From Myxococcota bacterium (GTDB lineage: Bacteria; Myxococcota_A; UBA9160; UBA6930), in the NCBI GenBank assembly GCA_036560185.1, contig DATBRS010000247.1, positions 6,049-70,048 on the forward strand: 64,000 nucleotides of DNA. The letters are read 5' to 3'. Positions 1-64,000 of the stretch are shown here, piece by piece. Numbering within the stretch: the first letter of the stretch is position 1; each line of letters starts with the position of its first letter. Under the pieces are notes generated by a model. The model had not been told where the DNA came from. It did not search any database and worked only from the letters and a program-made list of their open reading frames with translations. Made by a program: the position numbers and the translations under genes.

Positions 1-314
1 GGCTTCCAGTGCGCGCGCATCTCCGTCGAGTCGGGCTCGAATACCGCATCGGCCACGTCGAGGCCGACCACGTGATGGATCGACGCTCCGAAGCTCACGC
101 GCAGCGCCTTGCCGGCCGTCGCGCGCTGCACGAGGCGCGCGGGCGTCGACATGCGATAGCCGCTCGGCAGCGTACGATCGTCGAGCTTGAGCACGAAGTT
201 GCTGCCGCGGCCATCGTGCGGCGTGACCGCACAGGTGATGTGGAAGCGACCGTGGCGATCCGTCGTCGCGATGAGCCCGCGCGCCGTCACGACCCGCACG
301 CCCGGCAGACCGCG
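1..314 (-). other. In-frame continuation of the surface-protein reading frame downstream of a TAG codon (partial, runs off the window edge)
   Basis: I translated the minus strand by hand in the same frame as 315..4688. It gives RGLPGVRVVTARGLIATTDRHGRFHITCAVTPHDGRGSNFVLKLDDRTLPSGYRMSTPARLVQRATAGKALRVSFGASIHHVVGLDVADAVFEPDSTEMRAHWK with no stop down to position 3. This looks like the SdrD-B/carboxypeptidase-regulatory-like module found near the C-terminus of DUF11/OmpA-type surface proteins. Confidence 0.5.
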
Positions 315-3300
315 CTAGCCGCGGGCTTGGACACCGTCGCGATCGGCGTCGTCGAACACCTTCCCTAACACGTCGGTGCAGTCGAAGGTGGGATCTGGAA
401 CGACGCGTACGCGCGCGGTCGCCTCGGGCGAGAGCACGAGGCCGGTCAGGCCGCTGAGCGCCTGCGCGCGATTCACGAACTCGCCCTCGCTGACCCCCGC
501 ACCGACCGCGAGCAGCAGCGCGAGCGTGCGCTGCGTTGCGCTGCCGATGCCGACGTTCGCCCAGAGCAGCTCGCGACCGTTGCGCGTCGGCTCGCTGGGC
601 ACGCCGTCGAGGCGCGCCGAGCCCTCGACATACTGGAAGCCGGCGGGGAAGCGGTCTGCGAGGCTCAGGTCCGGGATCGGCGCCCCCAGCTGGTTCGCGA
701 CCACGATCTCGTAGGGCACCAGCTGGCCGCGGCTGACGTTCACGGAGGGCGTCGACTTGGTGAGGGTCACGGCGCCAGTCAGAACCGGATCGAGCGGGAG
801 ATGGTTGTTGAAGATCTGGCTCGAGCCGGGAGCGTTGGTGTCGTCGAGCACGAGGTGCACCGAATAATTCGTGCCGGCGCTGCGCGCAGGCACGGACTGC
901 GGCGGCGCGAGCTCCGACGGCTGAGACTCGCAGTGCTGCGCCGTCGCCAGCACCGCGTCAGCTGGCGAGCCCGGGCACATCGGCACCGAGAGCGGCGCCG
1001 CCGGCGTCGAGATCGGCGGAATGATCAGGGAGTAGCCGGCGCTGAAGCCGCCCGACGCGGCGACGGCGATCACGTAGCTGCCGCCGCTCGGGCACGCCGT
1101 GTCGGAGAAGTTCAAGTCGAACTTGTAGAAGCCTTCGCCCAGCGTGACTTGGCCCTGCTGCGCGGCGTCGTCGAAGCACGCGGCCGGCAGTGGCGCACCC
1201 GCGCCGGCGTTCATGAGCGTGAGCGTCGCGCCTGCGATCGGGGCGCGGAGCAGCGCGTCGTAGGCGACGCCATTCGGCGTGATCGGAAGGTTCAGGCCCT
1301 GCAGGTTCGCCCCTGACATCACGACGATGTCGGAGATCTGCTGCGGGCCGTTCGTGTAGACGGAGTCGGCCGTGCCGAGCGACGCCGTCGCCGCGCCCGC
1401 CCCGGGCGCGCGGAAGCGCAACATGTACCGGTCGGCGGTCGCGGCGTTCGGAGCGACGCCCGCGATCCGGTACGTGCCGCTCGCGTCGGTGAGGACGCTC
1501 TGCACGGGCAGTCCGTTGCGCGTGAGCTCGACGCTCCAGCCTTGGAGCGGGCGCTCGCTCGCGTCCTGCACTGCGTCAAAGTTCGCGTCGTGCCACGCGG
1601 CGCCGGCGAGGACGCCGACGCCCGGCATCCCGCCAACGTCGATGCTGACGCTCGCGCTCGCCGTTTGCGTCGTGTTCCAAGTGACGACGCCGACGTTCGT
1701 GACGCGCGTACCCATCGCGAGGCCCGCGCCGAGCGTCGCGCGGAAGCGCAGCACGACCGACGCGCCCGGCGCGAGCGGTCCGTACGAAGTGGAGTAGTCG
1801 GCCGTGAGGACCGAACCAGCGAAGCTGACGCCAGTCAGCGCTCCGTTCAGCGTCGCGGAACCCGCGAGATACGCGAGGCTGCCCGGCGTGGCTCCGGCGA
1901 GATCGTCGGTGATGACGACGCCGTAGGCCGGCACGGCCGCGATGTTCCGGACCTGCACGAGGTATTCGAGCTGCGAGCCGGCGAGCGCAGGCCCGCCTCC
2001 CACCACCGCGACCCACTTCGCGATCGTGAGCTGCTGTCCGGCGCCCACGACGACCACGGTCGGCTCGGGGCCCGTCGCCGGATTGCCGTCACCATCGGTC
2101 GGGAGCCCCGGCAGCTCGTTCGTCGTGACGAGCGCCTGATTGGTGATCAGCGTGCCCGCCTGCACGCCGGCGTTTACTTGAAGGTCGAACTCGAGCAGCG
2201 CGCTCTGCCCCGGGCTGATCGTGCCCTGCCCCGCGCCAGGCAGCGGCGGCGTGAGATCCGCCGAGCTGATCGGGATGCCCGACACGAGCGGCGCGACGCC
2301 TCCGTCGGGCCGGCCCACGGCAAGCCCGTTCAAGGTGGTCGAGTCCGCGACATAGGTCGTGCTCGCTGGCACCTGGTCGGTCAGCACCGCGCCCGTCGCG
2401 GGCACGGCGCCCGTGTTCTGCACTTCGATCGTGTAGTGCAGGACGTCTCCCGGATCGACGATGCCCGGCGTGCCGGCGTCGACTTTCAGCGCGGCGCGCT
2501 TGGGAGCGAAAAGGAGCGGCACGCTGCCGACCACATCGCGCGTTGGGTCGTCGGGAATTGCGGTACGCGGGTCGTCCGAGGGCGCGTCGGACACGCCGCC
2601 TTGGAGCGCGCTCACGAACGCCTGATTGGAGATGATCGTGCCATTCACCGCGGCGGCATCGACTACGACGTCGAAGCTCAGCGTCGCGACGTTCGCCGTG
2701 GACGCCGACGCGTCAGCGGGCATTGCGCCTGGGGTCGGATCCTGAGGCGAGTGGAGCGGGATGCCCTGACTGAGGGGCGCGGCGCCGCCCGCTGCGTCCG
2801 GCACGGCGGCGCCGTTCAGCGTGGTGCTGCCGGGCACGTACTGCGCGCTCGCTGGAATCGCATCGCGCAGCGCTGCGTCGATCGCGTCGGCGCTGCCGAC
2901 GTTCTTCACGGTGATCGTGTACCGGAGCGTCTCGCCCGCGAGCAGCGGGGCTCCGTTCAGGTCGGCGGAGATCTTCTCCACGCGGAAGCGCGGCGCGGAC
3001 TGGATCAGCACTCGCGTTGGGTCTTCGTCGCCCGCGACGAAGGGATCAGCGGCGCCGTTCACGTTCGGGTCGTCGCTGCTCGCGAAGGGCGCGCCGCCCG
3101 ACTCGAGCTGCGACTGGTTGGTCGCGTAGCGTCCGTTGACGATGACCGGAGCCAGTACGACCTCGAACTCGACGACCGCGACCGCTCCCGGGGCCAAGCT
3201 CAGGTTGCGAACGTCGACCACGCCCGTGCCCGCGGCACCGCCCGTCGGCATCGTGTTGCTGGCGTCGGCACCGGCCGGCAGCGTCACGACCGTCAGCGTG

Positions 3301-4688
3301 CCCGGCGCGAACACGGGCGGAGCGTTCAGGCGGTCGAGCTCGTCCCGGAGCACGAGATCGTCGAGCGGCGCCGCGCCAGTGTTCTGGATTCGCAGCTGGT
3401 AGCGCAGCCGGTCGCCCGGAGCGGCCTGCGTTGCGGGGCTCATCCCCGTCGTGACGTTGCGGACCGTCTTCTCGAAGAGATAGCTCTGCAAGTCCACGGT
3501 GATGGCGTGGGCGTCCTCGTGGTCGAGCACGCCGGGCGTGCCGTTGGTCAGCGTTCGCGTGTAGGCGACACGGGCGGGGTTGCTGATCTCGTCGTCGAAC
3601 CACTCGGTCGCTCCGGCGACGTTGGTCAGCACCGCGCCATCCTGACTGTTCGCGTCGAGCCGGGACTGATAAGTGACGATCAAGCGCTCGTCCGTGTCGA
3701 TCGCGCCCGCGGGCGTGAGCATCGCGAGGCTGAGCTCGCAGCTCGGCGCGCCGGCCCAGGAGAGCGTGAAGTCGCTGCCCGCGACCAGCGGGCCCTTGCC
3801 GGGGACGGGCGTGACGCCGTCGGCCGCGAAGACTCGCGCGCTCAGCACCTGCGGCGGGGTATCGCACATGCCGCCCGTCGGGCCGCTCGGCAACACATCC
3901 CGGAGGGTCGTATTCCAGGCGTCATTGGGTCCGCTGTTCCGGACGTCGATGCTGAAGAGGCCCGACTGTCCGACGGTGAGCGTCGCTGGGCCCGACTTCG
4001 TGACCTCCAGAACCGGCGGCACCAACGTGAACTGCCCGTCCAGGTTCGCGGTGTTGACCAGGCCTCCCTCGAGCGTGATGAACTCGGTCACCGGATTTCC
4101 GGCGGCGTCGAGGAAGCTCATCGACAACGTGTAGGTCTTCCCGCCGACGGTGAACGTCGTGGGAGCGGGTGAGTCGACGAACGTCACCCGGTCGGTGCAG
4201 CCTTGACCGGGCGGCGTCGGATAGGGACAGGGCGTCTGGTTGTTAGGGGTCTCTTCGTGCGTGAACGTGAAGGTGAAGGTCAGCGGACCGGTCTGAACGC
4301 CGTTCACCAGGAAGTCGAGCACGATGTCGAGCTGGACCGATGTCAGAGACGGAGGGGAAACCGGGAAGTTCCGGTGCGCGAAGGTCGCGACCGGGAACGT
4401 CTGGGGGTTCACGATCGAGATCGTGACGTCGTAGCCGCTCTGCGGACCGGAGGTCGTACCCCAGTTGATGCTCGAGGTCGGGGCCCCGTTCGTGATGACG
4501 GGATCGCCGGGTTGACTCCCGGGGGTGTCGTCGGTCGGGCTGTGCCAGTTTGCGGCCGCGGACGTGAACGTGATCTGAGCTTGGGCCGCCGCGCGCGACG
4601 CGGGCAGAAGCGACGCGGCTAGGCCGATCAGCAACGCGCCGAGCGCGTTGCGCACCGCAGTGCGTCTGTTCCGGGGCCCTCGGTCCAT
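315..4688 (-). CDS. Large secreted DUF11-repeat surface/adhesin-like protein (1457 aa as called; frame interrupted by TAG at 315-317)
   Basis: The ORF is 315..4742. The best start is ATG at 4688, with a GAGGAAG Shine-Dalgarno (SD) just upstream, giving the signal peptide MDRGPRNRRTAVRNALGALLIGLAASLLPASRAAAQA. It contains repeated DUF11-type modules (YVPGSTTLNGAAVPDAAGGAAPLSQGIPL / YVADSTTLNGLAVGRPDGGVAPLVSGIPI / YLAGSATLNGAL; LTKSTPSVNVSRGQLVPYEIVVAN). Composition is Thr/Gly/Ala/Val-rich, typical of beta-sandwich surface proteins. Confidence 0.8.
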   Translation of the reverse strand: MDRGPRNRRTAVRNALGALLIGLAASLLPASRAAAQAQITFTSAAANWHSPTDDTPGSQPGDPVITNGAPTSSINWGTTSGPQSGYDVTISIVNPQTFPVATFAHRNFPVSPPSLTSVQLDIVLDFLVNGVQTGPLTFTFTFTHEETPNNQTPCPYPTPPGQGCTDRVTFVDSPAPTTFTVGGKTYTLSMSFLDAAGNPVTEFITLEGGLVNTANLDGQFTLVPPVLEVTKSGPATLTVGQSGLFSIDVRNSGPNDAWNTTLRDVLPSGPTGGMCDTPPQVLSARVFAADGVTPVPGKGPLVAGSDFTLSWAGAPSCELSLAMLTPAGAIDTDERLIVTYQSRLDANSQDGAVLTNVAGATEWFDDEISNPARVAYTRTLTNGTPGVLDHEDAHAITVDLQSYLFEKTVRNVTTGMSPATQAAPGDRLRYQLRIQNTGAAPLDDLVLRDELDRLNAPPVFAPGTLTVVTLPAGADASNTMPTGGAAGTGVVDVRNLSLAPGAVAVVEFEVVLAPVIVNGRYATNQSQLESGGAPFASSDDPNVNGAADPFVAGDEDPTRVLIQSAPRFRVEKISADLNGAPLLAGETLRYTITVKNVGSADAIDAALRDAIPASAQYVPGSTTLNGAAVPDAAGGAAPLSQGIPLHSPQDPTPGAMPADASASTANVATLSFDVVVDAAAVNGTIISNQAFVSALQGGVSDAPSDDPRTAIPDDPTRDVVGSVPLLFAPKRAALKVDAGTPGIVDPGDVLHYTIEVQNTGAVPATGAVLTDQVPASTTYVADSTTLNGLAVGRPDGGVAPLVSGIPISSADLTPPLPGAGQGTISPGQSALLEFDLQVNAGVQAGTLITNQALVTTNELPGLPTDGDGNPATGPEPTVVVVGAGQQLTIAKWVAVVGGGPALAGSQLEYLVQVRNIAAVPAYGVVITDDLAGATPGSLAYLAGSATLNGALTGVSFAGSVLTADYSTSYGPLAPGASVVLRFRATLGAGLAMGTRVTNVGVVTWNTTQTASASVSIDVGGMPGVGVLAGAAWHDANFDAVQDASERPLQGWSVELTRNGLPVQSVLTDASGTYRIAGVAPNAATADRYMLRFRAPGAGAATASLGTADSVYTNGPQQISDIVVMSGANLQGLNLPITPNGVAYDALLRAPIAGATLTLMNAGAGAPLPAACFDDAAQQGQVTLGEGFYKFDLNFSDTACPSGGSYVIAVAASGGFSAGYSLIIPPISTPAAPLSVPMCPGSPADAVLATAQHCESQPSELAPPQSVPARSAGTNYSVHLVLDDTNAPGSSQIFNNHLPLDPVLTGAVTLTKSTPSVNVSRGQLVPYEIVVANQLGAPIPDLSLADRFPAGFQYVEGSARLDGVPSEPTRNGRELLWANVGIGSATQRTLALLLAVGAGVSEGEFVNRAQALSGLTGLVLSPEATARVRVVPDPTFDCTDVLGKVFDDADRDGVQARG

Positions 4689-4922
4689 TCTTCCTCGTGT
4701 CCACCGACTTGGGCGAACGCATGGCCAGAAAGGAAGAGGCAACCGACGGTTCGGTCCGATTCTGGCGGTCCCGCTGTCCTGGAGCGCGCTGGCTCGTTAG
4801 ACCGGAGACTTTGCGTCGCCACCTTTCGGTGGGTTTGCCTTTGTCTGAATCGCGTTGAGCTCTGGGCTCAATGTCTCAGACGTTTGTTCGTGTCGTTCTC
4901 CTCGTTCGAGTTCACCCTCCGC

Positions 4923-6314
4923 TCAGGTCGCCGGCAGGAATTCGATCGGATAGAGAATCGTGACGGCCGCGATTCCTTCCTTCGCGCCGAAGTCGAAGGC
5001 GCGCACGCGCTCGACGACCTGCGCGGCGAGCCGAGGGGCGTCCATGTCGGTCGCCTGCAGCGCACATCGCGAGACGCTGCCGTCGGGCTCGATCGTCATG
5101 CGCAGCACGATCTGGCCTTGCAGCGTCGGGTCGCTGCGCAGCTCGCGGTTGTAGAGCCGGTAGAGCTCCGCCTTGTGACGGTCGAAGACGATCTGGATCT
5201 CTTCGTCGGTGCGACCGAGCGGCGGGCCGCCTCGGCCCGTAGCGTTCTCGCCCGCTGCCCCACCTCCGCCGCCGCTGCCCGCGATCGCGCTCGTCACGCG
5301 TGCGACCTGGACGCCCTGCATGCCACGGCCGCCCGCGCTACCGCCGCGGCTCAGCGACGCGAGGTTGATTCCGCCACTCGAGCCAGGTGCGCTCGTGGTG
5401 ATCATCGAGCGCGTCGGTGGGCCGCTCGGAGAATCGCCGCTGCTGCTGATGCGCGCCGAGAGCCCGAAGCGCGCATCGGAGCGCAGCGCAGCGACGCCGC
5501 TCAGTCGCTCGCGGAATGCCAGCAGGCCCTTCGGTCCGGACTGCGAGCCCTCTGTGGTCCCCTTCCCGGGGTCCGGCTCCGGACGTCGCTCGGGCGGTGG
5601 CTGCTTGGACTCCGCCTTCGCGAGCGCCTGTGGCAGTCGCTGCGGCTCGGGCTCCGCGACGCGCGGCTCGCTGGGCAAAGGCCGAGGCGTCTCGATCAAG
5701 CGGGTCAGTCGCCTCGGCTGCTCGCGCTCCAGCGGGAGCTCCGGCAACGGGAGATCCACCCCGTGCGCCACGAGCGCGAACGCGACGCTCGCTGCGAGCG
5801 CGGCAGCGAGGCTGCGACGGAAGCGCGAGTCCTCCTCAGCGCCGCGGCTCCAGGGCAGCAGCGTCGAGCGAGCCGGAACTTCGCTGATCTCTCGCTCCAC
5901 GATCCACTCGTGCTCGCGCTCCTGCGCGAGCCGCTCGAGCTCGAGGACGTCACCTGACAGGAGCGCCATGCCCTCGTCCTGGAGCAGCACTTGCTCGAGC
6001 AGCTCCTGACGCTTCTCCTCGATCTCGGCGAAGTACTTTTCGAACGCATCAGCGCGCGCGCGCGCGCCGCGCAGCTGCTCTTCATCGCCCGCGACGCGAT
6101 CGCCCCAGAACAGGCGCGCAGCGCCCTGCGCGCTGAGCTCCTCGAGCGCATCGCAGGCGCGGCCCAACAACTGGTGTTGCTTGCGCTCGGTGCACAGGCT
6201 CGCCAGCTCGTCGTCCGCCGCGCGCAGATCGCGCACGAGTCCGTCCAGCTTCGACCGCGCTCGGTCGAGCTGCTCGCGGAGCGCTCGTTCGTCCTGAGGA
6301 GCGATGGGGTCCAC
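4923..6314 (-). CDS. AgmX/PglI C-terminal-domain (TonB-C-like) protein with coiled-coil N-terminus and Pro/Gly-rich spacer
   Basis: 463-aa ORF. It has an N-terminal coiled coil, one hydrophobic segment (LAAALAASVAFALVAHGV), a Pro/Glu-rich linker and a Gly/Ser-rich stretch. The C-terminal ~90 aa (EEIQIVFDRHKAELYRLYNRELRSDPTLQGQIVLRMTIEPDGSV...AVTILYPIEF) resemble the AgmX/PglI TonB-C-like tail. It is the last gene of the ExbB/ExbD operon. Confidence 0.7.
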   Translation of the reverse strand: MDPIAPQDERALREQLDRARSKLDGLVRDLRAADDELASLCTERKQHQLLGRACDALEELSAQGAARLFWGDRVAGDEEQLRGARARADAFEKYFAEIEEKRQELLEQVLLQDEGMALLSGDVLELERLAQEREHEWIVEREISEVPARSTLLPWSRGAEEDSRFRRSLAAALAASVAFALVAHGVDLPLPELPLEREQPRRLTRLIETPRPLPSEPRVAEPEPQRLPQALAKAESKQPPPERRPEPDPGKGTTEGSQSGPKGLLAFRERLSGVAALRSDARFGLSARISSSGDSPSGPPTRSMITTSAPGSSGGINLASLSRGGSAGGRGMQGVQVARVTSAIAGSGGGGGAAGENATGRGGPPLGRTDEEIQIVFDRHKAELYRLYNRELRSDPTLQGQIVLRMTIEPDGSVSRCALQATDMDAPRLAAQVVERVRAFDFGAKEGIAAVTILYPIEFLPAT

Positions 6315-6321
6315 GCGCCAC

Positions 6322-6822
6322 CTAGATCTGGGAGGACTCTTTCTCGATCACCGCCAGCGAGATGTGCCCATAGCCTTCGCGGGTGCAGGTCGACATCACC
6401 CGCTTCACGACCTCGTACGGAAGGGATTTGTCCGCGATCAGCGTGATCTCGCGGTCGGCCAGCGCCTCGGGCGTCGTCTCCGATTCGAGGAGTGGTCGGG
6501 TCAGCACTGCGCTGAGCGGCTCGATCAACGGATCTTTCGCCGCGCGAATCTCACTCACGCTCGCAACCCGCTCGCCCTGCACGAACAGCTCGTCCCGGGT
6601 GAGCATCACCACGACCGACTGCTTCGCCTCCTCGGGCGCGACCGACTGGGGCACCTGGACACCCTTGCCGTTCTGCACCACCTCGACGTCTGCGGAGTAC
6701 ACGAGCAGGAACGCGACCATTACCGACATGATGTCGATCATGGGGATCAGATTGAGCTCGACTTCCTCGGAGCGTCGCAGGTGGTGCTGCGCCATCCGGT
6801 GGACCCGATTCGACTGGCTCAT
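6322..6822 (-). CDS. ExbD/TolR-family biopolymer transport protein
   Basis: Contains the ExbD signature NLIPMIDIMSVMVAFLL. Internal ATG at 6822 (MSQSNRVH...) is preceded by an AGGGA SD. The longer ORF start at 6876 would overlap the upstream gene. Confidence 0.8.
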   Translation of the reverse strand: MSQSNRVHRMAQHHLRRSEEVELNLIPMIDIMSVMVAFLLVYSADVEVVQNGKGVQVPQSVAPEEAKQSVVVMLTRDELFVQGERVASVSEIRAAKDPLIEPLSAVLTRPLLESETTPEALADREITLIADKSLPYEVVKRVMSTCTREGYGHISLAVIEKESSQI

Positions 6823-6853
6823 GGGTTCCCTCGCCTTCGGCACGCCGGTGCGC

Positions 6854-7381
6854 TCAGGGCGCGTCGCCGACCGCAATCTCCGTGAACAGCGCGATGCGCT
6901 CCGGCTTCAAGCGCACGGCCGTCCGCGTCTCGTCGCGAGCGACTTCCGCGCCCGTGCGCTCCACCGGCAGCTCCGCGCTGCGAACCGCGTCCATCACTTG
7001 GATCAAGTCGTCATAGGCCGTGTCCGGTTCGAGCAGCACCGACGCGTACATCGCATCCGGGTGGTCGCTCTTCAGGGACAAGGCGAGCTCGGAGAGCGTC
7101 GCGAGGTCGTGCGCTCCGTTCCGCTTCGGAATCGCGGCGATCAGCTGGGCGCCGTTCGCCAGCTCGATGCCCTCTCTCCGAACGATCACCTCGAGGCGGA
7201 ACTCGGGCTCCGAGAACCCGCCGCTCGCGGAGCTCGGCAGGTCGAGCTCGAGGATCGCGATGCGCGAGAACACGGCGGTCATCAACAAGAACGTCACCAG
7301 CACGGTGAAGATGTCGATCATCGGGACGAGCAAGAGCTCGACCGGCTTGCGCGGGCGACGACGCGAGAAGCGACGGGCCAC
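6854..7381 (-). CDS. ExbD/TolR-family biopolymer transport protein (second copy)
   Basis: Contains LLLVPMIDIFTVLVTFLLMTAVF, the ExbD TM helix motif. I chose the GTG at 7379-7381 (VARRFSRRRPRKP...), 5 nt after the ExbB stop. The 328-aa ORF in the track extends into the exbB-like gene and is not credible. Confidence 0.7.
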   Translation of the reverse strand: MARRFSRRRPRKPVELLLVPMIDIFTVLVTFLLMTAVFSRIAILELDLPSSASGGFSEPEFRLEVIVRREGIELANGAQLIAAIPKRNGAHDLATLSELALSLKSDHPDAMYASVLLEPDTAYDDLIQVMDAVRSAELPVERTGAEVARDETRTAVRLKPERIALFTEIAVGDAP

Positions 7382-7386
7382 GGGCC

Positions 7387-8067
7387 CTACCCCTGCGCAG
7401 CTTGAGCGAACGCGCGCCGGCTCCGCGCCTGCTCGGCCTGCCGATCCGTGAGCACGTTCAGGAACTTGACGAAGGCCATCTCGAGGCTGGCGATCAGCTC
7501 CGACGTCTTCGTCTGCAGGAAGGCGTGGGCCAGCACGATCGGCACGGCAGTCATTAGGCCGAACGCCGTGCAGTTCATGGCCTCGGAGATGCTCGCCGAC
7601 AGCAGGTTCGCCTTGTCCGCCGGGTTCACCGTCGCCACGGCGCCGAATGCGTGGATCAGGCCGCTCACGGTGCCCAGCAGGCCGAGCAGCGTCGCGAGGT
7701 TCGCGAAGGTCGCGAGGTAGTGCGTGCGCCGCTCGAGGCGCGGCGTGATCTCGATCATGCTCTCGTCCATCGCGATCTCGATGTCCTCGCGACGACGCAC
7801 GGCGCCCTCGCGCGCGAGGCCCATGCTGAGCAGCTGGCACATCGCCGAGTCGCTGCGCCCGGCGATCTCGCGCGCCTTCTCGAAGTCACCGACGGCCAGC
7901 GCTGGCTGGAGGTCTCGCCACACGCTCTGATTCGCGAGCTTGGCTCGCGTGAGCGTCACGTATCGCTCGATGGCGATCGCGGTGCCCACCGCGGCGACCA
8001 TCAGGATCGGATACATGAAGGCGCCGCCCGCCTCGAAGAACCTCACCACGACGTATACGAGCTCCAT
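7387..8067 (-). CDS. MotA/TolQ/ExbB proton-channel family protein
   Basis: 226 aa with three predicted TM segments. It carries the signature YLATFANLATLLGLLGTVSGLIHAF and the C-terminal TM NCTAFGLMTAVPIVLAHAFL. Confidence 0.85.
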   Translation of the reverse strand: MELVYVVVRFFEAGGAFMYPILMVAAVGTAIAIERYVTLTRAKLANQSVWRDLQPALAVGDFEKAREIAGRSDSAMCQLLSMGLAREGAVRRREDIEIAMDESMIEITPRLERRTHYLATFANLATLLGLLGTVSGLIHAFGAVATVNPADKANLLSASISEAMNCTAFGLMTAVPIVLAHAFLQTKTSELIASLEMAFVKFLNVLTDRQAEQARSRRAFAQAAQG

Positions 8068-8106
8068 TGCGGAGTCCTCCCTGAAAGCTCGCGTCCGCTG
8101 CGCGCG

Positions 8107-8415
8107 CTATGGAGCGCTGCGCTCGCTTCCGCCGTCCGACGCCGCGCGGATCCGGTAGTAGGCCAGTTCCCGCAGGAACACGTCCCGATCGACGGGTTGC
8201 AATCCGTCATCGAGCGATCGCGGGACGGAGAGCGTGTCGCCGAGCACGGAACTCTTCCAAGGTACGATCACCAACGCCTTCGGTGCGTCGTCGTTGCCGA
8301 GAACCGACATGCCCGACATCTCCTTCTCCGACGGTGCGGGCTTGTCCTCGGCCGTTGCCGCGGAGGCCGCGAGCATCAGGGCGGTGATCCAGAACACGAA
8401 TACTCTGGGCATCAT
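8107..8415 (-). CDS. Small secreted protein of unknown function (102 aa)
   Basis: Signal peptide MMPRVFVFWITALMLAASAATAED. The start directly abuts the stop of the upstream TPR gene (GGAAGGGAG TGA ATG). Its position inside the operon supports it being real. Confidence 0.55.
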   Translation of the reverse strand: MMPRVFVFWITALMLAASAATAEDKPAPSEKEMSGMSVLGNDDAPKALVIVPWKSSVLGDTLSVPRSLDDGLQPVDRDVFLRELAYYRIRAASDGGSERSAP

Positions 8416-9060
8416 TCACTCCCTTCCTTCACGCGCGCGCAGGGCCGCGAGCCACTTCGTGGCCTCGGCGTCGTGAGGCGCGAGCTCCGCGTAACGCTCG
8501 TAGTTCTCGAGCGCGCAGCTGCGATCGGCGAGATAGAGGTCGCAGAGAATCGCGAGATTGCGCCGCGCGAAGTGGAAGGTCGGGTAGCGCGCGAGCGCGA
8601 GCTCGTAGCTCCTGCGCGCGTCCGCGAAGCGCCCCGTCTTGCGCTGGATGATGCCGAGCTCGTTCAGCGCGACGGGATGCTGCGGGCTCGCCTCGAGAGC
8701 GCGCGTGAGGCTCGCCTCCGCCCGCGAGAGATCGCCGGTGCGCTCGTAGGCGATCGCGAGGTCGACGTGCGGCGCCGCCGCCTTGGGCGCCGCCTCGGTC
8801 ACGCGCTCGAGCAGCGGGATCGCCTCGCTCCAGCGCTCGGCGCCGAGCAGCTCCACGGCGCGCTCGAACTCACCGCGCACGCCGCCCTTGACGCGCAGCG
8901 ACTGCGCGACGACGAACCCGTTCGGGTCGTGCGCCGCCGCGCCCGCCCTTCCGCTCGACGGCTTCGCGACGCCGGAATCTGCGGCGAGCAGTGCGGCGGC
9001 GAGCGCGAGCGCCGCGCGCGCGAGCCGACGGCGGCGACGCCACTCAGAGTGTCGGCGCAT
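8416..9060 (-). CDS. Secreted tetratricopeptide-repeat protein (~214 aa)
   Basis: TPR-like helical repeats ([81 protein letters not shown]). ATG at 9060 has a GGAGG SD and gives the signal peptide [30 protein letters not shown]. The ORF-track start at 9138 would overlap the upstream gene by 95 nt. Confidence 0.7.
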
Positions 9061-12000
9061 CGGTCGCCTCCGTGGGAAGGAACTCCTCCAGGTCCGGGAG
9101 GAGCTCGTCCGCTGCGTTGGCAGGCGGCGCTGGCTCACCGCCCTCTCCGGGCGAGGGCACGACGCCGGCCTCCGCGGGCTTCGCGGGCACCGCGGCCTGC
9201 GCGACGCCGTCCGCCGGCGCGTCCGCTGCAGGCGAGCGATACGCGTAACTGTCCATCGACGCGAGGAAGCCGCTGCTGTGCTCGCTCCTCGCGTAGCGCC
9301 CGGGCACGAGCGCCGCGAGCTGCGCGAGACTCTTCTCGATCCACGCGTTCCACACGCCCACGCGAATCAGCTCGACGTTCTTCTCGTGCACACCGATCGC
9401 CTTCTCCTCGAACGCGAACGCCTCCTGCTCGATGCCCGCTTGGTACTCGCTGCGCTCGCTCGCGCTCAGGTCGGCGGGACGCTCGGAGGTGGTCAGGGCG
9501 CGCGCGAACTCGGCGTAGGCCTCGGCCGTGTGGAACGTGGCCGCCGCCGTGACGTCGGCCACCTCGTAGTCGACGAGCGCGGCAAGGGCGGAGAGCGCCG
9601 AGTTCAGCCGCCGCTGCTTCTCGGCGAGGCTCTGCTCGAGCGGCTGTACCAGCTGCACCTCAGCGAACGCGCGCAGGAGATCCTCGGCGAGCACGAGGGC
9701 CGAGCGCCCAGCGAGCGTGCGCACGCGCGTCGTGCGCGCCGCGCCGCTCGCGGCTGCGTCGAGTGCGACGATGGCCCGCAGCTGCTCGCGGCGCGCGCTC
9801 GAGTCGCCCGCCGTTTCGTACAAGGCTGCGACCTTCTCGCGCGTCTCCACGGCGGCTTCGACCGGATCCGGGAACTCTCCCGCATACGCGAGATACGCCG
9901 CGATCGCGCGCTCGGGCTGCTTCGCGCTCTCATACAGCTCGCCCACGAGAAGCAGCGCCTCGGCGCGCAGCCCGGGCGCCTCGGCCTCGGCCGCGACGCG
10001 CTCGTACTCCGCTGCCGCGCGCGGCAGGTCGCCCTGCTCTCGACGAACGCGCGCGAGCTGTTTCGTCGCTTCGTGCGCGAGTGCGTGCGTGGCATGCGCC
10101 TCGCGGAAGCTCTCGAGCACCGCGGCCGCGCCGGCCCAGTCCTTCAACGTGATGAGCGCGGCAGCCGCGTCGTACTCCGCGGCGGGCCGGATCGAGGAGC
10201 TCGGCACGGCGCCGGCGACCCGCAGGAAGTGACCTGCGGCGGCGCGCGCATCGCCCGCGGCGTTCGCCTGCTCACCCTGCTTGTAGATGGCGGCGGCGAG
10301 ATTGTCAGCGAAGCCCGAGCGCGACGCGTCCTCCGCGGGTGTTAGGGAGAGGACCTGGCCATATGCCTGCTCGGCCTGCACGTAGTCCGCGAGCTCGAGC
10401 GAGGCGTGAGCCACTGCGATCCAGGCCGAACGGCGAATCGGCGCTTCCGCGGTCGGATAGCCGTCGATCAGCCGGCGGCCGTTCGCGATCGCGGGCGCGA
10501 GCTCCTTCATCGCGTACAGGTCGTCGACGGCCGCGCCGAGCACAGCTGCCGCCTGCTCGTGCTGCGGGAACGCGTCCACGAAGCGCAGCGTGCTCCGGAC
10601 CGCTTCGCGCCGTGCCGCTTCCTGCTCGGGCCCGGTCGCGAGCTTCTGGCTCTCGCGATAGGCGTAGATGGCCGCGTAGCCTGCCGCCGCGGACCGCTCG
10701 TGCGCCGGGTACTGGTAGGCGATCTGCTCGTACGCGAGAGCCGCCTCGCCGAAATCTCGGTGCTCGAGCAACAGATCCGCCAGCCGATGATGGATCGCCG
10801 GCGACTCCGGCTCTCTCGGGAACGACGCGAGGTAGGCGCGATACCAGCGCGCCGCCTCGGCGAAGTTCGCGGGCTTCTCCGCCGCGAGGCCCTCCGTCTG
10901 GAAGAGCGCGTGATGGTGGCTCGCCAGGTCCGCGAGGTTGCGTTTCAGATACGCGACCACTTCGGGCGCGGCAGCGAGATCGAAATGGCGCCAGTACGGG
11001 GAGTCGAGTCCGTACGTCGCCGCGAACTCCTTCTTCGCCTCGAGCACGAGCTTCGGGAAGCCGCCGGCCTCGAAGATCTCGATCACGCGCGTGCTGAAGC
11101 GAGGCGACGACGCGTGCAGCGGGTGCAACGCGATGAACGCCCGGTACGACTTGGCGGCATCGTCGTAGCGGAGCTTCTCGAGGTAGAACTCACCGAGCTG
11201 CGCGTAGATGCGATCCTCGTAGCTGCGCTCGCCCTTCGCCGCGAAATACGCGGAGACCGAGTCGGGACCGCCGAGGTTCGAGAAGGCGAGGCTGATCACG
11301 CGGAACGTGTCCGCGACGCGGCGCTCCGAGTCCTCGTCGTGCGACTGATCGAAGTCGTATCCCGACCCGACTTTGTGATCGAGCAGGCGGACGTACTCGT
11401 CGAGCGCCTCGTCGAGCAGGTCCTGCTTGTAGAACGTCCAGCCGAGCTTGTAGAGCGCAGGCTCGTAGTACTCGGAGCCCGCGGATTTGCGCGTGATCGC
11501 CGCGTAGGCGTTCTCCGCGTCGCGCCAGCGCCGGCGCGTGAAGAAGTACTCGGCGCGCCGGAACTGCACCTCGTCCACGTGGCGCGATGCCGGATACTTC
11601 GCGACGAGCTCCTCGACGACGCCAATCGCCTCGTCGACCCGGCCCAGCTCATCGAGGGCACGCGCCTTCTGGTAGAGCACCTGATCGTTGTGCCGGTAGC
11701 TCGGATACTCGGCGAGGATGCGGTCGTAGAGCGCGACCGCTTCGAGTGGATCCATTGCCGGCGCGGCGCCTGCCGGCAGCTCGAGGGTGGCGTCGCCGCG
11801 GCGCGTGGCGATCGCCTGCTCCCCTGCGACGCGCTGCTCGAACAACTCGTCGGACTCACCCGCACGCGAGCTCGGCCCCGTCCCTGCCTCCACGCGCGCA
11901 TCGGCCAGGACCGTCGCCGCGGGCGCGGGCGCGGGCAGCGCCGGCCGCGCGGCGTCACCGAGCGGGCCGTACTCCTTCTCGAGCTCCAGGTCCGCGAGGC

Positions 12001-12214
12001 GCCGCATCGCTTCGGGCGTGAGCTCGGAGACCGGAGCCTCGTCGAGAAACTGCCGGTAGCCCTGCATCGCCTGGCCCAAGCTGTCGTTCGGCTCCACCTG
12101 CGAGAGATCCGGCTCCATGTGGTGCAGCGCGCCGAGCGTGTGCTGCGTCGGCTCGCTCGCGCACGCGGCGGCGAGCACGGAGGCGAAGAGCGCAGCGGCG
12201 GGAGGGCGACGCAC
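9044..12214 (-). CDS. Large TPR-repeat lipoprotein (1056 aa), GltD/AgmU-like in size and architecture
   Basis: Lipoprotein-type N-terminus [21 protein letters not shown]-like helical repeats run throughout (e.g. [56 protein letters not shown]). The start lies 2 nt after the upstream stop. Confidence 0.75.
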
Positions 12215-12216
12215 TC

Positions 12217-14088
12217 TCAGTGCGCTTGCGCCTTGGCGGCGCGGTCGTAGCTGTCGGCGAACGCGAAGCGAGCCTGGCTGAGCGACGTCGCGATGCGCTC
12301 GCGCCGCGATTCGAGCTCGGCGATCGCGACGCGCTCCAGCACTTCACCCTGCCGAGTCATCAGGGAGCTGAGCCGTTCGAGCGCAGCGCTCGCGCGGCTG
12401 CGGAGTCCGGCGATCGTCTCGTCGTAGCCGACGTAGCTGTGCGTCGCGGCCTGGCGCGTCCGCACGAACGCCTCGTGCCGAGCCTGGAGGCGCGCGACAT
12501 CGCCCTCCAGCGCGGCGAGGTGCGCGTGGGCCTGCGTCAGCCGTTCCTGATAGTTCGTCTCGAGCGCGAAGCTCAGCAGGCCTCTCAGGCGGGCCACCCG
12601 CCGTCGCAGCGTTTCGTTCTGCGGGTCGCTCGCTTCGCCGAGGCGTTCCTCCGCGCTCTCGATCCACGCACCCAGCTCCTGCTCGTCCGTGGTCGCGAGA
12701 TGTTCTGGCCGCGGCGTGGTGAGCAGGTCGTTCAAGCGCTCGCGCAGCCGCTCGCGCTGCTCGAGTCGCAGCCGCATCCGCGCGTCCAGCCGACGGAACT
12801 CCGCATCGATCTCGGGCAGGAGTGGCGCGTAGTGCGCCCGGCGCAGCCGGATCGCGTCCTCGAAGGCGTCCAGACTGGCGAGCCAGCGCCCGAGCCGCCT
12901 TCGCATGTCCTCCAGGTCGAGGTAGTTCTGGAGCGCGGTCTGGAAGTCGTGCGACGCCATCAGCGTCGCGAGGTAGAAGGTCTCCGGCGCGTCAGGCAGG
13001 CTGCGCAAGCGGATCACCCACTCTTCGTCCTGGCGGATCTCCTCGCGCACGAGCGCCTCGAGGAACGCGCCCTTGCGCACGCTGGCGATCGAAGCGTCGA
13101 CGCGCTGGAGCTGCGTGCCGAGCGTCGCGACCGCGTCGCCGTAGAGAAGCGCCGCGCGGCCGTGGACGTCGAGGTGACTGTACGCGTACGGGAGTGCGAG
13201 CAGCGCCTCCTGGACCGCTGCGTCGGTCGCGTCGCGCTTCGCGAGCAGGCTCCAGGGTACGACGGCGCGCGCGAAGTTCTGCGCCGCTGCATCGGCCCAG
13301 CCAGCGCGCAAGAGCGCCTGATTCGAGAATGGCCCGTCGAGGCGCACGCGGTCCAGCGACTGCTGTGCGGGACCGAAATGCGACGCCTCGAACAGCAGCG
13401 TGCCGAGCACGAGATTCGACTTGTCGCGAATCGCACGCGCCGGCTCGTCGAGCGCCTCGACCTGGCCCGCTCGGTCGAGCTGCCGAAGCGCATCCTCGGT
13501 GCGTTCCTCCTGGAGCAGCGCGATACCGAGGTTGTAGGCGGAGAACGGCCCGAGCGTCTCGGAGCCTCGCAGCTGCTCGAGCAACGCGACCGCCTGCTCC
13601 GGCCGGCCGAGGGCGAGCTGCGCGTTCGCGCGCAGGAACTCGACGTCGTCGCGGATCGCTTCGGGCACCTCGCCGTGGATGCGCGCCAGAGCATCGAGCG
13701 CGTCCTGCGGCTGTCCCTTCTGGAAGTCGAGGCGCGCGAGCCGGAAGGCCGCGTCGTTGCGCACTGGATCCGGAACGTCGGCCTCGAGCACCGCCGTGAT
13801 GGCGCGTCCGGCGCGCTGATGCATGCGGTACCGCAGCTCGAAATCGCCGACGTCGAACTCGGCGGTCGCGATGAAGGGCGCGAGCGAGTCGAGCCCTGGC
13901 TCGTCCACGCGGAAGTGCTGCGCCACTTCGCTGTCGAGGCGCTCGAGTGCCTCGAACCAGTGCTCCTGGTAGGCGTGATAGAGCGCCTCGCCGAAATAGA
14001 GATCATGCGAGTCGCCGGCGCGCGCCGCGCCGGCGTAGAGGAGAGCCGCGGCTGCGAGCGCGGCGCGCGTCGCAAGCACGGTGGGCAC
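12217..14088 (-). CDS. Secreted TPR / coiled-coil protein (623 aa)
   Basis: Signal peptide MPTVLATRAALAAAALLYAGAARAGD. The N-terminal half is TPR-like and the C-terminal half is a long Arg/Glu/Leu-rich coiled coil. There is a 3-nt gap to the upstream gene. Confidence 0.7.
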   Translation of the reverse strand: MPTVLATRAALAAAALLYAGAARAGDSHDLYFGEALYHAYQEHWFEALERLDSEVAQHFRVDEPGLDSLAPFIATAEFDVGDFELRYRMHQRAGRAITAVLEADVPDPVRNDAAFRLARLDFQKGQPQDALDALARIHGEVPEAIRDDVEFLRANAQLALGRPEQAVALLEQLRGSETLGPFSAYNLGIALLQEERTEDALRQLDRAGQVEALDEPARAIRDKSNLVLGTLLFEASHFGPAQQSLDRVRLDGPFSNQALLRAGWADAAAQNFARAVVPWSLLAKRDATDAAVQEALLALPYAYSHLDVHGRAALLYGDAVATLGTQLQRVDASIASVRKGAFLEALVREEIRQDEEWVIRLRSLPDAPETFYLATLMASHDFQTALQNYLDLEDMRRRLGRWLASLDAFEDAIRLRRAHYAPLLPEIDAEFRRLDARMRLRLEQRERLRERLNDLLTTPRPEHLATTDEQELGAWIESAEERLGEASDPQNETLRRRVARLRGLLSFALETNYQERLTQAHAHLAALEGDVARLQARHEAFVRTRQAATHSYVGYDETIAGLRSRASAALERLSSLMTRQGEVLERVAIAELESRRERIATSLSQARFAFADSYDRAAKAQAH

Positions 14089-14091
14089 GAC

Positions 14092-14643
14092 TCAGCCGCC
14101 TCCGAGCTGAATGCTGGCTTCGCCCGAAGCGCCGCCGAGCGAGACCTCGAGCAACTTGGGCGGCGCGCCCTTGCTGAAGCCGAAGCTTTGGCTGCCGGAG
14201 AAGTCCGCGCCGCTCGCCGTCACCCCAGCGAAGGAGACTTCGATCTGGTGCTCGCCCGTCGCCACGTTGCCCGTGTAGATGCGCTGCACGCCGCCCTTCT
14301 GAAGAGCCTCCAGCTCCTTGAAGCTGTAGACGTGCCGCGCGACCGGCTCGCCGTCGATCTGGATCTGCACCGAATCGAGCCGGAAGGGCTCGCGCGATGC
14401 GAGCGAGACGAACACGGCGACCTGTGTGTTCGACGGATAGAGCAGGCGCTCCTCGAGCCGGTCGAGCTCCGTCGCGATCGACAGAACCTCGGACTTCACC
14501 TCCTGCACCTGCTCGTCGAGGCCGCGCATCTCGCGTTTGGCGTCGTCGCCTGCGAGAACCGCGGGCGCGGCGAAGAGACTGACTAGGGTGGCGAGCGCGG
14601 CGCCCGTGCGGGCGCGGCGGCTCGCGCCGACGATTGCGGCCAC
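14092..14643 (-). CDS. Secreted protein of unknown function (183 aa), first gene of the operon
   Basis: GTG at 14641-14643 is preceded by a GGAGGG SD 7 nt upstream. It gives the signal peptide VAAIVGASRRARTGAALATLVSLFAAPAVLAGDD, then a short coiled coil and a beta-rich domain (FRLDSVQIQIDGEPVARHVYSFKELEALQKGGVQRIYTGNVATGEHQIEVSF). The N-terminal 82 aa of the track ORF look non-coding. Confidence 0.6.
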   Translation of the reverse strand: MAAIVGASRRARTGAALATLVSLFAAPAVLAGDDAKREMRGLDEQVQEVKSEVLSIATELDRLEERLLYPSNTQVAVFVSLASREPFRLDSVQIQIDGEPVARHVYSFKELEALQKGGVQRIYTGNVATGEHQIEVSFAGVTASGADFSGSQSFGFSKGAPPKLLEVSLGGASGEASIQLGGG

Positions 14644-15209
14644 GGAGCAGCCCTCCGGAATCGGTGTCGAGACTGATCGGCAGTGGTGCCAGGGGCCGCG
14701 TGACCCAGCGCACGGCGCTATCGGGTACGCCCGGTGACGGTGCGCACGCGTGCCGATCTCGAGGGAAGTCGAGGCCCCGCGCGGCTCGCCCCGCCGCTCT
14801 CGATCCTGCGACGCGACTCCGAGCGGTCGCGTGATCCAAACGCAAGGCACACCCGCGACGCGCTTCTTGGCAGTGAGCGCGCCGTTCACGACGGTGCCGA
14901 ACTGGTCGCAGTCAGGGCATTCGAGCTGCGCCGCGTCGAGCGCCCTAGTTCGCTCCCTCTACCGATGTCCAATCGCCTGCCTACGACTGGAATTCCTGAG
15001 GACCTCCGCGCGGTGATGCCCAAAGCTTCGCTGACGCCCTTGTTCAGTCCGCGAAGGCGACAACGCCAAGGTCGCGTTCTTCCGCCCGGTCGAGAGCGAG
15101 GCGGCGGCCCGATGGGCCCTAGCCCGGTCGTCGCGTCCATGATTGTTAGGCGGAGCTCGCTGGACGCCGACGATTCCCTTACGATTCCGCTAGGTTGGCG
15201 CGGGCTGCG

Positions 15210-15285
15210 TGGCGCCCCGGGTAGGACTCGAACCTACGACCACCTGCTTAGAAGGCAGGCGCTCTATCCCCTGAGCTACCGGGGC
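15210..15285 (-). tRNA. tRNA-Arg(TCT): tRNA-Arg (anticodon UCU)
   Basis: The reverse complement folds as a cloverleaf: GCCCCGG-TA-GCTC-AGGGGATA-GAGC-G-CCTGC-CTTCTAA-GCAGG-TGGTC-GTAGG-TTCGAGT-CCTAC-CCGGGGC-G-CCA. The acceptor stem is perfectly paired, the T-loop is TTCGAGT, and CCA is encoded. Confidence 0.95.
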
Positions 15286-15450
15286 GACGTGCCTATCTAT
15301 AGCTGGCGCGCCAAAGCCGAGGGGGCTCGCGCCGCGCGCGCGCTCGGCAGCCCCTTTCCGCCCTTGCGCCCGCCGCCTCTGCTGCCACCGCGCTGCCACC
15401 GCGTCGGTCGCGCCGCGCGGGGCTCGGGGCTAGCTTGCTTCGCCTTCCGC

Positions 15451-15528
15451 GGTGGGTGTAGCTCAGCTGGTTAGAGCGCCAGATTGTGACTCTGGAGGTC
15501 GCGGGTTCGATCCCCGTCACTCACCCCA
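15451..15528 (+). tRNA. tRNA-His(GTG): tRNA-His (anticodon GUG) with encoded G-1
   Basis: G(-1)-GTGGGTG-TA-GCTC-AGCTGGTTA-GAGC-G-CCAGA-TTGTGAC-TCTGG-AGGTC-GCGGG-TTCGATC-CCCGT-CACTCAC-C-CCA. The extra 5' G is typical of tRNA-His. Confidence 0.95.
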
Positions 15529-15574
15529 CGGTTTTCTCGCGCTTGCGCGCGCCCCCAACAACCAGGAGTTCCCA

Positions 15575-15943
15575 ATGATCGGTTACGTCACGCTCGGCAC
15601 GAACGATCTCGCTCGCGCGTCGAAGTTCTACGACGATCTGCTCGGTCTCGTGGGCGCAAAGCGCCTGATGGACTTCGGCACCTTCGTCATGTGGGGCACG
15701 TCGATGGACGCCGCGGGCCTCGCGATCACGCAGCCGTACGACAAGAACAAGGCGACCATCGGAAACGGCGTGATGGCCGCGATCCGCGTCGACAGCAAGG
15801 CGACGGTGGACGCGATCTACAAGAAGGCGCTCGAGCTCGGCGGCAAGGACGAGGGCCCGGCCGGTCCGCGCGGCGACGGCTTCTACGCCGGCTACTTCCG
15901 CGATCTCGACGGCAACAAGCTGAACGCATTCTTCATGGGCTGA
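15575..15943 (+). CDS. VOC (glyoxalase/bleomycin-resistance/dioxygenase) family protein
   Basis: ATG at 15575 with an AGGAG SD. The sequence MIGYVTLGTNDLARASKFYDDLLG...GFYAGYFRDLDGNKLNAFFM is a typical VOC-fold pattern. The upstream part of the track ORF overlaps tRNA-His. Confidence 0.8.
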   Translation: MIGYVTLGTNDLARASKFYDDLLGLVGAKRLMDFGTFVMWGTSMDAAGLAITQPYDKNKATIGNGVMAAIRVDSKATVDAIYKKALELGGKDEGPAGPRGDGFYAGYFRDLDGNKLNAFFMG

Positions 15944-15982
15944 GGCCCGCGCGGCGCGCCGCGTCGCGAAGCTCCGAGGCCG

Positions 15983-16579
15983 TCACTCGCTGCTGCGGGT
16001 GGCGGCCTCTTTCTTTTCCAACACTGCGCGGCCGCGCGGCGAGATGCGGTAGCCGACCTCGAGGCTCTGCGTGAGCCCGAGCTCCTTCAGCTTTCGCACG
16101 CGCAGCTTGAAATCGGGGCGCGGCATGCCGACACGCGCCGCGAGCACGCTCGATACGACGCCCGGCTGCTCCGCGATCGCGCGCAGCACGCGCGCCGTCC
16201 ACGCGCCGACGCGGCTCGCCGCGTCGAGGCGCGCGAGCCGCGTCGCGATCGCATCGTGCTCGGGGCGCGCGAGCTTCGCCTGCGCGCGCAGCGCGGCGCG
16301 CGGATCCGCGCCGCCCCAGCGCACGCGAACGCGATACAGCTCGCCTTCGCCGGCGTAGTGCGCGAGCTCGGCGCGCAGCTCCGCCAGCGATGCGTGCCCC
16401 GCCGCGCGCGCGTCGCGCTGGGTGATGCGGCCGGCTCGAGCCACCGCGACGATCTCGACGACGCCGCGCGCGTCGCGGCTGCGACTGCCCGGCCTCGCGC
16501 GCGGCGCTCTCCAGCGGCGAAACAGCAGCGTGATGCGGCCGGCGCGGATGGCGTCGAGGGTCTCGCCTCTCAGCAGCAC
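15983..16579 (-). CDS. Hypothetical protein, ASCH-like N-terminal domain plus winged-helix-like C-terminus
   Basis: 198-aa ORF. The N-terminus (LRGETLDAIRAGRITLLFRRW...) looks ASCH-like. The C-terminus (VLAARVGMPRPDFKLRVRKLKELGLTQSLEVGYRISPRG) looks like a wHTH. The assignment is tentative. Confidence 0.45.
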   Translation of the reverse strand: MLLRGETLDAIRAGRITLLFRRWRAPRARPGSRSRDARGVVEIVAVARAGRITQRDARAAGHASLAELRAELAHYAGEGELYRVRVRWGGADPRAALRAQAKLARPEHDAIATRLARLDAASRVGAWTARVLRAIAEQPGVVSSVLAARVGMPRPDFKLRVRKLKELGLTQSLEVGYRISPRGRAVLEKKEAATRSSE

Positions 16580-16607
16580 GCGCGCACGCAGCAGCCCCGC
16601 AGCGCCA

Positions 16608-18626
16608 TCACGGCGTCACGATCGGGAAGTTTCCGTCCGCCGGATCCATCAGGCCGAAAAACGAGAGCAGCTCGGTGCGGCTGCCGTCCACGTCGAGCGC
16701 GTCCGAGAGGATCAGCTCCTTCAGGCCCGCTTGGCCCGTCACGAGGCGCAGGAACAACTCGCGCGTGAGCTTCACGCTGGCGGCGGCGCTCGGGTCGGCG
16801 GCGCGCTGCCAATGATGGAGCACGCCGTTCTCGACGTTCAGCACGTGCGTCTCGCCGACGTCGGTGAACACGAAGTTCAGCGTCAGCGGATCGCGTTCGG
16901 CCGCTTTCGGACCGTTCATGCGCGTCGCCATCGCGGTGAAGAACAGATCGAGCGGGATGCGGCCGAGGATCGCGGCGGCGGAGCTCGCGGCGATCGGCTG
17001 CGGCGTGATGCCGTGTCGCAGCTCGTTGGCGCCGCTCAGGTAGACGGAGCGCCACACGCCGCTCTCGGCCTGATAACCGAGCTGGTCGTAGGCGCTGGCG
17101 AGCAGCTCTCTCGCCTCGGCGTCGTCCTCGCTCGCGAACACGAGGTGGTCGAGCAGTGTCGCGGCCCAGCGGTAGTCGCCCTCGGCGATCGCGGTGCGCG
17201 CCTTCTGCTTCAGCGCGGTCGCGCCGCCGATGGCGTCGACGTACTTCTTGCCGAGCGCCTGCGGCGGCAACGGGTCGAGGTTCGCCGGGTTTCCGTCGTA
17301 CCAACCGAAGTAGAACTGATAGACGGCCTTGGCGTTGTGGCGCAGCGTTCCGTAATAGCCGCGGTTCGCGAAGTTCCGCGCGAGCTGCGGCGGAAGCGCG
17401 AGCTGCTCGGCGATCTCGCGCGGCGTCGCGCCCTGGTTCGCGAGCCGCAGCGTCTGATCGTGGATGAAGCGGTACGTGTCGCGCTGGCCCTTCAGGAACG
17501 CGACCGAGCGCTCGTTCCCGAACACGGGCCAGTTGTGGCTGGTGAACACGAGCTCGACGTCGGCGAAGCGCTGCACCGCGTCGTCGATGTAGCCGCTCCA
17601 CTTGAGCGCGTCGCGCACCTTCGTGCCGCGCAGCGTGTAGAGGTTGTGCATCGTGCGGTTCACGATCTCGGCGCCGCAATACGCGCGCGACGCGGGCAGG
17701 TAGAAGGCGAGCTCGGCGGGCGCCTCGGATTCGGGCGTGTACTGGAACACGAACTCGACGCCGTCGATCGTCATCGGCTGCGGCGTGCGATCCACCTCGT
17801 CGGTCGGCGTGGCGAAGCTGGAGGTGCCGGTGATCGGCTGCTTGCCGAGGCCGGAGTCGACGTAGCCGCGCTCGCCGTACGGCAGCCCGATGCCGAACTG
17901 ATAGGTGGCGCGCCGGCCCATCGCGGTGCCGGCGAGCACGTTCTCGCTGGTCACCTCCTCGACGAAGCGGCGCGGCGCGATCACGCGCACGCCGTCGGCG
18001 CCGCTCGCCGGCAGCACGCTCGCGACGCCCGCGAAGTGGTCGACGTGGCTGTGCGTGAAGATCACGGCGACGACCGGATCGTCGCCCAGATGCTTGCGCG
18101 CGAGCGCCACGGCCGCCGCGGCGGACTCCACGCTCGTCAGCGGGTCCACCACGATCCAGCCCGTCTTGCCGCGGATCCACGACATGTTCGAGACGTCGTA
18201 GCCGCGCACCTGATAAATCCCGTCGGTCACTTGGAAGAGCCCGTTCGAGCCGTTCAGCCGCGCCTGCCGCCACAGGCTCGGGTTCACGCTCGCCGGCGCG
18301 TCGCCCGCGACGAACGCGTACTGCTGCTGATTGCGCGTGCGCCCCGTCGCGGATTCGATCGCCAGCGCGGGATCGCTCTCGATCAGGCCGCGCTTCGCTT
18401 CCTCGAAATCGACGGCGTCGTCGAGCGCGAGGCCCGCGACGGAGTCGGCGTTCGCTCGCCGGGTCGGCCCGCTCGGCTGGGTGAAGCCGAGCGCGTCGGG
18501 CTCGCTCGAGGCTTCCCCAGCCTGGGGCGCGCTCGAGTTGTCAGGCGCGGCCGCAGGCTCCCCGCAGCTCAGCGCCGTGAACGCGCTGACGGTGCACATG
18601 ACCCGCAGAATCGTTCGCTCGCGCAT
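16608..18626 (-). CDS. Alkyl/aryl-sulfatase, metallo-beta-lactamase fold (SdsA1-type), lipoprotein
   Basis: ATG at 18626 with an AGGAGG SD. Lipobox MRERTILRVMCTVSAFTALSC. MBL motif FTHSHVDHFAG. The dimerisation and SCP2-like C-terminal regions (ANLDPLPP...YRWAATLLDHLVF...LTLNFVFTD) are typical of the SdsA1 family. Confidence 0.8.
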   Translation of the reverse strand: MRERTILRVMCTVSAFTALSCGEPAAAPDNSSAPQAGEASSEPDALGFTQPSGPTRRANADSVAGLALDDAVDFEEAKRGLIESDPALAIESATGRTRNQQQYAFVAGDAPASVNPSLWRQARLNGSNGLFQVTDGIYQVRGYDVSNMSWIRGKTGWIVVDPLTSVESAAAAVALARKHLGDDPVVAVIFTHSHVDHFAGVASVLPASGADGVRVIAPRRFVEEVTSENVLAGTAMGRRATYQFGIGLPYGERGYVDSGLGKQPITGTSSFATPTDEVDRTPQPMTIDGVEFVFQYTPESEAPAELAFYLPASRAYCGAEIVNRTMHNLYTLRGTKVRDALKWSGYIDDAVQRFADVELVFTSHNWPVFGNERSVAFLKGQRDTYRFIHDQTLRLANQGATPREIAEQLALPPQLARNFANRGYYGTLRHNAKAVYQFYFGWYDGNPANLDPLPPQALGKKYVDAIGGATALKQKARTAIAEGDYRWAATLLDHLVFASEDDAEARELLASAYDQLGYQAESGVWRSVYLSGANELRHGITPQPIAASSAAAILGRIPLDLFFTAMATRMNGPKAAERDPLTLNFVFTDVGETHVLNVENGVLHHWQRAADPSAAASVKLTRELFLRLVTGQAGLKELILSDALDVDGSRTELLSFFGLMDPADGNFPIVTP

Positions 18627-18698
18627 GCGGCCTCCTGCGTTTCCCGCCGGCATCCTCGCACACGCGGCTATCGTGCCGCGCCGAATCGAGGAGCCCGC

Positions 18699-19472
18699 AT
18701 GTCGATGACGCTCGAGTCCCTCTTCTCCCTGCGCGGCAAAGTCGCGCTCGTGACCGGCGGCTCGCGCGGCATCGGCGAGATGATCGCGGCCGGCCTCGTC
18801 GGCGCGGGCGCGAAGGTCTACATCGCCGCACGCAAACGCGCCGAGTGCGACGAGGCGCTCGCGCGCCTCGGCGCGAACACCCACGCGATCGTCGCGGATC
18901 TCGGCACGCAAGCCGGCTCACGCGCGCTCGCGACGGAGCTCGCGGCCCGCGAGCCGAAGCTGCACGTGCTCGTCAACAACGCGGGCGCGAACTGGGGCGC
19001 GCCGCTGCGCGAGTTCCCGGAGTCGGGCTGGGACAAGGTGATGGATCTCAACCTGAAGGCGGTGTTCGATCTCACGCGCTTCCTCATCCCGCAGCTCGAG
19101 GCCGCGGCGGCGCCCGGCGATCCGGCGCGCGTCATCAACGTGGGCTCGATCGACGGCATCCAGGTGCCGCTGCTCGAGACTTACGCCTACTCCGCGAGCA
19201 AGGCCGCCGTGCACCACATGAGCGCGGTGCTCGCGAAGAAGCTCGCGCCGGCCATTACGGTGAACGCGATCGCACCGGGCCCGTTCGAGAGCAAGATGAT
19301 GCACGAGACGCTCGAGAAGTTCGGCGAGGGCATCAAGAAGAGCTGCCCGATGAAGCGCATCGGCGAGCCCGAGGACATGGCCGGCGTGGCGGTCTACCTC
19401 GCGTCGCGCGCGGGCGCCTACCTCACCGGCGCCGTGATTCCCGTCGACGGCGGCATCTCGACCACGCGCTGA
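18699..19472 (+). CDS. SDR-family oxidoreductase (RhlG/FabG-like)
   Basis: ATG at 18699 with a GAGGAG SD. It has the TGGSRGIG cofactor motif, NNAG, and the YSASK catalytic motif. The 1016-aa track ORF is an artefact upstream of this start. Confidence 0.85.
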   Translation: MSMTLESLFSLRGKVALVTGGSRGIGEMIAAGLVGAGAKVYIAARKRAECDEALARLGANTHAIVADLGTQAGSRALATELAAREPKLHVLVNNAGANWGAPLREFPESGWDKVMDLNLKAVFDLTRFLIPQLEAAAAPGDPARVINVGSIDGIQVPLLETYAYSASKAAVHHMSAVLAKKLAPAITVNAIAPGPFESKMMHETLEKFGEGIKKSCPMKRIGEPEDMAGVAVYLASRAGAYLTGAVIPVDGGISTTR

Positions 19473-19529
19473 TGCGTCCGGCGCGGCGCTCGGCGCCCTA
19501 CTGCGCTATCGCGCGCACGAGGAGACGAC

Positions 19530-20000
19530 GTGACTGAACGACCTGCCCAATCGACCGAGGCGGAGCTGCGCCGCGCGAAGCCGTTCATCAAGGCGATGAG
19601 CGCCGCGAACGTCTGGCTGTTTCGCCTGACGGGCGGGCGCATCGGCGCGAAGTTCCCCAACCACGGCTCGCCGGTCGGCTTGCTCACGACGCAGGGGCGC
19701 AAGTCCGGCGCGAAGCGCATCGCGCCGCTGATCTACCTGGCCGACGGCCCGCGCATCGTGCTGGTCGCCTCGCAGGGCGGGCTGCCGAAGCACCCGGTGT
19801 GGTTCCTCAACCTCGAGGCGAGCGGCGACGTCTCCTTCGAGACGCGCGAGACGGGCGTGCGCGCCTACCGCGCGCGGCGAGCGAGCGCGCAGGAGAAGAC
19901 CGCGCTCTGGCCGCGCCTGTGCGAGGTCTACCCCGACTACGCGAGTTATCAGGCGCGCACCGACCGCGACATCCCGGTGGTGGTGCTCGAGCCGCGCTGA
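19530..20000 (+). CDS. Deazaflavin (F420)-dependent nitroreductase-family protein (DUF385/Ddn-like)
   Basis: GTG start with a GGAG SD. The pattern RLTGGRIGAKF...LLTTQGRKSGAKRIAPLIYLADGPRIVLVASQGGLPKHPVWFLNL...YQARTDRDIPVVVLEP is characteristic of the family. Confidence 0.75.
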   Translation: MTERPAQSTEAELRRAKPFIKAMSAANVWLFRLTGGRIGAKFPNHGSPVGLLTTQGRKSGAKRIAPLIYLADGPRIVLVASQGGLPKHPVWFLNLEASGDVSFETRETGVRAYRARRASAQEKTALWPRLCEVYPDYASYQARTDRDIPVVVLEPR

Positions 20001-20008
20001 GCGCCGGC

Positions 20009-21550
20009 TCACTCCGCTCTCGGCGCGAGCTCCGGCTGCGGGTCCAGCGGCACGAGCCGCCGGCCGCGAATGCCCGGGTGATCGGGCGGGATCCGCGCGG
20101 CGCGAAACACCGCGTACGGCTGGTTCTCCGGCACCGGCTGCGGGCGCGTGCCGTCCGCCAGCAGCACGCTTCCGGAGTACGGATTCAGGAACTCCCACGC
20201 GATCTCGCCGCTCGGCGTCACCTCGAACAGCCGCCCCTGCGGCCCCGAGCAGATCAGCGTGTTCCCATTCTTCGTGCGCTGCGCGCCGGAGATGAACTCG
20301 GCGTAGAAGCTCGCGCGCGGCTCCCCGACGTAGCGCCAAGCCGCGGCGCGCGGCGCATACGGCTTCCCGTCCGCGAGCGCGTAGAGCCCGCTCGCGAGCA
20401 GCGGCGGCGCGATCTCCTCGACCGACGACCACTTCCCGCTCTGCCCGCCCGCATCGTTGTTGAAGATCATCAGGTGGCCGGCTCCGCGCAGGCCCTCCGG
20501 AATCCAGTGCGCGTCGTGCTGAGCGCCGAGGACTCTTTCCGCGGCGGCTCCGCGCCCGTAGGCGCTCGGGTTTCCCCAGCGATAGAGGATCTCGCCGCCG
20601 CGCCCGCGCTGCCCTCCGCGGCTCGCCGCTGCCTCGGCGCGGGTCGTGCCGTGATCGAGGATCCACAGCTCGCCGAGGTTCGGGACGCTGAGCGCGATCT
20701 GATCGAGCCCTGCGTGGTAGTCGATCGCGTTGATGTGGAGGAAGTCGGACTCGAGATCCTCGGCCTTGGCGTCGTCGGGCACGTAGCCGAGCGCCTTCAG
20801 CTGCGCGAGCTCCTGCTCCGTGACGGTCGGCTTCGGAGCGTCGGCGTTGATGTCGAGCTTGCCGGGATTCGCGCTCGGCTCGCCGTAGGTGTCCCCGGTC
20901 GCATCGAGGCCCTGCACGAGGTGATCCCACACGTGCCACTCCCAGACGATCGTGCCGCCGCGCGGGGGCTCGGGCTTCACCTCGAGCACGAAGTCCGGCC
21001 AGAGCCCCTGCTTCGGGATGCGATCGGCGCGGCGGCCCGCGCGCGCCGCCTGCGTGGGCGTCTTCGCTTCCCAGGCGAGCGCGAGCACGTTGCCGTTCGG
21101 CAGCGGCTCGATGTCGTGATGCAGCACCGCTCGCTCGCTCGCGAAGTTCCAGGCCCAGAGCTCCTCGCCGTCCCACGCGAGGCGCTCGATCCAGCCGCCG
21201 ACCCCGCCCGTGCGGAAGTGCTCGAAGTCGAGGTCGCGCCCGAGGCGCAGCAGCGAGCCGTCCGCTTGCAGGATCTGGTCGCCGCCCGGCGAGGTGACTG
21301 CTTTCCAGAGGTGGACGACGCGCCCCTCGTTGTCGATTAGGTAGGTCACGTTCGAGAGCAAGGGGCTGAACAGCACGTAGCCGGGCGAGGCTCGAGCGCT
21401 CGTTTTCACGAGGCCGCGCGCCGACGCCTCGGCCGCGGGCGGCGCGGCCGCCTGCGCGGGCTGGGTCGCCTCGGGCGGACGCGCCTCGCCGCACGCGAGC
21501 CCGAACGCCAAGCAGCCCACGAGCCACGCGATCGTCACGCGAGCCTTCAT
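20009..21550 (-). CDS. Arylsulfotransferase (ASST)-like beta-propeller lipoprotein
   Basis: ATG at 21550 with a GGGGAGAGG SD. Lipobox MKARVTIAWLVGCLAFGLAC. Motifs such as LHHDIEPLPNGNVLALAWE and HINAIDYHAGLDQIALSVPNLGELWILDHGTT resemble the arylsulfotransferase family. The family call is tentative. Confidence 0.55.
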   Translation of the reverse strand: MKARVTIAWLVGCLAFGLACGEARPPEATQPAQAAAPPAAEASARGLVKTSARASPGYVLFSPLLSNVTYLIDNEGRVVHLWKAVTSPGGDQILQADGSLLRLGRDLDFEHFRTGGVGGWIERLAWDGEELWAWNFASERAVLHHDIEPLPNGNVLALAWEAKTPTQAARAGRRADRIPKQGLWPDFVLEVKPEPPRGGTIVWEWHVWDHLVQGLDATGDTYGEPSANPGKLDINADAPKPTVTEQELAQLKALGYVPDDAKAEDLESDFLHINAIDYHAGLDQIALSVPNLGELWILDHGTTRAEAAASRGGQRGRGGEILYRWGNPSAYGRGAAAERVLGAQHDAHWIPEGLRGAGHLMIFNNDAGGQSGKWSSVEEIAPPLLASGLYALADGKPYAPRAAAWRYVGEPRASFYAEFISGAQRTKNGNTLICSGPQGRLFEVTPSGEIAWEFLNPYSGSVLLADGTRPQPVPENQPYAVFRAARIPPDHPGIRGRRLVPLDPQPELAPRAE

Positions 21551-21592
21551 CGCCTCTCCCCGAGCGCTTAGTATGCGCGCTGGGGAGGATGC

Positions 21593-23374
21593 ATGCGCCC
21601 GCATCGCTCGACACTCGCGCTCGGCGCCACGCCGCTCGCGGCCGCCCTAATCGCTTGCGCCACCGCGACGGCGCCGCCTCCACCCCCCGCGGATTTGGTG
21701 CTGCGCGGCGGGCAGATCTTCAGCGCGGGCGCGAGCGATTCGCTCGCCGAAGCGCTCGCGGTGCGCGGCGGCCGCGTCGTCTTCGTCGGCGACGACACCG
21801 AGGCCGCGCGCTACATCGGCCTGGCGACGCGTGTCGTCGAGCTGGCGGGAAAGTTCGTCATGCCCGGCATCGTGGACGGGCACGTACACCCGTTGAAGGG
21901 CGGGCAGATCCTCTCCTCGTGCTCGCTCAAGTACGAGGCGCTGACGCGCACCCAGCTGCGCGACCGCGTGGCCGCCTGCCTCGCGGCGGAGCCGAACGCT
22001 GGGCCCGACGACTGGCTCGAGGTGTGGACCTGGCAGGCGCAGGCGATCGTGCCGGCCGGCGCGCGCATCACGAAGAAGACCCTCGATCGGCTCGACACCC
22101 GCCGGCCGATCCTCGTGCGCGGCGCCGACGGGCACAACGCGCTCGCGAACTCGCGCGCGCTCGCCATCGCCGGCATCAGCGCGGACACGCTCGATCCTCC
22201 CGGCGGCAAGCTGCTGCGCGATCCGGACGGCGCGCCGAACGGCTACCTGGTCGATGGCGGCATCGCGCTGGTCGCCTCCGCGCTGCCGCCCCTGACAGTC
22301 GAGACGCTCCAGCGTCACCTGACCGCCGCGCACGCCCACATGCTCGAGATCGGCGTCACGTCCTACCTCGCAGCCGCGGTGACCACGGATCAGCTCGCGG
22401 CCTGGATGCCGACGCCGCCTGGCCCGCGCGCGCACCTCGCGATTCTGGTGGACCCGACGATCGAGCGTGAGCCGAATCCGGTCGCCGCGCGCGTGCGCGC
22501 GCTGCGCGACGGCATGCGGCAGCCGAGCCTGCACATCGACACGATCAAGTTCTTCCTCGACGGCGTGATGGAGTACCCGGCGCAGACGGCGGCGCTGCTG
22601 TCGCCCTACCTCGGCGGCGACGACGGCGAGCTGTACGCGGATCCCGGCGTGCTCGCGCGCCTCGCGACGCGGCTCGAGGCGGACGGCTGGCAGCTGCACT
22701 TCCATGCGATCGGCGACCGCGCGGTGCGCACGGCGCTCGACGCGATCGCGGCCGCGCGCGCCGCGAACGGCCCGCGCGATGCGCGCCACACGCTGACGCA
22801 CCTCGAGCTCGTCGACCCTGCCGACGTAGAGCGCTTCGCTGCGCTGGGCGCGGTCGCCAACTTCTCTCCGCAGTGGGCGCAGCGCGACGCCTACACGATC
22901 GACACGCTCGAGCCCTACCTCGGCGGCGAGCGGCACGCGCGGCTCTACCCCGTGCGCGATCTGCTGAAGGCGGACGCGCGGGTTTCGTTCGGCAGCGACT
23001 GGCCCGTCGACTCGGACGATCGCCTCGACGCGATCGAGACGGCGGTGACGCGCGAGCGCGCGCAGCTCGAGCCGGGCGCCCTGCCCGGCGTGCTCGGGAA
23101 ATCGCAGCGCCTGAGCGTGGCCGAAGCGCTGCGCGCCTACACCGCGGGCGCGGCCTATCAGCTGCGCCGCGAGGCCGAGCTCGGCTCGCTCACGCCTGGC
23201 CTGCTCGCCGACTTCATCGTGCTCGACGGGAATCCGTTCGAGATCCCGCACCACGAGATCTCGGAGCTGCGCGTGCTCGAAACCTGGATGGACGGCACGC
23301 GGGTGTACGCGCGCGACCCCGCGCTCGCGGCGGGCGCGTCTCCGCCGCCGGTCGGCGCCGGCCCGCGGCCCTGA
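21593..23374 (+). CDS. Amidohydrolase-family (Amidohydro_3/YtcJ-like) metal-dependent hydrolase, lipoprotein
   Basis: 593 aa. The N-terminus MRPHRSTLALGATPLAAALIAC has a lipobox. It contains PGIVDGHVHP metal-binding, HFHAIGDRAV, and a C-terminal GSDWPV motif. Confidence 0.8.
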   Translation: MRPHRSTLALGATPLAAALIACATATAPPPPPADLVLRGGQIFSAGASDSLAEALAVRGGRVVFVGDDTEAARYIGLATRVVELAGKFVMPGIVDGHVHPLKGGQILSSCSLKYEALTRTQLRDRVAACLAAEPNAGPDDWLEVWTWQAQAIVPAGARITKKTLDRLDTRRPILVRGADGHNALANSRALAIAGISADTLDPPGGKLLRDPDGAPNGYLVDGGIALVASALPPLTVETLQRHLTAAHAHMLEIGVTSYLAAAVTTDQLAAWMPTPPGPRAHLAILVDPTIEREPNPVAARVRALRDGMRQPSLHIDTIKFFLDGVMEYPAQTAALLSPYLGGDDGELYADPGVLARLATRLEADGWQLHFHAIGDRAVRTALDAIAAARAANGPRDARHTLTHLELVDPADVERFAALGAVANFSPQWAQRDAYTIDTLEPYLGGERHARLYPVRDLLKADARVSFGSDWPVDSDDRLDAIETAVTRERAQLEPGALPGVLGKSQRLSVAEALRAYTAGAAYQLRREAELGSLTPGLLADFIVLDGNPFEIPHHEISELRVLETWMDGTRVYARDPALAAGASPPPVGAGPRP

Positions 23375-23491
23375 AGCCGCGGCTTCGTTCGGCTTTCGCT
23401 TCGCGCCGCGGCCCGTAGCTTTCGGCGCATCGCGCCAATGCTCAAGCTGAACGCGCGGCGACCGAAGGCGCATGCATCGAGGGACTCGAGC

Positions 23492-24667
23492 ATGGCGACC
23501 TCGCACTCTGCGGCGACCGATCTCAAGCGCTTCGACGTGCAGCCCGAGCGCGGCTTCCTGCCGGAGCACGACCCGGAGCGCGCGCTGCCCGCGCCGCTCG
23601 CGCTCTGGCAAGAGCTCGCGAGCGAGCTGCCGAAGCGGCTCGCCGCGCGGCGCGTGCGCAGCGCCGTGCGCGCGCTGCCGCGCTTCGAGCTCGCGGCGTT
23701 GCGCTCGCCCGCCGAGGAGCGCGCGGCGATGCGCGCGCTCTCGTTCCTCGGCCACGCGTACGTGTGGGAAGGCGCGTCGCCCGAGGCCACGCTCCCCCAA
23801 CAACTCGCCGCGCCGTGGAGCGCGCTCGCGAGCAAGCTCGGGCGGCCGCCGATTCTCTCGTACGGCTCCTACGCCCTCGACAACTGGCGCCGCTTCGATG
23901 CGCGCGGCCCACTGACGGTCGACAACCTCGCCATCCTGCAGAACTTCCTGGGCGGCCAGGACGAGGATTGGTTCATCCTGATCCACGTCGAGATCGAGGC
24001 GCTCGCCGCGCGCGCGCTGAACGCGGCGCTGCCCGCGCTCGCCGCCGCGCGCGCGGGCGACGCCTCGGCGCTCACGGCGCGGCTCGAGGAAGTCGCCGGC
24101 GCGCTCGAAGCCATGCTCGCCACGCTGCGCCGCATGCCGGAACGCTGCGACCCGTTCATCTACTTCCGGCGCGTGCGGCCCTTCATCCACGGCTGGAAGA
24201 ACCACCCCGCGCTGCCGGACGGCGTCCGCTACGAGGGCGCCGCCGAGCTGCCCGGCCCGCAGCGGCTGCGCGGCGAGACAGGCGCGCAGAGCACGATCGT
24301 GCCCGTGCTGGATGCCCTGCTGGGTGTCGCACACGCGCCGGATCCGCTGCGCGAGTACCTCGACGAGATGCGCGCCTACATGCCGCCCGGGCACCGCGGC
24401 TTCCTCGCGCACGTCGAGGCCGGGGGCAGCGTGCGCGGCGCGGTGCGCGAGCTACGCGGCAGCCATCCGGAGCTCGCGGAAATGTACGATGCATGCCTGC
24501 GCTGGCTCGAGGCGTTTCGCTCGCTGCATCTCGAGTACGCCGCGAGCTACATCCACACGCAGGGCGGCGGCGCCGCGAACCCGAGCGACGTCGGCACCGG
24601 CGGCACGCCGTTCATGCGGTATCTCGCCAAGCATCGCGACGAGACGGCGAAGCACCGCGTGAGCTGA
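23492..24667 (+). CDS. Indoleamine 2,3-dioxygenase (IDO)-like heme dioxygenase
   Basis: The sequences LSFLGHAYVWE, PPILSYGSYALDNWR, RGETGAQSTIVPVLDALLG and GTGGTPFMRYLAKHRDET parallel conserved IDO blocks (GGSAGQSS; GTGGT...L). I chose the ATG at 23492 (GAGGGA upstream) over 23438. Confidence 0.65.
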   Translation: MATSHSAATDLKRFDVQPERGFLPEHDPERALPAPLALWQELASELPKRLAARRVRSAVRALPRFELAALRSPAEERAAMRALSFLGHAYVWEGASPEATLPQQLAAPWSALASKLGRPPILSYGSYALDNWRRFDARGPLTVDNLAILQNFLGGQDEDWFILIHVEIEALAARALNAALPALAAARAGDASALTARLEEVAGALEAMLATLRRMPERCDPFIYFRRVRPFIHGWKNHPALPDGVRYEGAAELPGPQRLRGETGAQSTIVPVLDALLGVAHAPDPLREYLDEMRAYMPPGHRGFLAHVEAGGSVRGAVRELRGSHPELAEMYDACLRWLEAFRSLHLEYAASYIHTQGGGAANPSDVGTGGTPFMRYLAKHRDETAKHRVS

Positions 24668-25242
24668 TGCGCAGTCGCCGCTTCGCGCACAGGCGAGCCA
24701 CAGCGCTCCGCAGCGGCGCCCTCGCGCTGCTCGTGGCGGCGCTAGTGCCCTCGCCGGCGCGAGCCGGCGACGGCTTCGAGACCTTCGGCGACGTGATGCG
24801 CGTGGCGCTGCCCGCCGCCGCGCTCGGAATCTCGGCGGTGAAGCGCGACGGGGACGGCGCCCTGCAGCTCGCCGCCAGCGCCGTGCCGACCTTCGCGCTC
24901 ACCTACGGGCTGAAGGCCGTCGTGCACGAGGAGCGCCCGGATCACTCGGGCGACGATTCCTTCCCGTCGGGCCACGCGTCGTCCGCGTTCCTAGGCGCGT
25001 CCTATCTGCACTACCGCTACGGCTGGAAGTATGGCCTGCCGGCCTACACGCTCGCTGCGCTCGTGGGCGCGAGCCGCGTCGAGGCGGACAAGCACTTCGT
25101 GCACGACGTGCTCGCGAGCGCCGCGATCGCGAACCTCTCGGCGTACTTCCTGACCGACCCCGCGAACGACCGCGTGTTCCTCTTCCCGTATTGCGACACG
25201 CGCAAGCGATCGTTCGGGATCGTGGCGTCACTGCGCTTCTAG
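24667..25242 (+). CDS. PAP2-family (type 2 phosphatidic-acid-phosphatase-like) phosphatase, secreted/outer-membrane-like
   Basis: The ATG overlaps the IDO stop (TGATG). Signal peptide ...ALALLVAALVPSPARAGD. All three PAP2 motifs are present: KAVVHEERP, PSGH and SRVEADKHFVHD. The protein ends in ...ASLRF, an aromatic terminus. Confidence 0.8.
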   Translation: MRSRRFAHRRATALRSGALALLVAALVPSPARAGDGFETFGDVMRVALPAAALGISAVKRDGDGALQLAASAVPTFALTYGLKAVVHEERPDHSGDDSFPSGHASSAFLGASYLHYRYGWKYGLPAYTLAALVGASRVEADKHFVHDVLASAAIANLSAYFLTDPANDRVFLFPYCDTRKRSFGIVASLRF

Positions 25243-25317
25243 CCGCGCGCGCGGCCGAGATCCGGCGCCGCGCCCGGCTGCCGCGGTAGGATGCGCGCCT
25301 TTGCCGGAGGCGCTCGC

Positions 25318-26493
25318 ATGGATCTTCGTTTCACGCCGGAGCAGGAGAAATTTCGCGCCGAGGTGCGCGCGTGGCTCGCCGCGAATCTCGCGCGGCCCTG
25401 GAGCGCGGAGGTGCGCGATCCGAAGCACGACGCGAACTCGCTCGTCGAGCTGCGCCGCGCCTGGCAGAAGAAGCTGCACGCCGCGGGCTACCTCGGCATG
25501 GGCTGGGCACCGGAATGGGGCGGCCGCGGCGCGACACCCGTCGAGGAGGCGATCTTCACTGAAGAGCTCTACCGCGCCGACGCGCCGCAGATCCCGAATT
25601 TCTTGGGGATCTCGCTGCTCGGCCCGGCGCTGATCCACCACGGCAGCGAGGAGCAGCGCCGCCGCTTCATCCCGAAGATGCTCGACGGCTCCGAGATCTG
25701 GTGCCAAGGCTTCAGCGAGCCGGGCTCGGGCTCCGACCTCGCGTCGCTGCGCACGCGCGCCGAGCCCGACGGCGAGCACTTCCGCATCTACGGCCAGAAG
25801 GTGTGGACCACCTTCGGCCCGTGGGCGGACTGGATCTTCGTGCTCGCGCGCACCGACCTCGACGATCGTTACGGCGGCATCTCGTTCTTCCTGATGCCGA
25901 TCGCGCAGAAGGGCGTCGAGATGCGCGGCATTCGCCAGATCACCGGCGAATCGGAGTTCGGCGAGGTGTTCTTCGATGGCGGCCTCGCGCGCCGCGAGCA
26001 CATCGTCGGCAAGATCGGTGAGGGCTGGAAGGTGGCGATGACGCTGCTCGGCTACGAGCGCGGCGGCTCGACGCTCGCCTACCCCGCCGAGTACGACCGC
26101 TACCTCGGCGGCCTCGCCGCGGGCCTGCGCGAGAACGGGCTGCTGGACCGCGCCGACGCGCGCGAGAAGCTCGGCCGGCTCGTGGTCGAGAACGAGGTGA
26201 TGCGCGGCAACGGCATGCGCAACCTCGCGAACATCGCCTCGGGCAACAAACCCGGGCCGGAGTCGTCGATCGAGAAGATCTTCTGGAGCGAGTACGCGAA
26301 GCGGCTGACGGACACGGCGCTCGACTTGTTGGGGCCGCAGGCGCAGCTCCAAGACACGAGCGCGAGCGCGCGCGCCGACGTGAACTGGGCCTACGAGTTC
26401 CTGTGGAGCCGCGCGGGCACGATCTACTCGGGCTCGAGCGAGATCCAGCGCAACATCATCGCGAAGCGCGTGCTCAGAATGCCGACTCGTTGA
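25318..26493 (+). CDS. Acyl-CoA dehydrogenase family protein
   Basis: ATG at 25318 with a GGAGG SD. It contains WCQGFSEPGSGSDLASL and YSGSSEIQRNIIAKRVL, which are typical of ACADs. Confidence 0.85.
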   Translation: MDLRFTPEQEKFRAEVRAWLAANLARPWSAEVRDPKHDANSLVELRRAWQKKLHAAGYLGMGWAPEWGGRGATPVEEAIFTEELYRADAPQIPNFLGISLLGPALIHHGSEEQRRRFIPKMLDGSEIWCQGFSEPGSGSDLASLRTRAEPDGEHFRIYGQKVWTTFGPWADWIFVLARTDLDDRYGGISFFLMPIAQKGVEMRGIRQITGESEFGEVFFDGGLARREHIVGKIGEGWKVAMTLLGYERGGSTLAYPAEYDRYLGGLAAGLRENGLLDRADAREKLGRLVVENEVMRGNGMRNLANIASGNKPGPESSIEKIFWSEYAKRLTDTALDLLGPQAQLQDTSASARADVNWAYEFLWSRAGTIYSGSSEIQRNIIAKRVLRMPTR

Positions 26494-26572
26494 ACTTCGC
26501 TCGGCTGCGCCTCGCTGCGCGCGGCCTGCGGCCGCTTGCGGCCGCGCTCACGGACACGGGAGAAGACTGAAG

Positions 26573-27649
26573 ATGCAATTCGCACTCGACGAAGATCGCG
26601 CGCTGCTCGCGCGCTCGACGCGCGAGCTCCTCGTGAAGGAGGCGCCGCTCGCGACGAACCGCCAAGTCATGGAGAGTGAGCCGGCGGGCTACTCGAAGGC
26701 GCTCTTCCGGCAGCTCGGCGAGCTCGGCTACCCGAGCCTGCTGCTCTCGGAAGAGCAAGGCGGCCTCGGCGCCATCGCATTCGCGGCGGTGCTGCACGAG
26801 ATGGGGCGCGTCGCGCTGCCCGGGCCGTTCCTCGACCTCGCGCTCGCGATCCACGTGCTCGCGGGCAGCGCGAGCGACGCCGCGAAGCCGTGGCTCGCGC
26901 GCGCGTCGGCGGGCGATGCGCTGGTCGTGCTCGCGCGCGGCGAATCGCTGACGAGCGGCGACGCGGGCGCGCCGAGCGCGACGTTCGCGGGCGGCAGCGT
27001 GAAGGGCGTGAAGCGCTTCGTCCCGTTCGGGCTGCAGGCGGACGCGCTGATCGTCGAGACCAGCGGCGGCCTCGTGCTCGTGCCGAAGCCGGCGGCGGGC
27101 TGGAACGGCAAGCCGCTGCCGACGATCGACCACGCGCAGCGCTTCGCGGAGATCGCGCTCGATGCGCCCGGCAGCGTGCTGTGCAGCGGCCCCGCCGCGC
27201 GCACGGCGATCGACGCGATCGATCGGCTCGGCAGCCTCGGCGCGGCGGCGCTGCTGCTCGGGCTGATGGAGCGCGCGCTCGAGATCACGGTGGCGTACAC
27301 CATGGAGCGACAGGCATTCGGCGCGCCGATCGCGGGCTTCCAGGCGCTGCAGCACCGCGCCGCGGACATGCTGTTGCAGACGGAGAGCGCGCGGGCCTCC
27401 GTGTACCGCGCCGCGTTCGCTGCGGAACACCAGCCGGAGCAGGCGGCGTACCTGATCGCGGTCGCGAAGGCGTGGGCGGGCCCCGCCGCGCGGCTCGTGT
27501 GCGGCGAGGCGATCCAAATGCATGGCGGCGTCGGCTTCACCTGGGAGTACGACCCGCACGTCTATCTGAAGCGCGTGAAGACGCTCGAGCAGTTCTACGG
27601 CTCGACCCGCGCGCAGCTCGAGCAGGCGCTGCGGGCCAAGGGCTGGTGA
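26573..27649 (+). CDS. Acyl-CoA dehydrogenase family protein (second, shorter subunit-like paralog)
   Basis: 358 aa. The C-terminal ACAD domain includes RQAFGAPIAGFQALQHRAADM...GEAIQMHGGVGFTWEYDPHVYLKR. It lies directly downstream of another ACAD gene. Confidence 0.8.
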   Translation: MQFALDEDRALLARSTRELLVKEAPLATNRQVMESEPAGYSKALFRQLGELGYPSLLLSEEQGGLGAIAFAAVLHEMGRVALPGPFLDLALAIHVLAGSASDAAKPWLARASAGDALVVLARGESLTSGDAGAPSATFAGGSVKGVKRFVPFGLQADALIVETSGGLVLVPKPAAGWNGKPLPTIDHAQRFAEIALDAPGSVLCSGPAARTAIDAIDRLGSLGAAALLLGLMERALEITVAYTMERQAFGAPIAGFQALQHRAADMLLQTESARASVYRAAFAAEHQPEQAAYLIAVAKAWAGPAARLVCGEAIQMHGGVGFTWEYDPHVYLKRVKTLEQFYGSTRAQLEQALRAKGW

Positions 27650-27651
27650 GC

Positions 27652-28428
27652 GTGCGCCTGGCCGATCGGATCGCGGTCGTCACCGGCGCCGGCTCCGGCA
27701 TCGGCCGCGCGATCGCGCAGCTCTTCGCGCGCGAGGGTGCGACGATCGCGGCGCTGGACGTGCGCGAGGCCGCCGCGCGCGAGACGGTCGCGCTGCTCGG
27801 CGCCGGCAAGCACGGCGCGTTCGTGTGCGACGTCGCGGACGGCGCCGGCGTCGTCGCCGCCTTCGACGCGATCGATGCCGCGTACGGGCGCATCGACGTG
27901 GTGGTGAACAACGCGGGCATCGACCACACGCCCGGCGACGGCATGGACAAGCTGATCGAGAACCGCGGCCTGGTGACGCCGTTCATGAGCGACGCCGCGT
28001 TCCAGCGCATGCTCGCGGTCAACGTGTTCGGCGTGTTCGTGTGCACGCGCGAGGGCGTGAAGCGCATGCTGCGCGACAAGCGCGGCGGCGCGATCGTGAA
28101 CATGTCGAGCATCGCGGGCCTGAGCGCCCAGGGCACCGCGCACTACGCCGCCTCGAAGGCCGCCGTGTTGGGCCTCACGCGCGCGACGGCGCGCGAGCTC
28201 GGGCCGCACGGCATCCGCGTCAACGCGATCTGCCCCGGCGTGATCGACACGCCGATGGCCGCGGGCGTGCCCGAGGCCGCGCTGAAGCCGCTGCTCGGCG
28301 CGACGCCGCTGCGCCGCATCGGCAAGGCCGAGGACATCGCGAACGCGGCGCTCTACCTCGCGAGCGAAGAGGCGAGCTTCGTGACGGGCCAGTGGCTGTC
28401 GCCGAACGGCGGCTTGGTGATGTGTTGA
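27652..28428 (+). CDS. SDR-family oxidoreductase (FabG-like 3-oxoacyl reductase)
   Basis: GTG at 27652, 2 nt after the upstream stop. It has TGAGSGIG, NNAG, and YAASKAAVLGLTR (YxxxK). Confidence 0.85.
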   Translation: MRLADRIAVVTGAGSGIGRAIAQLFAREGATIAALDVREAAARETVALLGAGKHGAFVCDVADGAGVVAAFDAIDAAYGRIDVVVNNAGIDHTPGDGMDKLIENRGLVTPFMSDAAFQRMLAVNVFGVFVCTREGVKRMLRDKRGGAIVNMSSIAGLSAQGTAHYAASKAAVLGLTRATARELGPHGIRVNAICPGVIDTPMAAGVPEAALKPLLGATPLRRIGKAEDIANAALYLASEEASFVTGQWLSPNGGLVMC

Positions 28429-28465
28429 AGCGGCGAGGCCGCGCGCGCTCCGCCCGGGCGCCGCG

Positions 28466-28924
28466 ATGACCGACGCGCTGCCGCCCACGCGCCTCGCCTC
28501 GCTCGCCGATCTCGACGCGCTCGCGCCGCTGATGGACGCGTACCGTCAGTTCTACGAGCAGCCTGCCGACCTCCCGCGCGCGCGTGCCTTTCTCGGCGAG
28601 CGCATGGCGCGCGGTGAGTGCGTGGTCTACGCGGCGCTCGGCGCGGGCGGCGAGCCGATCGGCTTCACCCTGCTCTACCCGACCTTCACGTCGGTGGGCA
28701 CCGGGCGGATCTTCATCCTGAACGACTTGTTCGTGGCGCCTGCCGCGCGCGGCACCCGTGCCGGCGTCGCGCTGCTCGAAGCCGCGAAGGCGCACGCGCG
28801 CGCGGCCGGCGCGCTGCGCCTCTCACTGCGCACGGCGCACGACAACACGCGCGCGCAGGGCGTGTACGAGCGCAACGGCTGGCAGCGTGATCAGCGCTTC
28901 CGCCAGTACGACTTCACGCTCTGA
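28466..28924 (+). CDS. GNAT-family N-acetyltransferase
   Basis: 152 aa. Its acetyl-CoA-binding block LFVAPAARGTRAGVALLEAAKAHARAAG is typical of the family. Confidence 0.8.
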   Translation: MTDALPPTRLASLADLDALAPLMDAYRQFYEQPADLPRARAFLGERMARGECVVYAALGAGGEPIGFTLLYPTFTSVGTGRIFILNDLFVAPAARGTRAGVALLEAAKAHARAAGALRLSLRTAHDNTRAQGVYERNGWQRDQRFRQYDFTL

Positions 28925-28930
28925 GGCGGC

Positions 28931-29728
28931 TCACGACGCGTGCGCGGCGCGCCAGTGGCTCTCGCCGAACGCAGGCAGCGGCGCGCGCTGCGCGGTCGGC
29001 GGCTTGAGCGCGAGCGTGACACCGCGCCGCTCGGGCGCGGAGTTCGCGCGCGCGAGTCGCACGTGCGAAGCGTTCGGCGCGGGCGTCGCGCGCAGCAGCG
29101 CGCGCAGCCACGCCCAGACGCGCGCGCCACTCGGCTGCGCGCGCAGCTCCTCGAAGCGGATGCGGCGCGCGCGATCGGGCCGCAGCACGAGCGCGGCGGC
29201 GAGCGATTCGAGCGCGAGCGCGGTCTCGCCGGCGCGCTTCTCGCAGTGCGCGAGATCGAGGCGCGCGTCGAAGTCGCTCGGATCGAGCGCGATGGCGCGC
29301 CGCAAGAGGTCGGCGGCGACGCAGACGTCGGCGCGCAGCTTGTACTGCGCGCGGCCCGTCAGCAGCGCGAGCTTGGCGTCGACGATGCGGCCGCGCGCGC
29401 GCTCGAGCTCCGCGATCGAGAGCCACACCACGGCGGTGCGGGGCATCGTCGCCGCCGCGTCCCGATACACGCCGATGGCCTTGTCCGCGAAGCCCGCGCG
29501 CGCGAACTCGTCGGCCGCCCCGCGATAGGCCTGCCACGCGCGGTCGGGCTCGGCCACCTGCGCGAAGAGCGGCGCGATGCGCCGTAGCAGCTCCGGGTTC
29601 CGCGGCTCGGCGGCGAGCACGCGCTCGAAGCACGCGATCGCCTCGTGGAAGCGCCCGCGCCTGCGCGCGCGCGCCGCGGCGTCGAGCAAACGCGCCCGGT
29701 CGTAGGAGTCGTCGCGAATTGCGCCCAT
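28931..29728 (-). CDS. TPR-like hypothetical protein
   Basis: ATG at 29728 with a GGGGAGGA SD. It has helical repeats (RGRFHEAIACFERVLAAEPRNPELL...; ADLLRRAIALDPSDFDARLDLAHC). The upstream 52 aa of the track ORF are unlikely to be coding. Confidence 0.5.
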   Translation of the reverse strand: MGAIRDDSYDRARLLDAAARARRRGRFHEAIACFERVLAAEPRNPELLRRIAPLFAQVAEPDRAWQAYRGAADEFARAGFADKAIGVYRDAAATMPRTAVVWLSIAELERARGRIVDAKLALLTGRAQYKLRADVCVAADLLRRAIALDPSDFDARLDLAHCEKRAGETALALESLAAALVLRPDRARRIRFEELRAQPSGARVWAWLRALLRATPAPNASHVRLARANSAPERRGVTLALKPPTAQRAPLPAFGESHWRAAHAS

Positions 29729-29915
29729 GAGAATCCTCCCCGAGATCTGCCTCTCTGGTTCGGCAGCTCGCGCGGCGCGCCGCGTGACGCGGTTCACCGC
29801 GGGGGTAGTGACGCCCGTCGCCGACGGGCTGCCGCTCGGCGGACCGCTCTCCCGAATCCCGCGGCTCCGGGCCGCGAACGGCAACTCCTGCGCAACTTCG
29901 GCGGGGCGGACGGCG

Positions 29916-30437
29916 TTAGCGCTTCCCGAGGCCGGCGAGCATCTCGTACAGCACGTCGCTGCGATCGCGCTTGCCCGTCAGGTGCGCCTCCGCGATCGGG
30001 AACCGCCCGGGCTCGTCGTCCACGCGCGACCATTCCGTCACGCACGCGCGGCGCGCGATCTTCCACGCGCCCGCGCGCTTCTCGAAGCGATCGACGTAGC
30101 GCACGCCGACCATCAGGTTGAGGCTCGGCCGCGCCTCGCGGCTGCGATGAAACGCGATCGCGTAGGTCTCGGCGACCGCGGCGTCGCCCTCGACTTCGAT
30201 CAGCACATTGCCCGCGAAGTGCATCGTCGACTCGAAGCGCGCGAGCAGCTTCGTCACCCAGGCGACGAACTCGTCGCGCGTCCCTGAGAACCCGCCGTGC
30301 GAGTCGTGAGCGTCGGCGTGATAGCAGGAGCGCACCAGCTCGAGATCGAGGCGATCGATGCCGCGGAAGTAGCGGAGCAGGACGGAGTGGATCTCGTCGC
30401 GGGCGAGCAAGCTGGTGAGGTCGGCGGGCGCGGACAT
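29916..30437 (-). CDS. NTF2-superfamily (SnoaL_4-like) protein
   Basis: 173 aa. The N-terminal block DEIHSVLLRYFRGIDRLDLELVRSCYHADAHDSHG, with WKIARR later in the chain, is typical of SnoaL-like/NTF2 family proteins. Confidence 0.7.
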   Translation of the reverse strand: MSAPADLTSLLARDEIHSVLLRYFRGIDRLDLELVRSCYHADAHDSHGGFSGTRDEFVAWVTKLLARFESTMHFAGNVLIEVEGDAAVAETYAIAFHRSREARPSLNLMVGVRYVDRFEKRAGAWKIARRACVTEWSRVDDEPGRFPIAEAHLTGKRDRSDVLYEMLAGLGKR

Positions 30438-30521
30438 GCGCGCACGCTATCGCCGCTCTCGGAGCGGCGCGCGGCGGACAGCACGGCTCCGGGCCGTGGT
30501 AGGGTGGGCGAGGAGGCACCG

Positions 30522-30938
30522 ATGAAAGCCCTGAGAGTCGTCGCGATCTTGATCGTGGTCTACGTCGGCATCGTCGTCGCGTTCGAGTCCCTGATCGGGT
30601 ACTTGCAGCCGAGCAACGAGGCGACGCTAGTCATCACCACGCGGGGCCCCGACGGCGCGGCCCACGACCGCGTGGTCTCGCGCCTCGACAGCGACGGCCA
30701 CATCTACGTCGCCGCCAACCATTGGCCGCGGGCGTGGTATCGGCGCGCGCTCGCGAATCCGAACGTGCAAGCGACGGTGGATGGCGAGAAGCGCGACTTC
30801 GTCGCCGTGCCCGTCACGGGCGCGGAGCACGAGCGAGTCGAGAGCGAGAACCGGCACGGCCTCGTCTTCCGCATCCTGACTGGGTTCCCGCCGCGCTACT
30901 TCGTGCGGCTGGATCCGCGCGAGCCCGCGCCGAGCTGA
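30522..30938 (+). CDS. DUF385/nitroreductase-family (deazaflavin-dependent-like) protein with N-terminal TM helix
   Basis: ATG at 30522 with an AGGAGG SD. TM helix MKALRVVAILIVVYVGIVVAF. The sequence then reads LVITTRGPDGAAHDRVVSRLDSDGHIYVAANHWPRAWYRRALANPNV. Confidence 0.6.
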   Translation: MKALRVVAILIVVYVGIVVAFESLIGYLQPSNEATLVITTRGPDGAAHDRVVSRLDSDGHIYVAANHWPRAWYRRALANPNVQATVDGEKRDFVAVPVTGAEHERVESENRHGLVFRILTGFPPRYFVRLDPREPAPS

Positions 30939-30951
30939 GCGGCGGCGCCAC

Positions 30952-32637
30952 TCAGTGCGCCATCGAGCCCGCTGCGAGCGCGTCGGGGCTCGCCTCGGGC
31001 GCTGGCCCGCTCGCCGCCGCCGCGCCGCCTCCGAGATTGCGCAGATCGAAGGCCTTGCTGCGGAAGATCCACACGAACGGCAGCAGCGCGCCGATCACGA
31101 GGATCACGAAGTAGTAGGAGTCGCGGAACGCGAGCACGGTGGCTTCGCGTTCGATCACGCCGTGCAGCAGCTGATAGGCGCCGTTCAGCGCCTCGGCGGG
31201 ATCGAGACCGCGCGCGGCCAATCCGGCGCGCATCATCTCGAGCCGCTGCCAGGTCGCGGGCGAGAGCGACGTGACGTGCTCGGTCAGGTAGGCGGCGTGC
31301 ACGTCGGCGCGGTGGTCGAGCAGCGTCGCGAGCACCGCGATGCCGAGCGAGCCGCCGGTCTGGCGGGACAAGTTGTAGAGCGCGGCGCCCTGCAGCACGT
31401 CCTTCGGGTGCAAGTAGCGCATCGCGGCGAGCGAGAGCGGGGCGAATAACAAGCCGAGCCCGATGCCGCGACCCATCTGCGGCCAGATCAGGTCCCAGCC
31501 GTGAGACTGCAGGTTCCATTGGCTCATGCCGTAGAGCGCAGGCAGGAACACGAGCATGCCCGCGAAAATCAGCGGGAACGGTCCGGTACGCATCACGGCG
31601 CGGCCCGCGAACGGCATGATCAGCGCCGTCGTCACGGTCGAGGGCAGCACCCAGATGCCGCTCTTCCACGACGACCAGTGCAGCATGCCCTGCGTGAAGA
31701 TCGGGAACAGGAAGATCGAGCCGTAGAGCCCGACGCCGAACGCCGCGCCATATACGCAGCCGACCAGCAGCGGCTTGTTACGGAGCACGCGCAGGTCGAC
31801 GACCGGATGCGGCGTGCGCAGCTCGTGCCAGACGAAGCCCACGCCGGAGAGGATCGCGAGCACCGCGGTCGCGCGGATCGTCGCGCTCGCGAACCAGTCG
31901 AGGTGATTGCCGCGCTCGATCGTGTACTGGAGCGTCGCGATCGCGACGATCAACAGCGCGATGCCTGGCCAGTCGACGCCCTCGGCTCGGCGCGCGTGCC
32001 GGTAGGTGGGCAGGTAGTTGTAGATCAGGAACGCCGCGAGCAGTCCGAGCGGCAGGTTGACGTAGAAGATCCACGGCCACGAGAAGTTGTCGGTGAGCCA
32101 GCCGCCCAGCGTCGGGCCGAGGCTCGGGCCGAGCGTCGCGCCGACGCCGAAGATCGCCTGCCCGGTGCCCTGCCGCTCCGGCGGGAAGATCTCGACCATC
32201 AGTGCCTGGCCCGAGGAGAGCAGCGCGCCACCGCCGAGGCCCTGCAGGATGCGGAACAGCACGAGCTCCCAGAGCGAAGTCGAGAGGCCGCACAGCGCGG
32301 AGGCGGCGGTGAACAGCAGGATCGAGAACGTGAGGTAGCGGCGGCGTCCGAAGCGGCTCGCGAGCCAGCTCGTCATCGGGATGATGGTGACGTTGGCGAT
32401 GATGTACGAGGTGACGATCCAGCTCGCCTCGTCCACGGTCGCGCCGAGGTTCGACATCATGTCGGGCAGCGCGACGTTCACGATGCTCGTGTCGATCAGC
32501 TCGAGCAGCACCGCGAGCATCACGCCGAAGATCAGCGCGAGCGCGGCGAAGTTCAGCTCGCCGGCGTGCGCCGCCGCGAGCGCCGCGTCACCGCGCGAGC
32601 GCGCGCTCTCGCGAGAGTCCGTCCCGCCCGCCGACAC
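30952..32637 (-). CDS. MFS transporter, DHA2 (EmrB/QacA, 14-TMS) drug-efflux family
   Basis: 561 aa with many TM segments. The N-terminal block is LELIDTSIVNVALPDMMSNLGATVDEASWIVTSYIIANVTIIPMTSWLASRFGRRR. It sits downstream of a HlyD/EmrA-like gene. Confidence 0.85.
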   Translation of the reverse strand: MSAGGTDSRESARSRGDAALAAAHAGELNFAALALIFGVMLAVLLELIDTSIVNVALPDMMSNLGATVDEASWIVTSYIIANVTIIPMTSWLASRFGRRRYLTFSILLFTAASALCGLSTSLWELVLFRILQGLGGGALLSSGQALMVEIFPPERQGTGQAIFGVGATLGPSLGPTLGGWLTDNFSWPWIFYVNLPLGLLAAFLIYNYLPTYRHARRAEGVDWPGIALLIVAIATLQYTIERGNHLDWFASATIRATAVLAILSGVGFVWHELRTPHPVVDLRVLRNKPLLVGCVYGAAFGVGLYGSIFLFPIFTQGMLHWSSWKSGIWVLPSTVTTALIMPFAGRAVMRTGPFPLIFAGMLVFLPALYGMSQWNLQSHGWDLIWPQMGRGIGLGLLFAPLSLAAMRYLHPKDVLQGAALYNLSRQTGGSLGIAVLATLLDHRADVHAAYLTEHVTSLSPATWQRLEMMRAGLAARGLDPAEALNGAYQLLHGVIEREATVLAFRDSYYFVILVIGALLPFVWIFRSKAFDLRNLGGGAAAASGPAPEASPDALAAGSMAH

Positions 32638-32640
32638 GAG

Positions 32641-33696
32641 CTATTGGGGGCGCACGCGCGCGACGACGGAGAGCCCGACGGGCAGCGCGGTGGGATCCTC
32701 GTTCGCGGCGACGTCGCCGCTCACGCTGTCGAGTGCGACGCGCACCGGCACGCGCTGCACCACCTTCGTGAAGTTGCCCGTCGCGTTGTCGGGCGGGAGC
32801 AGCGCGTATTTCGCGCCCGTGGCGGGCGAAATCGATTCGATGTGCCCGCGCCAGGCGCGGTCCGGATAGGCATCCACGCTGATCTCCACGGGGTCGCCCG
32901 GCTTCATCGCGCCGATCTGCGTCTCCTTGAAGTTCGCGGTGACCCAGTTGCCGTGGGTCGCGACGATCGTGAGCAGCGGCTGGCCCGGCTGCACAGTCGC
33001 GCCCGCCTCGACGCTCTTCTTGCCGACGCGCCCGGCGATCGGCGCCGCGATCGCGGTGTAGCCGAGCGCGAGCTCGGCCTCGCGCAGCGCGGCCTCGGCC
33101 TGCTTCACGGGCGCCTCGCTGCCGAGCATCGCGCGCTCCGCGGCCTCGCGGCGCCGCGCGGCGTTCAGCTCGGCTGCGGCGGCGTCGCGCGCGCTCTGCG
33201 CGGAGTCGAGCGTGGTCTTGCTGCCCGCACCTTGCGCGAACAGCCCGCGCGCGCGCGTGAGCTCCTGCTCGGCGTGCGAGAGCCGCGCCTGGGCGGCGAT
33301 CACCTGCGCGGCCGCCGCTTCCGCCGACGCGCTCGTCTGCGCGATCGAGTTGTGTGCGACCTCGAGGTTCGCGCGCGCGTGCGCGACCCGCGCCTCGTAG
33401 TCGGCGGAGTCGATGCGCACGAGCGGAGCGCCGGCGCTCACCTCTTGGTTCTCTTCGACGAGCACGTCGAGCACCTGCCCGCTGACGCGCGGCGAGACGT
33501 ACACGACGTGGCCCTCGACGAACGCGTCGTCGGTCGACACGGTGCCCCAGATGCCACGCAGCAGATGCGTGCCGTACGCGAGCGCGCCGGCCAGCACCGC
33601 GAGCATCGCCACGATGCGCGCCGCGCGCGCGAGGTTCCAGCGCACCGCGCTCTCGCTCGCTACCGCGTCCGTTCGTCGCAGGGTCGCCTCGGCCAT
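32641..33696 (-). CDS. HlyD/EmrA-family membrane-fusion (periplasmic adaptor) protein
   Basis: 351 aa. It has an N-terminal TM, the DDAFVEGHVVYVSPRVSGQV motif, a long coiled coil, and the C-terminal NFTKVVQRVPVRV motif typical of EmrA. Confidence 0.85.
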   Translation of the reverse strand: MAEATLRRTDAVASESAVRWNLARAARIVAMLAVLAGALAYGTHLLRGIWGTVSTDDAFVEGHVVYVSPRVSGQVLDVLVEENQEVSAGAPLVRIDSADYEARVAHARANLEVAHNSIAQTSASAEAAAAQVIAAQARLSHAEQELTRARGLFAQGAGSKTTLDSAQSARDAAAAELNAARRREAAERAMLGSEAPVKQAEAALREAELALGYTAIAAPIAGRVGKKSVEAGATVQPGQPLLTIVATHGNWVTANFKETQIGAMKPGDPVEISVDAYPDRAWRGHIESISPATGAKYALLPPDNATGNFTKVVQRVPVRVALDSVSGDVAANEDPTALPVGLSVVARVRPQ

Positions 33697-34385
33697 TACT
33701 TGAACCTCCGCGGTGCGCGCCGCCGCTTCGCGGTCGCGCCCGTTCTCTCGCGCTCGTCGCGGCGCATGCCGCGCAGGAAGATCGACACGAACGCCTCCGC
33801 CACCTCGGCGTTGCTCTTCGCGTACTCCGCGCGTTCGCCGAACACTTCGCGCACGATCAGGTAGTCGAACACCATGCCGATGAAGGCGCGCGCCGCGAGC
33901 ACCGGGTCGACGTCGCGGAACGCGCCCGCGCGTGCGCGCTGCTCGATGTAGCCGGTGAGGAAGTCGCGCAGCCGCCGCACGCGCTTCTCCTGATACGGGC
34001 GCGCGAGCTGGTGGCCCTCGAGCGCGGAGAACAGCAGCAGGCGCAGGTAGGTGGGATCGCGCTCGACCGTCTCGAGCAGCGCGCGAGCGAGGCCGCCGAA
34101 CACCGCGATGTCATCACCCGCGCGGGCCGCCTCTTCGTACGGCGCGACGAGATCTTCCGCGGCGAGGCGCTCGTCGAGGATCGCGGTGTAGATCGCTTCC
34201 TTGCTGGGGAAGTAGCGATAGAGCGCGGCTTCGGTGATGCCGATCTCGCGCGCGATGTCGCGCGTGGTCGCGCCGACGTAGCCGTGCGTCGAGAACACGC
34301 GCGCGGCGATCGCGAGGATGTCCGCGCGCCGCACCTCGGCGGGCATGCGCGCGGGCCGGATCGGCGGCTTGCGACGGGGCGCCAT
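33696..34385 (-). CDS. TetR/AcrR-family transcriptional regulator
   Basis: HTH block ILAIAARVFSTHGYVGATTRDIAREIGITEAALYRYFPSKEAI. I chose the ATG at 34385 over the TTG at 34403. The stop overlaps the emrA-like start. Confidence 0.85.
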   Translation of the reverse strand: MAPRRKPPIRPARMPAEVRRADILAIAARVFSTHGYVGATTRDIAREIGITEAALYRYFPSKEAIYTAILDERLAAEDLVAPYEEAARAGDDIAVFGGLARALLETVERDPTYLRLLLFSALEGHQLARPYQEKRVRRLRDFLTGYIEQRARAGAFRDVDPVLAARAFIGMVFDYLIVREVFGERAEYAKSNAEVAEAFVSIFLRGMRRDERERTGATAKRRRAPRRFK

Positions 34386-34394
34386 GAGGGCCCA

Positions 34395-34412
34395 AGTTAG
34401 CAAGCGTTAACT
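34395..34412. promoter_or_regulatory. AT-rich imperfect palindrome, candidate TetR operator
   Basis: AGTTAGCAAGCGTTAACT has outer arms AGTTA/TAACT and is followed by TAACTAA. It is the only AT-rich patch in the 188-bp divergent region between the tetR-like gene and the MFS gene. Confidence 0.3.
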
Positions 34413-34573
34413 AACTAAGCGACGGGCGCCGGCACCAGGAGCTACCCGCCGGTCGCAGCGCGCTGTGCGACGCGGCGCGCTTTCGGGCAATGCCCCGCGC
34501 CGCCGGCATAGACTCCCATCCCTTAGAGGCCGAGCTCGCTCCCTGCGGGGCGCGCGATCGCAGGAGCCGCCCG

Positions 34574-35857
34574 ATGAGCGCGACCGCCGCCGCCGAATCC
34601 GACGCGCGCCTCCCGCAGCGCACGATCCTCACCGCGCTGTGCTTCGCCGCGGTCTTCATTTGTTACGTCGACCGCGTGAACATCTCGCTCGCGATCACCG
34701 CGATGGCGCGCGAGTTCGCCTGGGACAAGACGACGAGCGGCTTCGTCATGTCCTCGTTCTTCCTCGGCTACCTGCTCACGCAGGTGCCCGGCGGCTGGCT
34801 CGCCGGCCGCTTCGGCGGCAAGCACGTGCTCGCGGGCGGCGTGCTGCTCTGGTCGCTGTTCACCGCGCTCACGCCGCCCGCCGCGTTCGTGAGCTTCGCG
34901 GGCCTCGTCGCCGCGCGCGTCCTCATGGGCATGGGCGAGGGCGTCACGTTCCCGTCGATCTACGCGCTCTTCTCGCGCTGGGTCCCCGCGCGGCGCCGAT
35001 CGCGCGCGGTCGGCCTCGTGTTCAGCGCGATCCCGCTCGGCACCGTGTTCGCGCAGCTGACGACGCCCGCGCTCGTCAGCAGCTACGGCTGGCCGTGGGC
35101 GTTCTACGCGTTCGCAGGCTTCGGCCTCGTGTGGTGGGCTGCGTGGCAGCCGCTCACCGCCTCGGGCCCCGAGCTGCACGCGCGCACGACCGAAGCCGAG
35201 CTGCGCGAGCTGCGCGCGGATGCGGGCGTGGCGACGAACGCCGCAGCTCCGCCCCTGCGCGCGCTGCTCGGCAGCAGCGCGGTGTGGGCGATCGTGATCG
35301 GCCACTTCTGCAGCAACTGGGGGACGTACGTGATGCTCTCCTGGGCGCCGACGTATTTCCTCGAGCGCTTCGGCGTGGACTTCCACGCGGTCGGCCTCTA
35401 CGTGATGCTGCCGTCGCTCGTCTCGTTCGCGTGCCTGAACCTCGCGGGGCAGGTCGGCGACACGCTGATCGCCCGTGGCCTCGCCGTCCGCACGGTTCGC
35501 AAGCTGATGCAGAGCATCGGCTTCGGCGGCGTCGCTGCGGCGCTGCTCGCGCTGACGCAGGTGCAGAGCGCGGAGGTGGCGGTCGCCGTGATGTGCGTCG
35601 GCAACCTGCTCGGCGCCGCCGTCGCCGCGGGCTTCGGCAGCAACCACCTCGACATCGCGCCGCGCCACGCCGGCGCGGTGATGGGTCTCTCGAACACCGC
35701 GGGCACGCTGCCCGGCGTCATCGGCGTCACGCTCAGCGGCTGGCTCGTCGACGTCACCGGCTCGTGGTCGATCGTGTTCGTGGTCGCCGCCGGCGTGAAG
35801 CTGTTCGGGCTGGCGTTCTTCCTGACCTTCGCCAAGGGCGAGAAGCTGTTCGACTAG
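34574..35857 (+). CDS. MFS transporter (anion:cation symporter/ACS-like family)
   Basis: ATG at 34574 with an AGGAG SD. It contains CFAAVFICYVDRVNISLAI...GFVMSSFFLGYLLTQVPGGWLAGRFGGK and 12 predicted TM segments. Confidence 0.8.
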   Translation: MSATAAAESDARLPQRTILTALCFAAVFICYVDRVNISLAITAMAREFAWDKTTSGFVMSSFFLGYLLTQVPGGWLAGRFGGKHVLAGGVLLWSLFTALTPPAAFVSFAGLVAARVLMGMGEGVTFPSIYALFSRWVPARRRSRAVGLVFSAIPLGTVFAQLTTPALVSSYGWPWAFYAFAGFGLVWWAAWQPLTASGPELHARTTEAELRELRADAGVATNAAAPPLRALLGSSAVWAIVIGHFCSNWGTYVMLSWAPTYFLERFGVDFHAVGLYVMLPSLVSFACLNLAGQVGDTLIARGLAVRTVRKLMQSIGFGGVAAALLALTQVQSAEVAVAVMCVGNLLGAAVAAGFGSNHLDIAPRHAGAVMGLSNTAGTLPGVIGVTLSGWLVDVTGSWSIVFVVAAGVKLFGLAFFLTFAKGEKLFD

Positions 35858-35924
35858 GCGGCACCGACGTCGAGGTGCGGCGCGGGCGCGCGCCGGTTTA
35901 CGCTCGCGCCACACGAGGTTCGGC

Positions 35925-37154
35925 ATGCGCGCCGCGGACATCACCACCGCCGACCTGATGGATCTCGACCGCATCGTCGCGCGCGGAATGCCGCACGAGG
36001 AGCTGCGCGCGCTGCGCCGCGAGGCGCCGGTGAAGTGGTTCGCGTTCGAGGGGTCGCGCCCGGGGTTCTGGGCGATCACGAAGCGCTCCGACATCGTCGC
36101 GCTCTCGAAGCAGCCCGAGAAGTTCCTGATCGGGCCGCGCACCGCGGTGTTCGCGGAGAGCCCGCCCTCGAGCGAGCGCTCGATCGAGGCGCGCCACCTG
36201 TTGACGATGGATCCGCCCGAGCACGCCGAGTACCGCAAGCTCGCGAGCGCCTGGTTCACGCCGCGCGCGATCGAGACGCGGCGGCCGGAGATCACGAAGC
36301 TCGCGTGCGAGCTGCTCGACCGGCTCGCGCCCGCCGGCGAGTTCGACTTCGTGGCGGACTTCGCCGCGCCGCTCACGCTCTCGGTGCTCGCCGACATGTT
36401 AGGGGTTCCGCGTGAGGACTGGCCGCGCCTGTTCGACTGGACGAACCGCCTGATCGGCTCCGCAGACCCCGAGTTCCAGCACGGCCAGAGCAAGCTCTCC
36501 GACGAGCAGGCGACGCGCGAAACCTTCGCCTACTTCCGCGAGCTCGCCGCCGAGCGCGCGGCGCGCCCGACGCGCGACCTCACGAGCGTGCTGGTGAACG
36601 CGCGCATCGCGGGCGAGCCGCTGCCCGCGCTCGACCTGCTCTCGTACTACCAGCTGCTCGTGGTCGCTGGCAACGAGACGACGCGCAATGCGGCGAGCGG
36701 CGGGCTGATGGCGCTGATCGAGAACCCGCGCGAGCTGGGCAAGCTGCGCGCGAATCCGCAGCTCGTGAACCTCGCGGTCGAAGAGGTGGTGCGCTGGACC
36801 TCGCCGGTGGTCCAGTTCTGCCGCACCGGGGTCGAGGACTTCGAGCTGCGCGGCCAGAAGATCCGCGCGGGCGAATCGATGTGCCTCTTCTACGGCTCGG
36901 CCAATCGCGACGAGGAAGCCTTCGATCGGCCCGACGAGTTCCACGTCGACCGCAGCCCGAACCCGCACCTCGGCTTCGGGATCGGCGAGCACTTCTGCCT
37001 GGGCGCGAGCCTCGCGCGGCTCGAGCTGCGCGTGATCTTCGCCGAGGTCGCGCGCCGCTTCGCAAAGCTCGAGATCGTGAGCGAGCCGCCGCGCATGCGC
37101 TCGAGCCTGATCAGCGGCGTGAAGCGGCTGCGCGTGGCCTACCGGCTCGTCTGA
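35925..37154 (+). CDS. Cytochrome P450
   Basis: 409 aa. It has the I-helix AGNETT, the EEVVRW (ExxR) motif, and the heme-thiolate loop FGIGEHFCLGASLA. Confidence 0.9.
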   Translation: MRAADITTADLMDLDRIVARGMPHEELRALRREAPVKWFAFEGSRPGFWAITKRSDIVALSKQPEKFLIGPRTAVFAESPPSSERSIEARHLLTMDPPEHAEYRKLASAWFTPRAIETRRPEITKLACELLDRLAPAGEFDFVADFAAPLTLSVLADMLGVPREDWPRLFDWTNRLIGSADPEFQHGQSKLSDEQATRETFAYFRELAAERAARPTRDLTSVLVNARIAGEPLPALDLLSYYQLLVVAGNETTRNAASGGLMALIENPRELGKLRANPQLVNLAVEEVVRWTSPVVQFCRTGVEDFELRGQKIRAGESMCLFYGSANRDEEAFDRPDEFHVDRSPNPHLGFGIGEHFCLGASLARLELRVIFAEVARRFAKLEIVSEPPRMRSSLISGVKRLRVAYRLV

Positions 37155-37247
37155 CGCGGCGGCCCGCCGGAAGCAGCCGCTTCCCTCCCAGGGAATGGGC
37201 GCGCTTCCGTGCTGCGTCATGCTTCGCGCGCAGCGTGGGGGCCTCGC

Positions 37248-38054
37248 ATGGCAAGCGATCTCACTCTCTCTCCCTTCGGCCGGGTACTTCGCCGCTGGCG
37301 CGGCGTGCGCGGCATGAGCCAGCTAGATCTCGCGACCGCGGCGGCGACCTCGACGCGCCACCTGTCGTTTCTCGAGACGGGCCGCGCGCAGCCCAGCCGC
37401 GAGATGGTGCTGCGCCTCGCGCGCGCGCTCGACGTGCCGCTGCGCGAGCGCAACGCGCTGCTCGGCGCCGCGGGCTTCGCCGCGCTCTACCGCGAGAGCG
37501 CGCTCGAGGCGCCGGCGCTGAGCGCGCTCGTGCGCATGATCGATTTCACGCTCGCTCGCTTCGAGCCCTTCCCCGCGTTCTTGATCGACCGCTGCTTTCG
37601 CGTGCGGCGCGCGAACGCTGCGGCGGCGCGGGCGCTCGGCGGCTTCGCCGGCGCCGCCCCGGTGTGGCGCGAGCAGCCGCCGAACTTGTTACGGCTCACG
37701 CTGCATCCCGACGGGCTGCAGCCTCACATCGTGAACTTTCGCGAGGTCGCGGGCATGATGCTGGCACGGCTCGAGCGCGCCGTGGCGACCTCCGGCGGCG
37801 ACGCGGAGCTCTCGGCGCTCGAGCGCGAGCTGCGTGCGCTGCCGGGCTCGCCCGATGCGAGCGCGCTTCCCGTCACGATCGACCCCGTGATGCCGCTGCA
37901 TCTGAAGCGCGGCGCGCTCGAAGTCCGGCTGTTCACGATGCTCTCGCAGCTGGGCGCGGCGCAAGATGTCACGGCCGACGAGCTGCACATCGAGACGCTG
38001 ATGCCGGCGGACGCGGCGAGCGAGGCGGCGCTGCGCGAGCTCGCGCCGAGCTGA
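37248..38054 (+). CDS. XRE-family HTH regulator with MmyB-like ligand-binding domain
   Basis: The HTH RGVRGMSQLDLATAAATSTRHLSFLETGRAQPSREMVLRLARAL is followed by LDVPLRERNALLGAAGFA and a C-terminal domain of MmyB type. Confidence 0.75.
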   Translation: MASDLTLSPFGRVLRRWRGVRGMSQLDLATAAATSTRHLSFLETGRAQPSREMVLRLARALDVPLRERNALLGAAGFAALYRESALEAPALSALVRMIDFTLARFEPFPAFLIDRCFRVRRANAAAARALGGFAGAAPVWREQPPNLLRLTLHPDGLQPHIVNFREVAGMMLARLERAVATSGGDAELSALERELRALPGSPDASALPVTIDPVMPLHLKRGALEVRLFTMLSQLGAAQDVTADELHIETLMPADAASEAALRELAPS

Positions 38055-38065
38055 GCGCGGAGCCG

Positions 38066-38095
38066 CCCCGGAGATCGGCGAGCGATCTCCCGGGG
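38066..38095. terminator. GC-rich hairpin between convergent genes (candidate bidirectional terminator)
   Basis: CCCCGGAGATCG-gcgag-CGATCTCC(C)GGGG forms a 12-bp stem with one bulge. It lies between the stop of the MmyB-like gene (38054) and the stop of the minus-strand gene (38104). There is no U-tract. Confidence 0.4.
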
Positions 38096-38103
38096 AGCTC
38101 TCG

Positions 38104-38433
38104 CTAGGCCGCTCGGGCCGAAGCGACGCGCGGCGCCGAGCGCAGAGCGCGCGCCTCGCGATGGATCAGATACAGCAGCGGCCCGGCGACGCCGAGCGCC
38201 AGCGTGATCGCGACGTAGGGCGCAAAGGGCGTGCGCGTCGCGCGCGAATCGCCGCGCATCCAGAGCAAGACGAGGCAGAGCGAGATCGTCAGGTCGACGC
38301 CCGCGAGCACGGTCGAGGTGCTGCGCAGCATCTCGACGTAGAAGCCGAGCAGGCCTGCGGTCGCGAGCACGTACGCGGTGAGGGCGAGGAACGGCAGCAG
38401 CACGGCGCTGTACACGAGTTGGCGAGTGGACAT
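38104..38433 (-). CDS. Small integral membrane protein (109 aa, DUF2834-like)
   Basis: ATG at 38433 with an AGGAGAA SD. It has three hydrophobic segments (VYSAVLLPFLALTAYVLATAGLLGF; LAGVDLTISLCLVLLWM; YVAITLALGVAGPLLYLI). Confidence 0.55.
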   Translation of the reverse strand: MSTRQLVYSAVLLPFLALTAYVLATAGLLGFYVEMLRSTSTVLAGVDLTISLCLVLLWMRGDSRATRTPFAPYVAITLALGVAGPLLYLIHREARALRSAPRVASARAA

Positions 38434-38590
38434 CGGGTTCTCCTGGGGGCTGCGGGAACTGAAGCGCCAGGTCGATGGGGCCGCGATTCCCCGAGAGGGA
38501 ACGAACGCCACACGGCTCCGAGAGCGCTGCTGCCCGCCCTGCGCCCGGCCCCTCCCCGCGGCGCATGCGTTCCGTATCTTGCGCGGACCC

Positions 38591-39655
38591 ATGGCCGCCC
38601 TCCTGCGAACGCCAGCGCCCCCCGCCGCTTCGAGCGCGGCCGCAGCGAGCCCGCCCGACTCGCTCGAGCGCGAGCTGGCGGCGACGCACCGCCCGCGGCC
38701 GGCGATTTATTGGGTGGACTTCCTCGCCTGCGTCGCGATCGGCTGGCCGGCTTTCGCGCTCGCGGTGGCGAGCTGGGGCAGCGGCGCCGCGTGGCTCGCA
38801 CTCGGCGTGGCGGTGTTCGCGCTCTACCGCGCCGCGCTCTTCATTCACGAGCTCACGCACCTCGCGAGCGGCGCGGTGCCCGGCTTCCTCGCGGCCTGGG
38901 ACGCGCTCGCGGGCTTCCCGCTGCTGGTTCCGAGCCTCATGTACGTGGGCTCGCACGGGGAGCACCACAAGGCGCACATCTTCGGCACCGCCGCGGATCC
39001 CGAGTACGCGCCGATCGCGCACTGGAGCCGGCCGCGGCTGCTCGTCGCGACACTGGGCATGCTGCTCATCCCCGCGGCGCTCGTGCTGCGCTGGGGCCTG
39101 CTCGTGCCGCTGGGAGCACTCGTGCCGGCGGTGCGGCGCTTCGCGATCACGCATCTCTCGACTCTCGCGATCAACGCGAGCTACGAACGCAAGCCGCCGA
39201 AGGGCGTGCTCAAGAAGCGCTGGCTCCGGGAAGAGCTCGGGTGCATGGCGGTGGTGTGGGCAGCGGGCGTGGCGCTCGCGCTCGGCGCGCTGCCCGTTCG
39301 CGCGCTCGCGCTCTGGTACGGGCTCGTCTCCGCGATCCTCATGATCAACCACCTGCGTACGCTCGGCGCGCACCGCTACGCGAACGAAGGCGCGGCGATG
39401 ACGCTCGACGAGCAGGTCGCGGACTCGGTGAACCTGTGGGGCCCCGCCTGGCTGCGTCCGCTCACCGCGCTGCTCGCGCCGGTAGGCCTGCGCTTCCACG
39501 CGCTGCATCACTTCTTCCCGACGCTGCCGTATCACGCGCTCGGCGCCGTGCATCGCCGGCTCGTGCGCGAGCTGCCCGCGGGCGCGGTCTACCGCACGAC
39601 CTCGCAGCCCGCGCTCACGAGCGCCCTGGTCGCGCTCGCGAACAAGCTGAAGTAG
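38591..39655 (+). CDS. Membrane fatty-acid desaturase/hydroxylase family protein (three His boxes)
   Basis: ATG at 38591. The His boxes are HELTH, HGEHH and HALHH, with TM segments between them. The HELxH...HxxHH layout recalls lipid and sphingolipid desaturases/hydroxylases. Confidence 0.75.
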   Translation: MAALLRTPAPPAASSAAAASPPDSLERELAATHRPRPAIYWVDFLACVAIGWPAFALAVASWGSGAAWLALGVAVFALYRAALFIHELTHLASGAVPGFLAAWDALAGFPLLVPSLMYVGSHGEHHKAHIFGTAADPEYAPIAHWSRPRLLVATLGMLLIPAALVLRWGLLVPLGALVPAVRRFAITHLSTLAINASYERKPPKGVLKKRWLREELGCMAVVWAAGVALALGALPVRALALWYGLVSAILMINHLRTLGAHRYANEGAAMTLDEQVADSVNLWGPAWLRPLTALLAPVGLRFHALHHFFPTLPYHALGAVHRRLVRELPAGAVYRTTSQPALTSALVALANKLK

Positions 39656-39667
39656 CGGGCGTCGCCT

Positions 39668-40633
39668 TCAGCGCAGCGCGCCGGAGCGAAGCAGGCGGAA
39701 GATCACGGGCCACGCGTAGAGGAGCGGGCGGCGACGTTGCCGTTCGCTGAGCTCGATCTTCGCTCCGCTGTGGCGCTCGACCTTCCAGACCGCGTAGGGC
39801 AGCCAACCCTGAAACGTGAACGCGGTCTTCAGCAGGCCAGCGATCGCGAGCGCCTTCGCGAGCGGACGTCGCGCGCGCCACGCCCGGCGGGCGCGCACGC
39901 GCTCGGCGAGCGGCTGCGCGACGCGCACGCTGGCCTCGTCGGCGTCCAGCAGCTCGATCTCGCCGCGCTCGGCGAGCGCGGCGAGCGCCGCGCGCAGCAC
40001 GGCGGCGTAGCGCGCGGGGTCGGCCGCCGCGATCGCGTCGATCGAGGCGGGGCGCTCGCTGCGCAGCTCGGCGCGATACGTCTCGCGGAACGCGTCGGCC
40101 CAGAGCGTGCGCACCGCGAGCGTTCGTTCGGGCGCATCGCCCGGAGCCCACGCGAGCATGCGCGACGCCATCGTGAGCGCCGCGGAAGCAGCGGCGGCGA
40201 CGATCGCGGTGCGCGCCTCTTCGTCGCGCGCCCACACCAGGCGCGCGGGCTGACAGAAGCGCGACCAGATGCGGCAGTCGACGCTCGCCGGCGTCGCCCG
40301 CCGCGCGAAATCCGCGAGCGAGATCAGCGCGTACTTCGCGCGCAGATTCTCCGCGCGCAGCTCGAGGTAGTGAACGTTCGGCGGCAACGCGGCGCCGAGC
40401 GCCGCGAGCGCGGAAGCGCCGTACGCGCCGCGGTAGCCGTCGACGATCACGTAGAAGTCGAGCACGCCTTCGCTGACGCCGCGGCGCAGGCACGAGCCGT
40501 AGAACAGCAGCGCGACGACGGCGGCGCCGTGGCGCGCGTGCAGCTCGCTCGCGAGGCGCTGCGCGCCGGGCAGCACCGGGCCCGCGAGCTCGGCCCGGAA
40601 GAGCGCCTCGAGAGCGTCGCGCGCGCTCGCCAA
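39668..40633 (-). CDS. Hypothetical protein, possible Tam41/Mmp37-like nucleotidyltransferase (phosphatidate-cytidylyltransferase-like fold)
   Basis: 321 aa. An NTase-type hG[GS]...D pattern (LLFYGSCLRRGVSEGVLDFYVIVD) is followed by HYLEL...LRAKYALISLADFARR and RIWSRFCQPARLV. As I recall, these parallel conserved Tam41 blocks. This rests on motif reading only. Confidence 0.35.
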   Translation of the reverse strand: MASARDALEALFRAELAGPVLPGAQRLASELHARHGAAVVALLFYGSCLRRGVSEGVLDFYVIVDGYRGAYGASALAALGAALPPNVHYLELRAENLRAKYALISLADFARRATPASVDCRIWSRFCQPARLVWARDEEARTAIVAAAASAALTMASRMLAWAPGDAPERTLAVRTLWADAFRETYRAELRSERPASIDAIAAADPARYAAVLRAALAALAERGEIELLDADEASVRVAQPLAERVRARRAWRARRPLAKALAIAGLLKTAFTFQGWLPYAVWKVERHSGAKIELSERQRRRPLLYAWPVIFRLLRSGALR

Positions 40634-40637
40634 ACGA

Positions 40638-41594
40638 TTAGGCGCGCGCGAAGCGCACGCTCTCCTCGGCGGTGATGGTGTAGGCGGCGTCGGCTTCGAT
40701 CGGGAACAGCTCGCCGTCCACGGTCACCTCGCAGCCGGCGCGCAGCGAGGCGCACGAGACTCGCGCGCTCGTGTAGCCGTGCTCCGGCGTCGCGAAGGCG
40801 GGGGCGCGGCCGCGCAGGATCTGCGGAATCGTGCGCGCCAGGCGCTCCGCGTTGCCTCGCACGAGCGTCGTGCGGATCGGCCCCTCGCCCGCTCCCCAAC
40901 AAGGCCGGAAGCCGAAGATCAGCCGCTCGAGCGTGGTGAACAGCGTGACCAGGCGCCGTTCATCGGGCAGCGGCTTGCCGTCGAACGCGAGCCCGATCTC
41001 GTCGGGATGCATCAGCGCGCCACGCGCGCCCGTGAGGATGTTGGCGACCAGCGTGCACGTGACGAGCGCGACGCCGATCGTCTCCTGCAGCCGCCCTTTC
41101 GGCAGATGGCGCGTGGTGAGCGACACGGCGCGCCCGAGCATGCCCGCCGCGGCGAACATGCCGCAGCGCACCTCACCGCTTCGCTGGCGCGCGACGCGCA
41201 ATACCGCGCGCGATGCGATGCGCGCCTCCAGCTTGCCCGCGCGCGCGTCCGCGACGATCTCGCGCAAGCCCTGCGCGCCGTCGCGCACGGCGCCGAGATC
41301 GGCCGCGGTCATGTTGGTTCGGCCGCCGCGAATCGGCGCGATCACCGGCAGCCAGCTCGGCCGGCCGGTCGCGAGCAGCGCGGTGAGGGCGCATTCGAGC
41401 GTGCCGTCGCCGCCGTTGACGATCAGTAGCTCGACGTCCGCGCGGCGCATCCGCTCGATCGCCTCGGGCACCGCGGCCGCCGAGGGCGTCGCGAAGTGCA
41501 TCACGTCGGGGGCACCCTCGACCTCGCGCAGGATGCGCTCGCCGAGGCGCTTGTTGCGGCCGGCGCGCAGGTTGTTGAGGAGGCCGATGCGCAA
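40638..41594 (-). CDS. Diacylglycerol-kinase catalytic-domain (DAGK_cat/LCB5/YegS-type) lipid kinase
   Basis: 318 aa. It has the signature LLIVNGGDGTLECAL and the pattern IAPIRGGRTNMTAADLG. TTG start. Confidence 0.75.
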   Translation of the reverse strand: MRIGLLNNLRAGRNKRLGERILREVEGAPDVMHFATPSAAAVPEAIERMRRADVELLIVNGGDGTLECALTALLATGRPSWLPVIAPIRGGRTNMTAADLGAVRDGAQGLREIVADARAGKLEARIASRAVLRVARQRSGEVRCGMFAAAGMLGRAVSLTTRHLPKGRLQETIGVALVTCTLVANILTGARGALMHPDEIGLAFDGKPLPDERRLVTLFTTLERLIFGFRPCWGAGEGPIRTTLVRGNAERLARTIPQILRGRAPAFATPEHGYTSARVSCASLRAGCEVTVDGELFPIEADAAYTITAEESVRFARA

Positions 41595-41633
41595 CTCGCG
41601 TTCTCGCTCGCGTGCGGGGCTCGTTCGTGCGCC

Positions 41634-42581
41634 CTACTGGTAGAACGTGTAGCTCGCGATCGCCGTACCCTCGCGCCGCGCCGCCCGCGCGCCCTCGCGC
41701 ACGTCGATCGCGAACGGTGACGCCATCCACGCCGACCGCAAGCGCAGCCCGAGCACGAAGCGGATGGGCGCCGGCAGGTCGGCGAGCGGGTCGTAGCTGG
41801 CGAGCGGCGCGCCCGCGCTCAGCACGCCGGGCGCGAGCGGGCCCGCCAGCGCGAGCCGCGCGGCCGGAGCGTCGAGCTTCTCGTTCGGAACCTGCGTCGC
41901 ACTCTCTTGCGCGAGCAGCTTGCCGTGCGCGTCGAACGCGACGACCCAGCGCTCGGCGCGCTTTCCGTTCGCGACCTCGAGCACGTAGATCGGCGCGGCG
42001 CCGAGGGTGAAGGCCTCGAGGCGGCGCTGCGCGAGCTTGGACTCCGGCCCTTCGATCTTGCGCCGCGAGAGCGCGACGCGGCCCTTGCCGGCGAGCGGTG
42101 CCGCCATGCCGCGCTTCCAGAACGACGCATTCAGCGGAGCGCCGGCGGCCCATAATTCCTGCGTCCACTTTCCGCCGGCGAGCGTGTGGGTGGCGAGCGG
42201 CGCCGCCGCGAGCGGGAAATCGAGCGTCAGCTGCAGACTCTTCTTCTCGACGCGCAGCTGCGCGCGCGGCTGCGTGCGATCGAACACGAACTTGCCGAGG
42301 TCGATGCGCTTGCCGTCGGGGCTCGGCGTCCATGCGCCGCCGAGCTTCGCGCGCGAGAAGGGCGTGAGCGCGCCGTCCGGCGCGAGCCAGTTGCCGATCG
42401 CCGCTGCGTTGCGCTCGCCGGGCCCGATGTCGGTGAGCGTGAACTCGACGAACACTTGCTCGCCAGAATCGAGCCGCGCGGCGAGCAGCCACCATTCGGT
42501 CGGCGCCGCGTGCGCGGCGGCAGCCGCCGCAAGCCCGAGCCCACACGACCAGCGCAGCACGGCAGCGAGCATGCGGAACAC
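41634..42581 (-). CDS. Secreted protein of unknown function (possible AttH/CrtC-type lipocalin-like fold)
   Basis: Signal peptide MFRMLAAVLRWSCGLGLAAAAAAHA. The mature N-terminus APTEWWLLAARLDSGEQVFVEFTL recalls the EWWY motif of AttH-like lipocalin domains, which is weak evidence. It lies inside the lipid operon. Confidence 0.4.
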   Translation of the reverse strand: MFRMLAAVLRWSCGLGLAAAAAAHAAPTEWWLLAARLDSGEQVFVEFTLTDIGPGERNAAAIGNWLAPDGALTPFSRAKLGGAWTPSPDGKRIDLGKFVFDRTQPRAQLRVEKKSLQLTLDFPLAAAPLATHTLAGGKWTQELWAAGAPLNASFWKRGMAAPLAGKGRVALSRRKIEGPESKLAQRRLEAFTLGAAPIYVLEVANGKRAERWVVAFDAHGKLLAQESATQVPNEKLDAPAARLALAGPLAPGVLSAGAPLASYDPLADLPAPIRFVLGLRLRSAWMASPFAIDVREGARAARREGTAIASYTFYQ

Positions 42582-42587
42582 TCCCGG

Positions 42588-43754
42588 TCAGCGCTGCGAG
42601 GCCATCTGCGCGAGCGCGATCTCTTCCTCCCACGGGCGCAGCGTGCGGCCGGCCGCGCGCAGCGCGAGCGCGTGCGCGAGCCGCGCGACGTGGAACGCGA
42701 TCGAGAGGCCCGTCCACCAGGCCACCGCTTCGAAGCCGAGCGCCGGCGAGCCGGCGAGCGTGCAGAGCGTCAGCAGCACGAGGTTGGGATTGCGGCGCGC
42801 CGTAATCAGTCGAAAGAAGGAATCGAGCGGCCGCCACGAGTGCGTCTCGAATCCGCACGCGAGCATGAAGACGCCCTCGAGCAGACGGCCGGCGACGTAG
42901 CCGCCGATCACGACGAGCGCGGCCGGGGATTGGAGGCCCACGCCGATGCCGAGCGCCCACGCGGCCCACCAGACGGGTGGATGCGCGAGGTCGAGCCCGT
43001 GATCGAGCCAGTGCCCGATCGGCGACGAGCTCTGCGTGACGCGCGCGAGCTTGCCGTCGACCGTGTCGAGGAAGGTCATGCACCACGCGGCGCCGAGGCC
43101 GAGGCCGAACTCGCCGTGCGCGAACGCGAACGTCGCGTAGAGCACGAGCGCCCAGCTCATCAGCGTGACGACGTTCGGCGTGATGCCGAAGCGCGCGCAC
43201 GCTCTCACGACGCGGAACGCGAGCGGGGGCCACGCGTACTTCGTGATGAAATCCGTGACGCCCTTGTAGGACGCGTCGAACAGTGCCCGCTCGATCTCCG
43301 CCGCGTTCCCCGGCGTCGCGATGCGCAGCAGCGGAGGCGCGAGCTTGCGCAGCTCCGGCGTGTAGGCGGGCGCGAGCTGTTCGGCGCTGCGCACGGCGAC
43401 CCCGCCGAGCGGCGCACCGCCCGCGAGCCATGCCGCGGCTTCCGCGGCGCGCTCGCCCGCGACCACCGCGGCGGCCGGCCCCGCGCTCTCCGCGACCAGC
43501 GCGACGGGGTCGCCCGTGAGCAGCTGCTTCGCGATGCGCTCGTCGAGCACCGCGTCGCCGCGCACGAGCAGCACGAGCTCCCCGTCGCGAGCGGCTCCCG
43601 CACTCGCGCCGCCGGCGCTGACCTCGCCTGCGCCCGCGCGCGAGAAGGTCTGCGCGAGGCGCGCGTCGCTGCGCTGCGCGAACAGGACGGGGAGGGGCGC
43701 GCCGGAGGGCGCGAGCACGAACACGCGGCGCGCAGCGGCCTCGGCGCCGCTCAT
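42588..43754 (-). CDS. Fusion of a degenerate nucleotidyltransferase-like domain to a CDP-alcohol phosphotransferase (copy 1)
   Basis: ATG at 43754 (GAGGAG upstream). The C-terminal half carries the family motif DTVDGKLARVTQSSSPIGHWLDHGLD (D-G-x2-A-R...G-x3-D-x3-D) within multiple TM helices. The N-terminal ~190 aa are alpha/beta-like (VFVLAPSG...LVLLVRGDAVLDERI). It is a paralog of 45633..46931. Confidence 0.75.
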   Translation of the reverse strand: MSGAEAAARRVFVLAPSGAPLPVLFAQRSDARLAQTFSRAGAGEVSAGGASAGAARDGELVLLVRGDAVLDERIAKQLLTGDPVALVAESAGPAAAVVAGERAAEAAAWLAGGAPLGGVAVRSAEQLAPAYTPELRKLAPPLLRIATPGNAAEIERALFDASYKGVTDFITKYAWPPLAFRVVRACARFGITPNVVTLMSWALVLYATFAFAHGEFGLGLGAAWCMTFLDTVDGKLARVTQSSSPIGHWLDHGLDLAHPPVWWAAWALGIGVGLQSPAALVVIGGYVAGRLLEGVFMLACGFETHSWRPLDSFFRLITARRNPNLVLLTLCTLAGSPALGFEAVAWWTGLSIAFHVARLAHALALRAAGRTLRPWEEEIALAQMASQR

Positions 43755-43781
43755 TCGCTCCTCATCCGCGCGCAGCGTTGC

Positions 43782-44759
43782 GTGCCCATTCGCATCCTCG
43801 AGTCGGGCTCCCAGCGACCGGCGCGTATCATAGGCCGGTACGCTCTGGAGGTCGCCGCGCTGTTCCGGCTCGCCCACGTTTCCGATCTGCACGCTACGCG
43901 CGTGCGCTTCTCCGGCCTCGCTGAGCTGAACGCGAAGCGCGCGCTCGGCTGGCTCTCCTGGCAGGTGCGGCGGCGCCGCAAGTACCGGCCCGAGATCGCG
44001 GCGCGCGTGATCGACGATTTGGTCGCGAGCGCCCCCGATCACGTCGCGGTGACCGGCGATCTCACGCACATGGGCCTCGACGCGGAAGTCGCGGAAGCCG
44101 CGGCGTGGCTCGCGCGGCTCGGCCCGCCCGAGCGCGTGACGCTCGTCCCCGGAAATCACGACGCGTATGGCGCGCGGCTCGATCACGCCTGCATGGACGC
44201 ATGGCGCCCCTATTTAAATTCAGACCAGGGCGCGCGGGGCGCGACGCGAGCGGCGGCGCCCTTCCCCAGCCTGCGCGTTCGCGGTCCGGTGGCGCTCGTG
44301 GGCCTCAGCTCCGCCGTGCCCACGCCGGTGCACCTCGCGACCGGGCGCGTCGGCGAGGCGCAGCTCGCCGCGTTGCCCGACCTGCTGCGCGACCTCGCTG
44401 CGCGCAAGCTCTGCCGCGTCGTGCTCGTCCACCACCCGCCGACGCGCGCGCACGTCTCGTGGCGGCGGCGCCTCGAAGACGGCCCCGCGCTGTGCCGGAT
44501 CCTCGCGCGCGCCGGCGCCGAGCTGGTGCTGCACGGGCACACCCATCGCGCCGCGCGCGACGCGATCGCGAGCGCGCATGGGCCGATCCCGGTGCTCGGC
44601 GTGCCCGCGACGTCCTCCGCCGTGCGCGCTCGGCCGGGCGCTTATCAGGTGTTCTCGATCGCAGAGCGCGGCGCAGGCGGCTACGCGATCTCGCGCGAGC
44701 TGCGCGAGATCAGCGGCGTATCAGGCCCGCTGCGCTCGCTCGGCAGCGAATCGCTCTAG
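43782..44759 (+). CDS. Calcineurin-like metallophosphoesterase
   Basis: Motifs are HVSDLH, VTGDLTH, PGNHD, LVHHPP and VLHGHTH. The start is uncertain. GTG at 43782 is the first canonical start, but a CTG at 43860 sits 8 nt after a GGAGG and would give the typical N-terminus (M)FRLAHVSDLH. Confidence 0.75.
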   Translation: MPIRILESGSQRPARIIGRYALEVAALFRLAHVSDLHATRVRFSGLAELNAKRALGWLSWQVRRRRKYRPEIAARVIDDLVASAPDHVAVTGDLTHMGLDAEVAEAAAWLARLGPPERVTLVPGNHDAYGARLDHACMDAWRPYLNSDQGARGATRAAAPFPSLRVRGPVALVGLSSAVPTPVHLATGRVGEAQLAALPDLLRDLAARKLCRVVLVHHPPTRAHVSWRRRLEDGPALCRILARAGAELVLHGHTHRAARDAIASAHGPIPVLGVPATSSAVRARPGAYQVFSIAERGAGGYAISRELREISGVSGPLRSLGSESL

Positions 44760-44761
44760 GG

Positions 44762-45568
44762 CTAGGCCCCGCGTTTCAGCAGCCGCTCGACGAGCGCGAA
44801 ATCCTCGAGCTTGTCGACGTCGATGCCCGCGCGGCCGTCCGCGAGCCGCACGGCGCCGATGCGCGCGCCGCTGGCTCGCGAGATCGCCTCGAGCGCGGCC
44901 TCGAGGGGCAGGCGCCCGGCCATGAAGCGCGCGAGCGTGACCGCGCCGAACACCGCGGCGAGGCGCCAGGGCTCCTTGCGGAAGCCCTCGGCTCTGCGCC
45001 AGAACGCGGCGACGCGCGCGGCGCCGGGCGTGCGCGCCAGGAACAAGTTCGCGCCGGTGAAGCGCTCGCGGCCGAGCCGCAGCCAGGTTCGCTTGTTATG
45101 GGGAGCGACTGCGAGCACCGCCAGGTCGGGCACGAGCGCCACGCACAGGTCGTTCCCGCTCGCGAGCGCGTCGTCGAGGAATGCGCTGACCGTGGCGGCC
45201 GCGAGCAGCGGATGATCGGCGGTCGTCACCAGCACGAGCGCACTCGCGCTGCGCTCGACGAAATCGCGCACGCTGTCCGCGGGCGACGAGCCGCTCGCGT
45301 GCAGCGCGAGCTCGCCGGAGGCGAACGCGGGGCCGAACTCAGGATGGCGCCGCAGCGCCTCGGGGTCGTCGATGCTGATCGTGATCTGCCCGACCGCCGG
45401 CACGGCGCGCAGCGCCTCCAGCACGTACGAGAGCAGCGGCCGCCCATGCATCGGCGCCAGCGCCTTGTGCGTGACCCCCGCCGCGCGCGCGATCGGCTCC
45501 TCGCCGCCGCGCCGGCCGGCGAGCACGAGCGCAGCCACCGTCTCCGTTCGCTTCGGCTTCGTGAGCAC
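44762..45568 (-). CDS. MobA-like (NTP_transf_3) nucleotidyltransferase family protein
   Basis: 268 aa. The N-terminus AALVLAGRRGGEEPIARAAGVTHKALAPMHGRPLLSYVLEAL and the later LVTTADHPLL are typical of this fold. Confidence 0.65.
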   Translation of the reverse strand: MLTKPKRTETVAALVLAGRRGGEEPIARAAGVTHKALAPMHGRPLLSYVLEALRAVPAVGQITISIDDPEALRRHPEFGPAFASGELALHASGSSPADSVRDFVERSASALVLVTTADHPLLAAATVSAFLDDALASGNDLCVALVPDLAVLAVAPHNKRTWLRLGRERFTGANLFLARTPGAARVAAFWRRAEGFRKEPWRLAAVFGAVTLARFMAGRLPLEAALEAISRASGARIGAVRLADGRAGIDVDKLEDFALVERLLKRGA

Positions 45569-45632
45569 GCGCCGCGATTAGAGCACATCTGCCGGAGCCG
45601 GACGGCGCGCGGGCGCGCGCAGCGCCCACGAT

Positions 45633-46931
45633 ATGCTGCCGCGCGCTGCAGGGAGTGGCCGCGTGTCAGCGATTCGTTTCGCGATCTGGATCGACGCGAC
45701 TCCTCCCGAGAGCGCGCTGCGCGTCTTCGGCATGTCGCTCGTCGAGCGGCTGCTCGCCGCCGTCGCACAGCTCGCGGGTGCGAAGAACGCGCGCTTCGCG
45801 CTCGCGAGCGTCGTGGTGGAGCACGCGCCGGCGGCCGCGCCGCGGCTGCGTGCCGATCTCGCGGCGCGCCTCGGCGCGACGCTCGCCGAGGCGCGCGGCA
45901 CGCTTTCCGAGCGCATCGCGCGCGCCGCCGCGCGCGACGCGAACGCCGTGCTGCTCGCGCTGCCAGGCGACGCCATCGTCGACACGCGCGTGCTCGCCGA
46001 GTTGCTGCGCGAAGCGGATAGCGCGATCGCTCTCGCGGACGAGGGTGCACGACGCACGGCGCTGGTGCGCCTCGCGGCGAGCGCGGTGCCGGCGCCGGCG
46101 AGCGCGAACGATCTGCGCGGCCTCGCCGAGGCGCAGCGCGCCGCGGGCACAGCGCGCGTGCTCCCGCTCTCGGCGATTGCGGAGCACATCGCCGACCTGC
46201 GGCGCGATCAGCCGGCCTATGCGTTTCGGCTCGCCGCGAGCGAGGTCGCGTCCACCGAGCGCTGGCTGTTCTGGTCGAACTACAAGGGCTCGACCGACTT
46301 CCTGACGCGCTTCGTCTTCCCACCTTTCGTGTGGGCAGCGGTGCGCCCGCTCGCGCGCCTCGGCGTCCACCCGAATTGGGTGACGGGGCTGGCGGTGCTG
46401 CTGTGCTTCGGTGCGATCCCGCTCTGGGCGCATGGACATTGGGCGCTCGGCTTCGCGGCCGCCTACGGGATGGCGGTGCTCGATTCCGTCGACGGCAAGC
46501 TCGCGCGCCTCACCTTCACCGCCTCGACGCTCGGGAACGTGATGGACCACGGAACCGACATCCTGCATCCGCCGTTCTGGTACGCGGCGTGGGCGTGGGG
46601 TCTGGCCGGTGGACCTCACGGCCCGGTCTACGAGCTCACGCTCTGGATGTTCGGGCTGTACACGCTCGACCGGCTGGTCGCGCCGATCTTCCGCGCGATG
46701 ACGCAGAAGTCGATCCACGGCTACGCGCCGATCGACGTCGCGATGCGCACGTTCATCTCGCGGCGCAACGTCAACCTGCCGGTCTTCACCGTCGCGCTGC
46801 CGCTCGGGCTCGGCGCCGAGGCGATCGTGCTCGTGGTGGCGTGGCAGGCCGCGTGCTTCGTGTTCCACGCGGTGCGCTGCGCGCAGGTGGCGATCAGCCT
46901 CGAGCGCAGCGCGAGCCGGGCGACGCGGTGA
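45633..46931 (+). CDS. Fusion of a degenerate nucleotidyltransferase-like domain to a CDP-alcohol phosphotransferase (copy 2; IPCT/DIPPS-like architecture)
   Basis: Motif LDSVDGKLARLTFTASTLGNVMDHGTDILHPP within TM helices. The N-terminal domain resembles an NTase (ALPGDAIVDTRVLAELL), but the Gly-rich loop reads AIWIDATPPES. The junction ERWLFWSNYKGSTDFLTRFVFPPF matches copy 1 (ERALFDASYKGVTDFITKYAWPPL). An alternative GTG start at 45663 has a better GGGAG SD. Confidence 0.75.
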   Translation: MLPRAAGSGRVSAIRFAIWIDATPPESALRVFGMSLVERLLAAVAQLAGAKNARFALASVVVEHAPAAAPRLRADLAARLGATLAEARGTLSERIARAAARDANAVLLALPGDAIVDTRVLAELLREADSAIALADEGARRTALVRLAASAVPAPASANDLRGLAEAQRAAGTARVLPLSAIAEHIADLRRDQPAYAFRLAASEVASTERWLFWSNYKGSTDFLTRFVFPPFVWAAVRPLARLGVHPNWVTGLAVLLCFGAIPLWAHGHWALGFAAAYGMAVLDSVDGKLARLTFTASTLGNVMDHGTDILHPPFWYAAWAWGLAGGPHGPVYELTLWMFGLYTLDRLVAPIFRAMTQKSIHGYAPIDVAMRTFISRRNVNLPVFTVALPLGLGAEAIVLVVAWQAACFVFHAVRCAQVAISLERSASRATR

Positions 46932-47075
46932 ACGCGCGGCAGCCGCTCGGCGCCGCCGCCGGCGCGCTCGTCTCGCTCGCGATCGCGTGAGGCGCGCTCG
47001 TGACGGCGCGCGGCGGCGCGCCGATCCGCGCGCGGAGGCGGCTACTCTGCGCGCGCGAATCCGCCCGAGGCCGCC

Positions 47076-48239
47076 GTGCGCGTCTGCTTCCTGTTCAACC
47101 ACTACGCCACGCACCAGCTGATGCACGCCGCGCCGTTCGCGTTCGAGCTCTCGCGCCGGCACGCGAAGGCGGAGGTGGTCGTCGCCTGCACGAGCGAGGA
47201 GCAGCTGCACGCGGCGCGGCGCATCGCGGAGCTCTATCCCGGCCAGCGCGCGGAGTTCGTGCGGCTGCGCATGTCGCTGCTCGACCGCGTCGCGGCGGCA
47301 GCGCTCGCAGGCTTCACCTTCCTCGCCAAGAAGCGAATGCTCGCCAGCAACCTCGACTTCTTCCGCGGCTTCGACGCCGTCGTCGCGCCCGAGCGCACGA
47401 TGCTGAAGCTGCGCACGAAGCACGGCCTGGCGCACGTGAAGCTGATCAACGCGCGGCACGGTCAGGGCGATCGCGAGGGCAGCTTCGACGCGCGCACGCG
47501 CGAGCTCGATCTCACCCTCGTGGGCGGCCGGAAGTACATCGAGCGCTTCGCCGAACACGAGATCCTGCGCGAGGGCCACACCGCGATCGTCGGCTACCCG
47601 AAGTTCGAGGTGTGCGACGCGCTGCCGGCGCCGCCGCGCTTCTTCGAAAACGACCGGCCGGTAGTCGTCTACAACCCGCACTTCGACGCGACGGAATCGT
47701 CCTGGCAGACCCAGGGCCGCGCGGTGCTCGCTTGGTTCGCAGCGCAGGCCGAGTACAACCTGATCTTCGCGCCGCACGTCGTGCTGTTCGCGCGCGCCTG
47801 GCGCCATCGCGCGCGCGTCCCGCGGCGAATTCGCGAGGCGCGCAACATCTTCGTGGACACCGGCAGCGAGGCGAGCGTCGACATGACCTACACGCGCGCC
47901 GCGGACATCTATCTCGGCGACGCGAGCAGCCAGGTCTACGAGTTCATCGCGAAGCCGCGGCCCTGCGTGTTCATCGACGCCCAGCGCGCGCGCGCGGCCG
48001 CGCCCGCGAAGTACGCGCACTGGCGCTTCGGGCCCGTGATCGAACGCGCCGATCAGCTGGGCGAAGCGCTCGCGCGTGCGCGGCGCGACTTCCCCGCGTA
48101 CCTCGCCGCGCAGCGCGATGCGTTCGCCTACACCTTCTCCACCGACGCAGCGCGCACCCCGGGACAGCGCGGCGCCGACGCGATCTACGAGTTCCTCGAG
48201 AAGGGCCGCATCGTGTCGGAGTGCTACCGCGCGGGCTGA
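47076..48239 (+). CDS. GT-B-fold transferase, TagB/TagF (CDP-glycerol glycerophosphotransferase)-like
   Basis: 387 aa. VVYNPHFD... and AADIYLGDASSQVYEFIAKPRPCVFID parallel the YAPT.../LITDYSSvxFDF blocks of the Glyphos_transf family. This is a tentative assignment. Confidence 0.4.
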   Translation: MRVCFLFNHYATHQLMHAAPFAFELSRRHAKAEVVVACTSEEQLHAARRIAELYPGQRAEFVRLRMSLLDRVAAAALAGFTFLAKKRMLASNLDFFRGFDAVVAPERTMLKLRTKHGLAHVKLINARHGQGDREGSFDARTRELDLTLVGGRKYIERFAEHEILREGHTAIVGYPKFEVCDALPAPPRFFENDRPVVVYNPHFDATESSWQTQGRAVLAWFAAQAEYNLIFAPHVVLFARAWRHRARVPRRIREARNIFVDTGSEASVDMTYTRAADIYLGDASSQVYEFIAKPRPCVFIDAQRARAAAPAKYAHWRFGPVIERADQLGEALARARRDFPAYLAAQRDAFAYTFSTDAARTPGQRGADAIYEFLEKGRIVSECYRAG

Positions 48240-49012
48240 CGCGCCGGCGCATCTTCGATCGGCGCGGCGCGGCTCTTGCGGCGGCTCTCGAAGAGCCGAT
48301 GCGCCCACTCGGCATCGCCCGCGACCAGGCGATTCGCCTCCGCGATGGCGCGCCGCAGGATCAGCATGCGACGGCGCCACAGCATGCGCGGCACGCTGCG
48401 CGTTGCAGTTGTGCGCGAGAAGCGCTCGTGCCGCAGCGCGCTGAGGCCCGAGGGCGGCAGCCCGAGGTAGGCCTCGACGCGCGCGAGCGAGCGCGCCGGC
48501 TCGGCGATCAGCTCGGAAGATTCGAGCACGAGCTTGTCGCCGTCATGCGCGCGCCAGCCCTCGGCGAAGCGGCGGAGCTCGTCGCTGAGCCCCGTCGCCC
48601 GGCCGCGCTGCTGCCAGCCGCGCTCCGAGAAGCAGAACGCGAACTCGTAGCTCTTGGTGGGCCACGCTCCGGTCTCCTCGCCGCGCCGGTAGGCGGAGAC
48701 GATCTCCTCGGCGTCTCGTAACAAGATCACCTTCGGCACGCGCTGCAGCACCGCTTGGTTCCGCGGCGTCGGCGGGAAGTGGAACTTCGCGAGCCGATCG
48801 CGCGCGGCCAGCACGCCCGCGACGCGCTCGTCGAGCTCGACGAAATCGCGGCGGTGGAACTGCGCGGCGTGCCAGTAGCCCGGCGCGATCGGGCGCCGGA
48901 GCAACACCTCGTCGCGGATGCGGCGCGTATCGACGGACAGGGCATGCGTTGCGGCCAACGTCTCGACGAGCGCGCTGCTCGCGCTCTTCGGGATGGCGAC
49001 GATCAGGCTCAC
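48224..49012 (-). CDS. Sulfotransferase-family protein (PAPS-dependent type)
   Basis: It has a 5'-PSB-like motif IVAIPKSASSAL, a 3'-PB-like motif KVILLRDAEEIVSAYRR, and a C-terminal block LESSELIAEPARSLARVEAYLGLP. The ATG overlaps the upstream NTase stop by 4 nt. Confidence 0.55.
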   Translation of the reverse strand: MSLIVAIPKSASSALVETLAATHALSVDTRRIRDEVLLRRPIAPGYWHAAQFHRRDFVELDERVAGVLAARDRLAKFHFPPTPRNQAVLQRVPKVILLRDAEEIVSAYRRGEETGAWPTKSYEFAFCFSERGWQQRGRATGLSDELRRFAEGWRAHDGDKLVLESSELIAEPARSLARVEAYLGLPPSGLSALRHERFSRTTATRSVPRMLWRRRMLILRRAIAEANRLVAGDAEWAHRLFESRRKSRAAPIEDAPARQPAR

Positions 49013-49779
49013 GCGCCGGGCTCCACCGAGCGCGGCGACTCGCGCGCTCGCGCGCGCGCCGCGAGCCCTTTGCGCACCGCCTCGAGGTCATCGAGCGAAT
49101 CGATCTCTCCCCACCACAGGCCTTCCATCGAGCACGCGCGCACGAGCCCGTGGCGCGCGAGCTCGCCGATCGCGGTGGTGTAGTAGGCGCGCTGCTGGCC
49201 GTAGCGGCGCACGAGCTGCTCGAAGCTCTCGCGGATCGCGACCGCTCCCGAGCCGCGCAGCAGCGTCATGCCGATCGCCTCGCCTTGGCTCTCCGGCGGT
49301 TCGAGATCCTTGCCGATCGCCCTCACCAGCCCGCGCTCCAGGCACACCTTCATGTCGTCGTCGTCGTAGCTCGGCTTCACGTTGACCACGATCGTGACGG
49401 GGCTCGGCGGCGCGGCGAAGAGCCGCTCGACGACCGCGCCCTCGAACAGCGTGTCGCCGTTCAGGAGCACGCACTCGCCGTCGAAATCGCGGCTCGCGAG
49501 CCAGGCCGTGATCAGGTTGTCGGCCTGATCGAAGAACGGGTTGTATCGGACCCGCAGTGCGAGGCCGGGCACCGGCGCAGCGGCCGCGAAGCGCTCGACC
49601 TTCTCGATGCCGTAGCCCGCCATCACCACGGCTTCGCGCACACCGTGGGCCGCGAGCTCGCGCAGCTGCACCTCGAGCACCGAGCGGTCGCCGTCGACGG
49701 GCACGAGGCACTTCGGCAGATCCCGCGTCACGGGGAACAGGCGCCGGCCTTGCCCCGCGCTCAGGATGATGGCTCGCAC
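49009..49779 (-). CDS. NTP_transferase-family nucleotidyltransferase (LicC / phospho-alcohol cytidylyltransferase-like)
   Basis: GTG at 49779 with a GGAGAG SD. It has the Gly-rich loop RAIILSAGQGRRLFPVTRDLPKCLVPV, LLNGDTLF, and WGEIDSLDDLE at the C-terminus. Confidence 0.75.
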   Translation of the reverse strand: MRAIILSAGQGRRLFPVTRDLPKCLVPVDGDRSVLEVQLRELAAHGVREAVVMAGYGIEKVERFAAAAPVPGLALRVRYNPFFDQADNLITAWLASRDFDGECVLLNGDTLFEGAVVERLFAAPPSPVTIVVNVKPSYDDDDMKVCLERGLVRAIGKDLEPPESQGEAIGMTLLRGSGAVAIRESFEQLVRRYGQQRAYYTTAIGELARHGLVRACSMEGLWWGEIDSLDDLEAVRKGLAARARARESPRSVEPGA

Positions 49780-49877
49780 CGTGGTGGCTCTCCGTTCCGC
49801 GCGTTCCCGCTGCGCCGAGGCTGGCGCGCATTGTCGTCTACCGGACCGATTCAACAAGGTGGGTAAGCTGCGCGCGC

Positions 49878-52136
49878 GTGGCGGCTGGAAGCGAATCGAA
49901 AGGCGAGGCGGCGCGAGCCGCGAGAGCGCTCACCAGCGGGCATCGGCCGCTGGGCTGGACGCTGTTCGGCTATATCGCCCGCGAAGCGGTGCTGCCCAGC
50001 CTGCTCGCGCTCGGCGGCCTCTCGCTCGCGGCGCTCACGAAGAGCCTGCTCGGCCTCTCCGATCTGCTCGTGAACCGCGGCCTCAGCGGCGCCGACACGG
50101 CGGCGTTCGTCGGTTTCGAGATCGTGGTGCTCGCCGCGCGCATCCTGCCGTTCGCGGTGCTGCTCGGCGCGCTGATCGCGCTCGGGCGCCTCGCCGCAGA
50201 CAAGGAGCTGCTCGCGCTCGAGAGCTGCGGCATCTCGCCGGGCCGCCTGATCGGGCCGGTGTTGGCGGTCGGCTGCCTCGGCACGTTGGGCGGGCTCGCG
50301 CTCTCGCTGCAGCTCGTGCCGGCGACGCTCGCCGCGCGCGAGCAGCTGCTGATCCGCAGCACGCTCGAGCAGCCGGGATCGGTGCTGCACCCTGGCGTGG
50401 TCCAGAAGTTCAAGGAGCGGCGCCTCTCGGCGCTCGACGCGTCGAGCCGCGGCGACGACCTGCGCGGCGTGATGCTCCACGCCGAGGATCTCGACGAGAC
50501 CTTCTTCTCGGAGACCGCGACGCTGCGCGTGCCGCAGCCGGGCACGATCGTCGTGACGATGCGCGACGGCATGATCGTCACGAACGCCGGCAAGCGCGCG
50601 CAGCTCGTGCGCTTCAAGCTGTTCCGCATCGAGCTCGAGGGCAAGGAATCGGTCGGCAAGCCACAGGGCGACGAAGGCCGCTTCGCCAGCACGCCCACGC
50701 GCGAGCTCTGGTCGGCCGTGCCGCAGAACGCGGAGGACGAGCGCGCGATTCGCAGCGAGCTCGCGCGGCGTTTCTCGATGCCGTTCGCCGCGCTCGCGCT
50801 GACCTGGCTCGCGGTGCCGCTCGCGCTGACCCTCGGCAGCGGCACGCGCGGCGGCGGCGGCGTGGTCGGCCTCGGCGTGACGGTCGTGTACTACGGCCTG
50901 CTGCAGGCGTCGAACGGCTTGCTCGAGTTCCCCGACGTGCCGGTCGCGCTGGCTGCGTGGTTTCCCAACCTCGCGGCGGCGATCGGCGGCGGCGTGCTGA
51001 TGATTCGCCGCTTCGTGCTGCTGCGCGAGCAGCAGCCGCGAGCGCGCGCCGCCGACGCGCGCGACGTGAAGTCGCAGCGCGCGCGGGGCGGCCGGCGCTG
51101 GGCGCTCACACGCTACGTCGCGCGCCGCTATCTCGGGAGCGCGCTGCTCGGCATCGGCGTGCTGCTGCTCGCGTATCTGCTCGTCGACGTGCTGGAGAAG
51201 CTCGAGCAGTTCGCCGAGCACGGCGCCGCGTTCTCCGAGGTGCTGCGCTTCTACGCCGCGCGGCTGCCGCTGCTCGTCTCGCGCGTATTGCCGATGGGCC
51301 TGCTCGTCGCCGCCGCAATGATCGTCAGCGCGATGTCGAGCGAGGGCGAGCTCGTCGGCATGGAGGCCTGCGGCATCCGCGCCGGGCGCGGGCTGGTGCC
51401 CGTGATCGTGCTCGCCGCCCTCGCGATGCCGCCGTATTTCGCGCTGCTCGACCGCGTGCTGCCGACGACCAATGCGCTCGCCGACCGCCTGAAGGAACGC
51501 GAGATCAAGGACCGGGCGCCGGACGGCTGGGAAGAAGTCTGGTCGCACACGGCGCGGATGGCGCTGCACGTCGGCGCGCTGAACGCCGCAGCGGGCATGG
51601 CGCGCGACCTCACGCTCTACGAGCTCGGCCCGACCGGCCTGCCGGAGCGGCGGCTCGACGCGCGCGTCGCGAGCGCGCTCGGCCACGGCGAGTGGCGGCT
51701 GACCGACGCGAAGCTGACGCTGATCTCGCGCGCGGGTCTGATCGAGGCGCCGGCCGGCGAGACGCGCGCCATCCCCGAGATCGAGTCGTCGCTCAGCGAC
51801 CCGATGCACCTCGACATCGCCGACTTGGAGAAGCACATCCGCGAGGCGAAGCAGGGCGGCTACAGCTCGATGGCGTACGAGGTCGACTTGCAGTCCCGCT
51901 TGTCGCAGCCGCTCCAGTGCCTGCTGCTGCCGTGGCTCGGCCTGCTGATCGCGCTCGGTGTGCGCAAGCCGGCCCCGAGTCTGCTCTGGGCGATCGCGAT
52001 CGGCGTCGGCTTCATCCTCGTGACGGGAGTGAGCGTTGCCCTCGGCTACGGCGGCACGATTCCGCCGATCGCGGCGGGCTGGCTGCCCTCGGGGGCCGTC
52101 GGGCTGGCGGCATTTGTGCTGCAGCTTCGCCGCTGA
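49878..52136 (+). CDS. LptF/LptG (YjgP/YjgQ) permease family, both halves fused in one 752-aa polypeptide
   Basis: The first half reads FGYIAREAVLPSLLALGGLSLAALT...ILPFAVLLGALIALGRLAADKELLALESCGISPGRL. The second half restarts at about aa 400 with LTRYVARRYLGSALLGIGVLLLAYLLVD...VLPMGLLVAAAMIVSAMSSEGELVGMEACGIRAGR. There is no stop between them. Confidence 0.8.
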   Translation: MAAGSESKGEAARAARALTSGHRPLGWTLFGYIAREAVLPSLLALGGLSLAALTKSLLGLSDLLVNRGLSGADTAAFVGFEIVVLAARILPFAVLLGALIALGRLAADKELLALESCGISPGRLIGPVLAVGCLGTLGGLALSLQLVPATLAAREQLLIRSTLEQPGSVLHPGVVQKFKERRLSALDASSRGDDLRGVMLHAEDLDETFFSETATLRVPQPGTIVVTMRDGMIVTNAGKRAQLVRFKLFRIELEGKESVGKPQGDEGRFASTPTRELWSAVPQNAEDERAIRSELARRFSMPFAALALTWLAVPLALTLGSGTRGGGGVVGLGVTVVYYGLLQASNGLLEFPDVPVALAAWFPNLAAAIGGGVLMIRRFVLLREQQPRARAADARDVKSQRARGGRRWALTRYVARRYLGSALLGIGVLLLAYLLVDVLEKLEQFAEHGAAFSEVLRFYAARLPLLVSRVLPMGLLVAAAMIVSAMSSEGELVGMEACGIRAGRGLVPVIVLAALAMPPYFALLDRVLPTTNALADRLKEREIKDRAPDGWEEVWSHTARMALHVGALNAAAGMARDLTLYELGPTGLPERRLDARVASALGHGEWRLTDAKLTLISRAGLIEAPAGETRAIPEIESSLSDPMHLDIADLEKHIREAKQGGYSSMAYEVDLQSRLSQPLQCLLLPWLGLLIALGVRKPAPSLLWAIAIGVGFILVTGVSVALGYGGTIPPIAAGWLPSGAVGLAAFVLQLRR

Positions 52137-52214
52137 CACGCGGGCAAACCTGGGGTTACTCTGGCCGGGCGCGCCGCGGCCCCTCTCCGCGACGGCCCTC
52201 GCCGGGAGACGTGA

Positions 52215-53021
52215 ATGTTCGGCCGCCGTTCGGACGGAACGCTCGTCCGCAATCTGCCGAAGCTGCGGCGGTTCATGCCGTTCGTGTCACCGCGACGCAA
52301 CGAGTCGGCGTTCTACTACTCCCACGAGATCGAAGTCGACGCCGCCCTGCGCTTCCTCGAGGAGCAGAACAAGACGCGGCCCCCGGGCAGGCAAATCACG
52401 CTGTTCCACCTGTACTTGCGAGCGGTGGCGCTCGGCCTGCGCGACAACGAGGAGGTGAACCGCTTCACCGCGGGCGGCCGTCTGTACCAGCGAAACGGAG
52501 TCTTCCTGACCTTCAGCGCCCTGCGCGAGCTGCAGAAGGGCTCCCATCTGATCACCGTGAAGCGCGCCTTCCCGGCGGGCGAGACGCTTCCCGGAATGGT
52601 AGACCGCGTGCTCGACTCGCTGGTGAGCCGGCGCAGCGGGACCAAGACCCAAGCCGACAAGGAGGTCGACCTCGCGCTCTACCTGCCAACGCCGCTGATT
52701 CGCGGCGTGATGAAGCTTCTCCGCTGGGCGGATTCGCTCGGCGTTTTGCCCAAGTCGATGATCGACGACGACCCGCTGTTCACCTCGTTGTTCGTGGCGA
52801 ACCTCGGATCGCTGGGCATGGAGTCCGGTTACCACCACCTGTGGGAATACGGCACATGCTCGGGCTTCTGCGTCATGGGACGCATCCGAACGCGGCCGGA
52901 CGGCAGCCGCTACGTCGTTTGTAATTACACCTGGGACGAAAGGGTTGCCGACGGCCTCGCCACGAGCTTCGCGCTCGGCGGCTGGAAGGAGCGCGTCGAG
53001 AACCCGGAGAAACTCATCTGA
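52215..53021 (+). CDS. 2-oxoacid-dehydrogenase E2 catalytic-domain-like (CAT-fold) acyltransferase-like protein; no lipoyl domain, canonical His replaced
   Basis: ATG at 52215 with a GGGAGAC SD. The C-terminal block NYTWDERVADGLATSFALGGWKERVENPEKLI matches the E2 signature sfDHRviDGaxaaxFlxxlkxxlExPxxLl, except that DHR reads DER. The stop overlaps the spt N-terminal coding region. Confidence 0.6.
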   Translation: MFGRRSDGTLVRNLPKLRRFMPFVSPRRNESAFYYSHEIEVDAALRFLEEQNKTRPPGRQITLFHLYLRAVALGLRDNEEVNRFTAGGRLYQRNGVFLTFSALRELQKGSHLITVKRAFPAGETLPGMVDRVLDSLVSRRSGTKTQADKEVDLALYLPTPLIRGVMKLLRWADSLGVLPKSMIDDDPLFTSLFVANLGSLGMESGYHHLWEYGTCSGFCVMGRIRTRPDGSRYVVCNYTWDERVADGLATSFALGGWKERVENPEKLI

Positions 53022-53056
53022 CGGATCTATTCGACAAAGTCGCCAGTTACGACCGA

Positions 53057-54205
53057 GTGAGAACCCTGCGAGACCATGCGATCTACCCGTACTACCGGGT
53101 CGTCTCGTCGGGCCAAGACCCGGTCGTCCTCATGAACGGACGCCCAGTCGTGATGCTGGGCTCGAACAACTACCTCGGGCTATCGAGCCATCCCGAGGTG
53201 AAGGCCGCCGCCGCCGCGGCGCTCGACAAATACGGGACCGGCTGCGCCGGGTCGCGGCTGCTGAACGGCACCCTCGACATCCACGTGGAGCTCGAGGATC
53301 GCCTCGCGCGCTTCATGCGGCGCGAGGCCGTGATCACGTTCGCGACCGGCTATCAGGCGAACGTCGGCGCGCTCTCGACGCTGCTCGGGCGGCACGACGA
53401 GGTGTTCCTCGACAACCTCGATCACGCCTCCCTGCTCGACGGCATCCGGCTCGGCTTCGCGAAGGACCGCAAGTTCCGGCACAACGACATCGCGGACCTC
53501 GAGAAGAAGCTGAGCGCGGCGCCGAAGGACTCGGGCAAGCTGATCGTCGTCGACGGCGTCTACTCGATGGAAGGAGACCTCGGCGACCTGCCCGGAGTGT
53601 GCGCCGCGGCCAAGAAGTACGGCGCGCGCGTGATGGTCGACGAGGCCCACGGCATCGGCGTGATGGGCACGAACGGCCGCGGCGCGTGCGAGCACTTCGG
53701 CGTCGAGTCCTCCGTCGACCTCGTGATGGGGACCTTCTCGAAGTCGCTGGCGTCCGTCGGCGGGTTCATCGCGGGGAGCCGCTTGGTGGTCGACTACATC
53801 AAGCACACCGCGCGCTCGGCGATCTTCTCCGCCGCGCCCGCTCCGCCGGTGATCGGCGCGGTGATCAAGGCGCTCGACATCCTCGAGCGCGAGCCGGAGC
53901 GGCGCAAAGCGCTCTGGGAGAACACCGACTACATGAACCGCGCGCTGACGTCGCTGGGCTTCGACATCGGCAAGCCTCAGTCGCCGGTGATCCCGATCAT
54001 GATCGGGCCCGACGAGATCGCGTACGAGATGGCGGTGCGGCTGCAGGACGAGGGCGTGTTCGCGAACCCCGTCGTGTCGCCGGCGGTGCCCCAAGGCAAC
54101 GCGATGATCCGCACCTCGTACATGGCGACGCACACGCGCGAGCACCTCGACACCGCGCTCGATGCGCTCGCCAGCGTCGGCCGTCAGCTCGGCGTGATTC
54201 GCTAG
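53057..54205 (+). CDS. spt: Serine palmitoyltransferase-like alpha-oxoamine synthase (PLP-dependent)
   Basis: It contains GTGCAGSRLLNGT (an SPT-type loop), RKFRHND, VDGVYSMEGD, VDEAHGIG, and the PLP-lysine block GTFSKSLASVGGF. Overall it is collinear with Sphingomonas SPT as I recall it. The conserved N-terminal segment TDLFDKVASYDR lies upstream of the first canonical start, so the true start may be CTG at 53018. Confidence 0.8.
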   Translation: MRTLRDHAIYPYYRVVSSGQDPVVLMNGRPVVMLGSNNYLGLSSHPEVKAAAAAALDKYGTGCAGSRLLNGTLDIHVELEDRLARFMRREAVITFATGYQANVGALSTLLGRHDEVFLDNLDHASLLDGIRLGFAKDRKFRHNDIADLEKKLSAAPKDSGKLIVVDGVYSMEGDLGDLPGVCAAAKKYGARVMVDEAHGIGVMGTNGRGACEHFGVESSVDLVMGTFSKSLASVGGFIAGSRLVVDYIKHTARSAIFSAAPAPPVIGAVIKALDILEREPERRKALWENTDYMNRALTSLGFDIGKPQSPVIPIMIGPDEIAYEMAVRLQDEGVFANPVVSPAVPQGNAMIRTSYMATHTREHLDTALDALASVGRQLGVIR

Positions 54206-54243
54206 GCGCGACCGCGGCGTGCGCCGGTCAGCCCGCATCCCGC

Positions 54244-54274
54244 GGAAGCAAAGGGGTCAGACCCCTTTGCTTCC
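54244..54274 (+). other. Perfect 13-bp stem-loop between the spt-like gene and the SDR gene
   Basis: GGAAGCAAAGGGG-tcaga-CCCCTTTGCTTCC lies in the 78-nt spacer. There is no flanking U-tract on either strand. Confidence 0.6.
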
Positions 54275-54283
54275 GGGCGCGCC

Positions 54284-55084
54284 GTGAGCGCGCGCGCCGT
54301 CCTCGTCACGGGCGCGTCGTCAGGCATCGGCGCCGCGGCGGCGGCGTTGCTCGCCGCGCGCGGCTTCCGCGTCTACGGCGCGAGCCGGAGCGCGCGCAGC
54401 GAGCGCGACGGCATGCGCTGGCTCGCGCTCGACGTGCGCGAGCCCGCCTCGGTAGAGCGCGCCGTCGCTCAGATCGTCGAGCGCGAGGGCGCGCTGTACG
54501 GCGCGGTCTGCAACGCCGGCATCGGCATCTTCGGCAGCGTCGAAGAGACGCCGATGGAGCGCGCCCGCGCGCAGTTCGAGACGAACGTCTTCGGCGTGCT
54601 GCACACGCTGCGCGCGGTGCTGCCGCCGATGCGCACGGCGCGCGCCGGCCGCATCGCGATCGTCGGCTCGCTCGCCGGCCGCGCGCCGATTCCGTTTCAG
54701 GCGCACTACTCCGCAACCAAGGGCGCCGTCGACGCGCTCGCTCTCTCGCTGCACAACGAGGTGCATGCGTTCGGCATCCACGTCGCGCTGATCGAGCCGG
54801 GCGACATCAACACGGGCTTCAACGACGCCACCGATTGGGGCGGCACCGCCGCGGCGAGCGCCTACGGCGCGGCAATCGTGAACGCGGAGCGCGTGATCCG
54901 CGAGTCGCTGCCGAGAGCGCCCGGGCCCGAAGTCGTGGCGCGCGCGATCGCGCACGCGCTCGAGGCTCGGCGGCCGCGCGTGCGCTACCCGGTCGGGCCC
55001 GATTCGAAGCTCGTGCCGCTCGGCAAGCGTCTGCTTCCCGAGCGCGCGGTGCTCGCGTTGATCCGCGACCACTTCGAGATGTGA
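54284..55084 (+). CDS. Classical SDR oxidoreductase (candidate 3-keto-sphingoid reductase by context)
   Basis: GTG start. It has TGASSGIG, NAG, and YSATKGAVDAL (YxxxK). It lies immediately downstream of the spt-like gene. Confidence 0.8.
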   Translation: MSARAVLVTGASSGIGAAAAALLAARGFRVYGASRSARSERDGMRWLALDVREPASVERAVAQIVEREGALYGAVCNAGIGIFGSVEETPMERARAQFETNVFGVLHTLRAVLPPMRTARAGRIAIVGSLAGRAPIPFQAHYSATKGAVDALALSLHNEVHAFGIHVALIEPGDINTGFNDATDWGGTAAASAYGAAIVNAERVIRESLPRAPGPEVVARAIAHALEARRPRVRYPVGPDSKLVPLGKRLLPERAVLALIRDHFEM

Positions 55085-55101
55085 GGCGCGCGGGACGCGC
55101 C
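55085..55101. terminator. Short GC hairpin between convergent genes
   Basis: GGCGCG-cggga-CGCGCC lies between the SDR stop (55084) and the PhyH stop (55104). This is weak evidence. Confidence 0.25.
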
Positions 55102-55103
55102 GA

Positions 55104-56393
55104 TCACGCCTCGCGGCGCAGGATCTTCTGCTTCTGCTGCTCGGTGAAGCGCAGCAGCCGCGCCATGTACTCGAGGCGCGCGTAATCCCGTCCCACGTGA
55201 TGGATCGTGTCGAAGGGATCGTCCTCGCCGAGCATCTCGCCGAGGCGCGGCGAGTTCCGGTGCAGCAGCTGCGGATCGACGCGCTTCGGCTCGAGGCTGC
55301 GCAGGATCCCGCGGTTGAAGTGCCAGTGCAGCGTCACGCGATCGCCGGGCTCGCTGCGATCGCCCTGCCAGTGCCAGAGGCCGTGCGTGAAGAACACGAC
55401 CGAGCCTTTGGGCATCTCGATCGGAACGCCGGGCGGATGCGCCTCGCCGGGCCGTGGCGAGCGCCGCAGGCGATGGCTGCCGGGAATCACCCAAGTCGGG
55501 CCGGACTCGACGCGCCAATCCTCGAGGGCCCACACGCCGACTCCCGTCAGCGCGAACTCCGGATGCGGCTCGGGCACGAGCGCGTAGTCGGTGTGGATCG
55601 GGATCGCGGTCTTGCCGGGGCCCTTGCGAATCGCGCTGAGCGAGCCGATCACGGCGCCGCGGCCGAGCGAGGCGTCGATCAGCGTGAGCAGCAGCGGGTG
55701 CTGCGCGAGCCGCTCGAACTCGCGGCCGTGGTAGAGCATCCACTGCAGCTGCGTTCCCGTTCCCCCTAATTGCTGGCTGCGATCGCTGCCGTGGGTGAGC
55801 AGCGCGCGCAGCGTCGCCGCCCGCAGCTCGTCCGCGAACTCGGGCGAGATCGCGCGCTCGAGCACCGCGTAGCCCTGCTCCTCCATGTCGCGAATCTTCT
55901 GCGCCACGCCCTGGCGCGCGGCGCGGTGCGCCAGATCGGGGTTCTCGACGGTGCGCCGCGCCATGTGGTCGTGCAGCATCGCGACCAGCTCGGCCGCTTG
56001 CGGGTCCGCGAATTGGCCGCGCGCGCGAACCGCGCCGGCGCCGAAGATCGCCGCGATCTCGCGCATCAGTGCGTCCATTGCGCCCGGCGCGAACACTCCC
56101 ACGAACTGCGCGGCCGTGAGCGCGGCCTGATAGTCGCCTTCGACCACGACGTCCGCGCGCTCGTCGAAGCCGCGCCGCAGCTCGATCTTCTCGCCGTCGT
56201 AGCGCGCGCTCCACGCGGCGACGTCGCCCGCCAGCTTCAAGTGCGGCGGCGCGTCGGTGAAGCGCTCGCTCAGCGAGAACGCGCGGCCCGCGAGCCGCTC
56301 CCTACGCGCCGCGACCTCGCGCACCAAGAACTCGCGCGCCTCCTCGAGCCAGGCGTCGGAGAGGAACTCGCAGTGATGCGGGAGCGTGATCAC
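55104..56393 (-). CDS. Phytanoyl-CoA dioxygenase (PhyH)-family Fe(II)/2-oxoglutarate oxygenase with an N-terminal SCP2-like domain
   Basis: GTG at 56393 with an AGGAAGGG SD. The C-terminal part reads IPIHTDY...WVIPGSHRL...GSVVFFTHGLWHWQG (the HxD...H facial triad pattern). The N-terminal ~150 aa (ADVVVEGDYQAALTAAQF...) look SCP2-like, tentatively. Confidence 0.7.
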   Translation of the reverse strand: MITLPHHCEFLSDAWLEEAREFLVREVAARRERLAGRAFSLSERFTDAPPHLKLAGDVAAWSARYDGEKIELRRGFDERADVVVEGDYQAALTAAQFVGVFAPGAMDALMREIAAIFGAGAVRARGQFADPQAAELVAMLHDHMARRTVENPDLAHRAARQGVAQKIRDMEEQGYAVLERAISPEFADELRAATLRALLTHGSDRSQQLGGTGTQLQWMLYHGREFERLAQHPLLLTLIDASLGRGAVIGSLSAIRKGPGKTAIPIHTDYALVPEPHPEFALTGVGVWALEDWRVESGPTWVIPGSHRLRRSPRPGEAHPPGVPIEMPKGSVVFFTHGLWHWQGDRSEPGDRVTLHWHFNRGILRSLEPKRVDPQLLHRNSPRLGEMLGEDDPFDTIHHVGRDYARLEYMARLLRFTEQQKQKILRREA

Positions 56394-56419
56394 TTGTGCC
56401 GCCCTTCCTGCCGCCCATG

Positions 56420-58801
56420 CTACTCGGCGTCCCACGCATAGCGGAGCTGAACGCCCCACGTGCGCGGCGGGGCGTACGTCGAGATCGTGCTGCCGCTGGT
56501 CGCGTTCGGGGCGTGGTTCGTCACGTAGTCCACGTCGCCGATGTTCTCGACGAAGGCCTGAAACGTCACGCCCGCGAGCCGGTCCTCGGGCAGGTTCCAG
56601 ATCAGGCGCAGATTCCCGATGTTGTACGGCGCTTGGCGCCCGAAGTCGTTGTTGAACACGGTGTGGAACTGCTCGGACGTGTACGCGTACTCGCCGCGGA
56701 ACGTGACGTCGCCCGCGCTCCCGGTCCCGAGCGTGTACTGACCCGCGAGCGTGAACTTCCACTCCGGCGCCCGCAGCAGCGCGTTGCCCCTGAGATCCTG
56801 CGGACCCAGCCCAGGGAAGATCGGGTCGACGTCCGCGTATTCCGTGAAGCGCGCATGGAGGATCGAAAGCGACGACTCGATGCGCAGCGGCTCGAGCGGG
56901 ACCCAGAGCGCCTCGACCTCGACTCCGTAGGTCTCGGCGGTCGCCGCGTTCGAGACGATCGCCGCGTTGTTCACGAATTTGCGAACCTGCAGATCCGTGT
57001 AGTCATTGAAGAACGTCGACACGTTGACCTGAAGCGTGTTCTCGAAGAGCTGGGTCTTCACGCCCGCCTCGTACGCGTTCACGTACTCGGGGTCGTAGGT
57101 GTTGTCACAGCTCCCCACGTTGTAGCCGCCCGCTTTGAAGCCGCGGGTGTACGTGGCGTACAGCAGCGTGCTCTCCGCGACGTCCATGTCGACCCCGAGC
57201 TTTCCGGTCGGCGAGCTCCACTCCTCCGTCGAGCGCTGGTCGCGGCAGCCGGCCGGAACGGGCGAGAGGTTGAGCACTTGAGAGTGCACGTCGACCTTCT
57301 GGTCCTTCGTCCAGCGGAAGCCGCCTGTCAGGCGGACGGCCTCCGTCACATGGAACGTCTGCTGGGTGAAGAGCGCCCACGAGGTCAAGTCCTGATCGAG
57401 GCTGAACTCGAGGAACGGCACCGGGCTCGGCGTCCCGTCGAGCTTCACGCCGGTGACCGGATTCGCGAAGGGCAGCAGTGCGAGGCTGCCGGGCGGCAGC
57501 GGGGGGCCGCCTCCGAAGATTCCGAAGATCGCCTCATAGGTCGCCTGCAGCGCAGGCAGCGTGTACCGGTACTCCTCGAAGATGTGCGAGTCGTAGTAGA
57601 AGAAGCCGAAGATCCAATCGAGTCGCTCGTCGAACGCGCTACCGCTGACGTCGATCTCCTGCGACCACTCCTCGTTCGACTGCTCGTAGTCGCCCACGAG
57701 CAACTGGATCGGGATGCCGTCGTTGTTGAATGGGTCGAGATCCTGGTCGAGGTCGAGGTAGGACGAGATCCACTTGACGGCAATGTCGTCCGTCGCGTTC
57801 CAGCTCACGGTCGCGTTCACGTCCCAGTTGTCGCGGTAGTAGTTCTGGTCTCCCTCGTAGTTGACCTTGCGCGGATTCCCGGTCGGGAAGCCAGGCGGCG
57901 ACAGTGTCAATCCGAAGACCTGCGTGCAGGTGAGCGTGGGATCGCACACGCCTGGGAAGTTGAGGATGCCGCCCGGATTGCTGCCGCTGATGAACAGCGG
58001 GGCGACGGGCGTGTCCGCGGTCTTGATGAACGGCGCGCCGCCGACCTCGCTGCGTAGCCAGTTGAAGCGGAGCGCGACCTCGAGGTCCTCCGTCGGCGTG
58101 AGGAGCGCCGCGAGCTTCGCTTGCCGATAGCGCGCGTCGTCTTCCTCGTTGCCGGTGTTCGTGTTCTTCGTGTACCCGCCTCGCGAGTCGTACGAGAAGC
58201 CACCGCGCAGCGCGAGGATGCCATCGATCAGCGGCACGTCGCCGAACGCCTCCGCGCGCCAGCGGCTGTAGTCGCCGTAGAGCGTGCTCACGTCCAAGCT
58301 GGGCCTCTCGCCCGGCAGCTTCGTGATCACGTTCAGGCTGCCGCCGGTGGAGTTGCGCCCGTACAAGGTGCCCTGCGGCCCGCGCAGCACCTCGACCCGC
58401 TCGGCGTCGAAGAACAGCGCCGAGGAAGAGACCAAGCCACCGCGGTAGACACCGTCCTGGTGCAGCGCGACGCCGGGCTCGGCGTCGATCGTGGAGATGT
58501 CGACGCCGATGCCACGCATCGTGATCTGTGCCATGTCGGCGATCTCGCCGTACACGAGCGCCGGCGCCACGAACTGGATGTCGTTGAAGTCCTCGAGGCC
58601 CTGTTCCTCGATCGCCTCGCTCGTGATCGCGGTGACGGCGATTGGCGTGTCCTGCAGGTTCGTCTCGCGCTTCTCCGCCGTGATCGTAATCTCTTCGATC
58701 CCGCCGCGATCCGGCGGCGGCGCAGGCGCGGCCTCCTGCGCGGCGCTGGCCCCCGCCAGCGCGACGGCCGCGGAGAGAGAAAAGGGAAGGAACTGGCGCA
58801 T
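56420..58801 (-). CDS. TonB-dependent outer-membrane receptor
   Basis: ATG at 58801 gives the signal peptide MRQFLPFSLSAAVALAGASAAQE. The plug region reads IEEITITAEKRETNLQDTPIAVTAI...VEVLRGPQGTLYGRNSTGG. A long beta-barrel follows. Confidence 0.85.
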   Translation of the reverse strand: MRQFLPFSLSAAVALAGASAAQEAAPAPPPDRGGIEEITITAEKRETNLQDTPIAVTAITSEAIEEQGLEDFNDIQFVAPALVYGEIADMAQITMRGIGVDISTIDAEPGVALHQDGVYRGGLVSSSALFFDAERVEVLRGPQGTLYGRNSTGGSLNVITKLPGERPSLDVSTLYGDYSRWRAEAFGDVPLIDGILALRGGFSYDSRGGYTKNTNTGNEEDDARYRQAKLAALLTPTEDLEVALRFNWLRSEVGGAPFIKTADTPVAPLFISGSNPGGILNFPGVCDPTLTCTQVFGLTLSPPGFPTGNPRKVNYEGDQNYYRDNWDVNATVSWNATDDIAVKWISSYLDLDQDLDPFNNDGIPIQLLVGDYEQSNEEWSQEIDVSGSAFDERLDWIFGFFYYDSHIFEEYRYTLPALQATYEAIFGIFGGGPPLPPGSLALLPFANPVTGVKLDGTPSPVPFLEFSLDQDLTSWALFTQQTFHVTEAVRLTGGFRWTKDQKVDVHSQVLNLSPVPAGCRDQRSTEEWSSPTGKLGVDMDVAESTLLYATYTRGFKAGGYNVGSCDNTYDPEYVNAYEAGVKTQLFENTLQVNVSTFFNDYTDLQVRKFVNNAAIVSNAATAETYGVEVEALWVPLEPLRIESSLSILHARFTEYADVDPIFPGLGPQDLRGNALLRAPEWKFTLAGQYTLGTGSAGDVTFRGEYAYTSEQFHTVFNNDFGRQAPYNIGNLRLIWNLPEDRLAGVTFQAFVENIGDVDYVTNHAPNATSGSTISTYAPPRTWGVQLRYAWDAE

Positions 58802-58962
58802 CGGGAGCTCCCTGGCTGAGCCGGCGAGTCTGTTCCGAGATTGCGCCGGAATCAACCCAAATCGCTGCGCAAGCTGAAGGCACGGGCTGCTCTGTGCGCA
58901 ATGTCGCAATGGAAGTTTGCGAGGGCCGGTATCGTCGCGGCTCGCTTCCGGAGGACGCACGC

Positions 58963-60111
58963 ATGGCCTACGAGATCAAGCGCTTCCCGTATCCGGGCAC
59001 GATCGACGCGGACGGACACATCCTCGAGCCGCCCGATCTGTGGGAGAACTATCTCGAGGCCAAGCACAAGCCGCGCGCACTGCGCATCCGCGTGGACGAC
59101 GAGGGCTACGAGTACCTCGAGATCGCCGGCAAACCGAGCGCGCGCTCGCGGCGCGGTGCGCTGGGGTTGTTAGGGGCGATGGGCGAGGAGGACATGACGC
59201 CGCGGCCGGATCGGCGCTACGCGGAGAACTTCCCGTATGGCGCGGCGGACGCGAAGCAGCGCGTCGACTTGCTCGACCGCGAGAACCTCGAGAAGGCGCT
59301 GCTCTACCCGACGCTCGGGCTGCTCTGGGAGTGCGAGCTCACGGATCCGGAGCTGAGCCTCGCCTACGTGCGCGCGTACAACCGCTGGATCGCGGACCTG
59401 TGCCGCGATTCCGGCGGACGCCTCGTCCCGATCGCGCAGCTCACGCTGCTCGACCCCGAGGGCTCGGCGGCGGAGCTCGAGCGCGCGGTGAAGGACGGCT
59501 GCCGCGGCGCCTGGGTGAATCCCTTCAATCACCTGCGCGTGCCGCACGGGCACGAGCGGCACGACGTGCTGTTCCGCCGCTGCGTCGAGCTCGACGTGCC
59601 GCTCGCGATCCATCCCACCTACACGCCGCTCGAAACGCAAGCGGGAAATTTCGACTGGCCGCCCCCGCGGCGCGGCATCGCCGATCTGATTCGGCTGCGC
59701 GGCCTCGTGCAGGAGGCGCTCTTCTCGTTCTTCGTGCTCGGCACCCTCGACCGCTTCCCGACGCTGCGGCTCGGGGTGCTCGAAGCGGGTTCGGGCTGGC
59801 TCGGCGCGATGCTCGATCGCGTCGAGGCGCTGCAATTCGCGATGGGGCGCGGCATCCCCGGCCGTCGCCCGACGCCGACCGAGTACTTCCGCCGGCAGTG
59901 CTTCATCTCGGGCGATCCCGACGAGACTGCGGCGCCGCTCACCTTCGACCATGTCGGCCCCGACGTGTTCATGTGGGCGACGGACTATCCCCACCCGGAT
60001 CATCCGCACACCTGGGTGCCCGACCTCGAGAATCTCGTCGCGCGGCTCTCGGCGGAGACGCGCGCGAAGGTGCTCGGCGGGAACGTGCGCCGCGTCTACA
60101 AGCTGAGCTGA
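58963..60111 (+). CDS. Amidohydrolase_2 (ACMSD/TIM-barrel metal-dependent hydrolase/decarboxylase) family protein
   Basis: ATG at 58963. It contains IDADGHILEP near the N-terminus, ...AIHPT..., and WATDYPHPD near the C-terminus. Confidence 0.75.
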   Translation: MAYEIKRFPYPGTIDADGHILEPPDLWENYLEAKHKPRALRIRVDDEGYEYLEIAGKPSARSRRGALGLLGAMGEEDMTPRPDRRYAENFPYGAADAKQRVDLLDRENLEKALLYPTLGLLWECELTDPELSLAYVRAYNRWIADLCRDSGGRLVPIAQLTLLDPEGSAAELERAVKDGCRGAWVNPFNHLRVPHGHERHDVLFRRCVELDVPLAIHPTYTPLETQAGNFDWPPPRRGIADLIRLRGLVQEALFSFFVLGTLDRFPTLRLGVLEAGSGWLGAMLDRVEALQFAMGRGIPGRRPTPTEYFRRQCFISGDPDETAAPLTFDHVGPDVFMWATDYPHPDHPHTWVPDLENLVARLSAETRAKVLGGNVRRVYKLS

Positions 60112-60133
60112 GCACGCGAACCGAGCGACTCCG

Positions 60134-61141
60134 ATGCCGCGCCGCCGCTACTGGACCATGCTGCCGCCTTCGCGCTCCGCGGCGAAGTACGCCCAGGCCG
60201 CGCGCGACGCCGAGGCGCGCGGGCTCGAGGGCGTGTTCTCGATCCAGCTCGGCTCGAATCCGTGGGTGCCGCTCGGAGCCGTCGCGGCGACGACGTCGCG
60301 CATTCGGCTCGCCACCGGCATCGCGCTCGCCTTCACGCGCTCGCCGCTCGAGACGGCGCTCGCCGCGCTCGATCTCGATCAGCTCAGCGAGGGCCGCTTC
60401 ACGCTCGGCCTCGGCACCGGCGTCGGCTGGATGCACGACGAGCAGTTCGGCAGCACCTACGCGCGGCCCGTCGCGCGCATGGCGGAGATCGTGCGCATCG
60501 TGAAGCTCGTGATCGGCGGCGATGCGCGGAGAGCTGGACGCTTCGGCGGCGAGTTCTTCCAGCTCGACTTCTCCCGGCTCGCACTCGCGAAGCCGCTGCG
60601 GCCGAATCTGCCGCTGTGGGTCGCGGCGCTGCGCGACCCGCTGGTGCGCGTCGCGGGCGCGCACGCCGACGGATTGATCGGGCATCCCTCGTGGTCGCTG
60701 CCCTGGGCCGAATCGCGCGTGCGCGGCCCCTTCGCCGAGGCACTGCGCGCCTCCGGCCGCGCGCGCGAGGCGGTCGAGGTGAATCTCTGGCAAGTGGTCG
60801 CGCCGAATCCCGACGCGCGCGAATCCGTGCGCGACGCGAAGGCGCACGTCGCGATCTACGCGTCGATCGCGCAGTACGAGAGCTACTTCGCCGCACACGG
60901 CTTCGGCGAGCAGGCCCGCGCGCTCGCGGCGGGCGCGGCCGCCGGCCGGCGCGATCTCGTCGAGCTCGTATCGGACGAGATGGCGCGCAGCTTCGTCGTG
61001 TGCGGCACACCCGGCGAAGTCGCCCAACAACTCGAGCCGCTCCACGAAATCGCCGACTCGCTCTGCCTGCAGCCTCCGCCGGTCGCGGGCGACGCGCGAC
61101 GCGCCTACGAGGCACGCATCGCGGAGACCTTCTACGCATGA
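60134..61141 (+). CDS. Luciferase-like monooxygenase (LLM) class, probably F420-dependent oxidoreductase
   Basis: 335 aa with the pattern RIRLATGIALAFTRSPLETALAALDLDQLSEGRFTLGLGTG. Confidence 0.7.
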   Translation: MPRRRYWTMLPPSRSAAKYAQAARDAEARGLEGVFSIQLGSNPWVPLGAVAATTSRIRLATGIALAFTRSPLETALAALDLDQLSEGRFTLGLGTGVGWMHDEQFGSTYARPVARMAEIVRIVKLVIGGDARRAGRFGGEFFQLDFSRLALAKPLRPNLPLWVAALRDPLVRVAGAHADGLIGHPSWSLPWAESRVRGPFAEALRASGRAREAVEVNLWQVVAPNPDARESVRDAKAHVAIYASIAQYESYFAAHGFGEQARALAAGAAAGRRDLVELVSDEMARSFVVCGTPGEVAQQLEPLHEIADSLCLQPPPVAGDARRAYEARIAETFYA

Positions 61142-61146
61142 TCCGC

Positions 61147-61168
61147 CGCGGTTGATCGAGCAACCGCG
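61147..61168 (+). terminator. Hairpin just after the LLM stop codon
   Basis: CGCGGTTG-atcgag-CAACCGCG is an 8-bp stem starting 6 nt after the stop. There is no clear U-tract. Confidence 0.3.
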
Positions 61169-61351
61169 CTGACGCGGACAGGCGGCGTGTGAGCGACCTC
61201 GATCCGCACCACCCCGACCCGCGCGACGAGCTACGCAAGCCGCGAGCGCCCAACCGTGTGAGGGCTCGATGCGTGCCGCGGCGCGCAGCGAGCCGGAGTC
61301 CCCGGAGGCGAGCGAAGCAACAGGAACTCCGAGCGCGCACCTCCCGCCCGC

Positions 61352-62518
61352 TCAATAACTCCGCGGTAGTCCTAGGACGTGCTCCGCGATGAAATTTCTC
61401 ACCATCTCGTTCGAGATCGGCGCGATGCGCGAGAGCCGACTCTCTCTCCAGTACCTCTCCACGTGAAACTCGCGCGCGTAGCCGAAGCCGCCGAGTGTCT
61501 GCAGCGCGACGTCGCAGGCGCGAAAGCCGGCCTCGCTTGCGCGCAGCTTGGCCATGTTCGCGAGGGGGCCCGCGGGCAGCTTCGCGTCGTAGCTCCAGGC
61601 CGCCTTCTGCCATAACAGATCGGCGGCCTCGAGCTCCGAGAGACAGTCCGCGAGCGGATGCGCGATCGCTTGGTTCTGCCCGATCGGACGATCGAACACG
61701 ATGCGCCCCTTCGCGTAGCGCGTCGCGACCTCGAGCGCGCGACGCCCGATGCCGACGGCCTCCGCCGCGATCACGATGCGCTCGGGGTTGAGGCCGTCGA
61801 GCAGGCAGTAGAAGCCGCGACCGACCTCGCCGACCACGTCGCTCGCCGCGACCGGCAGATCCTCGAGGTAGACCTCGTTCGAGTTGACGGCGTTGCGGCC
61901 GAGCTTCGGGATCGGGCGAATCTCGACGTGCTTCGGGTCGAGATCGGCGAGGAACAGCGTCATGCCGTCGAGCGGGCGCTGGCACTCCTCGCGCGGCGTC
62001 GTGCGCGCCAGCAGCAGGATCTTCTGCGCCTGCTGCGCCTTCGAGTTCCACACCTTCTTCCCGCTGACGACGAAGCCGTCGCCGGCGGGGCGCGCGAAGG
62101 TGCGGATGCGGCTCGTGTCGGTGCCGGCGTCATCCTCCGTCACGCCGAACGAGACGTGCAGCTCGCCCGTCGCGGTGGGCGGGAGCGTGCGCCGCTTCAG
62201 CTCCTCGCTGCCGTGATGGATCACCGGGCCCATGCCGAAGATCGAGAGATGCAGCGCCGACGCCGCGTTCTGCGCCCCCGCACTGTTCGCGACGGCATTC
62301 AGCAGTACGCCCGCGTGCAGCGTGCCGAGGCCCGCGCCGCCGTACGCCTCCGGCACGAGGATGCCGATCCAGCCGTTCTCCGCGAAGGCGCGATAGAACT
62401 CCCACGGAAACTCGTGGGCCTCGTCGCGCGCGCTCCAATAATCGTCGTCGAAGCGCTCGCACAGGCGCCGCGCCTCCGCGCGAATCGTTTCGAGCTCGCT
62501 GCCGAGATGGAAGTCCAT
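61352..62518 (-). CDS. Acyl-CoA dehydrogenase family protein
   Basis: ATG at 62518 (MDFHLGSELETIRAEA...). It contains FGVTEDDAGTDTS, DRPIGQNQAIAHPLAD, and GGFGYAREFHVERYWRESRL. The 703-aa track ORF fuses it to the antisense of the next gene. Confidence 0.85.
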   Translation of the reverse strand: MDFHLGSELETIRAEARRLCERFDDDYWSARDEAHEFPWEFYRAFAENGWIGILVPEAYGGAGLGTLHAGVLLNAVANSAGAQNAASALHLSIFGMGPVIHHGSEELKRRTLPPTATGELHVSFGVTEDDAGTDTSRIRTFARPAGDGFVVSGKKVWNSKAQQAQKILLLARTTPREECQRPLDGMTLFLADLDPKHVEIRPIPKLGRNAVNSNEVYLEDLPVAASDVVGEVGRGFYCLLDGLNPERIVIAAEAVGIGRRALEVATRYAKGRIVFDRPIGQNQAIAHPLADCLSELEAADLLWQKAAWSYDAKLPAGPLANMAKLRASEAGFRACDVALQTLGGFGYAREFHVERYWRESRLSRIAPISNEMVRNFIAEHVLGLPRSY

Positions 62519-62580
62519 CGCCGCACTCCGCCTTCGAGGCGCAGCGTAGACCGAACTGCGCCGCGGCCGCGGGCCCGCGC

Positions 62581-63387
62581 TCAGCGGCGCTGCGTCATCT
62601 CCGCGAGCTCCGCCGGCGGCCCGGCCGACGCGGTCCAGCCGCCGTCCACGATCACGGTCGTGCCGGTCACGAACGACGAGTCGTCGCTCGCGAGCCAGAG
62701 CGCGGCGTGGGCGATGTCGCGCGGCTGGCCAGCGCGGGCGATCGGCTGCACGCGCTTCAGCTGCTCCTCGACCAGCGCGGGGCTGATCGGCTCGGGCAAC
62801 CCCGGATTCGCCCAGAGCAGGGGCGTCAGCACGCCGCCTGGGCAGATCGCGTTCGCGCGGATGCCGTGCGGCGCGTACTCGATCGCCGCGACGCGCGTCA
62901 GCTGCACCACGCCGCCCTTCGCCGCGCCGTACGCGCCCTGATACTTCATGCCGAGGTGCGCCGAGACGGAGGCGGTGTTGACGATCGAGCCGCCGCCGGC
63001 AGCGATCAGGTGGGGAACGGCGTGCTTGATGCCGAGCCACACGGCCTTCAGGTCGACCGCGAGGATGCGGTCGAAGACGTCCTCCGGCGTCTCGTGGATC
63101 AGGCCCTCGGTTCCGCCGATGCCGGCGTTGTTGAACATCACGTCGAGCCGTCCGAAGTGCGCGGCCGCGGCGTCCACGAGCCGCTTCACGTCGGCGCTTC
63201 GGCTCACGTCGACGGCCAGCGCGATCGCGCTCTCGCCCAGTGACTTCGCGACCGCCTGCGCGAGCTCGGCCTGCACGTCGCCGATCGCGACGCGCGCGCC
63301 CTCCGCGACGAACAGGCGCGCCGAGGCCTCGCCCATGCCCGAGGCGCCGCCCGTAATCACCGCGACTTTCCCCGACAAGCGCCCCAT
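62581..63387 (-). CDS. SDR-family oxidoreductase
   Basis: ATG at 63387 (MGRLSGKVAVITGGASGMG). It has NNAG and YGAAKGGVVQLTR (YxxxK). Confidence 0.85.
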   Translation of the reverse strand: MGRLSGKVAVITGGASGMGEASARLFVAEGARVAIGDVQAELAQAVAKSLGESAIALAVDVSRSADVKRLVDAAAAHFGRLDVMFNNAGIGGTEGLIHETPEDVFDRILAVDLKAVWLGIKHAVPHLIAAGGGSIVNTASVSAHLGMKYQGAYGAAKGGVVQLTRVAAIEYAPHGIRANAICPGGVLTPLLWANPGLPEPISPALVEEQLKRVQPIARAGQPRDIAHAALWLASDDSSFVTGTTVIVDGGWTASAGPPAELAEMTQRR

Positions 63388-63517
63388 GCCTGACCTCCGG
63401 GCCGGCGCTCGTGCGCCCGCCGATGGAAAGTTTGCGCATCCGATACGAGTCATTCAAGCGCATCCTTAACTCGATCGCTCCTCATTGGTGTAGATTGCGG
63501 CCGAGGGGAGCACGACC

Positions 63518-63910
63518 ATGACCGAGCAGGAACGCCGCAACCTCGACGCCGCGAAGCGCTGGGAGGAGACCTACAACCACGACGTCGAGAAGATGGTCGA
63601 CGAGGTCTATGCCGCCGACTGCGAAGTCGTCGACGTGCTGCGCGGCGTGACGCTGCGCGGGCGCGAGCAACTGCGTGCACTCGAGCGGCGCATCCTCGAA
63701 ATGGCGCCCGCGCGCCGCATGCGAGTGCTCAAGGCCGTCGCGAGCGGCGACACCGTCGCGCTCGAGTGCGAGGGCGTCTTCCCGACCGGATCGTTCCCAG
63801 CGTGCGTGTTCCTCGTGTTCGACGCGCACGGTCGCGTGCAGCAGGACCACACCTACGCGCCGGATCCGTCGGGCATGACGGCGCAAGTGCACGCGGAAGC
63901 GAAGCGGTGA
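63518..63910 (+). CDS. NTF2-superfamily (SnoaL-like) protein
   Basis: 130 aa. It contains NLDAAKRWEETYNHDVEKMVDEVYAADCEV, typical of SnoaL-like polyketide-cyclase-fold proteins. Confidence 0.6.
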   Translation: MTEQERRNLDAAKRWEETYNHDVEKMVDEVYAADCEVVDVLRGVTLRGREQLRALERRILEMAPARRMRVLKAVASGDTVALECEGVFPTGSFPACVFLVFDAHGRVQQDHTYAPDPSGMTAQVHAEAKR

Positions 63911-63965
63911 CGCGAGCGCGCGGGCGAACGGAGCACCGCGCGTGCTTGAACGCACGCGGTGCCGT

Positions 63966-64000
63966 GTGAGCGAGCGCGTCGCCGTCGTCGGCGCGGGCAT
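63966..64000 (+). CDS. Start of a probable FAD/NAD(P)-binding oxidoreductase (partial, 11 codons)
   Basis: GTG AGC GAG CGC GTC GCC GTC GTC GGC GCG GGC translates to VSERVAVVGAG, a Rossmann GxGxxG beginning. The fragment is truncated by the window edge. Confidence 0.3.
   Translation, partial: MSERVAVVGAG

Follow-up and report, generated by a model that had tools for sequence, protein, structure and literature searches.

Gene order and product sizes assign a nine-gene operon beside a giant DUF11 protein gene to the core complex of myxobacterial gliding-motor ancestry

By its gene order and product sizes, the nine-gene operon described here is a copy of the widespread core complex of myxobacterial gliding-motor ancestry. 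It is situated in a stretch of 64,000 nucleotides (the window) from a host labelled Myxococcota and is followed on the same strand by a gene encoding a giant DUF11/CLIPPER protein. A core motor that adjoins a giant fibre-like gene in many phyla, usually behind a c-di-GMP riboswitch, suggests that the motor serves the adhesin. We give roughly even chances to the reading that the products form a core-type Agl/Glt machine, which would be a proton-driven, envelope-spanning transducer acting on a fibrillar adhesin under c-di-GMP control. All features are listed in Table 1.

Table 1. Features of the operon and its flank (positions of the window)
Feature	Start	End	Strand	Description
DUF11/CLIPPER giant	1	4688	-	giant fibrillar surface protein; runs off the window start
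c-di-GMP-I (GEMM-I) riboswitch aptamer	4761	4849	-	leader of the DUF11 gene; RF01051
g9	4923	6314	-	463-aa GltG (PglI)-like transducer
g8	6322	6822	-	166-aa ExbD/TolR paralogue 2, AglS position
g7	6854	7381	-	175-aa ExbD/TolR paralogue 1, AglQ position
g6	7387	8067	-	226-aa MotA/TolQ/ExbB-family proton channel, AglR-like
g5	8107	8415	-	102-aa secreted protein; 'additional gene' of the core operon
g4	8416	9060	-	GltE (AglT)-like secreted TPR protein of 214 aa, of the short core type; 17-nt overlap with the end of g3
g3	9044	12214	-	1056-aa TPR lipoprotein, GltD (AgmU)-like; CpoB/YbgF-like and BamD-like TPR modules
g2	12217	14088	-	623-aa secreted protein; N-terminal TPR region, C-terminal coiled coil; GltC (AgnA) position
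g1	14092	14643	-	183-aa secreted protein; first gene of the operon, conserved

The ORF list contains nine co-oriented and tightly packed minus-strand ORFs from 14643 down to 4923, all of them located where the sequence-only reading had placed them. Independent NCBI and JGI gene calls, taken from near-identical contigs, agree on product sizes of 183, 623, 1046-1058, 214, 101-102, 226, 175, 166, and 463 aa for g1 to g9. The successive junctions measure +3, +2, -17, 0, +39, +5, +31, and +7 nt, which is the claimed range from a 17-nt overlap to a 39-nt gap; with a later start of g7 the g6-g7 junction becomes +14 nt instead of +5 nt. The domain content proposed earlier was also recovered by profile matches, with TPR in g2, g3, and g4, MotA_ExbB in g6, ExbD in g7 and g8, and an AgmX/PglI tail in g9. 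The remainder of the 64-kb window is composed of metabolic genes.

In the available parts of their paper, Luciano et al. (2011, PMC3169522) define the core complex as the Group B genes gltC, gltD, gltE, gltG, aglR, aglQ, and aglS together with one additional gene, arranged in the order gltC-gltD-gltE-extra gene-aglR-aglQ-aglS-gltG. For Methylibium, Table S3 of that paper gives a GltC-like protein of 634, a GltD-like protein of 941 and a GltE-like protein of 243 aa, a skipped gene, and then AglR (217), AglQ (170), AglS (163), and GltG (371 aa); the core-equivalent products of the window comprise 623, 1056, 214, 102, 226, 175, 166, and 463 aa. The operon matches the cores described for Methylibium, Teredinibacter, Thioalkalivibrio, and Cellvibrio in both order and product sizes, and the TERTU, Tgr7, and CJA entries share the layout. 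In both cases a single operon combines one channel with two ExbD/TolR paralogues, three TPR proteins, and an AgmX/PglI-tail protein, and a small extra gene separates the gltE-like gene from the aglR-like one. Given this match in order and sizes, the first reading, a compact core-only relative of Agl-Glt, was essentially right. This includes the two ExbD paralogues, the three TPR proteins, and the lack of a receptor inside the operon, all of which were seen. Its statement that GltA/B/H/K/C-type genes are missing held for GltA, GltB, GltH, and GltK and was wrong for GltC, which is a core gene and has g2 at its position. Two differences from the published account, as far as it is accessible, concern g1, which is not among its seven core genes, and the host, since Myxococcota clusters are described there as expanded whereas the cluster found here is core-only.

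The motor genes retain the residues expected of a proton path and are non-canonical in their scores, which we counted in favor of the transducer reading. The g6 product matches MotA_ExbB (PF01618) with 93 bits and keeps the channel motifs GTVxG and TAxGL...P; it reaches 63.5 bits with the TolQ equivalog (cutoff 221) and 44 bits with ExbB (cutoff 206), and the nearest solved structures are TolQ (6.5e-11), then ExbB (1.7e-7), then MotA (0.03). Against ExbD (PF02472), g7 and g8 score 55 and 70 bits, respectively. The membrane Asp aligned to TolR D23 and ExbD D25 is present in both, at only 20% identity between them, and their equivalog scores are 27-40 bits for TolR (cutoff 127) and at most 29 bits for ExbD (cutoffs 123-216). 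The earlier statement that this is not an ordinary TonB-ExbBD set is thus supported by g6 to g8 lying far below the TolQ, ExbB, TolR, and ExbD equivalog cutoffs. From its sequence, g9 would consist of an N-terminal coiled coil, one membrane helix, a Pro/Gly/Ser-rich linker, and, at the C-terminus, an AgmX/PglI (TonB-C-like) domain; an FHA domain was not found in it. The core-type tail is documented by 60.4 bits with NF033768 'AgmX/PglI C-terminal domain' (cutoff 40) and by the GltG model NF033760, of which positions 450-647 align to residues 276-461, within the last 190 residues of g9, with 38.8 bits (cutoff 650). The GltJ model gives only 22 bits, through the shared tail, and TonB_C 19.4 bits, under its threshold of 24.6. 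Comparison of the C-terminal profile with structures by sequence returned no TonB or TolA match. When g9 is compared across phyla, column identity over its last 110 aa amounts to 75%.

In position and size, g2 corresponds to Mpe_A1224 (634 aa) and TERTU_3747 (640 aa), both of them assigned to MXAN_2541/GltC by Luciano et al. (2011, PMC3169522) in the part of the paper available. A natural g2-g3 fusion of 1518 aa (P0177) was the one long homologue compared with g2, and five other long homologues match g3 at the same offset. The g3 product passes the cutoff of TIGR02795 tol_pal_ybgF (94.5 against 90.1 bits), with YfiO/BamD matches too, and its family profile finds CpoB 6g5s (5e-9), YbgF 2xev, and BamD in the PDB. 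The family counts 1201 clusters (50% identity) at E<=1e-30, its lipobox Cys18 is nearly invariant, and the protein weakly resembles PorW/SprE, a TPR lipoprotein of the T9SS. In Tol-Pal, a CpoB/YbgF-type TPR module has been reported as a TolA binder. The g4 product matches TPR_16 with 68 bits and the GltE model NF033758 with 41 bits (cutoff 225), a score that generic TPR models reach alike; in position and size it corresponds to Mpe_A1226 (243), TERTU_3745 (225), and Tgr7_0541 (190).

Neither g1 nor g5 has a Pfam or NCBIfam match. The slot of g5 coincides with the locus tags skipped in the accessible tables of Luciano et al., Mpe_A1227, Tgr7_0540, and TERTU_3744. It has 1409 homologues and the invariant motif GNDDAPKxLVIVPWKSS...PVDRDVFxRELxYY, and the AF2 model is disordered save for a helix at 77-94. 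GltF is described, in the part of PMC11761067 available, with a similar architecture of disordered segment, strand and C-terminal helix and is modelled as a bridge, so that g5 looks like a candidate GltF-type bridge, the likeness being architectural only. Luciano et al. (2011, PMC3169522), in the part available, reported no myxobacterial homologue of the additional gene. For g1, a signal peptide, a long helix (33-68), and an Ig-like beta-sandwich (73-169) are predicted (AF2, pLDDT 75); no fold match in the PDB was obtained at E<1e-3. It has 7506 homologues, mostly 60-80% identical, and lies upstream of g2 in nearly all related loci having enough flank.

The next gene on the same strand encodes, as the sequence-only reading had stated, a giant DUF11 protein, with six or more DUF11 repeats matched besides NF038131 and SdrD_B. 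It comprises a signal peptide, an N-terminal domain of the choice-of-anchor-K type, at least six Ig domains of the isopeptide type, SdrD_B, and a conserved C-terminal region. DUF11/CLIPPER is the isopeptide-stabilised stalk domain of fibrillar adhesins (PMC12617251). In this MAG the gene is interrupted by an in-frame TAG at 315-317 which replaces a conserved Glu, and the reading frame is conserved beyond it; the giants of relatives are single ORFs of 1640-1960 aa. By tblastn, a DUF11-type giant adjoins the operon in 38 of 44 related loci, and a related large ORF occupies the same place in five of the remaining six (the one scanned, L038, has a DUF11 domain). A few loci have the giant in a different orientation. 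In each of the 23 loci with enough sequence on that side, the DUF11 giant is followed on the same strand by a protein of about 1700 aa with three OmpA_C-like domains similar to the Pal/YiaD/MotB peptidoglycan binders, and with a putative C-terminal barrel (weak OmpG-porin match, E 0.059). The DUF11 counts bear out the link of the operon to its DUF11 neighbor that had been proposed. The claim that no outer-membrane gene belongs to the set was correct with regard to GltA/B/H/K and not for the cluster as found in relatives, of which the OmpA-domain giant is a conserved member; in this organism it would lie just outside the window start. The OmpA-domain giant is found in two layouts that are circular permutations of each other, an argument for a functional unit.

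Between g9 and the DUF11 gene, in a gap of 180 nt, lies an element that had been absent from the earlier reading of the window. Judged by covariance-model score, position in the 5' leader, and compensatory changes, it is a c-di-GMP-I riboswitch. The match to RF01051 has 71.9 bits (gathering 35; E 3.9e-12; model positions 1-87), the predicted aptamer is located 72 nt upstream of the DUF11 gene ATG, and all 6 pairs of helix 2, which is capped by a conserved GAAA loop, show compensatory changes. Among 51 related loci the riboswitch is found in the same place in 33 and is lacking in 18; in eight loci it precedes g1 and thereby the operon itself. No mention of the flanking riboswitch, the DUF11 giant, or the OmpA giant was found in the available parts of Luciano et al. 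(2011, PMC3169522) or of later papers.

This is no rare operon: the GltD-like protein is encoded in at least 584 species-level genomes, and the full set of nine occurs in the same order in 45 of 80 related loci from other species, an arrangement far beyond chance; genes are missing in the other 35 because the contig ends or a divergent motor variant is present. The order is kept in Gammaproteobacteria, Myxococcota, Acidobacteriota, Nitrospirota, and others, with syntenic loci in Cellvibrionaceae, Lysobacter, Woeseiaceae, Burkholderiales/Curvibacter, Desulfuromonadales, and Geopsychrobacteraceae, and it includes non-gliding Gamma- and Betaproteobacteria and Geobacter relatives. The genome scan yielded only relatives closer than M. 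xanthus. A lack of conserved synteny elsewhere had been named as grounds for giving up the first reading; synteny was found across phyla. The distribution among lineages is patchy, which is consistent with horizontal transfer.

How the machine might work can be outlined from the M. xanthus Agl-Glt system as far as PMC11761067 covers it. Gene content, conservation, the riboswitch, and the retained motor residues are observed; stoichiometry, contacts, and adhesin handling are what we infer by analogy. As in that system, the motor would probably be of the AglR5QS type, with a GltG-like transducer that docks on a TPR scaffold of the GltD/GltE type, a connector resembling GltC, and, as the bridge, a small disordered protein resembling GltF. 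If TolQ5R2 and the AglR5QS model are taken as guides, g6 would form a pentameric channel around a g7/g8 heterodimer and energise the TolA/GltG-like g9, whose long linker and TonB-C-like end may dock onto a periplasmic TPR scaffold of the GltD-like lipoprotein g3 and the GltE-like g4. The g5 product could bridge the C-terminal domain of g9 to g2 via a beta-strand and its C-terminal helix, as modelled for GltF, and the GltC-like g2 would connect to an outer-membrane partner, most likely the DUF11/CLIPPER adhesin and the triple-OmpA giant with its possible C-terminal barrel. Proton-motive force would then deploy, expose, anchor, or tension the adhesin when c-di-GMP signals a surface lifestyle. 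The output adhesin at the outer membrane is of a different family, CglB in M. xanthus and the DUF11 fibre here. In comparison with the M. xanthus machine as described there, the operon has neither the barrels and lipoprotein of GltA/B/H/K nor GltI, GltJ, or the MglA/AglZ platform of the cytoplasm, the N-terminus of g9 is a coiled coil where GltG has FHA domains, g4 is half the size of GltE, and control by a c-di-GMP riboswitch is added. Counted against the motor-adhesin reading were the fact that adjacency is no proof of a physical or functional link, the 18 of 51 loci without riboswitch and the few with a differently oriented giant, the GltE and GltG equivalog scores far below cutoff, the in-frame TAG in the adhesin gene of this MAG, the lack of a TonB or TolA structure among the matches of the g9 C-terminal profile, the g5-GltF equivalence, which is architectural only, the lack of a myxobacterial homologue of the additional gene per Luciano et al. 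as far as available, and the putative state of the OmpA-giant barrel.

It is unlikely, in our estimate, that the locus is a second Tol-Pal-like envelope-integrity system, in which the motor and g9 would capture the triple-OmpA giant as a Pal analogue, g3 would coordinate this with wall synthesis, the outer membrane would be tethered or remodelled, and the DUF11 fibre would merely ride on that envelope structure instead of being its target. The likeness comprises a TolQ-like channel (TolQ being nearest to g6 among solved structures), plugs that resemble TolR and keep its conserved Asp, a single-pass transducer that resembles TolA and has a long linker, a CpoB/YbgF-type module in g3 that passes the tol_pal_ybgF cutoff and matches CpoB and YbgF structures, and a nearby partner with three domains of the OmpA peptidoglycan-binding type. 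Unlike Tol-Pal, however, the operon has two distinct TolR paralogues, three TPR proteins, giant partners, and a patchy distribution that does not resemble core envelope machinery; riboswitch control and the adhesin neighbor point to a surface lifestyle rather than housekeeping. Profile search revealed neither TolB nor Pal in the operon, and Tol-Pal membership was rejected, as TolQ and TolR remain far below cutoff and only the module in g3 passes. Strict proton-driven secretion, in which the Sec-exported DUF11 giant would cross the outer membrane through the OmpA-giant barrel and the machine would have no role after export, appears quite improbable. It would account for a giant with a Sec signal peptide and without a recognised outer-membrane export signal, for the co-conserved putative outer-membrane partner, and for the weak similarity of g3 to PorW/SprE, and the Mignot and Islam groups have proposed, in the literature as far as accessible, that the core may suffice for protein secretion or adhesin handling, a proposal that we also counted in favor of the motor-adhesin reading. 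Profile searches of the locus, on the other hand, detected no translocon-like family, and the barrel is putative, at E 0.059. This explanation overlaps the motor-adhesin reading, from which sequence alone cannot separate it.

An ordinary TonB-ExbBD set for TonB-dependent uptake, or a complete gliding motor, is very improbable, even though ExbB-, ExbD-, and TonB-C-like families are present and the host is labelled Myxococcota. A canonical Ton system was rejected on ExbB, ExbD, and TonB_C scores all under threshold, the two ExbD paralogues and three TPR proteins do not fit it, and no TonB-dependent receptor was found in or beside the cluster, here or in relatives. A complete M. xanthus-type gliding machine was ruled out as Group A genes were not found at the locus: GltA, GltB, GltF, GltH, GltI, GltJ, and GltK genes are absent in and beside the operon within the 64-kb window, and MglA and AglZ genes from the cluster. 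According to the accessible part of Luciano et al. (2011, PMC3169522), the core genes alone do not give gliding, and the same operon occurs in many lineages without documented gliding.

Beyond the reading of a motor that acts on an adhesin goes the possibility, which we regard as tentative, that an unrecognised system, proton-powered and under c-di-GMP control, has the core complex as its engine and serves the export, anchoring, or tensioning of giant isopeptide-stabilised fibres, with adhesin handling as the ancestral function of the core. If this is true, machines for adhesin deployment or secretion would in effect have gained a new class, found in several bacterial phyla and equipped with a dedicated triple-OmpA partner and possible barrel, and the myxobacterial gliding and Nfs spore-coat machines would be derived from adhesin handling. 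The function of the core complex has been in question since 2011 and is key to the transition from a Tol/Ton-type motor to a gliding machine. Together with the DUF11 and OmpA giants the core forms a unit of eleven genes that travel jointly, often with c-di-GMP riboswitches, and motor-driven adhesin deployment is a concrete hypothesis for which Lysobacter, Cellvibrio, Methylibium, and Marinobacter are cultivable carriers. Should it be correct, it would connect c-di-GMP signalling with proton-driven envelope motors and with surface adhesion in many bacteria of the environment and account for M. xanthus gliding being built on adhesin exposure; if wrong, the operon is one more copy of a known gene set.

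Giant adhesins or motor-coupled systems are also represented by LapA/LapD/LapG, T9SS GldLM-SprB, and the c-di-GMP riboswitch-controlled adhesins of C. difficile. The common element is a very large repetitive surface adhesin with deployment tied to c-di-GMP, and in T9SS a proton-driven motor and the TPR lipoprotein PorW/SprE serve the adhesin. To our knowledge, the operon is without any T1SS, LapG/LapD, or T9SS component. In comparison with these systems its c-di-GMP input acts at the RNA level and its motor is of the Tol/Agl type.

ORF calling on the window, which has a G+C content of 71% and stems from a MAG labelled Myxococcota, yielded nine ORFs on the minus strand (g1 first, g9 last); neighbouring ORFs overlap by as much as 17 nt or are spaced by up to 39 nt. 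For near-identical contigs, the independent gene calls of NCBI and JGI gave products of 183, 623, 1046-1058, 214, 101-102, 226, 175, 166 and 463 aa for g1 to g9. Pfam and NCBIfam assign g2, g3 and g4 to the TPR proteins, g6 to the MotA/TolQ/ExbB channels and g7 and g8 to the ExbD/TolR proteins; g1 and g5 had no family match in either collection. At the end of g9 the 'AgmX/PglI C-terminal domain' was recognised (NF033768, 60.4 bits against a cutoff of 40), and the lipobox Cys of g3 hardly varies across the g3 family. The gene that follows on this strand encodes a protein with a signal peptide, a choice-of-anchor-K N-terminal domain and at least six DUF11 repeats (Pfam/NCBIfam). The sequence-only reading had described nine packed, co-oriented ORFs with these domains and a DUF11 protein behind them, and both descriptions were borne out by the independent gene calls and the domain models. 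A scan of the operon, including the region upstream of g1, found no promoter-like site, and terminator-like sites within the operon were not commoner than in shuffled sequence. A gene for tRNA-Arg(TCT), in the same orientation as the operon, lies some 565 nt upstream of g1.

The nine-gene operon very probably represents the core complex of Luciano et al. (2011; PMC3169522). As described in that paper, the complex comprises the seven Group B genes gltC, gltD, gltE, gltG, aglR, aglQ and aglS plus one additional gene, forms a cluster, probably an operon, in Gamma- and Betaproteobacteria, Geobacter and Fibrobacter, and is of unknown function. Its Table S3 lists for Methylibium a GltC-like protein of 634 aa, followed by GltD-like (941 aa), GltE-like (243 aa), a skipped locus tag, AglR-like (217 aa), AglQ-like (170 aa), AglS-like (163 aa) and GltG-like (371 aa) proteins, and the same layout is given for Teredinibacter, Thioalkalivibrio and Cellvibrio. 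Genes g2 to g9 are identical in order and similar in size to these published operons, with g5 exactly at the place of the additional gene; the earlier identification as a compact Agl-Glt core, to which the AgmX/PglI tail also points, is therefore right as far as it can be read from Table S3 and the NCBIfam models, by which the likeness to the M. xanthus Glt/Agl proteins was judged. It has to be corrected in one respect: GltC had been counted among the missing outer-membrane components, whereas in the published set it belongs to the core, and g2 stands at its place. In contrast to the core complex as delimited in that source, g1 is a further conserved gene here. The operon is thus another copy of an already known kind of complex, common rather than exotic.

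The GltD-like protein g3 has 1201 representatives at E<=1e-30 (clusters at 50% identity), and a pattern scan with one genome per species detected it in at least 584 genomes. Among the best 80 of these are Woeseiaceae, Steroidobacteraceae, Lysobacter niastensis, Cellvibrionaceae, Thiohalomonadaceae, Burkholderiales, Desulfuromonadales, Acidobacteriota, Nitrospirota and Myxococcota. The best 120-150 matches listed in the protein searches are likewise all nearer relatives than Myxococcus. The order of g1 to g9 is constant throughout the related loci, and conserved synteny in other genomes, on which the earlier reading had made its case depend, was indeed found: tblastn with the window proteins as queries detected all nine genes in order in 45 of the best 80 loci, most of the missing genes being due to contig ends. 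Cluster representatives of 941 and 964 aa were considered, by their length, as proteins of Luciano's species and rejected, as they derive from other Gammaproteobacteria MAGs. MAGs with homologues of 50-65% identity bear the labels Spirochaetales, Clostridia and Anaerolineales, besides Gammaproteobacteria and Myxococcota (L020, L030, L038, L070 and others). Such mixed labels of close homologues suggest that contigs were mis-binned, that the labels are unreliable or that the cluster is often transferred horizontally.

Some of the loci, mostly labelled Acidobacteriota, form a variant cluster (L017, L019, L022, L029, L036, L037, L045, L052, L088). They retain g1 to g5 and the C-terminal domain of g9, together with a MotA-like channel that is only 26-31% identical to g6. 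Scanning of two variant loci revealed ExbD genes that tblastn had missed at the g7/g8 position, two of them in L022. The design of one channel and two ExbD proteins appears to be kept in this subgroup, in which the motor module seems to have been swapped. Homologues of about 1500 aa (P0177, P0186, P0200, P0207, P0214, P0241) look like a g2-like (GltC-like) N-terminal half joined to a g3-like (GltD-like) C-terminal half, and the fusion was confirmed for P0177, the only one checked.

For the small protein g1 thousands of close homologues exist. Its predicted model (pLDDT 75) shows a signal peptide followed by a long helix and an Ig-like sandwich, and gave no informative fold match. The homologues of g5 share the invariant motif GNDDAPKxLVIVPWKSS...PVDRDVFxRELxYY; the protein is predicted to be disordered apart from a C-terminal helix, the model being mostly of low confidence. 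Luciano et al. (2011; PMC3169522) report no Myxococcales sequence homologue of the additional gene. A structural model of the M. xanthus machine published in 2025 (PMC11761067) describes GltF in like manner: the protein is largely disordered, its C-terminal helix enters a crevice of GltC and a beta-strand pairs with the TonB-like domain of GltG. By this analogy g5 may well be a bridge of the GltF type.

DUF11 was lately renamed CLIPPER and is the isopeptide-bonded stalk domain of fibrillar adhesins (PMC12617251). Among the 44 loci whose sequence continues for 3 kb or more past g9, a DUF11 homologue lies directly downstream of g9 in 32 and upstream of g1 in six. Five of the six apparent exceptions have a related large ORF at the same place (median about 1790 aa), and the only one tested, the 1941-aa ORF of L038, contains a DUF11 domain. 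A co-occurrence of the nine-gene set with DUF11 genes, which the sequence-only reading had proposed to tabulate, holds by adjacency in 38 of the 44 loci. In relatives the DUF11 protein is encoded by one ORF (1640-1960 aa). A second giant of about 1700 aa comes after it in the same orientation in each of the 23 loci with enough sequence to show it (L049, L078, L079, L082, L087, L007, L010, L036, L037 and others). This OmpA giant has a signal peptide and three OmpA_C-like peptidoglycan-binding domains, and its C-terminal third reads like a putative beta-barrel; the C-terminal 700 aa or so yielded only a non-significant hint of an OmpG porin (E 0.059), and no PDB entry matched them. Two circularly permuted layouts occur, g1-g9, DUF11, OmpA giant and DUF11, OmpA giant, g1-g9, which argues for a functional unit of eleven genes. 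Judging from the closest relative (L010), the OmpA giant of this organism presumably lies just beyond window coordinate 1. Within the DUF11 gene of the window an in-frame TAG replaces a conserved Glu (GAG in four relatives), and past it the reading frame is open and conserved to the window start. Possible origins of the TAG are a recent nonsense mutation, heterogeneity between strains and an error of assembly.

A c-di-GMP-I riboswitch, absent from the sequence-only reading, separates g9 from the DUF11 gene. The aptamer is located 72 nt upstream of the DUF11-gene ATG, which is preceded by GAGGAAGA, and this ribosome-binding site could pair with the pyrimidine tract CCUCUUCCUUUCU that comes shortly after the aptamer. 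Folded for minimum free energy, the leader shows nothing distinctive (z = -0.15). Five instances were used to build a covariance model, which gave 46 matches among the related loci and placed an aptamer directly after g9 in 33 of the 51 loci with room for it. In helix 2, which the conserved GAAA loop closes, six of six pairs show compensatory changes. A structure drawn by hand for the second helix of the aptamer fell out of register in part, with helix 3 only 46% paired, and was discarded; the Rfam assignment is independent of it. The residue aligned by eye to G20 of the Vc2 aptamer, which we take to be the ligand-selectivity position, is a G, which would favour c-di-GMP over cGAMP as the ligand. 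Eight related loci have a second aptamer just upstream of g1, where the window has none, and in these the nine-gene operon itself may be under c-di-GMP control.

Coordinates of features in the window and of selected features in related loci
Feature	Position	Strand	Remark
Nine-gene operon (g1-g9)	14643-4923	-
In-frame TAG in DUF11 gene	315-317	-	inside SdrD_B-like motif
c-di-GMP-I riboswitch RF01051	4761-4849	-	between g9 and DUF11 gene; Rfam 71.9 bits, gathering score 35
tRNA-Arg(TCT)	15210-15285	-
tRNA-His(GTG)	15452-15528	+	divergent, near tRNA-Arg(TCT)
198-aa protein	15983-16579
Alkyl sulfatase; arylsulfotransferase-like; amidohydrolase; indoleamine 2,3-dioxygenase homologue	within 15983-33696
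Acyl-CoA dehydrogenases; MFS and HlyD-family efflux	within 15983-33696
OmpA giant, L049	2355-7460
Aptamer upstream of g1, L009	7372-7458
Aptamer upstream of g1, L028	7238-7324
Aptamer upstream of g1, L024	7355-7442
Aptamer upstream of g1, L031	7161-7247
Aptamer upstream of g1, L073	7363-7441
Aptamer upstream of g1, L039	4001-4087
Aptamer upstream of g1, L018	220-306
Aptamer upstream of g1, L023	816-902

The motor parts look functional, judged by the channel motifs GTVxG and TAxGL...P retained in g6 and by the membrane Asp retained in g7 and g8, which aligns with TolR D23 and ExbD D25. A mechanism can be drawn by analogy with TolQ5R2-TolA and with the AglR5QS-GltG model (PMC11761067). Proton flow would be converted by g6, g7 and g8 into movement of g9, whose linker and C-terminal domain would engage the TPR scaffold of g3 and g4; g5 would bridge to g2, and g2 would couple to an outer-membrane partner. 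The output would be the deploying, exposing, anchoring or tensioning of an adhesin, the gene of which often lies behind a c-di-GMP riboswitch. As conserved neighbours, the DUF11 fibre and the OmpA giant are likely to be this output. This adhesin-handling function has close to an even chance. The proposal fits what the Mignot and Islam groups have published, namely the idea that proteins might be secreted by the core alone and that gliding is bound up with the handling of adhesins. A strict secretion system, which overlaps with adhesin deployment and to which the same idea lends itself, seems quite improbable.

A Tol-Pal-like envelope-tethering system is unlikely. The closest solved structures for g6 are TolQ, then ExbB, then MotA, and the g3 family profile matches TPR modules of the CpoB/YbgF and BamD type; against the equivalog models g6 reached 63.5 bits for TolQ (cutoff 221) and 44 bits for ExbB (cutoff 206), and g7 and g8 reached 27-40 bits for TolR (cutoff 127) and still less for ExbD. 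The C-terminal domain of g9, extremely conserved within the family with 75% column identity across phyla, scored below threshold for TonB_C, and neither its profile nor the single g9 sequence matched TonB or TolA structures in the PDB. With the channel, ExbD and TonB_C scores under cutoff, the earlier view that this is not an ordinary TonB-ExbBD set stands, and it is not a canonical Tol set either. Both an ordinary Ton system and a full gliding motor are highly improbable. In the literature searched we found neither a characterised function of the core or a link between riboswitch and DUF11, nor the constant association with two giants, the c-di-GMP riboswitches or the conserved g1. Taken together, the two giants, the riboswitches and g1 make the old question of the core's role directly testable in cultivable carriers.

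Genome coverage here is that of the 64-kb window, in which the scanned region of about 16-34 kb holds ordinary metabolic and transport genes. The 198-aa protein encoded at its start has no family match and also adjoins the operon in L007.

Follow-up and report, generated by a model that had tools for sequence, protein, structure and literature searches.

A Myxococcota gene cluster that probably encodes a version of the Caulobacter anionic phosphosphingolipid pathway

Results

Organization of the lipid locus

The window analyzed here is a 64-kb stretch of DNA from an uncultured Myxococcota bacterium, and the cluster described below spans roughly 18 kb of it. GC3-based gene calling yielded 16 consecutive lipid-type genes at 38591–56393. 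An earlier sequence-only reading had recognized this run and the TonB-dependent receptor gene that closes it (56420–58801), although its count of 17 lipid-type genes was one too many. Our numbering, g01–g17, includes the receptor.

g01, 38591..39655, + strand: membrane fatty-acid desaturase/hydroxylase family (Pfam FA_desaturase, 87 bits)
g02, 39668..40633, - strand: CpgC-like (CC_1161-like) Tam41-fold nucleotidyltransferase (fold of AF2 model)
g03, 40638..41594, - strand: DAGK-fold lipid kinase, CpgB-like (Pfam DAGK_cat, 28 bits)
g04, 41634..42581, - strand: secreted/periplasmic protein, fold unmatched (N-terminal signal-like hydrophobic segment)
g05, 42588..43754, - strand: nucleotidyltransferase (NTase)-like and CDP-alcohol phosphotransferase (CDP-AP) fusion, paralogue type 1 (Pfam CDP-OH_P_transf, 40 bits)
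g06, 43866..44759, + strand: metallophosphoesterase, CC_1158-like (Pfam Metallophos, 61 bits)
g07, 44762..45568, - strand: MobA/CofC-like NTase, CC_1153-like (Pfam NTP_transf_3, 54 bits)
g08, 45633..46931, + strand: NTase-like and CDP-AP fusion, paralogue type 2 (Pfam CDP-OH_P_transf, 34 bits)
g09, 47076..48239, + strand: TagB/TagF-like CDP-glycerol-type glycerophosphotransferase family (Pfam Glyphos_transf, 27.6 bits)
g10, 48224..49012, - strand: sulfotransferase-like, a weak call (Pfam Sulfotransfer_1, 21.1 bits)
g11, 49009..49857, - strand: CpgD-like (CC_1152-like) NTase (Pfam NTP_transferase, 43 bits)
g12, 49878..52136, + strand: LptF-LptG fusion, LptB2FG-type permease (Pfam LptF_LptG twice, 368 bits)
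g13, 52215..53021, + strand: E2/CAT-fold acyltransferase-like (Pfam 2-oxoacid_dh, 28 bits)
g14, 53057..54205, + strand: serine palmitoyltransferase (SPT), Bacteroidota type (Pfam Aminotran_1_2, 198 bits; NCBIfam SerpalmtaseCFB)
g15, 54284..55084, + strand: classical SDR (Pfam adh_short, 136 bits)
g16, 55104..56393, - strand: PhyH-family Fe(II)/2-oxoglutarate oxygenase (Pfam PhyH, 71 bits, residues 170-341)
g17, 56420..58801, - strand: TonB-dependent receptor (Pfam Plug and TonB_dep_Rec_b-barrel)

Nearly all of the domain guesses made from the letters were borne out by Pfam and NCBIfam searches, two structure models of high confidence and searches by fold; these include the DAGK-type kinase, the metallophosphoesterase, the MobA-like and LicC-like (g11) NTases and the TagB/F-like transferase. 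The order in which the LicC-like NTase, TagB/F-like and sulfotransferase genes were previously listed is not that of the DNA, where the TagF-like g09 comes first, followed by the sulfotransferase-like g10 and then the NTase g11. By their coordinates, two groups of genes form co-directional blocks: lptFG-g13-spt-SDR, with gaps of 36–79 bp, and g05-g04-g03-g02, with gaps of 4–39 bp.

Conservation of the cassette

Synteny in relatives had been suggested as a check on the locus, and the core cassette was indeed found in Myxococcota, Candidatus Binatia, and alpha- and betaproteobacteria. Forty related loci measured 20 kb or more; 25 of these had at least six of the eight core genes inside a 10-kb span and 14 had the full eight, a clustering that is far beyond chance. 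The order of the eight core genes is kept across four phylum- or class-level lineages. The spt gene lies inside or beside the cassette in the window, its close relatives, Dongia and the Diaphorobacter plasmid pDCB2; in 26 of the 40 loci it is more than 10 kb away or absent.

Two loci bridge the window to Caulobacter. That of Dongia soli (Alphaproteobacteria; L049) reads epimerase-ACP-Spt-Tam41like-kinase-CDP-AP-MPE-HIT-LptF-LptG-CDP-AP2-unknown391-MobA-NTase and is collinear with Caulobacter CC_1164..CC_1152; its proteins match g02, g03, g05, g06, g07, g08, g11, g12 and g14 at 21–53% identity (E 2e-13 to 2e-91). The locus on the Diaphorobacter IncP plasmid pDCB2 is related to the window in the same way. 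Orthology to cpgA-D was assigned through these two collinear loci and published domain descriptions rather than by direct alignment. Those descriptions (PMC11324152, S1 Text) give CC_1160 as a ceramide kinase, CC_1159 as a PF01066 protein, CC_1158 as a metallophosphoesterase, CC_1157 as HIT, CC_1156/1155 as LptF/G, CC_1154 as bCerS, CC_1153 as MobA/CofC-like and CC_1152 as an NTase.

Sphingoid base synthesis

The best NCBIfam match of g14 is SerpalmtaseCFB at 534 bits (cut-off 640), against 412 bits for KBL, and in the PDB it scores 434 bits with Sphingobacterium SPT versus 342 bits with BioF/KBL. The SPT-like call thus held up, and g14 does not group with BioF/KBL, the outcome that the sequence-only reading had named as contrary to its proposal. 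The neighboring g15, whose gene also comes after spt in three related loci (L001, L003 and L005), has the NCBIfam model KdsR (NF049977) as its third best match at 209 bits (cut-off 400), and on this family resemblance it is probably a 3-ketodihydrosphingosine reductase.

As had been noted, no gene for an ACP, an acyl-ACP synthetase, a GNAT-type ceramide synthase (bCerS) or an epimerase-type reductase (CerR) was found in the 64-kb window by tblastn with the Dongia versions as queries. A bCerS may be encoded elsewhere in the genome. A weak candidate for the N-acylation enzyme is g13, which sits between lptFG and spt. A profile alignment places its DERxxDG motif on the DHRxxDG of E2 enzymes, so that the canonical catalytic histidine is absent; g13 adjoins spt only within the close clade, and more distant homologues occur in unrelated contexts.

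Lipid kinase, Tam41-like enzyme and hydroxylases

In the loci of Myxococcota and Binatia the cassette begins with the desaturase-family gene g01, which pDCB2 carries as well. The product is probably a lipid hydroxylase corresponding to Caulobacter CC_0202, a DesA-type hydroxylase that is encoded apart from CC_1152-CC_1168 (PMC11324152). For g16, the PhyH part of the earlier description stood, whereas the SCP2-like domain did not: profile searches gave no family match for the N-terminal 165-residue region. No related locus has a counterpart of g16, which is window-specific.

Sequence searches of Pfam and the PDB gave no match for g02. However, its AF2 model (pLDDT 93.5) has as its top Foldseek PDB match the CDP-DAG synthase Tam41 (6IG4/6IG2) at E 2e-8, versus 4e-4 for the next family, in agreement with the proposal of a possible Tam41-like NTase. 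Orthologues of g02 are syntenic and 40–75% identical, and CC_1161 bears the Tam41 InterPro domain (PMC11324152, S1 Text); by analogy, g02 may activate ceramide-1-phosphate with CTP. For g03, NCBIfam yields generic lipid kinases only; in all related loci its gene is a direct neighbor of the one for the Tam41-like enzyme. Its Caulobacter counterpart, CpgB, is a ceramide kinase by biochemistry (PMC11324152, PMC12275187).

Head-group genes

Both CDP-alcohol phosphotransferase fusions were correctly recognized from the sequence, and both have intact CDP-AP motifs (complete DxxDGxxAR...GxxxDxxxD in g05). The two belong to separate orthologous clades, that of g08 extending across four lineages, and g08 is a second, anciently diverged paralogue. 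The top fold match of the g08 AF2 model (pLDDT 93.8) is the bifunctional IPCT-DIPPS 4MND, which aligns along the entire length (E 1e-11), so that the N-terminal domain of g08 is NTase-fold; with DATPPES (consensus) in place of the GxGxR loop, this domain is degenerate, as had been suspected.

Genes g06 and g07 are syntenic in related loci; g06 may begin at 43782, the start that JGI called (325 aa), and the best PDB match of g07 is TTHA0179 (2DPW, 69 bits). Among the PDB matches of g11 is 4JD0, which was named as the template for CpgD, and g11 is 41% identical to its Dongia and Diaphorobacter orthologues. CpgD makes CDP-glycerate from CTP and phosphoglycerate (PMC12275187), and we infer by analogy that g11 is a CTP:phosphoglycerate cytidylyltransferase.

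Export and window-specific genes

The predicted LptF-LptG fusion is plainly visible in g12, with TIGR04407 LptF at residues 29-375 (225 bits) and TIGR04408 LptG at 410-751 (260 bits) in one polypeptide that gives single HSPs over its full length with the loci of Myxococcota and Binatia. The scores of its halves lie near the cut-offs set for canonical LptF and LptG, and the halves are only 21–26% identical to alpha- and betaproteobacterial LptF2/G2. On both grounds, g12 may be the sole LptFG of the organism rather than a dedicated paralogue; a 2026 preprint reports a single lptFG in Myxococci (bioRxiv 10.64898/2026.04.12.717747).

The label ‘lipocalin-like’ for g04 had to be dropped, as neither Pfam nor the PDB gave a match even with an 18-member profile. 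Loci of Myxococcota and Binatia keep this gene between g03 and g05; those of Dongia and Diaphorobacter lack it. The TagF-like g09 is absent from the 80 genome loci, and in 18 of the 34 metagenome loci its homologues have cpg-type genes as neighbors; Caulobacter CC_1167 likewise carries a Glyphos_transf domain (PMC11324152, S1 Text). The g10 sulfotransferase call survives in weak form, since its Sulfotransfer_1 score lies below the cut-off of 22 yet this family is the best match in two homologues; a PDB sequence search gave no match. Genes g09 and g10 are paired in three further loci (L089, L090 and L109), the arrangement g08-g09-g10-g11 recurs on independent contigs, and the pair is also found in a Wza/Wzi capsule-type cluster. 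The glycerophosphate and sulfate decoration once proposed depends on this pair, which stands outside the conserved core. The receptor g17 is syntenic, following g15, in L001 and L005 only.

Discussion

A proposed pathway and its alternatives

We consider it likely that the locus is the Myxococcota version of the Caulobacter system that synthesizes and exports anionic phosphosphingolipids of the CPG/CPG2 type. In such a pathway, g14 would join serine to an acyl thioester and g15 would reduce the 3-keto group, roles suggested by their families, with N-acylation by an enzyme outside those identified in the window and hydroxylation of the lipid by g01 and perhaps g16. The kinase g03 would form ceramide-1-phosphate, as CpgB does in Caulobacter, and g02 with CTP would activate it much as in CDP-DAG synthesis, a reaction that the fold suggests and that is presumed in Caulobacter as well. 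CDP-glycerate would be supplied by g11, assisted by g07; transfers of phospho-alcohols by g05 and g08 would build the phosphoglycerate head group, and g06 could trim phosphate or nucleotide. By comparison with Caulobacter LptF2/G2, g12, presumably powered by LptB, would pull the anionic lipid out of the inner membrane for transfer to the outer one. Finally, g09 and g10 may be a lineage-specific addition that extends or sulfates the head group.

The same machinery could instead place another head group on ceramide, an inositol, glycerol or sugar phosphate, giving for example ceramide phosphoinositol or phosphoglycerol. Myxococcus xanthus is reported to contain ceramide phosphoinositol (PMC9246714), g09 is one of the CDP-glycerol glycerophosphotransferases by family, the fold of g08 is nearest to IPCT-DIPPS, and the best NCBIfam names are archaetidylinositol-phosphate and PIP synthase for g05 and g08 and IPCT/DIPPS (45 bits) for g11. 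However, these inositol-type scores for the three proteins, 22–45 bits, fall far under the model cut-offs of 170–580, and CpgD takes phosphoglycerate even though its closest structure is the IMPCT 4JD0 (PMC12275187). A myo-inositol-phosphate synthase is absent from the window, as had been stated and as a Pfam search of all called genes found, and collinearity with the CPG2 locus extends over the entire set of genes. We therefore regard a different head group as unlikely.

A glycerolipid anchor, in which the kinase acts on DAG, the Tam41-like enzyme makes CDP-DAG and the CDP-APs yield an unusual anionic glycerophospholipid, with SPT and LptFG as mere neighbors, strikes us as very improbable. 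Tam41 itself is a CDP-DAG synthase, CC_1160 phosphorylates DAG as well as ceramide (PMC11324152, S1 Text), and most related loci have no spt within 10 kb, but the Caulobacter homologues act on ceramide (PMC11324152, PMC9393093), spt accompanies the cassette in the window and both bridge loci, and lptFG-g13-spt-SDR forms one operon-like block. It is hardly credible that no single pathway is encoded and that an LptFG with a housekeeping role, a TagF/sulfotransferase pair of the capsule type and various lipid enzymes lie together by chance or in a loose neighborhood: the conserved order of the eight core genes and the shared mutant phenotypes and cofitness of the Caulobacter homologues (PMC11324152) outweigh the window-specific occurrence of g09, g10 and g16, the capsule-cluster pair, the mostly unrelated context of g13 homologues and the canonical look of the g12 halves.

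Comparison with the Caulobacter system

The sequence-only reading knew of no described pathway with this combination of genes. The same combination is in fact that of the CC_1152-CC_1168 locus of Caulobacter crescentus, the source of ceramide phosphoglycerate (CPG) and CPG2 (Zik 2022, PMC9393093; Olea-Ozuna 2024, PMC11324152). This ceramide (di)phosphoglycerate is an anionic outer-membrane sphingolipid, and the components of the locus were characterized between 2021 and 2026, including lipid transport by LptF2/G2 through genetics and pull-down (bioRxiv 10.64898/2026.04.12.717747). The locus is therefore a new version of a recently described pathway, and the functional outline first proposed, in which a ceramide-type lipid is phosphorylated, receives its decoration by way of CDP-activated intermediates and leaves through an Lpt-type permease, finds support in a homologous system that has been studied by experiment.

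Common to both are the CpgB kinase, the Tam41-like CpgC, the CDP-alcohol phosphotransferase CpgA (CC_1159), whose position g05 holds, the CpgD cytidylyltransferase, the MobA-like NTase, the metallophosphoesterase, a TagF-like protein, a DesA-type hydroxylase and the LptF2/LptG2 exporter. In contrast, the window has a Bacteroidota-type SPT and a KdsR-like SDR without ACP, acyl-ACP synthetase, bCerS or CerR, and its LptF and LptG are fused, whereas they are separate in Caulobacter and Dongia. Also new here are the g09–g10 pair, the E2-like g13 without a catalytic histidine, the conserved secreted g04 and the second CDP-AP paralogue g08, which brings to two a gene type of which one is reported in Caulobacter.

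The locus and its boundaries

The G+C content of the window is about 72%, so raw open reading frame lists were of no use and genes were called by third-position GC. This procedure yielded 16 genes at 38591-56393, followed by the gene for a TonB-dependent receptor (g17, 56420-58801). On both sides the flanking genes are unrelated: upstream are genes for TetR, MFS, P450 and an MmyB-like regulator, and downstream those for an amidohydrolase and a luciferase-like oxygenase. We therefore place the bounds of the locus at about 38.6-56.4 kb.

The sequence-only reading had proposed that this block encodes a candidate undescribed phospho(sphingo)lipid pathway. Its view of the chemistry was right, while its claim of novelty was wrong: the combination is that of the Caulobacter sphingolipid locus CC_1152-CC_1168, which makes ceramide phosphoglycerate and diphosphoglycerate (CPG and CPG2) and whose pathway was described between 2021 and 2026. 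The locus extends this described CPG-type pathway to a new phylum, in a variant form that is itself new. Nearly all of the earlier domain calls were confirmed by Pfam and NCBIfam, an exception being the SCP2-like domain proposed for g16, which Pfam did not find.

Domain assignments within the locus (38591-56393; Pfam/NCBIfam unless stated)
g01: FA_desaturase
g03: DAGK_cat
g05 and g08: CDP-OH_P_transf (PF01066)
g06: Metallophos
g07: MobA-like NTP_transf_3
g09: Glyphos_transf (PF04464), a weak match at 27.6 bits (Pfam)
g10: Sulfotransfer_1 (PF00685), 21.1 bits, just below the cut-off of 22 (Pfam)
g11: NTP_transferase
g12: LptF and LptG within a single 752-aa protein
g13: 2-oxoacid_dh
g14: alpha-oxoamine synthase
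g15: SDR
g16: PhyH

Other features of the window
315-14958 (-): a 1,493-aa DUF11/SdrD-repeat surface protein, then ExbB and ExbD along with several TPR proteins of very large size; perhaps a motor or transport cluster that spans the envelope
16608-21646: an F420H2-dependent quinone-reductase-like gene flanked by an alkyl sulfatase (metallo-beta-lactamase type, Alkyl_sulf domains) and an ASST-type arylsulfotransferase, both of the latter some 27-32 kb upstream of g10
21572-24667: an Amidohydro_3 protein, then a homologue of indoleamine 2,3-dioxygenase (PF01231, 325 bits), a family uncommon in bacteria; the pair could be a tryptophan or kynurenine-type module
38104-38592 (-): a small open reading frame just upstream of g01 (109 aa in the JGI call) with a weak DUF2834 match (17 bits, under the cut-off) and no counterpart in related loci

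Folds and motifs of the predicted lipid-activating and transferring enzymes

Neither the single g02 sequence nor an 11-member profile matched a Pfam family, Mmp37 included, or a PDB sequence, and its family assignment came only from a structure model. The AlphaFold2 model, built with 36 homologues (pLDDT 93.5), found four Tam41 chains as its best PDB fold matches (6IG2/6IG4, Foldseek E 2e-8 to 7e-8), with aminoglycoside nucleotidyltransferases as the next fold family (E 4e-4). Tam41 is the mitochondrial CDP-diacylglycerol synthase. The two proteins have a common fold (TM 0.48-0.56) with an identity of just 13-14%, and the substrate of g02 would be ceramide-1-phosphate. Directly adjoining g02 is the DAGK_cat protein g03, as in Dongia and on the plasmid pDCB2, which fits an enzyme that acts on a lipid phosphate; g03 itself is a predicted ceramide kinase.

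The g08 model (pLDDT 93.8) matched the bifunctional IPCT-DIPPS enzyme 4MND over its full length (E 1e-11), and its N-terminal 200 residues also matched nucleotidyltransferases (NTases) of the RmlA, MurU and CofC types in the fold search. The earlier call of a fusion between an NTase and a CDP-alcohol phosphotransferase (CDP-AP) thus holds, as does the description of the NTase domain as degenerate: the GxGxR loop reads IDATPPES in g08, and the family consensus diverges here to the same degree. The catalytic motif DxxDGxxAR...GxxxDxxxD is complete in both g05 and g08.

In overall build, g08 (and g05 by homology) resembles the Archaeoglobus fulgidus IPCT-DIPPS and the bacterial PIP synthases, in which an NTase-fold cytoplasmic domain is followed by a CDP-AP membrane domain. 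A bifunctional IPCT-DIPPS should carry a competent cytidylyltransferase domain, marked by a GxGxR loop and a conserved Lys; g08, whose sequence identity to IPCT-DIPPS is 12-18%, lacks that loop. Because this nucleotide-binding loop is absent, the N-domain is probably not a cytidylyltransferase. A further difference is that stand-alone NTases, g07 and g11, are encoded beside g08 and that no inositol-phosphate synthase gene lies nearby. We rejected an inositol head group as unlikely, given that the window contains no MIPS gene and that all inositol-type models score far below their cut-offs.

The two CDP-AP paralogues are 33% identical, and reciprocal matches assign them separate sets of orthologues in Myxococcota, Binatia, Dongia and Diaphorobacter. 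A neighbor-joining tree separates the g05 and g08 types cleanly. Since both types occur in all four groups and the split is clean, the duplication predates the spread of the locus. Gene position in Dongia favors g05 as the CpgA orthologue.

Probable sphingoid-base synthesis

Whether g14 is a serine palmitoyltransferase (SPT) or a BioF/KBL enzyme was settled in favor of SPT by its NCBIfam and PDB scores. It scored 534 bits against the CFB-type SPT model (SPT equivalog cut-off 640), compared with 425 for BioF/Kbl and 412 for KBL. Among PDB entries, the Sphingobacterium SPT scored 434 bits, the Thermus BioF/KBL 342, the E. coli KBL 294 and the Sphingomonas SPT 289. The adjacent SDR, g15, matched the KdsR model at 209 bits, below the equivalog cut-off of 400. 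These two proteins are thus like the backbone enzymes of Bacteroidota, with g14 nearest to the Sphingobacterium SPT and g15 matching KdsR (compare the 3-ketosphinganine reductase BT_0972). Unlike in the window, the SPT and reductase genes of Bacteroidota are scattered and have no link to cpg-type or Lpt genes.

The module of the Rhodobacteria type, with Spt, AcpR, AasR, bCerS and CerR near spt, is not what surrounds g14. Dongia queries detected no CerR-like protein, ACP or bCerS-position protein of this type in the 64-kb window (tblastn, E<0.01), and Pfam showed no ACP, acyl-ACP synthetase, bCerS or epimerase-type reductase among the other called genes of the window. The sole GNAT in the window is a 167-aa protein at 28421-28924.

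Conservation of gene order among relatives

A scan with the g08 family profile, using one genome per species, returned 249 relatives. The best 80 were kept and all window proteins were compared with these loci by tblastn. These 80, which do not include Caulobacter, are metagenome-assembled genomes (MAGs) of Myxococcota, Candidatus Binatia and Dongiaceae/Rhodospirillaceae, together with cultured Dongia. Myxococcota and Binatia retain the order g01-g02-g03-g04-g05 / g06 / g07 / g08 / g11 / g12. At least six of eight core genes were present in 25 of the 40 loci of at least 20 kb, and all eight in 14 of them. Synteny in relatives, which the sequence-only reading had named as a test of its proposal, was therefore found in Myxococcota, Binatia, Dongia and Diaphorobacter.

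Seven of the MAG contigs with g08 relatives (L001, L007, L008, L018, L019, L023 and L025; 45-80% protein identity) are labeled Spirochaetales, Spirochaetaceae, Enterobacteriaceae or Klebsiella pneumoniae. One of them, L001, carries the gene order of the window at 61-92% protein identity. The taxonomy assigned to these bins seems unreliable.

The cluster is divided in several Binatia genomes, where g07-g08-g11-g12 lie together and g01-g06 are not within 10 kb. This split suggests two modules, one for lipid activation (kinase, Tam41-like protein, first CDP-AP and phosphoesterase) and one for activation or transfer of the head-group unit (MobA-like protein, second CDP-AP and CpgD-like protein), the latter adjoining the exporter.

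The locus of Dongia soli starts with an epimerase, ACP, Spt, the counterparts of g02, g03, g05 and g06, and a HIT protein, and continues with LptF, LptG, a g08-like protein, a 391-aa protein in the bCerS position and the counterparts of g07 and g11. This order is the published order from CC_1164 to CC_1152, gene for gene, with one gene added, the g08-type CDP-AP. The same arrangement with both CDP-AP types, plus an acyl-AMP ligase, ACP and SPT, is found on the conjugative IncP plasmid pDCB2 of Diaphorobacter sp. JS3051 (locus L127; NZ_CP065408.1, record 43799-68722).

The complete cpg-like set on pDCB2 comprises SPT, ACP, fatty acyl-AMP ligase, the bCerS-position protein, kinase, Tam41-like protein, both CDP-APs, metallophosphoesterase, HIT, LptF, LptG, two NTases and a desaturase. 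Beside it lie genes for an NRPS, a P450, a PPTase, an MsbA-like ABC transporter and a lysophospholipid acyltransferase. The plasmid DNA had no match in E. coli genomes (blastn). A mobile kit for an outer-membrane sphingolipid would explain the patchy spread of the locus.

A fused permease next to spt

Directly upstream of spt, g12 holds both the LptF and the LptG half, each of which scores at about the threshold of the canonical NCBIfam models. LptF and LptG are fused in the Myxococcota and Binatia loci and are separate genes in the proteobacterial loci. A recent preprint reported that Myxococci have a single lptFG copy and pointed to an MmpL adjoining spt in M. xanthus (bioRxiv 10.64898/2026.04.12.717747). 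The window locus bears on this published statement that Myxococci have one lptFG and probably another exporter.

Additional genes and a variable island

Several genes of the locus are less widely shared. The secreted protein g04 is conserved within the cassette only in Myxococcota and Binatia. It had been described as lipocalin-like; neither Pfam on 18 orthologues nor a PDB profile search assigned it to a family, and the lipocalin match was rejected as evidence because it rests on one member at E 0.11. BLAST detected no similarity of g04 to the DUF3108 protein that pDCB2 carries in the corresponding region. The PhyH gene g16 is window-specific.

The gap between g08 and g11 (46931-49009) is a variable island that contains g09 and g10 in the window and is empty in the closest genomes (L001 and L005). 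In a close relative (L109) it holds an SGNH hydrolase, a methyltransferase, an unassigned gene, g09, g10 and another unassigned gene. g09 and g10 are absent from all 80 genome loci, the best 80 of the 249 relatives. A chimeric assembly was considered and rejected, since two independent Logan contigs from separate assemblies carry the order g11-g10-g09-g08. A 40.5-kb JGI contig from the same organism stops 87 bp past g08, a break that points to a variable spot.

Other metagenome contigs carry g09 homologues beside g02-g03-g05-g06 or beside g07, consistent with CC_1167 in Caulobacter, and the g09-g10 pair was also found in a capsule-type cluster that includes Wza and Wzi. Through PF04464, albeit with a weak match (27.6 bits), g09 shares its family with the TagF/TagB teichoic-acid glycerophosphotransferases; its donor could be CDP-glycerate and not CDP-glycerol. 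A TagD/TagF analogy for CPG2 was drawn by the authors of the CpgD study (PMC12275187), and CC_1167 was judged probably unrelated to PSphL synthesis by Olea-Ozuna et al. (PMC11324152). For g10, Sulfotransfer_1 was always the best family: two homologues scored 16.7 and 18.2 bits (cut-off 22), and g10 and its homologues cover profile positions 5-184 of 255. The g10 protein has a PKSxSS loop that is 5'-PSB-like and gave no PDB sequence match.

The remaining extra gene, g13 (52215-53021), belongs to a well-conserved 268-aa Myxococcota family with 892 homologues and an invariant GYHHLWEYGTC, the distant members of which (in L081, L082 and L123-L126) are 55-60% identical. Its position between lptFG and spt made it a candidate ceramide synthase, because bCerS follows LptG in Caulobacter. 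That candidate was downgraded on several grounds. All 21 aligned homologues and g13 itself read D-E-R-x-x-D-G in place of the E2 motif DHRxxDG, so that the catalytic His of 2-oxoacid dehydrogenase E2/CAT acyltransferases is replaced by Glu. The placement between lptFG and spt is limited to the clade of the window, and g13 is absent from L006, a related locus, and from the more distant cpg-type loci. Of five more distant homologues, all in other contexts, four adjoin a TetR gene on its upstream side and are themselves preceded by an FHA-GAF-cyclase (guanylate-cyclase) and/or a small GNAT-like gene.

A proposed route to an anionic sphingolipid

The best-supported reading of the locus is an anionic phosphosphingolipid pathway that uses CDP chemistry in the manner of the CDP-DAG route. 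The kinase g03 would form a lipid phosphate, which the Tam41-fold enzyme g02 would activate. The CDP-APs g05 and g08 would then form phosphodiester bonds, with CDP-glycerate supplied by the CpgD-type enzyme g11 and trimming by the phosphoesterase g06, and LptFG (g12) together with LptB would extract the product. The families of g11, the MobA/CofC-like g07 and g06 are all present and syntenic; the PDB holds no CpgD structure.

For Caulobacter, published work has demonstrated the kinase and the CpgD reaction, the order of steps by genetics and the requirement for LptF2/G2 (PMC9393093; PMC12275187; 10.64898/2026.04.12.717747). The window itself contributes gene content, folds, motifs and synteny, and we infer every substrate in this organism, a CDP-ceramide intermediate (a term that did not occur in the literature searched), how g05 and g08 divide the work, and whatever roles g09, g10, g13 and g16 may have.

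A more ambitious combination of these parts, which we regard as improbable when taken as a whole, would yield a longer, teichoic-acid-like anionic sphingolipid. Here, g08 would be the enzyme missing until now, joining CDP-activated ceramide to the first (phospho)glycerate, g09 would polymerize by adding phosphoglycerate or glycerophosphate units, g10 would sulfate those units, and the fused LptFG would export a product that functionally replaces LPS or acts as its partner. If this were true, the Binatia, Dongia and plasmid-borne loci would share this two-paralogue solution.

Comparison with known systems

Anionic sphingolipids that can replace lipid A, together with an Lpt-type exporter, have been demonstrated in one model organism only. 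The same toolkit is found here in an uncultured myxococcotan, and synteny places it also in Candidatus Binatia, in Dongia and on a conjugative IncP plasmid. Lpt-linked sphingolipid loci thus occur outside Proteobacteria. In the window, the toolkit is wired to a Bacteroidota-like sphingoid-base route and its permease is a single fused polypeptide. The two CDP-AP paralogues and the modules split across loci are natural variants for resolving the CpgC and CpgA steps, and the add-on TagF-like/sulfotransferase-like pair is a further one.

The Caulobacter locus, with cpgA-D and lptF2/G2/C2, not only makes CPG and CPG2 but exports them as well (Zik et al., 2022; Olea-Ozuna et al., 2021, 2024; Dhakephalkar et al., 2023, 2025; 2026 Lpt preprint). 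Its published annotation (PMC11324152) lists a CDP-glycerol glycerophosphotransferase domain in CC_1167, a Tam41-like protein (CC_1161), a ceramide kinase (CC_1160), a PF01066 protein with a cytoplasmic N-domain (CC_1159), a calcineurin-type phosphoesterase (CC_1158), a HIT protein (CC_1157), LptF2/LptG2 (CC_1156/1155), bCerS (CC_1154), a MobA/CofC-like protein (CC_1153), a nucleotidyltransferase (CC_1152) and, outside that locus, the DesA-type hydroxylase CC_0202. The cpgB, cpgC and cpgA genes convert ceramide to CPG and CPG2 (Zik et al., 2022; PMC9393093), CC_1152 (CpgD) makes CDP-glycerate from CTP and phosphoglycerate (Dhakephalkar et al., 2025; PMC12275187), and LptF2/G2, which bind LptB, are required once the anionic lipid is made (10.64898/2026.04.12.717747).

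Unlike the Caulobacter locus, the window contains no AcpR, AasR, CerR, bCerS, HIT, LptC2 or flippase. It has a Bacteroidota-type SPT followed by a KdsR-like classical SDR, fused LptF and LptG, two CDP-AP paralogues where the Caulobacter papers list one (CC_1159), the extra genes g04, g10, g13 and g16, and a host in the phylum Myxococcota. Common to both are SPT, a DAGK-fold kinase, a Tam41-like protein, a PF01066 CDP-AP with a cytoplasmic N-domain, a metallophosphoesterase, a MobA-like NTase, an NTP_transferase, a Glyphos_transf protein, LptF and LptG, and a DesA-type hydroxylase. With Caulobacter compared by its published domain descriptions, the Dongia and Diaphorobacter loci bridge the two gene orders collinearly, and the link between the window and the Caulobacter locus is a strong, if indirect, one.

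Follow-up and report, generated by a model that had tools for sequence, protein, structure and literature searches.

Organization of the Locus

Can three genes lying downstream of a CDP-alcohol phosphotransferase gene turn a neutral lipid into a CDP-activated one? This question was raised by a locus in a 64-kb stretch of Myxococcota DNA (72% GC; hereinafter the window, to the whole of which all coordinates refer). The first-pass annotation had described three co-directional minus-strand genes, 4–39 nt apart and downstream of copy 1 of a CDP-alcohol phosphotransferase, as encoding a secreted lipocalin-like protein, a lipid kinase and a possible Tam41-like cytidylyltransferase. The ORF coordinates agreed with this arrangement: the three ORFs (39668–40633, 40638–41594 and 41634–42581, all on the minus strand) were verified, with gaps of 4 nt between the Tam41-like and kinase genes, 39 nt between the kinase gene and that of a 315-aa protein, and 6 nt between the latter and the phosphotransferase gene, whose ORF ends at 42588. 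GC3 was ~0.9 in all three ORFs, which is typical of genuine coding sequence in the window. The three genes make up the distal portion of an operon, cpgA-like / attH-like / cpgB-like / cpgC-like, inside a ~17-kb sphingolipid island (38.3–55.1 kb) of a Myxococcota-type genome. The genes of the island are as follows:

38378–39655, plus strand: fatty-acid desaturase/hydroxylase-family gene, convergent (FA_desaturase, E 2.4e-24)
39668–40633, minus strand: cpgC-like Tam41-superfamily nucleotidyltransferase, 321 aa, TTG start (AF2/Foldseek, CpgC similarity)
40638–41594, minus strand: cpgB-like lipid kinase of the DAGK_cat fold, 318 aa, putative ceramide kinase (DAGK_cat, CpgB similarity)
41634–42581, minus strand: secreted/periplasmic AttH/CrtC-like tandem beta-barrel protein, 315 aa (AF2/Foldseek)
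42588–43754, minus strand: CDP-alcohol phosphotransferase copy 1, cpgA-like, opening the operon, ATG at 43754 (PF01066, E 1.4e-9)
43860–44759, plus strand: CC_1158-like divergent metallophosphoesterase (Metallophos, E 1.9e-13); start uncertain, GTG at 43782 or CTG at 43860
44762–45568, minus strand: MobA-like NTP transferase (NTP_transf_3, E 2.8e-14; CTP_transf_3, E 7e-8)
45633–46931, plus strand: CDP-alcohol phosphotransferase copy 2, of a subfamily other than CpgA (PF01066, E 3.7e-8)
47076–48239, plus strand: Glyphos_transf-like protein (PF04464, E 1.8e-6)
49009–49857, minus strand: LicC-type NTP transferase, candidate CpgD-like cytidylyltransferase (NTP_transferase, E 4e-11)
49878–52136, plus strand: LptF/LptG fusion permease (PF03739, E 1e-109, two stretches)
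52925–54205, plus strand: serine palmitoyltransferase (Spt), true start probably near 53027 (solved SPT structures 8guh and 3a2b, E 1.2e-130)
54206–55084, plus strand: short-chain dehydrogenase beside spt, candidate sphingoid/ceramide ketoreductase (adh_short, E 1.6e-39)

Spt, the LptF/G fusion and two nucleotidyltransferases are encoded less than 15 kb from the three-gene set. With a serine palmitoyltransferase encoded in the window, the sphingolipid setting that had been supposed is real.

Relationship to the Caulobacter cpg Operon

CpgB and CpgC of Caulobacter crescentus (CCNA_01218/01219, also CC_1160/CC_1161) are encoded by the operon cpgA-cpgB-cpgC and serve the ceramide diphosphoglycerate (CPG2) pathway. 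When the window proteins were compared with those of the Caulobacter sequence (locus L006), the 321-aa protein was found to be 39% identical to CpgC over 284 aa (E 5e-52), and published CpgC orthologs are 30–39% identical. The kinase was 27% identical to CpgB over 317 aa, that is, over its full length (E 6e-18), in the same range as the published CpgB orthologs (25–28%). Copy 1, which bears an N-terminal cytosolic domain, showed 46% identity with CpgA (E 9e-88), and the divergent phosphoesterase showed 43% identity with CC_1158 (E 9e-62). The similarity of copy 2 to CpgA (39% identity) was confined to the C-terminal 232 aa; both copies score best against (archaetidyl)inositol-phosphate synthases. 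The MobA-like NTP transferase is of the same Pfam type as CC_1153, the Glyphos_transf-like protein is of the same family type as CC_1167, which carries IPR007554, and the best PDB sequence matches of the LicC-type gene include the CTP:phosphocholine cytidylyltransferase LicC.

Gene order is identical to that in Caulobacter, downstream of a CpgA-type gene and divergent from a CC_1158-type phosphoesterase gene, and both loci link the cpg genes to spt, LptF/G paralogs and nucleotidyltransferases. However, the window contains a secreted AttH-like gene between cpgA and cpgB that the Caulobacter operon does not have, as well as a second CDP-alcohol phosphotransferase paralog and a sulfotransferase-like gene. 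Its LptF/G is a fused counterpart of Caulobacter LptF2/LptG2. The desaturase/hydroxylase gene adjoins the operon in the window, whereas the DesA-family CC_0202, which hydroxylates the sphingolipid acyl chain in Caulobacter (PMC11324152), is encoded elsewhere in that genome. The hosts also differ, being Myxococcota-like here and an alphaproteobacterium in the case of Caulobacter. The Caulobacter cpgB-cpgC head-group genes have their Myxococcota version in these three genes, with a periplasmic lipid-binding-type protein added; the kinase/Tam41-like pair is the known cpgB-cpgC pair and not a new system.

Relatives of the 321-aa protein form about 1600 clusters (50% identity), and the family extends well beyond Alphaproteobacteria. 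Since these relatives number more than 1600 and, in 55 of the 58 evaluable metagenome loci, the gene immediately upstream of the Tam41-like one encodes a homologous kinase on the same strand, the arrangement is far beyond chance. Two natural fusions of the Tam41-like protein were found, one with a DAGK_cat kinase (P0249), encoded next to a cpgA-like gene, and one with an NTP_transf_3 domain (P0133). Of 22 loci, 18 had a CC_1158-like phosphoesterase and 19 a MobA-like NTP transferase; in 20/45 loci, a desaturase/hydroxylase-family gene followed shortly downstream of the Tam41-like one. Orthologs of copy 2 co-occurred with copy 1 in loci L001, L014, L015, L031, L050 and L076.

The Kinase

The kinase carries the motif NGGDGT, and its DAGK_cat match was above the Pfam gathering score (28.3 vs 23.6 bits, E 1.5e-6), which bears out its earlier placement among the DAGK_cat kinases from the GGDGT motif. 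Bacterial ceramide kinases are recognized by the DAGK_cat fold, a GGDG ATP-binding motif and the lack of CxxxCxxC (PMC10331486); this motif of eukaryotic CERK was absent from the kinase sequence. The comparison with YegS (2p1r) gave an E value of 0.19 only, and NAD_kinase was under the Pfam cut-off. The pairwise E values (6e-18 vs 0.19) tie the kinase to CpgB, an experimentally proven ceramide kinase (PMC10331486), and not to YegS or the NAD kinases, the groups that would have told against the original proposal. At 27% identity, orthology and gene context suggest that the kinase would prefer ceramide over DAG.

The 321-aa Tam41-like Protein

The 321-aa protein had no match in Pfam (E ≤ 0.1), NCBIfam, or the PDB sequence and profile searches. 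Its AF2 model (pLDDT 93.4) has three parts: an NTase domain, then a winged-helix domain and, at the C-terminus, a basic helical region. The top four Foldseek matches were Tam41 (6ig4/6ig2; E 3e-8 to 1.5e-7), with a TM-score of 0.47–0.56 over 268–289 columns at ~14% identity and an rmsd of 6–7 Å, and the next matches, ANT nucleotidyltransferases, were about four orders of magnitude weaker. The best structural match is thus the CDP-DAG synthase of mitochondria, Tam41/TAMM41 (Mmp37), and its Firmicutes homolog (6IG2, 6IG4, 7ECD; PF09139, IPR015222). Tam41 uses PA with CTP to form CDP-DAG plus PPi, and the Firmicutes homolog also makes CDP-DAG (PMC11646218). The order of the three regions is common to Tam41 and the 321-aa protein.

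The sequence carries FYGSCLR...GVLDFYV, i.e., the NTase hG[GS]...D pattern, in which G46, S47 and D59 were at least 90% conserved among 150 diverse relatives, which upholds the pattern first noticed. D59 is the sole NTase acidic residue conserved after G46-S47, and its aligned counterpart in the DxD motif of MNT is the second Asp. Tam41 likewise retains one of the three canonical acidic residues, CTP being held by basic residues (PMC11646218); R98, K100 and R125 are near-invariant among the relatives of the 321-aa protein.

Eighteen of the 150 relatives matched PF09139 (E ≤ 0.01), and one exceeded the gathering score. The relative P0161 (E 8e-85 to the 321-aa family profile) reached 34.3 bits against a PF09139 cut-off of 24 and matched the crystal-structure sequences of SpTam41 (E 3.7e-6) and FbTam41 (E 0.015). 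Since the window protein itself falls below the PF09139 threshold and its relatives reach it, this link is transitive. The Tam41 motifs KYG, GRFxKP and SYxGDxR..AE were compared using Tam41 segments drawn from the alignments of P0161 to the Tam41 structures. The window protein shares seven residues (K100, R125, F126, P129, Y186, R191 and E193) with CpgC, two relatives, SpTam41 and FbTam41, giving the pattern KY, RFxxP and YxxxxRxE. The CpgC family departs from Tam41 at W123, Q128 (for K) and E189 (for D).

By composition, the last 82 residues, helical in the model, contain 19 K/R vs 4 D/E and 9 aromatic residues, and the membrane-binding tail of Tam41 is a basic amphipathic C-terminal region (PMC7018664). 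This basic/aromatic region is the most conserved block of the family and is much more conserved than in Tam41. The Tam41 assignment, which the first-pass annotation had called its weak link, is now backed by the best structural match, the PF09139-matching relatives and the seven invariant motif residues. The whole of the evidence is best explained, in our moderately confident view, if the protein is a peripheral-membrane Tam41-superfamily enzyme acting on ceramide-1-phosphate.

The Secreted AttH-like Protein

The 315-aa protein begins with a basic/hydrophobic N-terminus ending in AHA (followed by AP), after which comes an invariant T28-E29-x-W31, in keeping with the description of a signal-peptide protein with an EWW-type start. 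No sequence match was found in Pfam, NCBIfam or PDB, and hence none to a curated AttH/CrtC/lipocalin family. Its AF2 model (pLDDT 89.3) consists of an N-terminal helix (residues 2–23) and is all-beta thereafter. The top Foldseek match was AttH NE1406 (2ich; E 2e-9, TM 0.6), followed by pericyclases and kievitone hydratase. The fold is similar to those of AttH (NE1406, 2ICH)/CrtC-like proteins, fungal decalin-forming pericyclases and kievitone hydratase (E 2e-9 to 1e-6; TM 0.5–0.6 over the whole length), but identity is 8–14%. The proposed lipocalin-like fold therefore holds in the form of an AttH-type tandem double barrel, whereas a classical lipocalin is a single barrel. Close homologs number 48, and distant homologs fill the same slot in 17/37 loci. 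The hydratase/cyclase chemistry of the AttH-fold relatives is putative at most for this protein, which would be a lineage-specific periplasmic accessory, probably binding or modifying the exported lipid and probably taking no part in cytoplasmic lipid activation.

Proposed Pathway and Alternatives

With somewhat better than balanced confidence, we propose that the operon and the Caulobacter pathway for ceramide (di)phosphoglycerate head groups are orthologous, with the following steps. The kinase would phosphorylate ceramide, an activity shown for its ortholog CpgB. In the ΔcpgC mutant of Caulobacter, ceramide phosphate accumulates and the phosphoglycerate lipids are lost (PMC9393093), so that genetics points to ceramide-1-phosphate as the substrate of the CpgC family, as against phosphatidate for Tam41. 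By analogy with Tam41, the most likely chemistry of the 321-aa protein would be CTP + ceramide-1-phosphate -> CDP-ceramide + PPi, and a kinase followed by a cytidylyltransferase giving CDP-ceramide is plausible. A transferase would then swap CMP for the head-group alcohol, glycerate or phosphoglycerate.

The adjacent CDP-alcohol phosphotransferase had been expected to use the CDP-lipid directly, and this part of the original proposal is weakened. CpgA is the only CDP-alcohol phosphotransferase in the Caulobacter cluster, and because it is dispensable for the CpgC-dependent step, the ΔcpgA mutant still making ceramide phosphoglycerate (PMC9393093), the CpgA-type enzyme is an unlikely consumer of CDP-ceramide. 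The donor proposed for CpgA is CDP-glycerate, which is soluble, and not a CDP-lipid (PMC12275187). The copy 2 paralog is a candidate instead. That the Tam41-like enzyme makes CDP-ceramide and the non-CpgA subfamily of copy 2, found in the window and at least six related loci, consumes it is put forward tentatively. Such a route would run parallel, by analogy only, to head-group attachment from CDP-DAG (PgsA with PGP phosphatase; PIP synthase with phosphatase): lipid phosphate, CMP-activated lipid, CDP-alcohol phosphotransferase and then phosphoesterase, a metallophosphoesterase being conserved in the cluster. Unlike in the CDP-DAG route, the lipid would be ceramide and the liponucleotide is hypothetical. 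As to the suggestion that a CDP-ceramide-type intermediate is new to bacteria, the idea is not, as the Tam41-domain protein CC_1161 was proposed in 2024 to make an 'NDP-activated ceramide' (PMC11324152); its detection would be, since CDP- or NDP-ceramide has never been detected and the term 'CDP-ceramide' was not found in the literature searched.

A doubtful but serious alternative is that the Tam41-like protein acts on ceramide-1-phosphate without forming a CDP-lipid, by making ADP-, GDP- or UDP-ceramide, by joining (phospho)glycerate directly (the model of Zik et al.) or by nucleotidylating a later intermediate. The original model was indeed one of direct glycerate addition (PMC9393093), and the Caulobacter authors term the mechanism unidentified (PMC12275187), a wording still in use as of May 2026. 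Some NTase-fold relatives, the ANT enzymes among them, use ATP, no transferase of the Caulobacter cluster is known to take CDP-ceramide, and the departures from Tam41 at positions 123, 128 and 189 fit this reading as well. However, the energetics disfavour esterifying a phosphomonoester directly with glycerate (PMC11324152), the residues common to the two CTP-using Tam41 enzymes are exactly the invariant ones of the family, and CMP/CDP chemistry underlies the rest of the island, which encodes two CDP-alcohol phosphotransferases as well as cytidylyltransferase-type NTases.

It is improbable that the pair is a DAG kinase with a classical Tam41-type CDP-DAG synthase that feeds the CDP-alcohol phosphotransferases and yields a glycerophospholipid. 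Although Tam41 and its Firmicutes homolog make CDP-DAG, the DAGK_cat kinases include DAG kinases and Spt was found within 10 kb in just three of nine loci with long flanks, the characterised ortholog of the kinase is a ceramide kinase (PMC10331486), and the ΔcpgC mutant loses ceramide phosphoglycerates specifically and retains ceramide phosphate (PMC9393093). The window also encodes the whole cpg set together with Spt and an LptF/G paralog, and the clade of the 321-aa family is far from bona fide Tam41 (~14% identity). We give even less credence to a non-catalytic Tam41-like protein, a lipid-binding scaffold or chaperone presenting ceramide-1-phosphate to another enzyme. Of the three canonical NTase carboxylates it lacks two, and conservation is highest in the basic/aromatic C-terminal region, but active Tam41 enzymes also retain only one carboxylate (PMC11646218), and invariance such as that of K100, R125, Y186, R191 and E193, which extends from bacteria to yeast Tam41, typifies an active site.

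Significance of the Locus

Anionic ceramide phosphoglycerates allow Caulobacter to survive without lipopolysaccharide and are also its polymyxin target, and the CpgC step is the sole reaction of the CPG pathway without known chemistry. A gene pair of a large family, almost always linked and sometimes fused, together with the retained residues of the Tam41 catalytic pocket, makes a CTP:ceramide-1-phosphate cytidylyltransferase the leading hypothesis for this step. The window supplies candidates absent from the Caulobacter cluster, namely the second CDP-alcohol phosphotransferase and the AttH-like periplasmic protein. Should CDP-ceramide be absent, the locus would simply be a well-conserved ortholog of a known operon; should it be formed, activated lipids would gain a new class, and if the copy 2 reading is also true, bacteria would have, for sphingolipids, a complete counterpart to the CDP-diacylglycerol pathway.

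Gene organization and coding evidence

The four minus-strand ORFs of the locus have a third-position GC of about 0.9 and a second-position GC below 0.6, which is the pattern of true coding frames for this sequence (about 72% GC over the window). Three of them lie downstream of the CDP-alcohol phosphotransferase ORF, which ends at 42588; the intervening gaps measure 4, 39 and 6 nt:

39668-40633, minus strand, 321-aa ORF containing FYGSCLR...GVLDFYV
40638-41594, minus strand, 318-aa kinase ORF with NGGDGT, above the Pfam DAGK_cat gathering score
41634-42581, minus strand, 315-aa ORF with a signal-peptide-like start ending AHA|AP, followed by a conserved TEWW

The first-pass annotation had placed three minus-strand genes at these coordinates, naming a DAGK_cat kinase by its GGDGT motif and a nucleotidyltransferase (NTase) pattern hG[GS]...D in the 321-aa protein. 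The ORFs were found there, the kinase motif was present and the Pfam score was passed, and the NTase pattern was recovered in the segment listed.

Comparison with the Caulobacter cpg genes

An 8-kb locus of Caulobacter vibrioides (L006) was obtained via a deletion-primer sequence in the supplement of PMC11324152, and its proteins were compared directly with those of the window. The 21-mer primer gave four matches, two of which, in Actinomycetota MAGs (L007, L008), were treated as chance and ignored.

Table. Window proteins and their Caulobacter counterparts
321-aa protein and CpgC: 39% identity, E 5e-52
Kinase and CpgB: 27% identity over 317 aa, E 6e-18
CDP-alcohol phosphotransferase copy 1 and CpgA: 46% identity, E 9e-88
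Divergent metallophosphoesterase and CC_1158: 43% identity, E 9e-62

All four values fall within the published ortholog range. The order and orientation of the genes are the same in both loci, with one difference, namely the secreted-protein gene between cpgA and cpgB in the window; the Caulobacter operon region of L006 lacks it.

Ceramide kinase activity has been proven biochemically for CpgB (CCNA_01218/CC_1160) of Caulobacter crescentus (PMC10331486). In this organism CpgC (CCNA_01219/CC_1161) is needed for the next step, since the delta-cpgC mutant retains ceramide phosphate and lacks ceramide phosphoglycerate (CPG) and CPG2 (PMC9393093, PMC11324152). The PgsA-type CDP-alcohol phosphotransferase CpgA is required solely for the conversion of CPG to CPG2 (PMC9393093; PMC11324152). 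Judged by these sequence comparisons, the kinase and Tam41-like gene pair is already known as cpgB-cpgC. An NAD kinase or YegS identity, which the first-pass annotation had named as an outcome that would speak against its lipid kinase, was rejected in both cases given the CpgB match.

Relationship of the 321-aa protein to Tam41

Pfam and NCBIfam searches with the 321-aa protein at E ≤ 0.1 gave no match, and PDB sequence searches, for which this protein and two family profiles served as queries, returned no match to Tam41. The protein is part of a large family lacking annotation, with more than 1600 members in a word-indexed search. An exhaustive HMM search revealed 1602 clusters (50% identity) at E ≤ 1e-3, many of them in Myxococcota-type metagenome contigs. 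Among the named relatives, the closest are from Myxococcota or 'Deltaproteobacteria' MAGs.

The link to Tam41 emerged only via structure prediction and the relative P0161. Modeling with AlphaFold, using an alignment of 30 relatives, led to a model with high confidence (pLDDT 93.4, pTM 0.90) that contains an N-terminal alpha/beta NTase domain, a helical domain with a beta-hairpin wing and long C-terminal helices. The NTase fold, whose absence would have spoken against the first-pass reading, is therefore predicted. The model matched Tam41 structures (E 3e-8 to 1.5e-7, TM 0.47-0.56, 268-289 columns), and the next matches, antibiotic nucleotidyltransferases, were about four orders of magnitude weaker. 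Among 150 family representatives, 18 matched Pfam Tam41_Mmp37 at E ≤ 0.01, and this was the sole recurrent Pfam family. P0161 was the single representative above the gathering score (34.3 bits against 24); it also matched the crystal-structure sequences of Schizosaccharomyces pombe Tam41 (E 3.7e-6) and Firmicutes Tam41 (E 0.015). The link of the 321-aa protein to Tam41 is thus transitive by sequence, through P0161 and the other matching representatives.

Residues K100, R125, F126, P129, Y186, R191 and E193 are identical in the window protein, CpgC, two relatives and two Tam41 segments. Six of these residues reach at least 90% conservation in the 150-member alignment; the seventh, F126, does not vary in the 30-sequence alignment. 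Of the three canonical NTase carboxylates only D59 is kept, and retention of a single one has also been reported for Tam41 (PMC11646218). The C-terminal 82 residues include 19 K/R, 4 D/E and 9 aromatic residues; this basic composition agrees with the basic amphipathic membrane-binding tail of Tam41 (PMC7018664). The Tam41 assignment, the weakest point of the first-pass annotation, is supported at the superfamily level by the fold, the transitive matches and the shared residues, although the window protein itself stays under the Pfam threshold.

Conservation of the gene neighborhood

Using the 30-sequence alignment, 80 metagenome loci with a relative of the 321-aa protein were found, and their neighboring genes were sought with the window and Caulobacter proteins as tblastn queries.

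Table. Genes near the Tam41-like gene (evaluable loci)
CpgB-like kinase, directly upstream, same strand: 55/58
CpgA-like transferase, farther upstream: 19/31
Metallophosphoesterase, upstream flank: 18/22
MobA-like NTase, upstream flank: 19/22
Desaturase/hydroxylase, just downstream: 20/45
Secreted-protein homolog, between transferase and kinase: 17/37

Of the three loci in which the kinase is not adjacent, two nevertheless have a cpgA-like or NTase gene beside the Tam41-like gene. Natural fusions were also found. P0249 (L009, 4390-6378) is a DAGK_cat::Tam41-like fusion of 662 aa with a cpgA-like gene adjacent, and P0133 (L010, 7364-9148) is a MobA-like NTP_transf_3::Tam41-like fusion of 594 aa in a polyketide/fatty-acid-type neighborhood. 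That the kinase and the Tam41-like protein work in one pathway is independently supported by such fusions.

The secreted protein

The 315-aa protein has only 48 close homologs and is without family annotation. In its model (pLDDT 89.3) a signal helix precedes an all-beta structure. The top structural match was AttH NE1406 (2ICH; E 2e-9, TM 0.6), followed by fungal pericyclases and kievitone hydratase, all of which are tandem lipocalin-like barrels binding hydrophobic molecules. The earlier 'lipocalin-like' label was therefore right in spirit; a classical single-domain lipocalin was rejected, as the AttH-type double barrel matches better. Since the protein is exported, its participation in a cytoplasmic activation route is unlikely.

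The sphingolipid island

Counterparts of the remaining Caulobacter genes also occur in the window, so that the locus is read as a sphingolipid head-group island at about 38.3-55.1 kb; they are listed here together with the converging desaturase/hydroxylase-family gene:

38378-39655, plus strand, fatty-acid desaturase/hydroxylase-family gene converging on the Tam41-like gene
47076-48239, plus strand, Glyphos_transf protein, CC_1167 type
49878-52136, plus strand, fused LptF/LptG in one 752-aa ORF, LptF2/G2 counterpart, directly upstream of the serine palmitoyltransferase (spt) region
44762-45568, minus strand, MobA-like NTP transferase, CC_1153 type
49009-49857, minus strand, LicC-type NTP transferase, candidate CpgD (CC_1152) type
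In the window, short-chain dehydrogenase, part of the Caulobacter-type gene set
In the window, bona fide serine palmitoyltransferase (E 1e-130 against solved structures)

The 8-kb Caulobacter locus used for the comparison does not include the CpgD gene, and no CpgD chain was matched among PDB sequences. Caulobacter encodes its sphingolipid-linked paralogs LptF2 and LptG2 separately, whereas the two are fused in the window, and its gene for the sphingolipid acyl hydroxylase CC_0202 lies at another place in the genome, in contrast to the desaturase/hydroxylase gene beside the Tam41-like gene here.

Between the LptF/G fusion and spt, a 268-aa protein (52215-53021, plus strand) showed a weak match to 2-oxoacid_dh, a CAT-like acyltransferase family (E 1.7e-6), and its homolog in locus L082 adjoins the Tam41-like gene; it may be an N-acyltransferase of the sphingolipid pathway. 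Besides the Glyphos_transf-like gene, the island contains a sulfotransferase-like gene (48224-49012, minus strand). The Tam41-like gene of P0161 (L011/L012, 8358-9383) is also flanked by a sulfotransferase, together with LptF, LptG, Asp_Arg_Hydrox and an Elm1-like gene. These genes hint at variation of the head group, possibly with sulfated forms.

Hardly any distance separates the divergent cpgA-like and metallophosphoesterase genes, and they possibly overlap at their 5' ends (43754-43860). No ATG, GTG or TTG start of the latter was found near the position expected from homologs; the options are GTG at 43782, which would overlap cpgA, and CTG at 43860, which fits the homologs better. A cytochrome P450 and an MmyB-like regulator (35826-38054, plus strand) lie just upstream of the island, and an alkyl sulfatase, an arylsulfotransferase-like protein and an indoleamine 2,3-dioxygenase homolog lie farther away (16608-24667).

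Proposed route and alternatives

By orthology with CpgB, for which the reaction was shown, the kinase would phosphorylate ceramide, giving ceramide-1-phosphate. Caulobacter genetics place the Tam41-like protein after this product (PMC9393093). By analogy with Tam41 chemistry, and given the conserved Tam41 pocket residues, we infer that it would transfer CMP from CTP onto ceramide-1-phosphate, yielding CDP-ceramide. A possible but less probable alternative is an enzyme that acts on ceramide-1-phosphate but uses a different nucleotide or a different chemistry. The pairing of a DAG kinase with a classical CDP-DAG synthase is improbable in view of the orthology and the Spt context. Slightly less probable still is a non-catalytic, lipid-presenting protein, against which the invariant polar residues argue.

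The idea of a CDP-ceramide-type product has a precedent. An 'NDP-activated ceramide' was suggested by Olea-Ozuna et al., who also pointed out the Tam41 InterPro domain (PMC11324152). The mechanism of CpgC was still termed 'unidentified' in 2025 and in May 2026, and none of the papers searched contains 'CDP-ceramide'.

In the first-pass annotation, the kinase and the Tam41-like protein would produce a CDP-lipid that the adjacent CDP-alcohol phosphotransferase could consume. The observation was confirmed and the interpretation is partly supported: the Tam41 relationship stands at the superfamily level, and the adjacent consumer is weakened because this gene is the ortholog of CpgA, which the CpgC-dependent step does not require (PMC9393093) and whose presumed substrate is CDP-glycerate supplied by CpgD (PMC12275187). 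Copy 2 of the phosphotransferase (45633-46931, plus strand) shows 44-72% identity to its own orthologs, compared with only 31-38% to CpgA. Next to the cpgA-cpgB-cpgC module, this type is present in the window and in loci L001, L014, L015, L031, L050 and L076. It represents a second CDP-alcohol phosphotransferase subfamily, separate from CpgA, which the Caulobacter work does not offer. Speculatively, copy 2 could be the missing consumer, or it could add a different head group.

The biochemical question on the CpgC step is real, but it has already been raised in the literature. The locus extends the known cpgA-cpgB-cpgC system by a new member of Myxococcota type, which carries some lineage-specific additions.
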